NCBI GenBank assembly: GCA_947447815.1
Contig: CANFLJ010000001.1
Coordinates: forward strand, 1-30,315
Length of the DNA stretch: 30,315 nt
Direction: 5' to 3'
Origin: Chitinophagaceae bacterium
GTDB taxonomy: Bacteria > Bacteroidota > Bacteroidia > Chitinophagales > Chitinophagaceae
Under the pieces are notes generated by a model. It had not been told where the DNA came from. It saw only the letters and a list, made by a program, of their open reading frames with translations, and made no database searches. The position numbers were made by a program, and so were the translations under genes. Positions 1-30,315 of this stretch are shown in pieces. How positions within the stretch are numbered: the first letter of the stretch is position 1; every line of letters begins with the position of its first letter.

Positions 1-212
1 ACAACAAGAAAAAATACACGGGGATATACATTTTTGTTTGACTGTAAGTCCTCATCATTTTACCACCGTGTAGTTACGTTCTATCGGTTGGTTTTCTGTA
101 CTCATACAAGTAAAGAAATCTTGATGTTAACGATGCAAATGTAAAAGGTACAGAATGATATAACCAAATAAAGAGATGAATTTATATTTAGTTTTTAATT
201 TATCTATAAGCC

Positions 213-337
213 TTGTATTTATTTTTAATTGGTATTAGCATTGGCTGTTCCTGTATTCATTATCAAATTTTCAAATTTTCAAATCATCAAATTTGTATCC
301 TGCCTCCATGCATTTGTATTCATTTTTAATTTTTAAT
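213..337 (-). repeat. AATACA/TGTATT-delimited modular intergenic repeat cluster A
   Basis: TGTATT-separated blocks: (g)gctgttcc, cattatcaaattttcaaattttcaaatcatcaaatt, ctgcctc, catttttaatttttaat. The same blocks recur at other loci. Confidence 0.85.
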
Positions 338-475
338 GTTGTTGTTGAACAAAAACAATTTGAGGAGTTACAAAAAATAGCTGCTTCAAAGATTAGTCCT
401 CAAAAAAAGATCACCATTACTCAGGGTAAGGCTCATGCAAATAAAATGATAGCAGAATGGGCAAAAGGAAAGTAA
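338..475 (+). pseudogene. Possible C-terminal remnant of a small protein
   Basis: EQKQFEELQKIAASKISPQKKITITQGKAHANKMIAEWAKGK* reads like natural protein, but its 5' part runs into repeat cluster A with no convincing start. Confidence 0.25.
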
Positions 476-517
476 ATATCATAGAACAAGACTCAACTTC
501 AACGCTACCACTGCTAC

Positions 518-575
518 TTTATAAATCATCTATGCGAAGATTTGCATCATAGCTTGCGGACTTCTGTTTATAATA
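518..575 (-). repeat. Degenerate fragment of the structured element at 10880-11083
   Basis: tttataaatcatctatgcgaagatttgcatcatagc resembles the reverse complement of about 11010-11046 (tttatagataatctatgcgaagaattgcctcatagc). Confidence 0.7.
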
Positions 576-652
576 CATAAATATTACCAGAATTTTAGTG
601 CTATTGAAATAGAATTAAAACATATATTTTTGTTTGCTACAAGTTTAAAAGT

Positions 653-1324
653 ATGAATTTGAAAGTTTTTATCTCTACCCTTTTGTTATTTTTTGCTACC
701 TATTCTGTATTAGCTCAAAATAAGTACAATCAAAAAATTGATGGAATAATGTCAATAGACTTCCCTTCAAAACCCTTATCTGTAGAAAATACATATGAAT
801 CGGAATATTATCTGGATACTAAAGAATATAACCGATATGATTTTTTGATTGTTAAACTTGACTCTACTTTAGGCACCCCTACTCTTGCTAACTTAGACAT
901 AGTATATAAAGGATTTATTGATGGTGTATTAAATAAATTTAAAGGCAATCTTATATCACAAAAAAATATTGAGAAAGGGGGGTTAAAAGGGGTAGAATTA
1001 GAATTAACCACATTAATTAATAATGGGATATCTTATAACATATTTATCAGAGCATTTTTAATTAATAAAAAAATTTATAATGCTTCGTTCTGCTGTATGA
1101 CTGTTAATAAAATTAGGTTTATATCGGATAAAGACAACTACTTCAATTCTTTTAAAATACTGGTTCCCGAGAATACAATTATTCAATATAAATTAGATTC
1201 AAAGGGGGGATTTAAGAACTTGCTATTTCTTATTACACAGGCTTTAATAGGTTTCTTTCTCTTGGGAGGTATTGCTTATGCATTTAGTAAACTAGTAAAA
1301 TGGGTTATCAATTTATTAAAATAA
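653..1324 (+). CDS. Hypothetical exported protein with C-terminal membrane anchor
   Basis: 223-aa ORF with an N-terminal signal peptide (MNLKVFISTLLLFFATYSVLAQ) and a hydrophobic C-terminal helix. TATTTTTG (-7-like) at 625-632. Confidence 0.75.
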   Translation: MNLKVFISTLLLFFATYSVLAQNKYNQKIDGIMSIDFPSKPLSVENTYESEYYLDTKEYNRYDFLIVKLDSTLGTPTLANLDIVYKGFIDGVLNKFKGNLISQKNIEKGGLKGVELELTTLINNGISYNIFIRAFLINKKIYNASFCCMTVNKIRFISDKDNYFNSFKILVPENTIIQYKLDSKGGFKNLLFLITQALIGFFLLGGIAYAFSKLVKWVINLLK

Positions 1325-1334
1325 AAATGGGCAA

Positions 1335-1973
1335 TTAGAGGCTGTCTGTCTTTGTTTCTAATTCTTCTTTTGAGGAGGCGTTTTCCTGTTCCAGTATTTC
1401 TATAATTTCTTTGTATTTGTCGCAATTGTTGAGGGCTTTAAAAAAGCGGATTGCTCCAAATATAATTGCACCCCATGCCACTACGTAGGTTCCTCCACTG
1501 GTGGATACAGCGGAATAGGTAACGAAGGTTATTGCCAAACCTGCGGCACATACAAGTAATCCTCTTAGTTTGTCTGCTTCGTGCGATGCTAAGATATCTT
1601 TTGCTTTAGCTTCCATGGAGGATATCATGAGGGTGGCAGAATCTTTGTCTATTTCTCTTTGCAACAGTCCATTATATATTTCTTCGTTTGTGCTGCCGTT
1701 TCTTTTTTCATCAAAGATATAATTCCAGGTTGGGGCTTGCTGTTCGTTGGTTTCTGCTTCATTTATCCTTTCCTGATTTTCTTTCCGGTCTTCTTCTTTT
1801 ATATCTTCTACCGTACCAAATACATCGGTATTGAGATTGCGATCTATAAATTCTTCGTGCAATATGGTGAGGGCTTCTGCCGATAATTCATTTCCTTCTG
1901 TTTTGGCTAGATGAATTAACTGCTCATCGGACATTTGTTTGTAGTTGTCTTTTATTAAAGAGGGATCGAACAT
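1335..1973 (-). CDS. Hypothetical membrane protein (two C-terminal TM helices)
   Basis: 212 aa; acidic helical N-terminus, then LLVCAAGLAITFVTY and TYVVAWGAIIFGAIRFF hydrophobic segments. TATATTTG on the minus strand at 2012-2019. Confidence 0.8.
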   Translation of the reverse strand: MFDPSLIKDNYKQMSDEQLIHLAKTEGNELSAEALTILHEEFIDRNLNTDVFGTVEDIKEEDRKENQERINEAETNEQQAPTWNYIFDEKRNGSTNEEIYNGLLQREIDKDSATLMISSMEAKAKDILASHEADKLRGLLVCAAGLAITFVTYSAVSTSGGTYVVAWGAIIFGAIRFFKALNNCDKYKEIIEILEQENASSKEELETKTDSL

Positions 1974-2030
1974 AGTATTTGATTGAAGGTTTTAGATAAA
2001 AATTTGCGTTTCAAATATAGGAAAAGAGGG

Positions 2031-2165
2031 AATACAAATGTGATAATTTGATGATTTGAAAATTTGATAATGAATGCAAATACAAGGCAAGAAGGCAACG
2101 AGTAATACAAATGTGATAATTTAATAATTTGAAAATTTGATAATGAATGCAAATACAGGGAACAG
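2031..2165 (+). repeat. AATACA-delimited modular repeat cluster B
   Basis: Two near-identical aatacaaatgtgataattt(g/a)at(g/a)atttgaaaatttgataatgaatgcaaataca blocks separated by aggcaagaaggcaacgagt. Confidence 0.9.
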
Positions 2166-2185
2166 GCTTTACGTATTGGATTTAT

Positions 2186-2275
2186 AACCCTGGAAGGGTT
2201 AAATATTTATAGCCCGTGGTTTAAACCACGGGTTGAAAAATGACCCCCCTACCACCTACGACCCCAACGGTGTCG
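2186..2275. repeat. Composite REP-like palindrome unit 1
   Basis: AACCC-n5-GGGTT hairpin (2186-2200), perfect 20-bp palindrome CCCGTGGTTTAAACCACGGG (2213-2232), CGACCCCAACGGTGTCG (2259-2275). Confidence 0.75.
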
Positions 2276-2336
2276 AACTTGCTTTTTCTTTTATAGATCA
2301 TCCTTAATTAATAAATTGACCTCTCATGCTGTCTCT

Positions 2337-2481
2337 CTGTATTCATTTTTAATTTTTAATTTGTATTTGTATTGCCGTTCCAGCATTCATTATCAAATCT
2401 TCAAATCATCAAATTATCAAATTTGTATCCTGCCTCTGTATCAAATTGCCTTTCCCTTCTATCGGTTTTGCAATACAAATA
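2337..2481 (-). repeat. AATACA/TGTATT-delimited modular repeat cluster C
   Basis: tgtatt-cattttttaatttttaatt-tgtatt-tgtatt-gccgttcc...cattatcaaatcttcaaatcatcaaattatcaaatt-tgtatc-ctgcctc-tgtatc. Confidence 0.85.
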
Positions 2482-2597
2482 CATCGCTCCTCCCGTCAGC
2501 ACGCTCCTAAGTAGCATCTCCAGTCTATCAGGAAAATCAAAAGGCGCGTCAGACGGGTACTCCAACATCATCAATAAAAACACATCAATTGTATTAC

Positions 2598-2701
2598 AAC
2601 CCAGCATGGGTTCAACATCAATAGCCATAGGTGAAACCTATGGGGAATGGTGAAACCTATGGAAAATATAAATCAGGAATTTCCGACCCCGAATGGGGTC
2701 G
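2598..2701. repeat. Composite REP-like palindrome unit 2
   Basis: AACCC-n5-GGGTT (2598-2612), ATAG-CCATAGGT-GAA-ACCTATGG (hairpin 2625-2643), CGACCCC-GAAT-GGGGTCG (2684-2701). Same layout as unit 1. Confidence 0.75.
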
Positions 2702-2715
2702 AATGAAAATTATGA

Positions 2716-4695
2716 TTATTCTAAAACATAAATTCCAATTGAAACTAAATAATTATAAGTAGAATTATAATAATCAGGGTTTCTTGTTGGGTCTTCAATA
2801 TCACCAAAAGGAACAACTATAACCATTCCTTGTCTTGCCCTTGTTAATAAAACTCTATAGGCATTTAATAGATATTTCTTTCTTTCGATCTTATGAATAT
2901 TCTGCCATTTATTTCCTACAAATGAAAATGTTTTCCATTCATTTTCTGAATATCTAAAATCTCCATCCCAAGTTACACAAGCCCAGTCAAGTTCTAATCC
3001 TTGAACCTGAAATTCAGTGGCAACATCTTCTAAATAATAAGACGATCTTACATCATCTTTATCATCTAAAAACCAGTTAACAGGATTCATAGGTGACTTT
3101 ACATCTATAGCTAATGGTTTCAATCTTTGAGCTTGAGACGAAACGACTATTCCATAGCGTTCATTACCTCTTGCTTTTTCTTTCAACCAAAGCTTTGCTT
3201 TAGTTAAGTCTCTAGTAATAACAATAGGATATTTTTTGTTGATTAAAGTAAATGTGTTCTTTGCGTTTACAATATCTAAATCTAAAATTTGTTTTACAAA
3301 TAGCGACACATTTTCAGCTCTATAAGATCGCATCGAAACGGCAAGATGTAAGTTCTCATCAAAATTGGTTATACATCTTTCTGTTATCTTATCAATGGAA
3401 GTTAAAGCATCATATTCTTTATCAGTAAGATTAGGAGAAATATGAACTTCCCAATGTGGAAATGAATCATAAATTGCATTCAGCCATTCTGAGATACCAG
3501 CTTCCCCTGTATTTATTTCTTGGCCACCTCCTACCAAGCATACAATTAATGCCCAATCTTTATGTCTATCTAAACAAGATATTAAGAATTCTGGTTCTGA
3601 ATAATGGAAATTAGGTTGATTCTTTTTTCGTCTCATGAAATCTATTGTCTGCTCTTTATTCCATGCTCTTTGCGCTTCATCAAAAATTGCTACATGATCA
3701 TATGGTTCTTTGGGGTCAGATAAATATGCATCTCTATAGTGATGAATAATTTGAATAAATGCTTTAACCCCTTCTCTTGCTGAACCTTTTGTAATTTTAT
3801 TGCCTTTCTCTTTTTCTCTTTTTACTTTATCCCTTGTTAATGCTTCTTGCAGAATAGCAACTAACGGCGCATTTCCTGAAAGAAATACACTTGAATTTCC
3901 TTTAGTTCTATCTAAATGAGTAGTTGCTACTTTTAATCCTACCAATGTTTTACCTGCTCCAGGTACGCCTGTTACAAAACAGATAACCTTTTTCTTAAAC
4001 TCTTTTGCATACTCTATTGTGTCAGAAATCGAATTGGTTGTTTTACTTAAATTTTTTGCTTCTGCATCGTTTCTAGTAATCTCTTCAACAGAATGTTCAT
4101 TATATAAATTAACAGCAGCTTCTATTATTGTAGGAGTTGGTGAATAGCTACCAGAAATAAATTGGTTGCCATCTATTTCTATTTTATTTGAAAAGAAAGT
4201 AACAGTATTCTGTATGACATTTTTAATTCCTAATTTATTCGTTTTTATTGGGATTATTAAGTTGTCTTTGTGTGATGTTGTAAAGATATTGATGGCAAAT
4301 TCATCAGCTTCTGTTGCAATTAAAATTGGAACTATAACTGCATCATGACTAGGTTTATGAAAGTTCTTCAAATCAAGTGCATAATCCCAAACCTGATTTA
4401 TGTTATGACTTAGATATTCTGTTTCTCCTACTTTAAATTCTAATACAAAGACGACATTTTCAATTACAAGTAAACAATCAATTCTTTTACCCATTCTTGG
4501 AATTGAAAACTCAAAGAAAATATTTCCACTAAACCCTTGTAGTTGATTTTTTAAAATAACAATCTGCTGTTTCCAAGCTTCGGTAGTATTTAAGTTGGTA
4601 TCAAATGTATTAGCAAGTGTTATTTCACCTATTATTTCTTCAATTGATTTAATAAGAAAATTATCTATGGAGTCTTTATAATAAGCGTTTAGCAT
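2716..4695 (-). CDS. DUF2075 (Schlafen group-3-like helicase) protein with N-terminal PD-(D/E)xK-like domain
   Basis: 659 aa. Walker A GVPGAGKT, Walker B IFDEAQR, TEFQVQGLELD, NAYRVLLTRARQG. N-terminal GKRIDCLLVIENVVFVLEFK. Confidence 0.85.
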   Translation of the reverse strand: MLNAYYKDSIDNFLIKSIEEIIGEITLANTFDTNLNTTEAWKQQIVILKNQLQGFSGNIFFEFSIPRMGKRIDCLLVIENVVFVLEFKVGETEYLSHNINQVWDYALDLKNFHKPSHDAVIVPILIATEADEFAINIFTTSHKDNLIIPIKTNKLGIKNVIQNTVTFFSNKIEIDGNQFISGSYSPTPTIIEAAVNLYNEHSVEEITRNDAEAKNLSKTTNSISDTIEYAKEFKKKVICFVTGVPGAGKTLVGLKVATTHLDRTKGNSSVFLSGNAPLVAILQEALTRDKVKREKEKGNKITKGSAREGVKAFIQIIHHYRDAYLSDPKEPYDHVAIFDEAQRAWNKEQTIDFMRRKKNQPNFHYSEPEFLISCLDRHKDWALIVCLVGGGQEINTGEAGISEWLNAIYDSFPHWEVHISPNLTDKEYDALTSIDKITERCITNFDENLHLAVSMRSYRAENVSLFVKQILDLDIVNAKNTFTLINKKYPIVITRDLTKAKLWLKEKARGNERYGIVVSSQAQRLKPLAIDVKSPMNPVNWFLDDKDDVRSSYYLEDVATEFQVQGLELDWACVTWDGDFRYSENEWKTFSFVGNKWQNIHKIERKKYLLNAYRVLLTRARQGMVIVVPFGDIEDPTRNPDYYNSTYNYLVSIGIYVLE

Positions 4696-7600
4696 TTATT
4701 GTTTATTTAAAGTATTAGTTCTTTCGAATGTTATTTCTGGCAAAATGATTAGTATTTCATTTTCAACATTTTCTTTTTTCCAGTAGATTATAAAATCAAT
4801 TTTCACTTCTTTTATATAAAACCCTTTAGCATTCATATCATTTATATAACCTTGAAACTGAGTTGAAAATTTAAGAATGCTATGACCCTTTTCTGTAACG
4901 CATTCTTGATTTTTATATATTAATCTATCACCGCCTTTTAAATTTTTTATTACCCATTGTTTATTTATGAAGTAATCTAACCACACGTCTTTATAGGATA
5001 CTTGTTTTAATATTTCTAAAGGTAGTGGATGGATGTTATTATTATTTTCAACTTTAATATTTTCAACTAAAATATTATCTAAATAATTGCCATTTAAATG
5101 TATTGTTAGATTTTGTTTTGCCCTTGTCATAGCTACATATAATAGGCGCTTATTTATATCAGTAGAGGTTGAATAATTATCTAGCAATAAAAATACATTA
5201 TCAAATTCTTTTCCTTTTGATTTATGAATAGTTGAAACAAATATTATATCGCCATTTGAATTAATAAAATCTTCAAGTTTTGATTCTCTTATATATATAT
5301 CAAGATCTGATTTGTATTTTCTTTTATTATTTGTAATTTCAAAATCTCTAATAATATTCAAACAAGTTTCATAATTAGTACTATTGAAGTATTTCTCTTT
5401 TAATTGTTTTTTAGCTTCAGCCCAATTTTCTTCATCTATAGTGAAAGTATTTTCTTCAAGTTTCAAAGCATGTATAAAAAATCTAATTTCTAAAAGATTC
5501 AGTAAATTAAAATTGTCATTTGTTTGAATTAGTTTGGCTTGATGTCCGTGTTTCAGAAGTAACCCAGTTACCTGTGCTGCTTCGTCGTTAGAGTGTGTAA
5601 GTATACATGTACTTCCTCTTAATTCAGTTGCAACTACATCTTTAACTAATGGTAAGATTAAGTTTGTATTTTTATATTTTACAATTTTAACATTGCCATT
5701 TTCTTCCATATTGGAAAAAACGGGAGTTTGTTTTAATCTATGACTAATTTGTTTAGCAAATTTTGTTGTGAATTCTACAAGATTTTTCTTACTTCTGAAA
5801 TTTTCGATCATTTCATAACTTACTGCCTTTTGCTCAATAATAAAATTTTCAAGATATTTAGAACTAGCTCCTCTAAACTCAAAAATATTTTGATCATCAT
5901 CTCCAACTGCAATAACTCTCATCTCTTCATTATTAGCAATTAATGTTTTAACTAATTCAAATTCGTTCCCATCCATATCCTGAGCTTCATCAATGACTAA
6001 GACATTTTTTGTAATGCCACTATGTTCTACTTCGCCATTCTTTATTTTTAAAATAGCATTTTCAATAATTTTACTTGATTTCTCTAGTGTTCCAACTTTT
6101 CCTAAGAGGTCAAAACAATATGAATGAAATGTTTTAATTTCAATAAAATTTGCAGCATTACCAATTAACTTAAGCAATCTTTTTTTAAATTCTGTTGCTG
6201 CACCCCTTGAAAATGTTACCATTAATAGCTGTTCATGTTTTACATCTTCCATTAACAATAAAGACGCTAGTTTATGAACTAATACCTTTGTTTTCCCACT
6301 ACCGGGTCCAGCAGCAACAACAATATATTTTGATTGAATATCATTGATTATTTTTAATTGTGTTGGAGACAATTCTCCAAATAGTTGTTTAAACTTAGAT
6401 GGTGTTATATTTCTAGTTATTTCACGTTGCTCATTTACATTAAAGTATTTTCCAAGAAAAGTTGAGTAGTTTAACTGAAAATAGTCATCTACAAACTTTA
6501 ATGCACTTGTATAATCTTCAATCATTTTTTTTGCATATGCACCAACAATATGAATTTGTTGGATTTTATTTTCATAAAATTTATTGAGATTTGTGTAATC
6601 TTCGTTTTTATATTGAATTTTATTATTATGTTCTAATCTCTCAATTGATAGTTTATTATATAACACTAAAAAACCACCTTCTATTTTAATTGCTTCAATT
6701 CTTGAAAGGAAAAACAATGCATTTTCTACATCTTCAATTGAAATATTTATTCTGAACAAAGATTGAGTTTTGTCATATTCCTCTTTAATTTCATGAACAG
6801 AAAATTCAATTAAAAATTCTTCTTTTTCATAATCTGTTTCTAAATATTCATTATTACATTTTTGAAATAATAAATCAACAATAAATCTTGCTAAAGTTTG
6901 TTGGCATTCCAATTTTTCCTGGAGTACTTTTTTAGGAACATTACTAATAATAACTATGTGATTCTTAGAATATTCTAAACTACTCTTTTTAACCCAGTTT
7001 TTGATTGCCCAAAAATTAAGTAAAGTTTTTATTTTGTTTGGTGTTACATCTTTACAGCCAAATTGTTCTATTTTTTCATTTAGTTCTTTAATATGAATTG
7101 TTTTTTCATTCTCATCAATTTCAGGTAATAAACTGTTTTCAATCTTTATAAAATTCTCTAATATATTTAGTGATTTGTTTTTCCCTTCTCCTCTTTTAAT
7201 AAATGCAGTTAAATCTTTAGTATCCGCTAATATTTTTTCTTCCCTTAATAAATTAATAACATTAATCACATCCTCTTTTACTATTCCTAAATGTTCGGAT
7301 ATATAATCAATTCTTGATTCAGCAACTTCGTCATTTGATTTACTTTTACTTTTACTTGAAAATAATTTTTTGATTATTCTTATTCCTTTTTCTTTTTGCT
7401 TTTCATCAAATTTATTAGAAGACATTATTTTTTCTATAGCTTCTTGTACATTTTTAGCTAATATACTTGAAGCATAAATTCTAGGCATATTTTGTCCTCT
7501 CTTAATATAACCTGCATCTTCTAACGCAGCAATAGCTGTTTTAACTCTTGTTTCAATCTCACCCAAAGAATCATCCCATCCAGCTTTCCTGGCAATCTCC

Positions 7601-9516
7601 AATGCTGAATTAGAAAATTTACCCTTAAACTTAGTAATGTCTTTTATTGCTTTCCATATTTGTTGAATCTCTTTTATACTAAGTTTTGTTTGATTAAGCA
7701 TTATAAAGTGTTTGCTTAAATCTTCTTCATCAAAAAGGACGTAACAATCAGCTGAAATATTTTCATCTCTACCGGCTCTCCCTGCTTCTTGTATATAATT
7801 CTCCAGTGAATCTGATATTTCATAATGAATTACCATTCTAACATCCTTCTTATCTACTCCCATACCAAAAGCAGAAGTAGCAACCATAATTTGTACATCT
7901 CCTTTAATAAATGCATTTTGGTTTGCTGTCTTTTCTTTCGAGTCCATTTTACCATGATATGGTTTTGCATTAAATCCATCATCACATAACCTTTTAGCTA
8001 ATAAAAATGCTTTACGAGTTCTGGATACATATACAATTGTTGGACAATTTTTTTCGTCAATTAAGTTTCTTGTAGTTAGGTATTTTTCTTCGTCTGTATT
8101 TTTGGGAATTACTTTATAATGTAGATTTGTTCTTGATGATTTAGAACTGAATAATTCAAGATCTAAATTCAATTTATCTCTAAAATATTTTTTGATATCT
8201 TCAATAACATTCTGTTTTGCAGTAGCTGTAAAACAGGATACTGGAATAGGTTCATTGAGATTCTTTTTTTCTTGAAGGTTATAAATAAAGTCTCCAATAT
8301 ACAAGTAATCTACTCTAAAATCTTGACCCCATGATGAAAAACAATGCGCTTCATCTATTACAAATCGTACAACATTTCGTCCTAATAGCAGTCGTTCAAT
8401 TGTTTTAGATCTAAGTGATTCAGGAGACAAATATAATAAGGAGGCAGAACCATCTTCAACTCTTTCGTAAGATTTTGCACGTTCTATTGGATCTAATAAT
8501 CCGTTAATCGTAACTGAGTCAGTTATTCCTCTGCTTTCTAAATTATCAACTTGATCTTTCATTAAAGATTGTAGAGGTGAAATTATAACAGTCAACCCTT
8601 TATTACATTCTCCTCTCATTAAAGCTGGTACTTGAAAGGTAATTGATTTTCCTCCTCCGGTAGGAAATACAGCCAATATAGATTTATTATTTATAGCTGC
8701 ATTTACTGCATTTTCTTGAAGGGGTTCATTTGAATATGTTCTATAATTTTCAAATCCAAAATACTTTTTTAGCCCTTTTTTTATATTTAATGATTCATTA
8801 CAATAATCACAACCAACTATACAAGGTTTACACCTTAATAAAAACATTACATTTTCTATATATGGATAGTTTTTAAGTACCCAAGGTGGAGTTATAGAAT
8901 ATCTATTGTTACACTCAATAAGTGCTAAGCAATATGCTAATTCAATTGGATTTGTTGAAACGATATTTGTGAGGTCAACACTATCACAAATTACAGATTT
9001 GAAATTGTGTTTTATTAAATTAGAAACATTTAATTCGTCGGTTTTGTAATTAATATATTTAAAAAAATATTTAAACTCTATTTGGTCTGATAACAATAAA
9101 AAGTAAATTTGTTTTAAGTATTCAGGTTTGTTCTTAAAAGACTCTAATTCTTCATAAAATAAATCTTTAGCTTTTATAGAATCGTTTAGAGGGTTGTTTA
9201 ATTCATCACTTTGTAATTTATCATCTTTTACAAGTTTGTGATAAGGTCTGGTAGGAAATAGTAATGGAGATAAGTATAAAGTATCTATAATATTATCTAA
9301 ATTTATGTCTCCAACATTTATTACTTTTTTTATATATTTAATGTCATGATTTAATACATTATGTCCACAAATAAATTGTTGCCCTTTTAAAAAATCAACA
9401 AATGCGTTTATTGATTTTGAATGAAAAAAAACGTATTCATCTTTAACAGCTCCTATATCTAAAATATGACCACTTTTAGGATCTATTTCCGTGTCAATAA
9501 ATGCTAATGAATTCAT
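4696..9516 (-). CDS. DEDD-exonuclease-like / RecQ (SF2) / UvrD-like (SF1) helicase fusion
   Basis: 1606 aa. Exonuclease-like: FIDTE, HNVLNHD, IDTL. RecQ: PTGGGKS, SPLQSLMKDQV, DEAHCFSSWGQDFR, TATA, ATSAFGMGVDK, QEAGRAGRD. UvrD: AGPGSGKT, DEAQD, VGDDDQNIFEFRG, NFRS, TIHKSKGKEFD, LYVAMTRAK. Confidence 0.92.
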   Translation of the reverse strand: MNSLAFIDTEIDPKSGHILDIGAVKDEYVFFHSKSINAFVDFLKGQQFICGHNVLNHDIKYIKKVINVGDINLDNIIDTLYLSPLLFPTRPYHKLVKDDKLQSDELNNPLNDSIKAKDLFYEELESFKNKPEYLKQIYFLLLSDQIEFKYFFKYINYKTDELNVSNLIKHNFKSVICDSVDLTNIVSTNPIELAYCLALIECNNRYSITPPWVLKNYPYIENVMFLLRCKPCIVGCDYCNESLNIKKGLKKYFGFENYRTYSNEPLQENAVNAAINNKSILAVFPTGGGKSITFQVPALMRGECNKGLTVIISPLQSLMKDQVDNLESRGITDSVTINGLLDPIERAKSYERVEDGSASLLYLSPESLRSKTIERLLLGRNVVRFVIDEAHCFSSWGQDFRVDYLYIGDFIYNLQEKKNLNEPIPVSCFTATAKQNVIEDIKKYFRDKLNLDLELFSSKSSRTNLHYKVIPKNTDEEKYLTTRNLIDEKNCPTIVYVSRTRKAFLLAKRLCDDGFNAKPYHGKMDSKEKTANQNAFIKGDVQIMVATSAFGMGVDKKDVRMVIHYEISDSLENYIQEAGRAGRDENISADCYVLFDEEDLSKHFIMLNQTKLSIKEIQQIWKAIKDITKFKGKFSNSALEIARKAGWDDSLGEIETRVKTAIAALEDAGYIKRGQNMPRIYASSILAKNVQEAIEKIMSSNKFDEKQKEKGIRIIKKLFSSKSKSKSNDEVAESRIDYISEHLGIVKEDVINVINLLREEKILADTKDLTAFIKRGEGKNKSLNILENFIKIENSLLPEIDENEKTIHIKELNEKIEQFGCKDVTPNKIKTLLNFWAIKNWVKKSSLEYSKNHIVIISNVPKKVLQEKLECQQTLARFIVDLLFQKCNNEYLETDYEKEEFLIEFSVHEIKEEYDKTQSLFRINISIEDVENALFFLSRIEAIKIEGGFLVLYNKLSIERLEHNNKIQYKNEDYTNLNKFYENKIQQIHIVGAYAKKMIEDYTSALKFVDDYFQLNYSTFLGKYFNVNEQREITRNITPSKFKQLFGELSPTQLKIINDIQSKYIVVAAGPGSGKTKVLVHKLASLLLMEDVKHEQLLMVTFSRGAATEFKKRLLKLIGNAANFIEIKTFHSYCFDLLGKVGTLEKSSKIIENAILKIKNGEVEHSGITKNVLVIDEAQDMDGNEFELVKTLIANNEEMRVIAVGDDDQNIFEFRGASSKYLENFIIEQKAVSYEMIENFRSKKNLVEFTTKFAKQISHRLKQTPVFSNMEENGNVKIVKYKNTNLILPLVKDVVATELRGSTCILTHSNDEAAQVTGLLLKHGHQAKLIQTNDNFNLLNLLEIRFFIHALKLEENTFTIDEENWAEAKKQLKEKYFNSTNYETCLNIIRDFEITNNKRKYKSDLDIYIRESKLEDFINSNGDIIFVSTIHKSKGKEFDNVFLLLDNYSTSTDINKRLLYVAMTRAKQNLTIHLNGNYLDNILVENIKVENNNNIHPLPLEILKQVSYKDVWLDYFINKQWVIKNLKGGDRLIYKNQECVTEKGHSILKFSTQFQGYINDMNAKGFYIKEVKIDFIIYWKKENVENEILIILPEITFERTNTLNKQ

Positions 9517-10478
9517 ATTTTGAAAATTTTCTCTCTATGCCAATTCAAATTCTCCATTAAAGGATAGTGTTCCTTTTGTTTTGGCAATCTAATTATTTTA
9601 CCTTCAAACTTTTTAAACCCATAATCGCTATCTACTTCTTGGAAAACAGCAGATAGTTTTACTCTATACTCTTTATCAATAGTTATTAATCCTCTATCAA
9701 ACGCTCTATGTAAATTTGGGCATAATGCTATCCCATTAGTAATAGTATCATTATAGCTTTCACTAAATGGTACAATATGGCAAGCATCCACCATAGAAAC
9801 ATTTATCAATGCATTTATCTTCAATCCCGATATACAACAAGTATTATCATATATCTTAGGTATCTCACGTTTAAACAAACTTCCTCTAATAAATATTTCC
9901 TCTTCATTCTGGTTTTCTACAAGAGTCTTTATCTCTTTCTTATATACCACAGCATCCTCTTTCATTATCTTACTGCCCAGCTCATCAAATAGTTTTAGCT
10001 GTCCTTCCAATGATTTTCCATAATTAGCTTTGGTAAGCGGAAAGTACGCATCCAACAAACAGTGTTGCAAAAAGTTATTACTTTCTTTAACCATCATTAA
10101 AGTGTATAAGTCTTCTGCTATCTCAGCATACTCTACAGCAGCATTAAGATTATTAAATGTCTTCATGATAGAACCCATCAAGTTTATATTCTCAAATCCG
10201 CTTTTGGCTACAAGTTTCCAAAATGTACTACTCTTTAAATAATAAAAAGGGTAAGAAATTCTACAGTCATGGTTAGTGGTAACTAACAAATTCCAGTTAG
10301 TACTAAAAGCTGCAACTAACTCCGGTGTAATATAAATTCTAGGTCTATGAATCTGTCCGTTTTCAAAAGACTGTAATACAGAAAGTAATAAGATTGGTTT
10401 ATGTGGTGCAGGGTCACCATGTGTTTTATCAATTCTTAGTTTCTTAAATGAGTTTATATATTTCTGTAGCACTTTCAA
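9513..10478 (-). CDS. HNH endonuclease with N-terminal SBD-like domain (putative modification-dependent restriction enzyme)
   Basis: 321 aa. C-terminal CCISG...DACHIVPF...NGIALCPNLHRAFDRG (HNH_2 type). N-terminal APHKPILLLSVL and ISYPFYYL. Confidence 0.85.
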   Translation of the reverse strand: MKVLQKYINSFKKLRIDKTHGDPAPHKPILLLSVLQSFENGQIHRPRIYITPELVAAFSTNWNLLVTTNHDCRISYPFYYLKSSTFWKLVAKSGFENINLMGSIMKTFNNLNAAVEYAEIAEDLYTLMMVKESNNFLQHCLLDAYFPLTKANYGKSLEGQLKLFDELGSKIMKEDAVVYKKEIKTLVENQNEEEIFIRGSLFKREIPKIYDNTCCISGLKINALINVSMVDACHIVPFSESYNDTITNGIALCPNLHRAFDRGLITIDKEYRVKLSAVFQEVDSDYGFKKFEGKIIRLPKQKEHYPLMENLNWHREKIFKI

Positions 10479-10573
10479 GCTAAATAGTCGGTTTTAGAGC
10501 ACCAATATAATAACTTTTTACTTGTGTCTATTGAATCAAACTAACTTACTACACAAATACACCCACTTGGTAT

Positions 10574-10581
10574 TAAATTTG
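10574..10581 (+). promoter_or_regulatory. Bacteroidota -7 element upstream of the small ORF
   Basis: TAAATTTG matches TAnnTTTG and ends 25 nt before the ATG at 10607. No clear -33 element. Confidence 0.4.
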
Positions 10582-10606
10582 TAACATCCATTCAAAACAA
10601 ACCACA

Positions 10607-10762
10607 ATGACAAAAGAGCAATTAAAAATCATGGAATTATACGCAGAGGCCCTCAAAGCCGAAGGCATCCTTTCTGGCTCGTCTAAATACATAAACCCTA
10701 TACGAAAACTAAAAGACAAACCAAAAACCACCACCCCAAAACCCCCAAAAGAAAAAAACTAA
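10607..10762 (+). CDS. Small basic protein, 51 aa (not in the ORF track)
   Basis: MTKEQLKIMELYAEALKAEGILSGSSKYINPIRKLKDKPKTTTPKPPKEKN*. A-rich leader and -7 element upstream; divergent from the HNH gene. Confidence 0.5.
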   Translation: MTKEQLKIMELYAEALKAEGILSGSSKYINPIRKLKDKPKTTTPKPPKEKN

Positions 10763-10815
10763 TCTGCACAACCAAACCCATTAACAGCAACCATATTAGC
10801 CAAAGGCATAAAACC

Positions 10816-10876
10816 TGTATCCTGTATTTGTATTCATTATCAAATTTTCAAATCATCAAATTATCACATTGGTATT
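10816..10876 (-). repeat. AATACA/TGTATT-delimited modular repeat cluster D
   Basis: tgtatcc-tgtatt-tgtatt-cattatcaaattttcaaatcatcaaattatcacatt-ggtatt. Confidence 0.85.
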
Positions 10877-10879
10877 CCT

Positions 10880-11018
10880 CTCGTTGTCACCCGTTCATAC
10901 ACAAGCCACATCAGTCGGTATGGTTTTGGCGTTAGCCAAAATGTTGAGCCCACTTTAGTGGGTGAGACAAATAGCGAGTGCAGTGGTGGTGTATGAACAA
11001 AAGCCAGCCGGCTATGAG
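10880..11018 (+). repeat. About 140-bp structured dispersed element, copy 1 (MITE/REPIN-like)
   Basis: Outer arms GTTCATACAC (10893-10902) and GTGTATGAAC (10989-10998). Inner hairpins TTTTGGC/GCCAAAA and CCCACT/AGTGGG. Inverted near-copy at 19799-19934. Confidence 0.85.
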
Positions 11019-11039
11019 GCAATTCTTCGCATAGATTAT

Positions 11040-11080
11040 CTATAAAGAAAAAGGCAAGTTCGACCCCGTTGGGGTCGTAG
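11040..11080. repeat. REP-like CGACCCC palindrome with flank, inverted relative to 2258-2298
   Basis: tctataaagaaaaaggcaagttCGACCCCGTTGGGGTCGt is close to the reverse complement of acgaccccaacggtgtcgaacttgctttttcttttataga. Confidence 0.8.
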
Positions 11081-11096
11081 GGGATCACCTGTTTGT

Positions 11097-11328
11097 TGTA
11101 TTTAAATACATTATCACATTTGTATTTTTAGTTTTTCTTTTTTTAGTCTTTAGTTTTTGAATTTGAATTCTTTTTACTTTTTATTTTTTACTTTGAAATG
11201 CATTCATTATCAAATTGCCTTGTATTCATTTTTAATTCTTAATTTTTAATTTGTATTGCTGTTCCTGTATTCATTATCAAATTTTCAAATCATCAAATTA
11301 TCACATTTGTATTTGCATTCTCCTTGTA
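11097..11328 (-). repeat. AATACA/TGTATT-delimited modular repeat cluster E
   Basis: Six TGTATT delimiters separating an 8-mer block, gctgttcc, catttttaattcttaatttttaatt and T-rich 7-mer blocks. Confidence 0.9.
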
Positions 11329-11329
11329 T

Positions 11330-11352
11330 AAAAAAAGGCAGACATCTCTGCC
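11330..11352 (-). terminator. Intrinsic terminator downstream of 11381-12310
   Basis: Minus strand GGCAGA-GATG-TCTGCC followed by a T run. Confidence 0.7.
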
Positions 11353-11380
11353 CACCTTTTTACTTTTGTTTCGTTACTTT

Positions 11381-12310
11381 TTACTTTGGAACAACCTTCG
11401 ACATCCCAATCACAAACTCATTAGGGTCATTCTTTTTAAATACTATATTCATAGTAGAATCTAAAAATCCAGGAGCAACTACTGTCAATACCGCCTTGCC
11501 CAGTATATGAGTAGTAAATTCTTTAATCCCAAGTTCATCCAGCTTAAATACCTTAGTTATTACCTTCTTTTTCTTAGTCGTAGTTCTCACTTCAGTTATC
11601 ACTGCATTCCCAATAGGTTCTCCGGTACTGGCGTTCACTACCGAATAACTACCTACATTATGCCTCTTACCCAATTGGATGGTCTTACCCAATAATCTCG
11701 CCTTATCTGCCAGTGTAGGATTGGAGTCTTTATACTCCCCTACCACAAGTTTAATCATTAGTTTCTTAATCTTCTTACCTTCATTAACCGACAAAGTCAA
11801 TAGATCTGTTCCTTCCGATTTTTTTGTCACTTCCTCGGTTCTCGGAACATTTTTATGTACTCTGTACAAATTTATCTTAGTATTAATATCTGTAATATCT
11901 GTAGCATCTATATTGGTAATGATCAGTTTATTAGTTACCAGAAGAGCCACTGCAGCATCTAGTTTTTGTAAACAGGTCTCTTTATTATTAGCATAAAAAT
12001 AAGTAAATGGCTTTTCCAGCTTTTTCTGAAGTGCTTTGTCTTTTGCCGAAATAGCCTTTGTTGTGGCTCTCACAAACAATTTAACAATAGTATTTACCGC
12101 CGTTGTCAGAAGCTCATCTACGGTTCCTGCATTCTCATCTGCAATACTTCCCTGCGCTTTTATAGCACCATCAGTTACCAGCAAACTAGCCGTCAGCAAA
12201 TCCGATTGATCCTTATACTCCTTTATCTCCAGCAAAACTTCAGGATTATTAATTTCTAACATTTTCACTTGTCTTTGACTTTCAATTTCTTCAGCTTGTA
12301 ATAGTTTCAT
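11381..12310 (-). CDS. Hypothetical cytoplasmic protein: helical N-terminal region plus beta-sandwich-like C-terminal domain
   Basis: 309 aa, no signal peptide. VVNASTGEPIGNAVI resembles the start of carboxypeptidase-regulatory-like domains. Terminator follows. Confidence 0.8.
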   Translation of the reverse strand: MKLLQAEEIESQRQVKMLEINNPEVLLEIKEYKDQSDLLTASLLVTDGAIKAQGSIADENAGTVDELLTTAVNTIVKLFVRATTKAISAKDKALQKKLEKPFTYFYANNKETCLQKLDAAVALLVTNKLIITNIDATDITDINTKINLYRVHKNVPRTEEVTKKSEGTDLLTLSVNEGKKIKKLMIKLVVGEYKDSNPTLADKARLLGKTIQLGKRHNVGSYSVVNASTGEPIGNAVITEVRTTTKKKKVITKVFKLDELGIKEFTTHILGKAVLTVVAPGFLDSTMNIVFKKNDPNEFVIGMSKVVPK

Positions 12311-12438
12311 GATCTTCCTTTTTAATATGTTTAATATATTTTCTTTATTTATTTACTGGCAATTGCCTTTATAATGTGTACTGAACACTAATTTTTTCAA
12401 TTTTCATCGTCCATTTTCATCCTTCAGCTCATTTTTTC

Positions 12439-12669
12439 AATCCTCATGCTTCTTTTACCAATCCTCACGCATCTTTTACTAATCCTCACTCATCTTTTTT
12501 CAATCCTCACTCATCTTTTACCAATCCTCGCTCATCTTTTACTAATCCTCACTCATCTTTTATTAATCCTCACTCATCTTTTATTAATCCTCACTCATCT
12601 TTTTTCAATCCTCACTCATCTTTTACTAATCCTCGCTCATCTTTTACTAATCCTCACTCATCTTTTAAA
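12439..12669. repeat. Tandem array, 11 x 21 bp, consensus AATCCTCACTCATCTTTTACT
   Basis: Units start at 12439, 12460, 12481, 12502, 12523, 12544, 12565, 12586, 12607, 12628 and 12649, with no spacers. Confidence 0.97.
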
Positions 12670-12764
12670 AATATCTCCATTATTATTTTTTCTACCGCTT
12701 AATAAAGAACTTTTACGATCCAGAGAATCTGCTTTTCTAAAGCCACTTTCCTTTTTTCGTTTTA

Positions 12765-12772
12765 CAAAACTA
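12765..12772 (-). promoter_or_regulatory. Candidate -7 element reading through the array towards the 309-aa gene
   Basis: Minus strand TAGTTTTG matches TAnnTTTG. No clear -33 element. Confidence 0.3.
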
Positions 12773-12917
12773 CCCCTACACATAAAGCTAAAACTATGAA
12801 GGTTATATGTTTTCAAATTAGGACACATCATTCAATACCCCTTTTTTATAAGAAATAAAAGTGGTCATCCCATTAATGGTATACACATGTATTAATTTTT
12901 AATTGACCTTATGTCCT

Positions 12918-13044
12918 TGTATTACTCTTTGCCTTCGCAACCTTGCCTTGTATTTGTATTCTTTTTACTTTTTGTTTTTTACTTATTACTTTGAAATGTA
13001 TTCAGTATCAAATTATCACATTATCAAATTAGCAAATTGGTATT
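12918..13044 (-). repeat. AATACA/TGTATT-delimited modular repeat cluster F
   Basis: tgtatt-actctttgccttcgcaaccttgcct-tgtatt-tgtatt-ctttttactttttgttttttacttattact...-tgtatt-cagtatcaaattatcacattatcaaattagcaaatt-ggtatt. Confidence 0.85.
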
Positions 13045-13087
13045 CACTACCTTTATGCTTTATCAGCTCTTTAAAAAACAGTTGTAT

Positions 13088-13747
13088 ATGAACAAGCCAA
13101 TTACTATTTGTATAATAGATCATCTAGCCCTTATTTCTAAAGCTTACCCTTTACTACTACAGGAATATGCAGAGTTTAATGTCCTCATTGCAGGAGGTAC
13201 AATGGCCGAAGTAAAAACCTATATAGTACAGCATAGCCATATACCAGAAGTATTTCTCATAGATATCCAATTGGTTAAAAATAATAGCACCAACATCGTA
13301 AGATGGTTGCACGATACTTATCCCGAATCTAAATTGATAGCCATTAGCGATAGTTTAAAGCATGCCAAAATTCATGCTATGCTCATCGCAGGTTGTGTAG
13401 CTTTCTTTGGAATGAATATTCAGGTATCACAATTATATCAGGGTATTTGCGATGTTTCCAACGATTGTTTCCATAGCAAATTAGAAGAGTTTATCGATAA
13501 AGATTCTTTCCTGATGGCAAAAAAATACAATGGTTATCCCGTAGTGGAATTTAATACAGTAGAGCTAGATATGGTAGAATATTTATGTACAGAACTAACG
13601 TATAAAGAAATAGAAGTCAAAATGAATTTCAAACATGGAAATGCTAATTATTATGCCGATAAGATATATCAGAAACTAGGCATTCATTCCAGAAACGAAT
13701 TGATTAAAATTGCTTTGCATCATGGATTAATTGATGAGTTAGTTTAA
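13088..13747 (+). CDS. Atypical NarL/FixJ-family response regulator (REC + LuxR HTH)
   Basis: ATG at 13088 preferred over the TTG at 13037, which lies in repeat F. ITICIIDH, PEVFLIDIQL; HTH LCTELTYKEIEVKM...IYQKLGIHSRNEL. Confidence 0.85.
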   Translation: MNKPITICIIDHLALISKAYPLLLQEYAEFNVLIAGGTMAEVKTYIVQHSHIPEVFLIDIQLVKNNSTNIVRWLHDTYPESKLIAISDSLKHAKIHAMLIAGCVAFFGMNIQVSQLYQGICDVSNDCFHSKLEEFIDKDSFLMAKKYNGYPVVEFNTVELDMVEYLCTELTYKEIEVKMNFKHGNANYYADKIYQKLGIHSRNELIKIALHHGLIDELV

Positions 13748-13837
13748 AGTTAATACAATACGGAGGCTTACGATGGAGACGAATACATACTTTTGTGTGC
13801 CGGCTGATACCGGATAAACAATTATAATACTATCGTT

Positions 13838-16315
13838 TTGTTGTATACCATTCCCGAAATAGCTAAGATTATAAATGCGGAAATGCGCAGTGGCAGCCAT
13901 GCCGCGGGCAGCATACCCAGCATCAAAATAGATCATCTGCTGACCGATAGCCGCAAAATAGTACTTCCAAAGTCTTCCTTGTTCTTTGCGCTGAAAAGCA
14001 GCCGCAGAAGCGGCGAGGACTTTATAGCCGAAGTATACGAAAGAAGGGTAAGGCATTTTGTGGTGGAAAGAGATTTTGATTGCAGTCCTTTTCCGGAGGC
14101 CATCTTTCTGCTGGTAGATAATGTGCTGGAGGCCCTGCAGGACCTGGCGAGCCATCACCGTGCCTGCTTTGATTATCCGGTAATAGGTATTACGGGTAGT
14201 AATGGTAAAACCATTGTAAAAGAATGGCTGAACGAACTTCTGGAAGACGATTATAAGATAGTGCGTAGTCCGCGGAGCTACAACTCGCAGATTGGGGTGC
14301 CGCTGAGTGTATGGGAGATGAACCATCATCATACCCTGGCGATATTTGAGGCGGGAATATCCACCGTGAACGAGATGGCTACCCTACAATCGGTAATACG
14401 CCCTGGTATTGGCATACTGACCAATATAGGATCGGCACATGACGAGGGTTTTAAAGATACTAAAGAGAAACTGAAAGAGAAGATTAAACTATTTAGTGAG
14501 GCGGAATATGTGGTGGCGGAATATGGGCTGATACCGAAGGATGCGCTGAAGGCTAAGCAACTTACCTGGAGCTTTATAAATGAGGGTGCCGACCTGTTTA
14601 TAGCGGGCATAGAAAAACATGCTGCTAAAACAACGCTGGAGATACGCTATCAGGAACATCCATTTAAACTAACTATACCATTTACCGATAGTGCCTCTAT
14701 CAGCAATGCGGTAACCTGCATAACGCTGATGCTGCTACTGGGTATTGACTTTGCTACGATAGAATCGAGATTGCAATTGCTGAAGGGGGTAGAAATGCGT
14801 TTGCAACTGAAAACGGGGGTGAACAACTGCTTTCTGATAAATGATAGTTACAGCAACGATATATCCTCGCTGAGCATAGCGCTGGACTACCTGAAACAGC
14901 AATCGGGCAAGAATAAAACGACGGTGATACTCTCGGATATATTTCAGTCGGGGGTGGATGATATGGCCCTATACAAGCAGGTAGCGGAAGCCCTTGCGGA
15001 AAGGGGCATTGACCGACTGGTGGCCGTGGGTAAACATATCAATAAGGCGCTGTACCTTTTTCAGGCTGCGGTGGCTAAGGTGGAACTATACTCATCGACC
15101 GAGAACTTTCTGCGTCAGACTACTACCCACCACTTTAAGGATGAATACATATTGCTGAAGGGTGCGAGGGTTTTTGAGTTTGAAAGGATTGCGAATAAGC
15201 TGAGTCAGAAAGTACATCAGACGGTGCTGGAGATAAACCTGTCGGCACTGGTAAAGAACCTGAAAATATACCAGCAACACCTGTTGCCTTCTACCAAGCT
15301 GATGGCGATGGTAAAGGCCTATGGCTACGGTAGCGGCAGCGCGGAAGTGGCGAGGGTATTGCAATATCATAAAGTAGATTATCTGGCGGTGGCCTATGCG
15401 GATGAAGGAGTGGAGCTGCGTAAGGCGGGCATTAGTCTACCCATCATGGTGATGAATGCAGATGAAGAGGCCTTTGATGCGATGGTGGAAAATAACCTGG
15501 AGCCGGAGATCTATTCATTTAATATCTACAATGCTTTTCATGCTTACCTGGTAAGACAGGGGATCAAGCAACATCCTATTCATATAAAGATTAATACGGG
15601 CATGAACCGCCTGGGCTTTGAGCATCTGGATGCAGTGGAGCTGGGTAAACTTTTGATAGAAAGAAAGACGATGGTGGTGCAATCGGCGTTCAGTCACCTT
15701 GCTGCCAGCGAGGATGATGGCATGGATGAATTTACTGCTCATCAGACTTATCTGTTTGATGGTTTCTGTGGCACCTTGAAAAACATTATAGGCTATGGGT
15801 TTATAAAGCATGTGGCCAACTCGGCGGCTATCTTCCGTCACCCCGGCTACCAGTATAATATGGTGCGTCTGGGCATTGGACTATATGGTGTAGACTCGGC
15901 ATCGCTACCGGGTATCCGTCTGGAGAATGTGGCATCGCTGAAGACGACCATTGCTCAGATAAGGACTATCAGTGCGGGCGAAACAGTGGGCTACAACCGT
16001 AGGGGCACCGTGGAAAGAACCAGTAGAATTGCTACCATCCGTATTGGCTACGCCGACGGTTATAGCAGGCGAATGGGTAATGGCGCTGGGTTTGTGTATG
16101 TACGCAACAGAAGAGTACCGGTAATAGGGAATGTATGTATGGATATGACGATGATAGATGTAACGGATATTCCGGATATAGCGGAGGGTGATGTGGTGGA
16201 AGTATTTGGCCCGAACATTCCGGTAGAGGAGATAGCGCTGGAATGTGATACGATTGCCTACGAGATACTTACGGGGATTAGCCAGCGGGTGAAGCGGGTT
16301 TATATTGAGGAGTAG
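13838..16315 (+). CDS. murF-alr: Bifunctional UDP-MurNAc-tripeptide:D-Ala-D-Ala ligase / alanine racemase
   Basis: 825 aa. Mur ligase GITGSNGKT and INDSYS; Alr MVKAYGYGSG (PLP Lys), HIKINTGMNRLG, VGYNR, GNVCMDM. TACTTTTG at 13788-13795. Confidence 0.95.
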   Translation: MLYTIPEIAKIINAEMRSGSHAAGSIPSIKIDHLLTDSRKIVLPKSSLFFALKSSRRSGEDFIAEVYERRVRHFVVERDFDCSPFPEAIFLLVDNVLEALQDLASHHRACFDYPVIGITGSNGKTIVKEWLNELLEDDYKIVRSPRSYNSQIGVPLSVWEMNHHHTLAIFEAGISTVNEMATLQSVIRPGIGILTNIGSAHDEGFKDTKEKLKEKIKLFSEAEYVVAEYGLIPKDALKAKQLTWSFINEGADLFIAGIEKHAAKTTLEIRYQEHPFKLTIPFTDSASISNAVTCITLMLLLGIDFATIESRLQLLKGVEMRLQLKTGVNNCFLINDSYSNDISSLSIALDYLKQQSGKNKTTVILSDIFQSGVDDMALYKQVAEALAERGIDRLVAVGKHINKALYLFQAAVAKVELYSSTENFLRQTTTHHFKDEYILLKGARVFEFERIANKLSQKVHQTVLEINLSALVKNLKIYQQHLLPSTKLMAMVKAYGYGSGSAEVARVLQYHKVDYLAVAYADEGVELRKAGISLPIMVMNADEEAFDAMVENNLEPEIYSFNIYNAFHAYLVRQGIKQHPIHIKINTGMNRLGFEHLDAVELGKLLIERKTMVVQSAFSHLAASEDDGMDEFTAHQTYLFDGFCGTLKNIIGYGFIKHVANSAAIFRHPGYQYNMVRLGIGLYGVDSASLPGIRLENVASLKTTIAQIRTISAGETVGYNRRGTVERTSRIATIRIGYADGYSRRMGNGAGFVYVRNRRVPVIGNVCMDMTMIDVTDIPDIAEGDVVEVFGPNIPVEEIALECDTIAYEILTGISQRVKRVYIEE

Positions 16316-16317
16316 GT

Positions 16318-16540
16318 TAATGTGATAATTTGATGATTTGAAAATTTGATAATGAATACAAATACAGGGCAAAGAGGCAAGGAGTAATACAAGGAACAAA
16401 GGCAACGAGGCACATAGGTATACAGGAACAGCCAATACAAATTAAAAATTAAGAATTAAAAATAGAATACAAATACACGGTACAAAGGTTTGGGTTAATA
16501 CTGGCTTTTTTTTACTTTTTGTTTTTTACTTTTTACTTTA
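16318..16540 (+). repeat. AATACA-delimited modular repeat cluster G
   Basis: 8-mer block-aataca-aataca-gggcaaagaggcaaggagt-aataca-...-ggaacagcc-aataca-aattaaaaattaagaattaaaaatag-aataca-aataca; starts right after the alr stop. Confidence 0.9.
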
Positions 16541-16601
16541 TTAAACTACTTTGTTTGGGTATGGCTTTCTTTTTAAATCAACTTTTTCATACTACTTATA
16601 T

Positions 16602-19487
16602 ATGAGATACCGGATCTTTTTTATATTAACCTTTTTACTAATGATTGCTGTGGCTAGTGAAGCTCAGCAGTTTTATCGTACCAGTAAGCCTGCCAGACGG
16701 TGGGTGGATAGTGTATATAAATCGCTTAGCAAGGAGGAACGTATTGCTCAGCTGATGGTGGTGCGTGCACATAGTAATCTGGGACCTGAACATGTGGCGG
16801 AGCTTACTCAAATAATTAAAAAGTATAATGTAGGGGGACTCTGCTTTTTTCAGGGTGGACCGGTAAGAGAGGCTATGCTGACCAACTACTATCAGCAGCT
16901 TTCCAAGACCCCTCTGATGGTTTGTATAGATGGTGAATGGGGACTGGGTATGCGACTGGATAGTGTAGTGAACTTTCCTCGTCAGATGATGATTGGCGCT
17001 GTGGCTGATAGCAATATAGTATATGCCTTTGGTAAGGCCGTGGCCAGACAGTGTAAGCGACTGGGCATACAGGTGAACTATGCTCCGGTGACCGACATTA
17101 ACAACAACCCTGACAACCCCGTAATTAATGACAGAAGCTTTGGAGAGAACAAGTATAAAGTAGCCTCGTTTGCTACCGCCTACATGCGTGGGCTGCAGGA
17201 TGAAAATGTGATGGCCTGTGCAAAGCATTTTCCTGGACATGGTGATGTGGCCGTGGATAGTCACCTGGATCTTCCGGTAATGAATAAAACCCTTGAGCAG
17301 CTGGATTCGCTAGAGCTATACCCTTTCCGAAGGATCATTAATGCGGGTGTGGCGAGTGTGATGAATGCACACCTGTACATTCCATCGATAGATACTACCG
17401 CTAACAGGGCTACTTCGCTTTCGTACAAAAATGTAACGGGATTGCTGAAGAACGAACTGGGTTTTAAAGGCATAGCCGTAACAGATGGTCTGGAGATGAA
17501 GGGGATTGCGAAATTTTATCCTGCAGGCGAAGCTTCGGTACAATCGCTGATAGCAGGAAATGATATGCTTTGTCTGCCAGGCGACATAGAAGGCAGTATA
17601 CAAAAAACGATGCTGGCACTGAAGCACCGATTGATAAAAAGAAAGGAATTTAAGGCGAGAGTAAAGAAGATATTGCTGTCGAAATATAACCTGCAACTTA
17701 ATCATGTATCGCCAATAGATACCGCCCATATAACAGAAGATATTAATAAAAATACCGCCGACATCAATACCCTGATTGCCAACAATGCCATCACCCTGGT
17801 AAAGCAGGAAACTGCGGGTATACTTCCTGTAACTGCAAAGGATAAACTGGCGTATATAGCAATAGGTACAGGAGTTGACAATGCTATTATCCGGTACCTG
17901 AAAACGAAGGTCGGCATAACTGTATTTTACCTTAATACCACAACTGATTCTGTACGCAGTTCTTTATTGATAGACAGTATTGCAAATGCGGGTTATACTA
18001 AGATAATTGCAGGCATACATCATTATAGCAGGAGACCTGCTAATAACTTCGGTATTGCAGGACCGAATCTGTATGCCATACAGTTGCTGGCAAAAAAGAA
18101 GCATGCTATTATGGTGGCATTTGGTAATCCTTACTTCATCAGAAACTTTGCTGCGGCTGCCAATATCATGGCCTGCTATGAAGATGATGATATCACGCAG
18201 ACTGTTGCTGCACAGATGCTGCTGGGCTATCTGCAACCTAAGGGTACTCTGCCCGTATCGGTTAATAATACCCTGAAAGCAGGTACTGGCATTGTAAGCA
18301 GTGCACTTGCAGTGAATGAAACAGGGATAAATACCAGCGCTATAGATAGTATTGTACAAAATGGCCTGTTGGAAAAAGCATTTCCTGGCTGCAGCATAAT
18401 GGCTATTTATAAAGGCAAGATAGTACTGCATAAAACCTATGGATTTACCGACAATGAACATGCAGTGCCTGTAAGTAAAAACATGCTGTATGATGTTGCC
18501 TCTATAACCAAAGTAGCTGCTACCACCCTTGCAGTAATGAAGCTGTATGACGAACAGAAAATAAAGCTGGATGATACTTTGGGCATGTATCTTCCCCTTA
18601 CCCGTAATACAGAGATAGGAGGATTGACTATCCGCAACCTGATGATTCATCAGGCTGGACTGGTATCCTTTATTCCATTTTACAAAGAGCTAACCGATAC
18701 CCTGAAAGGAAAGGTAAAGCCTAGTTATTTTAGTAGCACCTATAGCACAGCATTTCCTATTCCTGTTGCTGAAAATATGTATCTGAGAAAGGACTGGAAC
18801 GATACGATGTATAGCAGAATAACCAACAGTAAACTGGTAAATAAAGGACGATATGTATATAGTGATAACGATTTTATACTGATGGGGAAAGTAGTAGAAA
18901 GCATTACCCATCAATCGCTGGAAGATTATGTAACAGAACAGTTTTATCTGCCGATGCAACTGAACAATATTGGTTATCATCCACTGGATAAATTTTATGC
19001 GCAAGCGATTGTTCCATCGGAAAAAGACAACTGGTTTAGAAAGCAAACTTTACAGGGTTATGTAAACGACGAGGGCGCTGCTATGATGGGTGGTGCAGCA
19101 GGACATGCAGGACTGTTTGCCAATGCCGAAAACCTTGGAATTTTGTTTCAGATGTTGCTGAATAAAGGCAGCTGGAATGGAAGAATCTACATACAACCTT
19201 CTACGGTAGATTTATTTACCGGATACCATAGTAAACAAAGCAGAAGGGGACTGGGATTTGATAAACCGGAATTACATAATCAGGGTAAGGATCATTATCC
19301 ATGCCCTTCAATATCGAGCGCTGCCTTTGGGCATACCGGATTTACGGGCACCTGTGTATGGGCCGATCCTGCGAAGGAACTGGTATTTGTATTTTTGAGT
19401 AACCGAACATATCCTGACAGGAAAAATACTTTATTGAATAGTATGAATATCAGGGGTAAGTTGCTGGAGGAGTGCTACAAGTTTTAG
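16602..19487 (+). CDS. Secreted GH3 beta-N-acetylglucosaminidase (NagZ-like) fused to a beta-lactamase-fold serine hydrolase
   Basis: ATG at 16602 gives signal peptide MRYRIFFILTFLLMIAVASEA. KHFPGHGDVAVDSH, VTDGLEM; SxxK in ASITK, YSD, GHTGFTG. Confidence 0.92.
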   Translation: MRYRIFFILTFLLMIAVASEAQQFYRTSKPARRWVDSVYKSLSKEERIAQLMVVRAHSNLGPEHVAELTQIIKKYNVGGLCFFQGGPVREAMLTNYYQQLSKTPLMVCIDGEWGLGMRLDSVVNFPRQMMIGAVADSNIVYAFGKAVARQCKRLGIQVNYAPVTDINNNPDNPVINDRSFGENKYKVASFATAYMRGLQDENVMACAKHFPGHGDVAVDSHLDLPVMNKTLEQLDSLELYPFRRIINAGVASVMNAHLYIPSIDTTANRATSLSYKNVTGLLKNELGFKGIAVTDGLEMKGIAKFYPAGEASVQSLIAGNDMLCLPGDIEGSIQKTMLALKHRLIKRKEFKARVKKILLSKYNLQLNHVSPIDTAHITEDINKNTADINTLIANNAITLVKQETAGILPVTAKDKLAYIAIGTGVDNAIIRYLKTKVGITVFYLNTTTDSVRSSLLIDSIANAGYTKIIAGIHHYSRRPANNFGIAGPNLYAIQLLAKKKHAIMVAFGNPYFIRNFAAAANIMACYEDDDITQTVAAQMLLGYLQPKGTLPVSVNNTLKAGTGIVSSALAVNETGINTSAIDSIVQNGLLEKAFPGCSIMAIYKGKIVLHKTYGFTDNEHAVPVSKNMLYDVASITKVAATTLAVMKLYDEQKIKLDDTLGMYLPLTRNTEIGGLTIRNLMIHQAGLVSFIPFYKELTDTLKGKVKPSYFSSTYSTAFPIPVAENMYLRKDWNDTMYSRITNSKLVNKGRYVYSDNDFILMGKVVESITHQSLEDYVTEQFYLPMQLNNIGYHPLDKFYAQAIVPSEKDNWFRKQTLQGYVNDEGAAMMGGAAGHAGLFANAENLGILFQMLLNKGSWNGRIYIQPSTVDLFTGYHSKQSRRGLGFDKPELHNQGKDHYPCPSISSAAFGHTGFTGTCVWADPAKELVFVFLSNRTYPDRKNTLLNSMNIRGKLLEECYKF

Positions 19488-19494
19488 AACGTGA

Positions 19495-19630
19495 ACAAAG
19501 GCAAAGAGGCAATAGGCAAAGAGGCAAGAGGAATACAAATACAAGGAGGTAGGAGGTAGGAGGCAGGAGAATACAAATTAGCTAATTTGCTGATGTGATA
19601 ATGTGCTAATTAATACAAGGTAAGAGGCAA
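19495..19630 (+). repeat. AATACA-delimited modular repeat cluster H
   Basis: ggcaaagaggcaataggcaaagaggcaagagg-aataca-aataca-aggaggtaggaggtaggaggcaggag-aataca-aattagctaatttgctgatgtgataatgtgctaatt-aataca. Confidence 0.85.
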
Positions 19631-19798
19631 GCGGAATTCAGACTATTTTGATCCTGCTTTATTCTTAATGCTATACTCTTAACACGCTGTTTTCCCTGAT
19701 AAATAGCCGAATAAAAAGTATATCCCTTCATTGTTGATTAATGGATACCTTATATACTCTGAGCATTATTTTATATAGTTTTCATTTTAAGATTTTGT

Positions 19799-19934
19799 CT
19801 CATAGCCGGCAGGCTCTGTTCATACACCACCACTGCTGACTCCTTGTCTTACCCACTAAAGTGGGCTCAACATTTTGGCTATCGCCAAAACCGGACCGAC
19901 TGATGTGGCTTGTGTATGAACGGGTGACAACGAG
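19799..19934 (-). repeat. About 140-bp structured dispersed element, copy 2 (inverted)
   Basis: Reverse complement aligns to 10880-11018 at roughly 90% by eye. Confidence 0.85.
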
Positions 19935-20070
19935 TAGGACAGCTTAAATAATACTTTGAACATGCCTTATTCGTAGTTCTTTTAGTGTTATAAATTCATT
20001 TCCCAAAACAACACTTCATTAATAAAGTAAATAATTCTGTAATATCGGCTATCGATTATGTAGTTGAGTG

Positions 20071-20922
20071 TTATTTATTTTTGAGGAGGTTTACTACATC
20101 TACTGTAAGTCCGGCTGAAATGCAATTGGTTAATGCATCTACTTTTTTCCTAGACACAAAAGAACTAAGTGTTGCAGTACCAATAAGATGGAAATTTTTT
20201 ACTCCTAAAGATATCATAGCAGTAGGTTCAAAGGTTACCAGATAATCGTTGCTATTCACATTCATTTTGAAGTAGTCCTTTTCGTTTGTTGTATAATTAT
20301 TGTCTGCAAATTGGTAGTTGAATGCGGAGATTTTTCCTACTAAAGCAAGCGAAATATTTGGGATAGGATTTATATAAAAACCTGGTTGAATAAAGAAGGT
20401 ATTGATGGAACCATTCTGATGTCGTTCATATTTATTAGTATCGCTGGAAAAACCGCTTTCATTCATTGAAAACTGACCTATGCTATACCCGGCATATGTA
20501 CTAAAAAAGATTGTTTTTGTTTTGTTTACAGGAGTATAATATCCCAACATAAACTCCTGAGTACTTCTGCTGGTGTGCACATTAGAAGAATCGTAATAGT
20601 TGTACTCTACAGGCTTAAATAATCCACCATTACTCCGATAATAAATAGTATGATCGCTCATATAATTGTAACTATACCCAATAGCCCAATGATTGCTAAT
20701 TGCATAAGCTGTTTTAAATGCTAGGCCATATATGGTGGCTTTGCCTTGTGATCCCAAGGAGCCTTCGGCACTTAATTTAGATTCTCCTTTCTTTTCTAAT
20801 ACTGGAATATTAGGAGTAGGCACATAGTATAAAAACCTGTGGGAGGAACAGGCTGTTAAGGACAATATCAATGACAGGATGATTGTACTCTTTATTTTAT
20901 CAGCTAAAAGGTATAAAGACAT
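20071..20922 (-). CDS. Hypothetical lipoprotein, beta-strand rich
   Basis: 283 aa. Lipobox-like IILSLILSLTAC; alternating aromatic/Gly strands. Confidence 0.75.
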   Translation of the reverse strand: MSLYLLADKIKSTIILSLILSLTACSSHRFLYYVPTPNIPVLEKKGESKLSAEGSLGSQGKATIYGLAFKTAYAISNHWAIGYSYNYMSDHTIYYRSNGGLFKPVEYNYYDSSNVHTSRSTQEFMLGYYTPVNKTKTIFFSTYAGYSIGQFSMNESGFSSDTNKYERHQNGSINTFFIQPGFYINPIPNISLALVGKISAFNYQFADNNYTTNEKDYFKMNVNSNDYLVTFEPTAMISLGVKNFHLIGTATLSSFVSRKKVDALTNCISAGLTVDVVNLLKNK

Positions 20923-20939
20923 AGATATAATTCAGGTGC

Positions 20940-21000
20940 AATATAAATACAAATTTGATGATTTGATATTTTGATGATTTGATAATGTATACAAATACAG
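20940..21000 (+). repeat. AATACA-delimited modular repeat cluster I
   Basis: aataca-aatttgatgatttgatattttgatgatttgataatg-tataca-aataca. Confidence 0.8.
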
Positions 21001-21061
21001 AGGTCTCTGAATGCAGCTAATGCTTAGTAATACAACTGCTGATTTATATTCTATCTTCCAT

Positions 21062-21096
21062 AAAAAAGAGACGGCCACTTTTGGAGTGACCGCCTC
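21062..21096 (-). terminator. Intrinsic terminator downstream of the T9SS gene
   Basis: Minus strand GAGGCGGTCACT-CCAAA-AGTGGCCGTCTC (12 bp with two G-U pairs) followed by T6. Confidence 0.75.
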
Positions 21097-21326
21097 TTTA
21101 ACCCAGAATACGCAATAGATATTCTATTACAAACTCCAAATGCGTCAAACACCAGTATTTGCTTGATTTTTTGTTATTACCATAGTTTACTATGCTTGCT
21201 AACAAAAAATCTGCTCAAACACTTGTCTTTATTGCATTTGTAGCTTTCATAACGAATCCTACTGCGAAATCTAGGTTTACCCATGAAACTCTACTGCTAT
21301 GAACGCAGATTATTAACTCTACCCTA

Positions 21327-24300
21327 TTACTTGATGAACAATTCGTTTCTGTAAACAATCTTTGCTGCCTCGTCTCTTACTACTAAAGAATACATACCAG
21401 CAGAAATACTTCTATTTACATTTATAGCTTCTGAAACAGAAGATCCTTCCTGATAATTGATAGTAGTAGCTTGTAGATTCTGACCAAGATTATTGATTAA
21501 TACGATGCTGTATTTTCCTTTGCCTAAACCTGCCATCTGTAGATTGATTACTTTATCTACCACAGGGTTTGGATATACACTTATGCTTTCTTTATCGTTA
21601 GTAGTTTTAATCATAACAACATTGCTGTAATAGGTTTTGCCGTTCATCTCTGTTACCTTAATTCTGTAATAATTGTAACGGGACAATTTAGCTTCGTCAT
21701 TCCAGTTATAACTTGCAGTGATTGTGTTCTTAGCAGACTGTGTATTGTAGCTAGTGAAATCTTTACCATCGGTAGATTTTTCTACTTCATAATGACTGAT
21801 TTTTTCTTCATTAGCAGTAGTCCATGAAACAGTTACCTTCTTTTCGTTTTGGACAGCTTTTACTGAAGTAAACTTAACTGCCAGTCCTGTTACATTTTTG
21901 AATATCACCCTAAAACGATCTTTATAAGAAGCAGGATCAGCAGTTGGTGTAAAGGTAACCGTACTGGTAGCGGCGTATTCTATACCTGTAACATTATCCT
22001 GGATAAATGGTTGCAGTGTACCTTGATTTAGATATTGTGAAACATCCAGTTTAAGATCGTAAGAAACATTTGCCTGCAGCTGTGTAATCTGTATAGAGAT
22101 TACATCATTCACTACTGGTAATGGTAAACCATCGATACTTAAATTTTCGGATGATTCGGCTATGTAGATATTCTCGCCACCATTAAAGAGTTTCTTGGTA
22201 TCTTCTTCTCCATTGCTCTTTGAGAAGGCATTATCAAATACAACTGCTGCAGCATCTACATTAGTATATACTCCATTACTAGTTTTATTTAGATTTATAC
22301 TTAACACAGCAGTAGTAGTAGCTCCAAATACACTATTGTGAGAAGAGTTGAGCACCTTATCTGATTCTTTTATTTTAATATATGGTGTAGCTACCCCATA
22401 ATTATTAACCATGATAGCCTGACCAGATTCTATATTCAAGAAACTAGGATCGTTGGCAGAACCTCCTTTAGGATTAGGTATAACAGTAGTAACGTGTGTA
22501 GTTCTGTTATACTGCACAGTGATATAACGCTGGTATCCTGTAACTGCATCCTGATAAGTAGGATCAAGATAGTAGTATGAATTATAGATGCTGGAATGAC
22601 CCAATATTTTAGACCAGTCGATAGGACAAGCATATGGATTTGCTATCAAGCTAAAAGTACTAGAACCACTGGATAAGCCATAAGAAGAAGAAACAGCAAC
22701 ATCGTCAGCTGTGGAACCACTTAAAGTAATATTTACATCGCCTGTAATAAGTTTTCCTGTAGTACGCAGTGTAGTAGCAGTTGGCATATTATTAGGATTA
22801 GTATTCATATTAAAATTTCTAGCGCCTCTGATAATTCCTCTGTAACCTCTGAATGGATCCAGATTAGTTCCTTTGGTAGTAGTAATTGCAGACCAGGTAG
22901 TACCGCTTAAAGTATACATAGAAGGTAGGCCAGCGTAGGTATAATCTAACCCTGAAGAAGCCTCGACATTAGATAAGCCAGCAGCACCTTTGGCCGCAGG
23001 ACCTGTGATATAGAAACCATAGTTGCCAGATGCGCCATTCTCCTGCCAGTTGGCAAATATGGAACCAGCATCCGCTACAGAAGGAGCAAGATCGCGATAG
23101 TTTCTGTATCCTTTAGTGATATAGCGTTCTACCGTTACGTTGCCAGAAACTGCTGCACCAGGTATAACCGGGGCTACTAAAGCCGTATTATTTAAAGAAG
23201 TAGACTTCAGTGTAAGATTGTTGTTGGTATAAAGAGTACCGCCTTGTAAGCTCAGTTGATTTAAGATGTTAACTTTATTCTGTGAGCCTGAATAAATGGT
23301 AACTCCTGCTGTATTATTTATTGTTAAGAAATTAAGATTAACAATACCTGCGATAGTTTGAGCAGCGGTACCATTCATAGTCAGGTTACCTGAAATCTGA
23401 CTATTACTGAACGCTACATCTCCGGTAATATTTACGTTATTAGGTCCACCAGTGTTGATGTTGGTATTATTATCAAACTTCAGATTATGTACTGTAACAC
23501 TACTGGTTAAAACAGGATACATGTTGCTACCTGTCTGACCAATAGTAACATCATCGGTAGCAACCGGAGCACGACCAAAAGACCAATTGTCGCCATTAGT
23601 CCAGGAAGTAGTATTGGCTGCCGCAGTCCAAACGATATCTCCTACTGGGGCAGCAGTAGCTCCTCTAATTGATCTGAAATCGCTTGCAGTACCTGCCAAT
23701 AATTCGTCATAATATAATACATTAATTTCGGTACCTACCGGAACTGTGGCATATAGCCCTTCGCCACTATGCCCTGTAGCAGAAGATCCAAACGTAATTA
23801 CATCATAATAAATAGAATTACTGTAAGCATAAAAGAAAGTATCTACATTCCAGGAACATGCAGTATGACCTGAAGTTCTGGTAGTAGAATTGACAGCACT
23901 ATGCCAAGTATTAAGAACAGGTCTGCTGATCATAAAATTGATACCATATTCGTGGTGTAAAACCGGATTATAAAAACCACCCGTAGCTATAATGGTATCC
24001 TTGCTTGGGATAACAATATCCATTACGCTAAATAAAGAAGTAGGAGCGCCATAAATTTCTTCCGATCTAACGGACCAGGTTGAACCATCGTACTGTGCTT
24101 TGTACATCCCACGAACGATAGGGCTTACGGTATTGTCGTAGTCGACACCAATGTAAGCAACGATCTTTCCGCTATCACTTACTATTTCAATATCATTTAC
24201 GTTTACATCCTGTCCGTCTGTTGAAGTATGAATGTAAAGTTGACTCCAATGCAAACCTCCGTCAAGGGTATAGAATACTCCACCCTTTTGTCCTGAATTA

Positions 24301-25772
24301 GTATTTTTATATCCTATCATTACGATATTGGTAAGCGAATCGCTAATGGCAATTGCCTGAATCTGAGAACCTACCTGAGGATAATTGTAAGGAGCATTTT
24401 CTGCAGTAAATATCTGCGACCATGAAGTTCCTTTATCGCTTGTTCTGTACAATCTAACATTACCTACATAAGCAGTAGTACTATCATCCACCATTTCGGC
24501 AGAGAAGTACGGCGAACCATCACCATTAGGAAATATAGAGGTACTCCATCTTTTAGCCGAACCACAGTAGTCGCTTACATATCTTACACCATCTTTACCG
24601 GCCAACCAGCCAAAAGATTTATCTTTATTCATGTCGAAATCATACACCTGTGTAGCCAGGATACCATCATCTATTTCATGAATAGAGGCACCACTGTTTT
24701 CGGACAAGCCCAAACCCTGATCGGTAGTCATTAATATATTACCCTTGTTAGTAAGACTGTTTTCGTTTAACAAGAAAACAGAACCATCGTTAGGATGGGT
24801 TTCGAAACCAGTATTACCAATCAGCACCCATGTGCCAGCAGCACCAGCAGAAGGGCTATAAGTAGATCCAAAATAAACATAAACAGAACCGAAAGTACCT
24901 GTTCTGAATTCGATATTATATCCTGAAGTACCGGTAATATTTGTATTAACGATAGTATAAGCAGATCCAAAAGAACTGGTATTGGCTACATATTTGTTTG
25001 GGTTAGTGCCCCCATTGGTACCCCCTACGTATACAGTGCCATCGTTATATACACCCATTGCAGACCAGCTATAGCCCGTAGCTGTAGGTACAGCCATTGC
25101 ATCGATAGTAGTAGTTGCAAAATCGATTCCGGAGGTAAAATCGCCACCAAACTGTAAAGCTTTAGGAGCAGAACCTTCTTTGAAGGCATATAATTTACTA
25201 TCATGACCTTTTACTAATGCGGTAAATGCATATCCATTTACGGTTGTGTTGCTAACCGCAGTAACTGTGCCTGTTGTAGCATCTATTGTAGAATAATAGA
25301 AAGTATTGTTGGCACCTACTGCACTTAAATAATAAAGTTTATTATTATGCACCGCAACATCAATGATACCACCGCCAGTAGGAACAGCAGTAGCTGCAGG
25401 ATCGGTAATAGAAGTATAATACAGATTGCCATTATTTACAAAGTAAATTTTTTCAGATTCTTTATGGTACGCAATACGTCTGATATTGCTTCCCAAGCCA
25501 ATTGATGCATCTGCAGAAGGAAGCACCGTAAAAGAATTTACTTTGGAAATAGAACCAAATGCACTAGCCTTTACATCAGCATAAAATAAAGAGTTAGCGC
25601 TTTCGGTAGCTACCACAATACGAAGGGAATCGGACAATACCCCTGTTCCAATTTTACCGCCTGTAATGGCATTAATTCTACCTCCATAAACACCTTCAAC
25701 CGTTGTGATGGTCTGGCCATGAACTAAGAGTATTGTAAAAATACTCAGGATAAATGTTAATTGTTTTTTCAT
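21327..25772 (-). CDS. T9SS-secreted protein with Asp-box (BNR) beta-propeller and type A sorting domain
   Basis: 1481 aa. Signal peptide; Asp-boxes RTSDKGTSW and YTLDGGLHW; C-terminal ISVYPNPV...GKYSIVL...YSLVV CTD. Confidence 0.9.
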   Translation of the reverse strand: MKKQLTFILSIFTILLVHGQTITTVEGVYGGRINAITGGKIGTGVLSDSLRIVVATESANSLFYADVKASAFGSISKVNSFTVLPSADASIGLGSNIRRIAYHKESEKIYFVNNGNLYYTSITDPAATAVPTGGGIIDVAVHNNKLYYLSAVGANNTFYYSTIDATTGTVTAVSNTTVNGYAFTALVKGHDSKLYAFKEGSAPKALQFGGDFTSGIDFATTTIDAMAVPTATGYSWSAMGVYNDGTVYVGGTNGGTNPNKYVANTSSFGSAYTIVNTNITGTSGYNIEFRTGTFGSVYVYFGSTYSPSAGAAGTWVLIGNTGFETHPNDGSVFLLNENSLTNKGNILMTTDQGLGLSENSGASIHEIDDGILATQVYDFDMNKDKSFGWLAGKDGVRYVSDYCGSAKRWSTSIFPNGDGSPYFSAEMVDDSTTAYVGNVRLYRTSDKGTSWSQIFTAENAPYNYPQVGSQIQAIAISDSLTNIVMIGYKNTNSGQKGGVFYTLDGGLHWSQLYIHTSTDGQDVNVNDIEIVSDSGKIVAYIGVDYDNTVSPIVRGMYKAQYDGSTWSVRSEEIYGAPTSLFSVMDIVIPSKDTIIATGGFYNPVLHHEYGINFMISRPVLNTWHSAVNSTTRTSGHTACSWNVDTFFYAYSNSIYYDVITFGSSATGHSGEGLYATVPVGTEINVLYYDELLAGTASDFRSIRGATAAPVGDIVWTAAANTTSWTNGDNWSFGRAPVATDDVTIGQTGSNMYPVLTSSVTVHNLKFDNNTNINTGGPNNVNITGDVAFSNSQISGNLTMNGTAAQTIAGIVNLNFLTINNTAGVTIYSGSQNKVNILNQLSLQGGTLYTNNNLTLKSTSLNNTALVAPVIPGAAVSGNVTVERYITKGYRNYRDLAPSVADAGSIFANWQENGASGNYGFYITGPAAKGAAGLSNVEASSGLDYTYAGLPSMYTLSGTTWSAITTTKGTNLDPFRGYRGIIRGARNFNMNTNPNNMPTATTLRTTGKLITGDVNITLSGSTADDVAVSSSYGLSSGSSTFSLIANPYACPIDWSKILGHSSIYNSYYYLDPTYQDAVTGYQRYITVQYNRTTHVTTVIPNPKGGSANDPSFLNIESGQAIMVNNYGVATPYIKIKESDKVLNSSHNSVFGATTTAVLSINLNKTSNGVYTNVDAAAVVFDNAFSKSNGEEDTKKLFNGGENIYIAESSENLSIDGLPLPVVNDVISIQITQLQANVSYDLKLDVSQYLNQGTLQPFIQDNVTGIEYAATSTVTFTPTADPASYKDRFRVIFKNVTGLAVKFTSVKAVQNEKKVTVSWTTANEEKISHYEVEKSTDGKDFTSYNTQSAKNTITASYNWNDEAKLSRYNYYRIKVTEMNGKTYYSNVVMIKTTNDKESISVYPNPVVDKVINLQMAGLGKGKYSIVLINNLGQNLQATTINYQEGSSVSEAINVNRSISAGMYSLVVRDEAAKIVYRNELFIK

Positions 25773-25978
25773 AACTACATGTTTTAAACTTGCCTACTAT
25801 TTTACCGGTTTCAGCATTCCGTGACTATTGTTAAAAAAGTATAGTCCAACTTTCTCCTTTATAATATCAACTTTATTTTGTTAATCTACCTAATACTGCT
25901 TTTTAATATTATCTAAGAACTAACTCAAAATGCATTATAAATTTTCATTTATGATTCTATACCTTTGAACTTCGATAA

Positions 25979-26010
25979 CAAATTTAGACTATGAATAATA
26001 ATATTTCAAA
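25979..26010 (-). promoter_or_regulatory. Bacteroidota housekeeping-sigma promoter for the T9SS gene
   Basis: Minus strand TTTG (26010-26007), 20-nt spacer, TAAATTTG (25986-25979); matches the -33/-7 consensus. Confidence 0.6.
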
Positions 26011-26267
26011 GGCTATATCTGTTGTTTGTGATGGAATATTTTTACTGATTTTACCATAAAAAGGGGCTTAATTCTAGTAGTATAGTATGGTAATACTTGA
26101 AATAATGAAACAAATACAGCTGTTTCAAGCTATAACTTGGGAAAATTAAGTCCATTATATTAAAATGGAAAAAGAGAAGGTTGTGATGATTTTTAGTTAA
26201 TTTTAATTTGTTGTTTGAACATTAAAAACAATTAAAATATATTAGCCAACGGTTAAGATTAAAGAAT

Positions 26268-27746
26268 ATGCAACAGAATCCGGCTATCATTATCATTAAT
26301 AGTTTAAATAAAAAGAAGGCTGAAATTGTAAAAGCCCGACTAGAAACGGAGTCCAGAACCAGTTTATTAAAACTATTTGAAATTTTATATTCCAAAAGGG
26401 ATAGCAGCATCGATAAAAAGGATTTATTTAAAAAGCTTTATGGTTATAATTATAGTGATGATAAGGACTATTTACTAAGAAATGAGCTTAGAATATTAAG
26501 ACAGAAATTAGATGATATCATCATTAAAATGGCCATTGAAACGGAAGTGAAAAGCAATATTAACTACCGGAATAAAATGAGGCTTTTTGCATACCGTCAG
26601 TTTGGTTTGAATGAACTTTTTGCTGATGAATATGATGGAGCTGTTGATAGTGCCAACAGTAATCTGGACTTTGAGAAAGTTTTATCTATGCAACAATGGA
26701 TAATGGAACTAGGGTACAATCATAAATTAAACCATTTGAAATCGTACGAAGAGAAGGCTATCTTCTTTAAAACTTTGTCAGAAAATTGTACAGGAACTTT
26801 GGAAGAATTTTCTGCAACAATTCTTAGAATGTCGCAATATTATTATTCTCTGGCGGGGTACTACCAACAGTTGGCTGGAAAGGGGTCTCTTTTTAATATA
26901 CTGGAAGAAGATTATCAATTAAAAATAAAAGACCATCCATTGAGCTTACATTTTCATTACCGATCGCTGGCTATTCATACAAATGGAAAAGAGCGATTAA
27001 TGAATTTTATAAAGTCTTTTGAGATGCTAGAGAATCATAATCCACAAAATGATTATATAATCGAGCTTGAATTAAATTCATTGCTGAATATCAGCAGAAG
27101 CCTGCAACAGACAAGGGATTATGAAGCTGCAATGAATTATATTGCTAAAGCATTTAATGATTATCTACCCAAGCTTGATAATTATGCCTCAGAAGAAAAA
27201 CTATATGCAAACTATCTGATAGCACTCATGAATATGTTTGAATATGAGAAAGCTATTTCTATTTTAAACAGCTTACAAGAAAAGAACAAAGGGGAACAAT
27301 ACATAAATAACTGGTTTAATATTTACCAGATTATGGGCAATATTGGCATGAAGGATATGAAGATGGTGAGCAAGCTGATGCCGGTAAATTTTAATAATAT
27401 ACCACCCCAGCACAGGGTTTATTATAGACTGCTTTTATGTATAGAACTGCATCTATTAAATAGAGAGGATCAGGCTTGTAGAGAGTTTCAGAATTTAACT
27501 AATAGTAAATTGAATGATGAGTACGGTAAGGATGTAGAATATGTAATTGGTCTATTTGGATTTGCATTTGTGCTCTTTGAAAAATATCAAGGGCAAAAAA
27601 ATGTTCTCAGCGAAAAAGAGCTTATTAAATTAAATATGCTTACAGAGCAAGTAGAAAATAATATATTGAATGATATTAATATCCTTCCTCTTTATAGATG
27701 GATACGAAGAGAGCTAGAGTTAAAATTTAAACTCCAACAGGATTAA
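26268..27746 (+). CDS. Hypothetical all-helical protein (possible N-terminal winged helix plus TPR-like repeats)
   Basis: 492 aa, no signal peptide. IDKKDLFKKLYG...LLRNELRILRQKL; helical repeats such as YEAAMNYIAKA and YEKAISILNSL. Confidence 0.75.
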   Translation: MQQNPAIIIINSLNKKKAEIVKARLETESRTSLLKLFEILYSKRDSSIDKKDLFKKLYGYNYSDDKDYLLRNELRILRQKLDDIIIKMAIETEVKSNINYRNKMRLFAYRQFGLNELFADEYDGAVDSANSNLDFEKVLSMQQWIMELGYNHKLNHLKSYEEKAIFFKTLSENCTGTLEEFSATILRMSQYYYSLAGYYQQLAGKGSLFNILEEDYQLKIKDHPLSLHFHYRSLAIHTNGKERLMNFIKSFEMLENHNPQNDYIIELELNSLLNISRSLQQTRDYEAAMNYIAKAFNDYLPKLDNYASEEKLYANYLIALMNMFEYEKAISILNSLQEKNKGEQYINNWFNIYQIMGNIGMKDMKMVSKLMPVNFNNIPPQHRVYYRLLLCIELHLLNREDQACREFQNLTNSKLNDEYGKDVEYVIGLFGFAFVLFEKYQGQKNVLSEKELIKLNMLTEQVENNILNDINILPLYRWIRRELELKFKLQQD

Positions 27747-28068
27747 TATTATTAAAGGTCAGCACTTTCACCAAAGATTCAATTTGAATCAAAACGAACA
27801 TCAAACACTTACATTATTCACTTATATCAATCATCACTTTTTCAAACGCACCCATAAATACTTTTGATCCAGCGTGTTTAAATAAAATATGTTTCGACTA
27901 CTGCTTTCTGTTTTTGTATCCATATAAAAGTCCTTTATATGCAATTAAATATTAAAGCACCTTTTAAGAATAATTGATGAATGGCAATGCATACAGATTT
28001 AATAGTCTTAAATTTACCACTCCCGATTTAATAATCAATATGATTACTAACTTAATTTAGTCTAAAAG

Positions 28069-29244
28069 ATGAAACAAGTCTCAATCTTATTGTTTTTGTT
28101 AGTCCTTTTCCAAAACAGCAATGCTGCTGATAAGAATAAACCATTATCCCGATTTAATTTTATGGTATTGAATGGAGGCTCCGTTATTATCAGGGCACAA
28201 GTAGATACTATTTCCGACACCCTCAATTTTATACTCGATACAGGATGTGGGGGTATTTCCTTAGATTCCGCTACAGCAGAGGAATATCATATTCCTACCG
28301 TTAAAACAGACATTAATGTGGTGGGTATTGCCGGTACAAGATTGCTCAGTTTTGCCTACAATCATAGTTTAATTCTAAACGGATTTAAAATAGATAGTTT
28401 ACAATATCATATCAACGATTATGAAATACTTACCTGTGCAAATGGAATACGCATAGATGGGGTAATAGGGTACTCTTTATTTAAAAAGTATATTATCTCT
28501 ATAAACTACGATGACAATACTATTGAATTATATGATAGCGCTCATTTTACTTATCCCAGAAAGGGGTATTATATATATCCAAACATAAATCCACTTCCAC
28601 ATTTAGACATACAATTGAGTGACGCAAAGGCGATAAAAAGTAATCTGATTTTTGATACCGGAGCAGGCCTTTTTTGTTTACTGAATAATCAATGTGAAAA
28701 GGAAACAGGATTAGTATACCCCAAAAGAAAAAAATATAGAATACAGGCAGAAGGTATCGGGGGTAAAAAAGAAGCGGATTTAACGGTAATCAATAAACTA
28801 AAGATTGGAAAGTACTCCTTTAGAAATGTTCCTGTATACCTGATAGATGATGAAAATAACGTAACAGGATACCCAGCTGGATGCGGTCTTATTGGTAATG
28901 AAATTCTTAGACGTTTTAATACAATTTTTGATTATCCTCATAAGACTATCTATCTAAAACCAAACAACCATTTTTATGATTTATTTGATTATTCCTATAC
29001 TGGTTTAAGTGTATTTGATCTGGATGGTAAAGTAACCGTTACGGAGATTATGCCCGAATCTCCCGGTAAAAAAGCAGGTTTTGAAGCAGATGATGTAATA
29101 ATTGCTATTGATAATGTAATCATCAATAATATACAACAGTGTAAATCACTGTTTCAGAATATTGGTAAAACATTACTGGTATGGATAGAAAGAGATGGAA
29201 AAACAAAACTCTTAAAGCTGGATATTAAAAACATTCAGGATTAG
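28069..29244 (+). CDS. Exported aspartyl protease (two retropepsin-like domains) with C-terminal PDZ
   Basis: 391 aa. Signal peptide; FILDTGCG and IFDTGAG, GVIGY and GLIGN; PESPGKKAGFEADDVIIAID. Confidence 0.9.
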   Translation: MKQVSILLFLLVLFQNSNAADKNKPLSRFNFMVLNGGSVIIRAQVDTISDTLNFILDTGCGGISLDSATAEEYHIPTVKTDINVVGIAGTRLLSFAYNHSLILNGFKIDSLQYHINDYEILTCANGIRIDGVIGYSLFKKYIISINYDDNTIELYDSAHFTYPRKGYYIYPNINPLPHLDIQLSDAKAIKSNLIFDTGAGLFCLLNNQCEKETGLVYPKRKKYRIQAEGIGGKKEADLTVINKLKIGKYSFRNVPVYLIDDENNVTGYPAGCGLIGNEILRRFNTIFDYPHKTIYLKPNNHFYDLFDYSYTGLSVFDLDGKVTVTEIMPESPGKKAGFEADDVIIAIDNVIINNIQQCKSLFQNIGKTLLVWIERDGKTKLLKLDIKNIQD

Positions 29245-29315
29245 TATTCTACTACTAATATATCCCTAAATTTGTCATCTTTCCTTTTGAATATTTTTGG
29301 AAAATTAATAATGCA

Positions 29316-30315
29316 ATGATGGTTAAGAAAAGTTTATTATATATTTTATGTTTATGGGTAATTGGTACAAACGCTCAAGCACCGGCAACCTATTATGATA
29401 GCGCTGCTGGCAAGACCTGCGATGTATTGAAAACTGCTCTCAGAAACATTATTACCAATGGACACACACCAAGAACATATACCGACTTATGGGCTCAATA
29501 TGCCATATCCGATGTTAAACCAAGAACAGTAGGAACTGGAAGTGCAACTGTTATTTACGATGTATACTCTACCATCCCAAATGGTACTGATCCATATCAG
29601 TATACCCCATTAACCACACAATGTGGTGGTTATAAAAAAGAAGGAGATTGCTATAATAAAGAACATTCAATTCCTGAAAGCTGGTTCAGCGGTAATCATG
29701 GCGTACCGGGTGATGCCACTGATTATAACTTCATTTTTCCGGTAGATGGATATGTAAATAGTCATCGTTCAAATTATCCTTATAGCGAGGTAGGTACTGT
29801 TACCTGGCCTTCGCAAAATGGTGGCAAATTAGGGCAATCAATATTTCCTGGTGTAACAGGAATGTCTTATGAACCTATCGATTCTTTTAAAGGAGATTTA
29901 GCTAGAGCCTTTTTATATTTTGTTACCAGATATCAGGATAGTATTCCAGTCTGGGGAACCAATCCTGATGCTGCTCAGGCATTTGATACCAATACTTTTC
30001 CAAGCATAAAAGTACCTTTTATAAAGTTGATGATCAAGTGGCACAAACTAGATCCAGTTAGTCAGAAAGAAATAGACAGAAATAACGCTGCATTTACTTA
30101 TCAGGGAAATCGTAACCCTTATATCGATCATCCGGAATATGTAGATCTGGTTTGGAATAGTACCTGTACCGGCTTAGCTGCTTTACCAGTTAATATCACC
30201 AGTTTTAGCGGTAAACTAAATACAGGAAGGGTAAACTTAAGCTGGAAAAGTAGTGGTGAAATAAACTTGCAGTCTTATACAATTGAAAGAAGAGAAAATG
30301 CTTCAGATAAATTTA
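29316..30315 (+). CDS. Secreted endonuclease I (EndA-like) family protein, runs off the window end
   Basis: Manually translated from ATG 29316 (or 29319). Signal peptide; YNKEHSIPESWF, VNSHRSNYPY, FKGDLARAFLYFVTRY, RNN...QGNRNPYIDHPE, then LPVNITSF. TAAATTTG at 29267-29274. Confidence 0.9.
   Translation, partial: MMVKKSLLYILCLWVIGTNAQAPATYYDSAAGKTCDVLKTALRNIITNGHTPRTYTDLWAQYAISDVKPRTVGTGSATVIYDVYSTIPNGTDPYQYTPLTTQCGGYKKEGDCYNKEHSIPESWFSGNHGVPGDATDYNFIFPVDGYVNSHRSNYPYSEVGTVTWPSQNGGKLGQSIFPGVTGMSYEPIDSFKGDLARAFLYFVTRYQDSIPVWGTNPDAAQAFDTNTFPSIKVPFIKLMIKWHKLDPVSQKEIDRNNAAFTYQGNRNPYIDHPEYVDLVWNSTCTGLAALPVNITSFSGKLNTGRVNLSWKSSGEINLQSYTIERRENASDKF

What the first reader, a model, noticed from the sequence alone, without database searches (positions are those of the whole stretch)
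213..21000. Combinatorial AATACA-delimited module arrays in nine intergenic regions
Seen: clusters at about 213-337, 2031-2165, 2337-2481, 10816-10876, 11097-11328, 12918-13044, 16318-16540, 19495-19630 and 20940-21000. Each is built from a small library of blocks joined by AATACA/TGTATT, which is often doubled. The blocks include an 8-mer block (aatgtgataatttgatgatttgaaaatttgataatg), ggaacagc(c), aattaaaaattaagaattaaaaat, ggcaaaga repeats, ggaggta repeats and aaaagta-type repeats. The same blocks occur in different orders and numbers. Two clusters start within about 10 nt of a stop codon (alr, GH3). Inference: the layout suggests modules inserted at an AATACA target with duplication, or added iteratively by a trans-acting enzyme (recombinase, RAYT-like transposase or RT), rather than simple slippage. 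A role as an RNA element or a nucleoid-protein binding site is an alternative. I do not know a named system with this grammar.
Basis: partly seen in the sequence, partly recalled or inferred. Interest (0 to 1): 0.75.

Follow-up and report, generated by a model that had tools for sequence, protein, structure and literature searches.

The report
AATACA-punctuated mosaic intergenic repeat arrays
This freshwater Chitinophagaceae genome, and a few related genera, fill the DNA just after many genes with chains of about 35-base repeat blocks that each end in the same six letters, AATACA; I found no published description of this repeat class, it turns over fast, and what makes it is unknown.

Summary
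In the window's genome (a 2.1-Mb lake MAG, family Chitinophagaceae), same-strand AATACA clusters number 92, against about 10 for control hexamers. In intergenic DNA there are 78, against 0.6-13 in Markov simulations.

Each unit is a body of about four degenerate 7-8-nt repeats (32-39 nt, at least 10-15 families) that ends in AATACA. Bodies keep one orientation relative to the hexamer. Arrays have a preferred 5'-to-3' order. 93% are intergenic, and most start at the stop codon of a co-oriented upstream gene.

The same hexamer punctuates different module sets in other Chitinophagaceae genera, including cultured strains. It was not found in 25 other families of the order. Between two congeneric species, arrays persist at orthologous sites but differ by whole modules bounded by AATACA.

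RT genes are missing from the array-rich genomes. RAYT-type genes show no association and have their own hairpin REPs. Mismatch repair genes are present.

Best reading (about 50%): a self-propagating, probably neutral mosaic repeat class, remodelled by slippage and by exchange at the shared hexamer. A dedicated enzyme or a 3'-UTR or DNA-binding role is not excluded. The closest analogues are STAR elements, STRR/LSSR and BIME/BOX mosaics. I rate it a new variant of a known kind.

The parts
214..337 (-). Array 1 (read on the minus strand): E-type module, degenerate delimiters, A-type octamer block (266-296), short GGAACAGCC module. It lies in a divergent region between a SAM riboswitch and ORF 653-1324.
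   Evidence: TGTATT at 214, 252, 315; A block; sequence
2031..2165 (+). Array 2: A block, short GGCAA module, A block, GGAACAGG. It is antisense to the flanking minus-strand genes.
   Evidence: AATACA at 2031, 2079, 2104, 2152; A blocks at 2042-2072 and 2115-2145
2338..2483 (-). Array 3: A block (2388-2418), GGAACGGC, doubled delimiter, E-type module. A forward doubled AATACA sits at 2472-2483. With array 2 it brackets REP-like hairpins at 2180-2290 in convergent orientation.
   Evidence: TGTATT at 2338, 2362, 2368; AATACA at 2472, 2478
10816..10876 (-). Array 4: doubled delimiter plus one A block (10835-10865), identical in sequence to the A blocks of arrays 2 and 5.
   Evidence: TGTATT at 10823, 10829
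11097..11328 (-). Array 5: A block, GGAACAGC, E module, short module, AAAGTAAA-type and ACTAAAGA-type modules. It lies downstream of the terminator of gene 11381-12310 and in that gene's sense orientation.
   Evidence: TGTATT at 11097, 11121, 11221, 11252, 11266, 11308
12888..13044 (-). Array 6: A-type (GCTAAT variant) block, AAAGTAAA-type module, doubled delimiter, GGCAA module, short modules.
   Evidence: TGTATT at 12888, 12918, 12949, 12955, 12997
16316..16545 (+). Array 7: starts 3 nt after the alr/murF stop codon. A block, doubled delimiter, GGCAA, GGCAC/GGAACAGCC, E module, doubled delimiter, then an inverted AAAGTAAA-type module. The whole array is absent from the orthologous spacer in three congeneric genomes.
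   Evidence: AATACA at 16355, 16361, 16386, 16434, 16466, 16472
19495..19635 (+). Array 8: starts about 9 nt after the GH3/beta-lactamase-domain gene stop. GGCAA module, doubled delimiter, GGAGGTA module, A-type (GCTAAT) module, GGTAAGAGGCAA.
   Evidence: AATACA at 19532, 19538, 19570, 19612
20940..21034 (+). Array 9: A-type block between two delimiters, then one non-periodic segment and a third delimiter. It is antisense to both flanking genes.
   Evidence: AATACA at 20946, 20994, 21029

Best explanation
These are members of a lineage-restricted class of non-coding mosaic repeats.

Anatomy (shown):
- The basic unit is a body of about four degenerate 7-8-nt tandem repeats, 32-39 nt long, that ends in the invariant hexamer AATACA.
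- This genome holds at least 10-15 body families. Examples are GATAATTT, GGCAAAGA, GGCACAAA, GGAGnnAG, AATTAAAA, ACTAAAGA, AAGTAAAA, CGTGAGT, ATTAGCGG, GAACGCTT and a palindromic GTTACTGG type.
- Units are joined head to tail, all in one orientation, into arrays with a median span of 93 nt and 4 delimiters.
- The arrays fill intergenic DNA. Most often they run from the stop codon of a co-oriented upstream gene outward.

How it most likely works (inferred):
- Arrays are made and remodelled without a dedicated enzyme.
- Replication slippage changes the number of octamers per body (0 to 5; 0 gives the doubled hexamer) and duplicates one- or two-module blocks.
- Whole units are copied or exchanged between arrays by template switching or ectopic conversion at the shared hexamer. 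This gives module-sized gains and losses bounded by AATACA.
- The repeats are probably selfish or neutral. Selection confines them to gene 3' flanks. The purine-rich strand (A 41%, G 25%, T 23%, C 11%) is preferred in the sense direction when they lie directly behind a stop codon.
For: Architecture and enrichment.
Orientation lock: AATACA lies within 24 nt 3' of about 45-90% of body copies in most families, and TGTATT almost never does.
Array polarity: A and G types come first, F and O types last. X to O is 13:0 and X to F is 14:2.
Location: 86 of 92 arrays are intergenic in a genome that is about 84% coding. Convergent spacers outnumber divergent ones 17 to 5.
Stop-codon adjacency: 34 of 49 against 22% for convergent downstream genes, p = 4e-5. 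A G002 sample replicated it, 12 of 16 against 3 of 8.
Slippage signs: autocorrelation at lags 7 and 8, gap lengths of 0-1, 8-19 and 24-31 nt besides the main 32-39 peak, and higher-order tandem copies in G000, G002, G119 and G159.
Turnover: at one orthologous site with 95% identical flanks the centre of the array is completely different. At the other syntenic sites the arrays share terminal modules and differ by whole modules. The alr-GH3 array exists only in G000.
No candidate enzyme fits: RT was not found in G000 or G002. Y1_Tnp is not associated. MutS and MutL are intact.
No RNA structure on either strand.
Same-contig copies are slightly more alike for 3 of 7 families tested.
Against: The mechanism is inferred; no event was observed. 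Four points argue against it.
- Body length has a sharp mode at about four units rather than the broad distribution that neutral slippage would give.
- The same hexamer is kept across genera whose module sets differ, and module consensus sequences are kept between species that are only about 80% identical in genes. Both facts point to a conserved recognition step or to selection.
- The distribution among 150 genera is patchy (3 clearly positive). This would fit a mobile accessory factor.
- The sense-oriented abutment to stop codons suggests a link to transcripts that a purely DNA-level neutral model explains only through an added selection argument.
Confidence: 0.5

Rival explanations
1. A dedicated trans-acting machinery recognises AATACA and adds or removes about 40-nt units. 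It could be an unknown recombinase, nuclease-ligase or polymerase, possibly horizontally mobile.
For: The hexamer is invariant across genera with different module sets. Unit length has a sharp mode. The hexamer sits at the 3' end of each body, like a shared recognition tail. The phyletic distribution is patchy. Indels between species are module-sized and bounded by AATACA.
Against: No candidate was found. RT was not found in G000 or G002. Y1_Tnp is unassociated and has its own REPs. Bodies lack terminal inverted repeats or hairpins. The empty site lacks AATACA. Only two enzyme families were tested, so this evidence is weak.
Confidence: 0.15
2. The arrays are functional cis-elements. One version is a 3'-UTR or insulator element: the sense strand gives purine-rich, unstructured RNA, and the antisense strand gives C-rich, G-poor, unstructured RNA that would load Rho and stop antisense or read-through transcription. 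The other version is a set of protein-binding sites on DNA, with AATACA spaced about 39-42 bp apart (close to four helical turns).
For: Arrays abut stop codons in the sense orientation. Strand composition is asymmetric, A41 G25 T23 C11. Neither strand has structure. Delimiter spacing peaks at 39-42 nt start to start. Arrays persist at orthologous sites in two species. That C-rich, G-poor, unstructured RNA is the known Rho loading signal is general knowledge and was not tested here.
Against: Module content at orthologous sites is not conserved. Whole arrays are present or absent between species. The orientation bias is only moderate: 23 sense against 15 antisense in co-directional spacers in G000, and 11 against 4 in the G002 sample. 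Most genera of the family do without the arrays. The bodies are too diverse for one sequence-specific binder. A crude terminator scan was uninformative.
Confidence: 0.2
3. The arrays are REP/BIME-type elements mobilised by a RAYT (Y1 HUH transposase).
For: A Y1_Tnp gene exists in G000 (C101:3528-3872), and an array lies 2.3 kb away. One module family (the GTTACTGG type) is palindromic and closes arrays.
Against: The RAYT is flanked on both sides by a different hairpin repeat, the same kind as at window 2180-2290. Y1_Tnp was not found in G002, which has the most arrays, and occurs in 62% of family genomes regardless of arrays. Most modules have no hairpin.
Confidence: 0.03
4. The pattern is low-complexity, AT-rich intergenic DNA or independent local microsatellite slippage, and AATACA recurs by chance.
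For: The genome is AT-rich (36% GC) and has many other short tandem repeats.
Against: Enrichment over same-composition hexamers and over Markov models up to order 5 is 6- to 100-fold. The backward-read control gave 0-3 matches where the pattern gave 18-110. Near-identical 32-nt modules recur at many loci and in another species.
Confidence: 0.02

Closest known systems
STAR elements of Staphylococcus aureus (interspersed intergenic direct repeats; Purves et al. 2012, PMC3532100)
   Same: A short direct repeat punctuates recurring spacers of about 40 bp in intergenic DNA. Loci expand and contract. Locations differ between species. Function and propagation mechanism are unknown.
   Different: The STAR repeat is a 14-bp GC-rich consensus; here it is a 6-nt AT-rich hexamer. 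STAR spacers are locus-specific; here the 'spacers' come from at least 10-15 dispersed families, each with 7-8-nt internal periodicity, orientation lock and a preferred order. The phylum is different.
STRR / long simple sequence repeats of 5-11 nt (cyanobacterial heptamers; Mrazek 2007 as summarised in PMC4679880) and TAACTGA heptamer repeats with 'assemblages of heptamer repeats' in some Bacteroidetes (MacGregor 2015, PMC4679880)
   Same: Short (7-8 nt) tandem units lie in intergenic DNA. Several unit types can sit side by side. Close relatives lack the repeats at the same spacer. The phyletic distribution is sporadic.
   Different: Here the tandem runs are capped at about four units, have degenerate positions that are copied faithfully between loci, and are separated by an invariant hexamer. 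TAACTGA repeats are absent from G000. TAACTGA repeats sit just upstream of start codons, whereas these arrays sit just downstream of stop codons.
BIME (E. coli mosaic REP elements) and BOX elements (S. pneumoniae boxA-boxB(n)-boxC)
   Same: They are intergenic mosaics built from a small library of short modules, in variable number and with a preferred order. They are commonest in gene 3' flanks.
   Different: BIME and BOX modules are hairpin-forming and, for REP, are mobilised by RAYT. These modules are unstructured, all in direct orientation, and not linked to RAYT.
CRISPR arrays
   Same: A short repeat alternates with segments of about 32-36 nt.
   Different: The repeat is only 6 nt. The 'spacers' are recurring, internally periodic families, not unique foreign sequences. 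There are hundreds of small arrays in gene 3' flanks rather than one or a few loci. This is a resemblance of layout only.

Membership tests
REP/BIME (RAYT-mobilised) | The unit is an imperfect palindrome that forms a stable hairpin. | tested here: not met
   Five arrays were folded, two of them on both strands. Six of the seven z-scores lay between -0.3 and +2.1, and one was -1.8. Only the terminal GTTACTGG-type module is palindromic.
REP/BIME (RAYT-mobilised) | Co-occurrence with a cognate RAYT gene that is flanked by the same repeats. | tested here: not met
   Y1_Tnp was not found in G002 (81 pattern hits) and occurs in 93 of 151 family genomes. The G000 RAYT is flanked by other hairpin repeats.
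Simple tandem repeats (STRR/LSSR) | Head-to-tail copies of one 5-11-nt unit. | tested here: met
   This holds within each module. Autocorrelation is 0.42 at lags 7 and 8 against a 0.30 baseline. TRF finds periods 7, 8, 14-16.
Simple tandem repeats (STRR/LSSR) | The array is explained by local slippage of that unit alone. | tested here: not met
   An invariant hexamer lies between runs. The same degenerate 32-nt module sequences recur at many loci and in G002. Arrays mix many unit types in a preferred order.
STAR-like interspersed direct repeats | A short direct repeat recurs at about 40-60-bp intervals with recurring intervening sequence, in intergenic DNA. | tested here: met
   Start-to-start spacing is 38-45 nt. 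86 of 92 arrays are intergenic.
STAR-like interspersed direct repeats | The 14-bp GC-rich STAR consensus, in a staphylococcal host. | tested here: not met
   The delimiter is AATACA and the host is Chitinophagaceae. This is an analogue, not a member.
Transposon or MITE with target-site duplication | The empty site holds a single copy of the target, and the element has terminal inverted repeats. | tested here: not met
   The alr-GH3 spacer of G001, G002 and a JGI contig has neither an array nor AATACA. Bodies have no inverted termini.
CRISPR | Repeats of 23-55 nt with unique spacers, next to cas genes. | tested here: not met
   The repeat is 6 nt and the segments belong to recurring families. 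Cas genes were not searched for.
Retroelement-generated repeats (RT-dependent) | A reverse transcriptase gene in every carrier genome. | tested here: not met
   PF00078 was not found in G000 or in G002, which is 100% complete.

The most novel reading that the evidence does not exclude
A still unidentified accessory enzyme system, spread horizontally among a few Chitinophagaceae genera, recognises the hexamer AATACA. It adds, copies or excises about 40-nt octamer-repeat units directly behind stop codons. That would be a new kind of templated DNA-addition or micro-mobile-element system. The cultured carriers Niastella populi and strain LWZ2-11 would allow it to be tested.
Probability: 0.15. Interest if true: 0.9.

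Novelty: new variant of a known kind. Interest (0 to 1): 0.6.

Why it matters
Bacterial intergenic repeats such as REP/BIME, BOX, STAR, STRR and CRISPR have repeatedly led to new biology, and for several of them the way they spread is still unknown. This class has an unusually explicit grammar. One invariant hexamer is kept across genera. Module libraries are specific to each lineage and share a 7-8-nt inner period and a set length. Orientation is fixed, order is preferred, and arrays abut stop codons. Turnover is fast enough that flanks 95% identical enclose unrelated arrays.

That combination makes the propagation question testable, because at least two carriers are cultured: Niastella populi CCTCC AB 208238 and Chitinophagaceae bacterium LWZ2-11. 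On the practical side, the arrays make up about 1% of the genome and about 6% of intergenic DNA. They are hypervariable strain markers, and they can mislead annotation of small ORFs and non-coding RNAs in Chitinophagaceae MAGs.

Tried and rejected
1. RAYT/Y1 transposase link: rejected.
2. Reverse transcriptase link: rejected for G000 and G002.
3. Loss of mismatch repair as the cause of slippage: rejected. MutS1 and MutL are present in G002, G159 and G119.
4. Structured RNA: rejected. Rfam finds only a SAM-I/IV riboswitch in the window, and the arrays fold no better than shuffles.
6. Strain-level variants:
   - The look-up of encoding contigs gave only a 1.8-kb contig that ends at the array.
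   - A metagenome scan with a conserved GH3 20-mer found one congeneric contig without the array and no same-species contig.
7. Arrays as assembly breakpoints: not supported. 2.2% of contig ends carry them, against 3.0% expected.
8. Orientation by replichore: the AATACA strand is the G-rich strand of its contig 60:26. This is confounded with gene strand (r = 0.77). On the 1.77-Mb contig of G159 both orientations are interleaved. Not resolved.
9. Simple terminator scan around arrays: uninformative.
10. Local homogenisation: only weak. It was significant for 3 of 7 families tested.
11. Doubled-delimiter scan of all GTDB species: outside Chitinophagaceae the hits were Asn-Thr coding repeats or (AATACA)n microsatellites. 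Two MAG contigs labelled Bdellovibrionales and Chlamydiales were exceptions and may be mis-binned.
12. Literature searches for a named description found none.
13. Earlier notes of this scan: none on this grammar.


Full report
WHAT THE WINDOW IS. The window is contig C1 of a 2.1-Mb, 335-contig MAG that is 73% complete and has 36% GC. Public runs that hold it are lake and freshwater metagenomes. Its congener G002 is the record 'uncultured Chitinophagaceae bacterium Umea1_bin-0343', so the family is Chitinophagaceae. Genes around the arrays include a murF-alr fusion (13838-16315), a GH3/beta-lactamase-domain protein (16551-19487), a LuxR-type regulator and several proteins with no family match.

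CHECK OF THE OBSERVATION. The listed blocks are all present.

The clustering is not a by-product of AT-richness:
- Same-strand clusters of at least 3 AATACA within 70 nt number 92 genome-wide. The median for the 29 other hexamers of the same composition is about 10. For clusters of at least 4 the figures are 50 against about 2.
- Consecutive delimiters are separated by 0 nt 75 times (controls 3.9), by 1 nt 39 times (3.7) and by 32-39 nt 113 times (about 20).
- In the 339 kb of intergenic DNA, AATACA occurs 1279 times against 465 under an order-1 Markov model. Clusters number 78 against 0.6, 4 and 13 for orders 1, 3 and 5. Doubled delimiters number 70 against 0.4-2.
- In other genomes the backward-read control pattern gave 0-3 matches where the real pattern gave 18-110.

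ANATOMY.
- Segments between delimiters show sequence autocorrelation at lags 7 and 8 (0.42 against a 0.30 baseline). Every module, not only the '8-mer block', is therefore a short run of degenerate 7-8-nt units, usually about four of them.
- Clustering gives at least 10-15 families with 9-38 delimiter-bounded copies each. Fuzzy scans give up to 103 copies.
- Bodies are orientation-locked to the hexamer. AATACA lies within 24 nt downstream of about 45-90% of copies in most families, and TGTATT almost never does. The 3' hexamer is commoner than the 5' one, for example 70 against 23 of 103 for the GATAATTT family. The natural unit is therefore 'body plus 3' AATACA'. The flanks of the hexamer are only weakly biased, G before it and A after it.
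- Arrays have polarity. GATAATTT and AAGTAAAA types tend to be first. ACTAAAGA and the palindromic GTTACTGG type tend to be last (X to O 13:0, X to F 14:2).
- On the AATACA strand the bodies are A 41%, G 25%, T 23%, C 11%.
- Neither strand folds better than shuffled controls.
- Arrays have a median of 4 delimiters and a median span of 93 nt. They make up about 1% of the genome and are not enriched at contig ends.

WHERE THE ARRAYS SIT.
- 86 of 92 arrays are intergenic, although about 84% of the genome is coding by a simple ORF call.
- Convergent spacers are favoured over divergent ones, 17 to 5. The gene on the 5' side is co-oriented 49 times against 25.
- The first AATACA lies within 55 nt, about one module, of the stop codon of a co-oriented upstream gene in 34 of 49 cases. 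The figure for a convergent downstream gene is 22% (Mann-Whitney p = 4e-5). Often the stop codon is the first triplet of the array or lies inside its first unit.
- A sample of 20 G002 loci replicates this: 12 of 16 against 3 of 8, and 11 sense against 4 antisense in co-directional spacers.
- The AATACA strand is the G-rich strand of its contig 60:26. That is confounded with gene strand.

DISTRIBUTION.
- A scan for three AATACA at 30-40-nt spacing over 151 genomes from 150 genera of the family gave 18 hits in G000 and 81 in G002 (same genus). It gave 37 in G159, rising to 110 against 0 in the control with a wider pattern, and 10 in G119. G043 and G062 each had single arrays. The other genomes had 0-2, apart from two with unrelated tandem repeats.
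- G159 shares an exact module with the record 'Chitinophagaceae bacterium LWZ2-11', an isolate.
- The grammar also occurs in Niastella populi CCTCC AB 208238, in an uncultured Niastella and in several Chitinophagaceae MAGs.
- None of 112 genomes from 25 other families of the order has it.
- These genera use the same hexamer but largely different bodies. Examples are AAGTACGA, GGTGTAAG/GTTTAGGG, AGGAATTGGTAATT, CATATAAG, GTTACAGG and GGCGAAAG. All have the same 7-8-nt period and a length of about 32 nt. Only the GAAAATTT block is shared.
- That block also occurs alone in many other genera and families of the order, without AATACA. There it often forms inverted pairs between co-directional genes.

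DYNAMICS.
- The alr-GH3 spacer is 77 nt with no array and no AATACA in G001 and G002. It is equally short in a congeneric JGI contig. Genes in these genomes are about 76-82% identical to those of G000.
- I fetched 20 array-bearing loci of G002. Six had both flanks adjacent on one G000 contig, and the five aligned here all carry an array or a remnant in both species. The content differs by whole modules that end at AATACA, and the terminal modules are often shared.
- At G000:C14:11186-11427 the flanks are 95% identical. The centre, however, is one forward GCTAAT-type module in G000 and five reverse GAAAAT-type modules in G002, between a conserved inverted pair of GGAG-type modules.
- At G002:C172 a two-module unit is repeated four times. 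G000:C170 has only a remnant without delimiters.
- G119 and G159 show long alternations of two module types.
- Arrays are therefore long-lived at their sites but remodelled much faster than their flanks, both by tandem duplication and by replacement of modules.

TESTS OF CANDIDATE MACHINERIES.
- Reverse transcriptase (PF00078) was not found in G000 or in G002, which is 100% complete.
- Y1_Tnp (RAYT/IS200 type) was not found in G002. It occurs in 93 of 151 family genomes irrespective of arrays. The G000 copy (C101:3528-3872) is flanked on both sides by hairpin repeats of the kind seen at window 2180-2290, not by AATACA arrays.
- MutS1 and MutL are present in G002, G159 and G119.
- No other enzyme family was tested. 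An unbiased gene-content comparison was not possible with the tools.

INTERPRETATION.
Shown: a dispersed, orientation-locked, polar, hexamer-punctuated mosaic repeat class that lies in gene 3' flanks, is restricted to a few Chitinophagaceae genera and turns over quickly.

Inferred (about 50%): it propagates without a dedicated enzyme. Slippage changes unit number and duplicates blocks. Template switching or ectopic conversion at the shared hexamer moves whole units. Selection limits where, and in which orientation, arrays are tolerated.

Four facts argue for something more specific:
- the sharp four-unit length mode;
- the conservation of the hexamer across genera with different modules;
- the conservation of module consensus between species;
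- the patchy phyletic pattern.

I therefore keep two rivals open. One is a dedicated AATACA-recognising machinery (about 15%). The other is a cis-function, as a 3'-UTR or insulator element or as phased binding sites (about 20%). RAYT/REP (3%) and chance (2%) are essentially excluded.

COMPARISON WITH KNOWN SYSTEMS.
- In layout the arrays work most like STAR elements of staphylococci: a short direct repeat, recurring spacers of about 40 bp, intergenic position, expansion and contraction, and unknown mechanism (PMC3532100).
- In unit size they resemble STRR/LSSR and the heptamer assemblages noted in some Bacteroidetes (PMC4679880).
- In mosaic character they resemble BIME and BOX elements.
- They are a member of none of these. 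The delimiter, the module families, the lack of hairpins, the position behind stop codons and the host lineage all differ. TAACTGA repeats are absent.
- Searches of the paper library found no description of this grammar.
- I rate it a new variant of a known kind (interspersed or mosaic intergenic repeats), with interest 0.6.

Noticed in passing
window 24-132 (-): SAM-I/IV riboswitch aptamer (RF01725, 47.7 bits, above the gathering score) at the left end of the contig. The gene it controls lies off the window.
   Followed up: no
window 21094-21279: A repeat of about 185 nt with more than 30 copies in G002 and at least 8 in G001, at 79-92% identity. It may be a MITE or a small RNA gene family of this genus.
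   Followed up: no
window 10880-11020 and 19800-19934: An inverted pair of an element of about 140 nt. Copies of about 105 nt also occur in G002 (C284, C137, C337, C147) at 85-91% identity.
   Followed up: no
window 2180-2290, 2670-2700, 11053-11090; G000:C101:3200-3530 and 3990-4200: GC-rich hairpin (REP-like) repeats. The same kind of repeat flanks the only strong Y1_Tnp (RAYT-like) gene of the MAG on both sides, so these hairpins, not the AATACA arrays, are the likely RAYT substrates.
   Followed up: partly
window 12419-12667; genome-wide in G000: The 21-nt tandem array (11.9 copies) is one of a large separate class. TRF reports 96 period-21 rows and many at 42, 63, 84 and 126 nt elsewhere in the MAG.
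   Followed up: partly
L011 (G009:C3:2609800-2611800), L014 (G018:C39:11000-12400), L012/L020 (G013), L013 (G023): In other Chitinophagaceae genera, and in one other family of the order, the GAAAATTT/GATAATTT octamer block occurs without AATACA. It often forms an inverted pair 30-55 nt apart between co-directional genes, with one copy ending right at a start codon. G013 has long pure octamer runs. G023 joins several octamer types without a delimiter.
   Followed up: partly
L061 (CAZSTB010000013.1, labelled Bdellovibrionales) and L110 (CAWAUW010000005.1, labelled Chlamydiales): Two MAG contigs outside Bacteroidota carry AATACA-punctuated modules, one with a GAGAACAGAG module like that of G000. 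This may be mis-binning of Chitinophagaceae DNA or real transfer.
   Followed up: no
G000:C14:9987-12626 vs G002:C29: The flanks of this array are 95% identical between the two species, whereas other genes are about 75-82% identical. The region is either unusually conserved or recently exchanged.
   Followed up: no
window 2716-10478: An AT-rich operon (22-33% GC; other first-stage notes flag it as a candidate defence operon) is bracketed by arrays 2-3 on the left and arrays 4-5 on the right, together with the REP-like hairpins. Arrays may mark island borders.
   Followed up: no

Follow-up and report, generated by a model that had tools for sequence, protein, structure and literature searches.

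A compact AT-rich islet of three putative, probably independent defence genes in a Chitinophagaceae bacterium

Gabija, Hachiman and Dpd are multi-gene systems that combine nucleases with helicases, their motors including UvrD-like (GajB) and RecQ-like (DpdF) ones, and RecQ, UvrD and DEDD exonucleases are at the same time classic modules of DNA repair. Nucleases that read DNA modification can be simpler: EcoWI and other enzymes with a sulfur-binding domain (SBD) and an HNH domain, acting as single genes, cleave phosphorothioate (PT) DNA in vitro and, in vivo, restrict plasmids that are dnd+ (PMC7461809). Cooperation of modification-dependent nucleases with neighbouring DUF2075 or RecQ-like helicases has already been suggested as a possibility (Lutz et al. 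2019, PMC6765204).

Here we evaluated three adjoining genes within a 30,315-nt stretch of DNA from a Chitinophagaceae bacterium (the window, by which we mean the whole stretch analysed), which a preliminary description had read as an integrated operon whose HNH nuclease could sense or nick modified DNA and whose helicase-nucleases would degrade it. We think it likely, though well short of certain, that this 7.8-kb AT-rich block is instead a compact islet of three separately acquired, self-sufficient defence genes. That description had offered independent defence genes accreted at one site as its fallback, which best fits the evidence on rarity and separability presented below, and its view that all three genes are of an anti-phage or anti-MGE type remains the probable one.

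Layout and domain content of the three genes

The block consists of three minus-strand open reading frames, namely an SBD-HNH nuclease gene at 9513-10478 (gene 1; 321 aa, TTG start), an exonuclease-RecQ-UvrD fusion gene at 4696-9516 (gene 2; 1606 aa) and a nuclease-helicase gene at 2716-4695 (gene 3; 659 aa). They abut in the same orientation as first described, and both junctions were confirmed on that strand, with the TGA stop of the HNH gene overlapping the ATG of the fusion in an ATGA (9513-9516) and the ATG of gene 3 directly following the TAA stop of the fusion (TAAATG, 4693-4698). Because the three genes abut, they are probably transcribed as one mRNA, which would start upstream of 10478 and end at a terminator-like minus-strand hairpin with a T-run (2673-2692), 24 nt past the gene 3 stop and likely the 3' end of the transcription unit. 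A sigma-70 promoter scan gave 34 sites, fewer than the 53 in shuffled sequences, and the strict Bacteroidota -33/-7 promoter pattern was absent upstream of the HNH gene.

Gene 1 encodes a putative phosphorothioate-dependent type IV restriction endonuclease. Its sulfur-binding domain (residues 5-152; 10023-10466, minus strand) matches the structurally solved SBDHga (SBDHga1, PDB 8h0l; E = 4.9e-12), with the cavity motifs PHK (25-27) and YPF (76-78) aligning with H25/K26 and L75/P76 of SBDHga, and the sulfur-cavity residues defined for such domains (HR/HK and YP; PMC10602919, PMC7461809) are present as HK and YP, so that the original SBD-HNH assignment was right. The HNH catalytic core (residues 214-268; 9675-9839, minus strand), with CC at 214-215, CHI at 233-235 and CPNLH at 253-257, matches Pfam HNH_2 at 49.7 bits (cut-off 21), CHI and NLH motifs included. 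The NCBIfam model PT-DNA_restrict (NF045808) aligns to residues 8-320 at 112.1 bits and does not reach its cut-off of 180, which places the protein in a divergent Bacteroidota branch. On its own, gene 1 would serve as a type IV restriction enzyme, the hydrophobic cavity of its N-terminal domain (H26/K27, Y76/P77) capturing the phosphorothioate sulfur on incoming DNA and its HNH domain cutting nearby, a mechanism that is established for the SBD-HNH family and that we infer for this protein. Neither a DndC- nor a DndE-type gene turned up in the host genome (assembly 73% complete), and, as had been noted, the window holds no methyltransferase or dnd gene by Pfam among the 17 ORFs scanned, a set that includes every plausible gene of at least 197 aa.

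Gene 2 belongs to a large family of uncharacterised genes, most of them solitary, in which a DEDD exonuclease, a RecQ helicase and a UvrD helicase are collinear over ~1600 aa, with full-length homologues 48-70% identical. On the minus strand, residues 1-245 (8782-9516) form a DEDD (DnaQ-fold) exonuclease together with a helical subdomain and a cluster of conserved Cys, residues 246-630 (7627-8781) a RecQ-type SF2 helicase core (DEAD, Helicase_C), residues 631-1045 (6382-7626) a linker of ~415 aa with faint wHTH-type matches only, residues 1046-1490 (5047-6381) a UvrD/PcrA-type SF1 helicase core, and residues 1491-1606 (4699-5046) a C-terminal domain of ~115 aa with no significant family. Pfam at E <= 1 gave nothing usable for the linker, the C-terminal domain or the N-terminal portions of the other two proteins. 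Both motors are intact by their motifs (RecQ: GGGKS 287-291, DEAH 388-391, QEAGRAGR 576-583; UvrD: GSGKT 1072-1076, DEAQ 1176-1179, VAMTRA 1461-1466), and the RecQ core passes TIGR00614 recQ_fam at 279 bits against a cut-off of 220. Across 45 homologues (34-58% identity) the exonuclease residues D8, E10, D58 and D112 are invariant, as are N53, D78, K97, C177 and C239, with C232, C236 and H93 nearly so, and an NNP context replaces the usual His/Tyr of DEDDh/DEDDy enzymes. The AlphaFold model of this domain (pLDDT 92.6) best matched the exonuclease domains of Staphylococcus aureus DinG, T7 DNA polymerase, REXO2/Orn and PolC. Full-text literature searching found no description of an exonuclease-RecQ-UvrD defence protein, and PHROGs returned generic helicase and HNH matches only. 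From its domain content, mobility and gene context, gene 2 would act alone in ATP-driven unwinding and degradation of foreign or aberrant DNA, and its substrates would be accessible 3' ends, nicks or forks.

Gene 3 has a Nhi-like architecture, joining a RecB-like PD-(D/E)xK core (about residues 55-130; 4306-4533, minus strand), with E62, D73, E86-x-K88 and Q101-xxx-Y105, to a DUF2075 (Schlafen-group-3) SF1 helicase domain (residues 236-629; 2809-3990, minus strand). The helicase scores 276.6 bits against SLFN-g3_helicase (PF09848) with its motifs intact (GAGKT 246-250, DEAQ 339-342), and 49 homologues all keep E62, D73, E86, K88, Q101 and Y105 in the nuclease, fold matches including McrC, Can2/Card1, Cas4-family and AddAB nucleases. 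Taken together, the three helicase motors first proposed for the block (RecQ, UvrD, DUF2075) and its three nuclease-type domains (HNH, DEDD-like, PD-(D/E)xK-like) were borne out, the former by intact motifs and the latter by profiles, conserved residues and folds. PADLOC matches gene 3 at full length to PDC-S41 (943 bits, E = 1.9e-284; residues 1-658 on profile positions 1-653 of 657), a single-gene candidate proposed on guilt-by-embedding (10.1101/2024.01.29.577857) that our full-text literature search did not find by name, and otherwise gave a weak Cas3b match and no Nhi model match. Architecture and the PDC-S41 candidate suggest that gene 3 would likewise act alone, in the manner of Nhi-type nuclease-helicase immunity proteins.

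Co-occurrence of the genes and exchange at the HNH gene

Surveying ~200 comparison loci anchored on any one of the genes revealed none in which all three occur together. The fusion sample, 25 loci from the same family (Chitinophagaceae; +/-7 kb), showed no conserved neighbour, with no neighbour family present in more than 4 of the 25; the HNH gene abuts the fusion in only one of these loci (G025), and the DUF2075 gene in only one (G061), convergently and beside a pseudogenised fusion. The fusion was found in 2 and a P0003-type DUF2075 gene in 4 of 80 HNH-anchored loci, while 80 DUF2075-anchored loci held the fusion in 3 cases and the HNH gene in 1, and the P0003-type genes had no conserved neighbour across 80 loci. 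The HNH gene is absent from ~39 of 42 fusion loci and ~79 of 80 P0003-type DUF2075 loci. Co-occurrence within genomes of the family sample was near expectation, both for HNH and fusion (1 observed, 0.98 expected) and for DUF2075 and fusion (4 observed, 1.7 expected; P = 0.07).

These counts bear directly on whether the three genes form an obligate three-component system, with the HNH protein sensing or nicking modified DNA for processive degradation by both helicase-nucleases. The missing intergenic space, the co-orientation and the single terminator-like hairpin after the last gene would all suit such a system, and the activities are complementary on paper, but among the ~200 comparison loci the trio was found in the window only, a same-genus genome keeps the HNH gene without the other two, and each family is usually solitary or otherwise partnered, which makes this reading extremely improbable. 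The integrated operon of the preliminary description is unsupported for the same reasons, together with the varied partners of the HNH gene and the swapping of the gene downstream of it, and the test of neighbourhood conservation which that description proposed gave the outcome it had named as counting against itself, since the components rarely co-occur and their order is not kept. The trio should therefore not enter defence-system catalogues as one unit, and no existing model describes it, as had been supposed, PADLOC giving domain-level DpdF and GajB matches for the fusion, a generic HNH match and PDC-S41 for the DUF2075 gene.

Pairs of the genes do recur, at a frequency above that expected of wholly unrelated genes, and cooperation between genes remains compatible with them. 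An HNH gene followed by the fusion was seen in six genomes (that of the window, G025, L106, L110, G243 and G251), with both partners in G243 and G251 only 30-35% identical to those of the window. Immediately upstream of the HNH gene there is a DUF2075 helicase in 12 of the 80 HNH-anchored loci (4 of them P0003-type and 8 of a second DUF2075 family) and in one locus of the DUF2075-anchored set (L227), and the fusion adjoins a DUF2075 gene in seven loci, the window included, in three arrangements.

What is new here, on comparison of sequences, is a swappable slot anchored by the HNH gene. The same-genus genome G027 carries the HNH gene (87% aa and 84% nt identity) followed by a C5-methyltransferase, and in three Segetibacter MAGs (L105, L121 and L106) a stretch of 88-91% nt identity ends exactly at the last base of the HNH gene, beyond which lie JetA, MksE and DUF3584 (Wadjet) in two and the fusion in one (L106). 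In L106 and L110, in turn, HNH and fusion form a common unit (75% nt identity). The ATGA junction of HNH and fusion was also found in L106, L110 and L035, and between HNH and jetA in L121; since exact 4-nt overlaps with the downstream gene occur in 8 of 77 HNH loci and involve 5 unrelated gene families, the overlap is not specific to the fusion. Genes that closely abut the HNH gene further include Hachiman (HamA plus helicase), GmrSD pairs and a SauUSI-like enzyme. In the HNH phylogeny, the four HNHs linked to a fusion require a minimum of 4 gains or losses, a number not below that for shuffled labels, and every one of them has a fusion-free nearest relative. A clade of putative PT-reader HNH genes acts as the constant element next to which defence cargo is exchanged, the two being connected by a 4-nt overlap.

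A cooperative version of this arrangement, in which the SBD-HNH gene of a Bacteroidota clade is a leader module whose stop codon overlaps the start of an exchangeable cargo and its PT reader cuts marked invader DNA and so loads ATP-driven processors, is in our view unlikely. The cargo would be the fusion, Wadjet and others, with DUF2075 helicase-nucleases recurring just upstream, and the present locus would hold two processors and one reader.

Rather unlikely, too, are pairwise-cooperating modules, in which the SBD-HNH protein would be a portable reader of modified DNA, encoded ahead of or after the fusion or DUF2075 motors, and its cuts would provide entry points for them, each gene being functional alone and better together; a loose likeness is offered by McrB/McrC or by a type IV enzyme that lies inside another system. 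Such modules would be consistent with the persistence of the HNH-fusion adjacency across deep divergence, with two different DUF2075 families preceding the HNH gene, with the ATGA coupling kept in four HNH-fusion pairs and with the shared unit of L106 and L110. The like has been proposed for other modification-dependent enzymes (PMC6765204), and embedded defence genes share the orientation of their host system in 96.7% of cases, with co-regulation a possibility (10.1101/2024.01.29.577857). Wadjet, Hachiman, GmrSD and unknown genes are, however, just as tightly coupled to the HNH gene, nearly all fusions and P0003-type DUF2075 genes do without it, the order and orientation of the recurring pairs vary, convergent pairs included, and SBD-HNH enzymes work alone (PMC7461809). 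The recurring upstream DUF2075 helicase-nucleases make testable the older idea that type IV nucleases cooperate with such helicases.

Base composition and signs of foreign origin

The 7.8-kb island has a GC content of 28.5% (fusion 26.8%, DUF2075 gene 30.8%, HNH gene 31.7%) in a genome of 35.9% (SD 2.8 in 2-kb windows), with the fusion falling below 99.9% of genome windows. The AT-richness reported earlier thus stands, but the contrast then drawn with murF-alr was overstated, as murF-alr (47.5%) is itself the highest outlier. Members of the fusion family occur on 29 plasmids but in no phage record, several of its copies are pseudogenised, and the source genome has a separate housekeeping-type RecQ elsewhere; low GC, plasmid copies, pseudogenes and the second RecQ are signs of foreign origin. 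Distribution is patchy, the fusion being present in ~28 of 200 family genomes (14%) and 20 of 400 phylum genomes, and not found in two same-genus genomes. No pre-insertion empty site could be reconstructed from those two genomes, in which the island flanks are either unconserved or consist of short repeats in dozens of copies, at which the assemblies break.

Clusters of short intergenic repeats of a genome-wide family lie to the left (2013-2428) and right (10794-11313) of the island, the right one with a ~200-nt unit also found at 19781-19935. REP-like palindromes were considered as brackets of the island and rejected, the repeats occurring at no fewer than 7 other sites in the window and giving 54-74 matches per query in each sister genome.

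Another reading is a block that is not primarily defensive, in which the fusion, and perhaps the DUF2075 protein, is a mobile accessory enzyme of repair, recombination or replication restart and only the HNH protein restricts. The architectures closest to the fusion (WRN and S. aureus DinG) are repair proteins, many of its neighbours in the 25 loci, scanned with two sequences left out, are of housekeeping type (TonB receptors, sigma/FecR pairs, glyoxalase), and a copy on a Bacteroides plasmid record lies among ordinary genes. We nevertheless hold this to be quite improbable, given the patchy distribution, pseudogenes and low GC, a genome that already has a separate RecQ, the replacement of Wadjet by the fusion at the same slot in sister genomes, and the type I RM, GmrSD, LmuA and PD-Lambda-2 genes among the fusion's neighbours. 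With only some of these neighbours being defence genes, the defence role of the fusion is one that we infer, and its presence in sister genomes in the exact slot of Wadjet is the most direct contextual argument so far for a stand-alone defence role of this widespread family.

Comparison with described systems

Set beside the multi-gene nuclease-helicase systems, the block shares single domains, as the PADLOC GajB and DpdF matches (Gabija and Dpd) each cover one domain of the fusion only, and the partner genes GajA, HamA and dpdA-C are absent from the window. Gene 1 resembles the SBD-HNH type IV endonucleases SprMcrA and EcoWI in its two-domain order with the HNH domain C-terminal, and is homologous to the PT-DNA_restrict model over its full length, whereas ScoMcrA has an extra SRA domain; unlike SprMcrA and EcoWI, members of its branch often lead or sit inside other gene clusters. 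The fusion, like eukaryotic WRN (exonuclease-RecQ) and S. aureus DinG, to which its exonuclease domain is structurally closest, carries a DEDD/DnaQ-fold exonuclease on a helicase, but it differs from both in having an additional complete UvrD motor, the long linker and the C-terminal domain, and in being a mobile accessory gene and not a core repair gene. Gene 3 shares an N-terminal PD-(D/E)xK nuclease and a DUF2075 helicase with Nhi of S. epidermidis (10.1101/776245) and the Nhi-like protein of Millman et al. 2022 (10.1101/2022.05.11.491447), and differs by family model, PADLOC assigning the candidate PDC-S41 instead. As a whole, the locus resembles defence islands and embedded defence genes (Makarova 2011; Payne et al. 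2024, 10.1101/2024.01.29.577857), in which independent systems are likewise packed and co-oriented, and like defence-island hotspots in that cassettes swap between close relatives, but unlike other defence islands its fixed anchor is one small type IV nuclease gene whose stop is overlapped by the start of the next gene.

Layout and composition of the island and its surroundings

The window makes up the entire contig C1 of a metagenome-assembled genome (2.1 Mb, 73% complete) of the Chitinophagaceae, the family of the same-genus MAG G027, and its minus strand carries an SBD-HNH nuclease gene (gene 1, hereafter HNH; 9513-10478, 321 aa, TTG start), an Exo-RecQ-UvrD fusion gene (gene 2, the fusion; 4696-9516, 1606 aa) and a DUF2075 nuclease-helicase gene (gene 3; 2716-4695, 659 aa). 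The gene 1 stop and the gene 2 start share an ATGA overlap, and the TAA stop of gene 2 abuts the ATG of gene 3 with no spacer, such that, with no gap between genes, a single predicted transcription unit is the simplest reading. A terminator-like hairpin (2673-2692, minus strand) lies 3' of gene 3 and a second (11336-11353) closes the gene upstream of the island, while promoter scans located no promoter for the three-gene unit. The preliminary description had contrasted low GC here with murF-alr, and the island is indeed AT-rich (28.5% GC versus 35.9% for the genome, SD 2.8 in 2-kb windows), with the fusion at 26.8% falling below 99.9% of genome windows, but the contrast was exaggerated because the murF-alr comparator, at 47.5%, is the genome's highest GC outlier.

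Several other features mark the window. Intergenic repeats of ~50-80 nt (AATGTGATAATTTGATGATTTGAAAATTTGATAATGAAT...) occur in both orientations (245-298, 2029-2186, 2383-2428, 10794-10880, 11259-11313, 12961-13043, 16319-16392 and 20946-21025) and, because dozens of matches are present in each same-genus genome, represent a genus-wide REP/MITE-like element that probably explains the fragmented assemblies. Two 91-nt inverted repeats (10880-10970 and 19844-19934; 96% complementary) enclose a segment with murF-alr and a GH3/beta-lactamase-fold gene (13838-19487), a block of 42-47% GC against the genome's 35.9% and the assembly's highest GC outlier. Eleven tandem copies of a 21-nt unit (12390-12714) separate a 309-aa gene of unknown function from a LuxR-type regulator gene. 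At the contig start, a SAM-I/IV riboswitch (24-132, minus strand; Rfam RF01725, 47.7 bits versus a gathering score of 41.1) lies in the sole stretch of left-flank DNA kept in the same-genus genome G027 (92% identity). No Pfam match at E <= 0.001 was obtained for a 1481-aa ORF (21327-25772, minus strand), nor for the ORFs at 26268-27746, 20071-20922, 11381-12310, 653-1324 and 1335-1973.

Neighbourhoods of the three gene families

The three genes had been proposed to form one defence operon, yet rare co-occurrence, which that proposal itself named as evidence against it, was found from all three anchors. The trio was absent elsewhere in the fusion-, HNH- and DUF2075-anchored sets, which makes an obligate three-part system highly improbable.

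Anchoring on the fusion revealed a scattered gene, present in ~28 of 200 Chitinophagaceae genomes at 48-68% identity, with several pseudogenes, and found in neither of the two same-genus genomes of that family sample. All-against-all clustering of 362 ORFs within +/-7 kb of 25 fusion loci yielded no neighbour family common to more than 4 of the 25; an HNH homologue adjoined the fusion only in G025, and a DUF2075 homologue only in G061, in convergent orientation and next to a dead fusion. Among the fusion's 142 nearest neighbours, a few were defence genes (type I RM, GmrSD, LmuA and PD-Lambda-2) and many were ordinary ones. A phylum sample of 400 genomes added 20 further genomes with the fusion, two of which (G243 and G251; loci L282 and L283) carry a distant HNH homologue (30% identity) ~270 bp upstream of a fusion whose N-terminal part is 35% identical to that of the window, in the same HNH/fusion order, so that the two families either became neighbours long ago or did so more than once. 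In another genome, G323, a DUF2075 homologue lies upstream of the fusion.

Across 80 HNH loci from species-representative genomes, the fusion directly followed HNH in two (L106 and L110), and a DUF2075 gene of the gene 3 family preceded it in four. A second DUF2075 family (~618 aa), itself following a 109-aa MazG-like gene, lay directly upstream of HNH (gap 0-35 bp) in eight loci (L136, L151, L158, L164, L173, L174, L175 and L180), and MazG-DUF2075-HNH may be a conserved module. Roughly 13 of the 80 held HNH between a 447-aa PAPS-reductase/DndC-like gene immediately upstream (gap 0-13 bp) and a downstream 520-aa gene for a DndE-domain plus HerA-like ATPase; these clusters, compact examples of which include L133, L135, L150, L178, L125 and L126, are phosphorothioation-type modules with an embedded PT-reader nuclease, and are far commoner here than the dnd association of under 3.6% reported for SBD-HNH enzymes (PMC7461809). 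Wadjet genes (jetA/MksE/DUF3584) and Hachiman HamA plus helicase each followed HNH in 2 of the 80 loci, GmrSD pairs preceded it in two, and a SauUSI-like PLD-helicase-DUF3427 gene was near it in several. Among 80 metagenome loci anchored on DUF2075, the fusion adjoined in three, each arranged differently, HNH adjoined in one, and no neighbour family recurred in more than seven.

Cargo exchange downstream of HNH

Comparison of close relatives revealed natural swaps behind HNH. G027 has an HNH matching gene 1 at 87% amino acid and 84% nucleotide identity, with shared DNA essentially limited to the gene, and there HNH is followed by a C5-cytosine methyltransferase gene (L061/L103, 3-1316; motifs FxGxG, PCQ, ENV and QNRPRF) that is cut by the contig end. 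Three Segetibacter MAGs (L105, L121 and L106) share 88-91% nucleotide identity over ~9 kb, ending at the last base of HNH (position ~8951-8957), beyond which two carry Wadjet and one the fusion, each with a start overlapping the HNH stop by 4 nt; the HNH stop looks like a precise cassette-exchange point. The same 4-nt stop/start overlap recurs in each of the four close HNH-fusion pairs, as well as at HNH-jetA, and among 77 HNH loci an overlap of exactly 4 nt couples HNH to five unrelated downstream families.

On a tree built by maximum likelihood from 81 HNH proteins, linkage to the fusion (four HNHs) takes four or more gains or losses to explain, as many as with shuffled labels, and the nearest relative of each of the four was without the fusion. 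All four belonged to a single well-supported 22-sequence clade, which included Wadjet-linked, Hachiman-linked and two DUF2075-linked HNHs as well. Because of these swaps, the five families at the 4-nt overlap and the tree, we read overlap and co-orientation as the way this HNH clade sits before exchangeable cargo, and not as evidence that HNH and the fusion are dedicated partners.

Pairwise synergy among the genes would fit the recurrence of pairs among the three families in several lineages at deep divergence, the presence of HNH and fusion as one common unit in L106 and L110 (75% nucleotide identity), and the suggestion of Lutz et al. 2019 that modification-dependent nucleases may act with adjacent DUF2075 or RecQ-like helicases (PMC6765204), but we consider such cooperation unlikely. 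The three genes are instead probably an accreted defence islet rather than one three-part system, such that the reading of the genes as defence-type stands while that of a new three-component operon does not. What is new here is the HNH-anchored swappable slot, the fusion taking the place of Wadjet within it, and the repeated pairing of a DUF2075 helicase with HNH.

Domain composition and likeness to known systems

The three motors (RecQ, UvrD and DUF2075) and three nuclease-type domains (HNH, DEDD and PD-(D/E)xK) initially counted were borne out, and two of the genes are of known or already catalogued kinds, with the third an unstudied family. This third is the fusion, for which no description of an exonuclease-RecQ-UvrD defence protein was found in searchable literature. 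Its RecQ core (residues 246-630, above the RecQ-family cut-off) and UvrD core (~residues 1046-1490) both retain intact Walker A, Walker B and arginine-finger motifs, whereas its N-terminal 250 residues had no sequence match in Pfam or PDB, and Pfam searches assigned no family to the linker (~415 aa) or C-terminal domain (~115 aa). The AlphaFold model of the N-terminal part (pLDDT 92.6) best matched DEDD exonuclease domains (S. aureus DinG, T7 DNA polymerase, family-B polymerases, REXO2/Orn and PolC), and 45 homologues (34-58% identity) keep D8, E10, N53, D58, D78, K97 and D112 invariant together with a cysteine cluster (C177 and C239 invariant, C232 and C236 nearly so). Searching 1.84 billion cluster representatives returned 1124 relatives of this part, the full-length ones nearly all ~1600-aa proteins; the domain occurs on 29 plasmid records (Bacteroides, Rhizobium, Nostoc and others), with none found on phage records.

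Gene 1 combines an HNH_2 domain (Pfam; residues 214-268) with a region (residues 5-152) resembling the sulfur-binding domain SBDHga (PDB 8h0l, E = 4.9e-12), and it aligned end to end with the NCBIfam 'phosphorothioated DNA-binding restriction endonuclease' model at 112 bits, under the 180 cut-off. Its predicted sulfur-cavity residues are H26-K27 and Y76-P77; solved SBDs build this cavity from HK or HR, plus YP (PMC10602919, PMC7461809). A search of the 73% complete source genome for DndC- or DndE-type genes found none. The SBD-HNH architecture is that of enzymes such as EcoWI and SprMcrA, which as single genes cleave PT-DNA in vitro and restrict dnd+ plasmids in vivo (PMC7461809).

Gene 3 carries a DUF2075/Schlafen-group-3 helicase (Pfam; residues 236-629) and is a full-length match (943 bits) to the PADLOC candidate PDC-S41; PDC models are untested candidates of one or more genes that came to light embedded within loci for BREX, DISARM or type I RM (10.1101/2024.01.29.577857). 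Its N-terminal part keeps E62, D73, E86-x-K88 and Q101-xxx-Y105 across 49 homologues, a predicted RecB-like PD-(D/E)xK signature, and the model of this part (pLDDT 82.6) best matched nuclease domains of McrC, Cdn1, Can2/Card1, the Cas4 family and AddAB. In joining a nuclease to DUF2075, gene 3 resembles Nhi and the 'Nhi-like' protein of Millman, which share that architecture (10.1101/776245; 10.1101/2022.05.11.491447).
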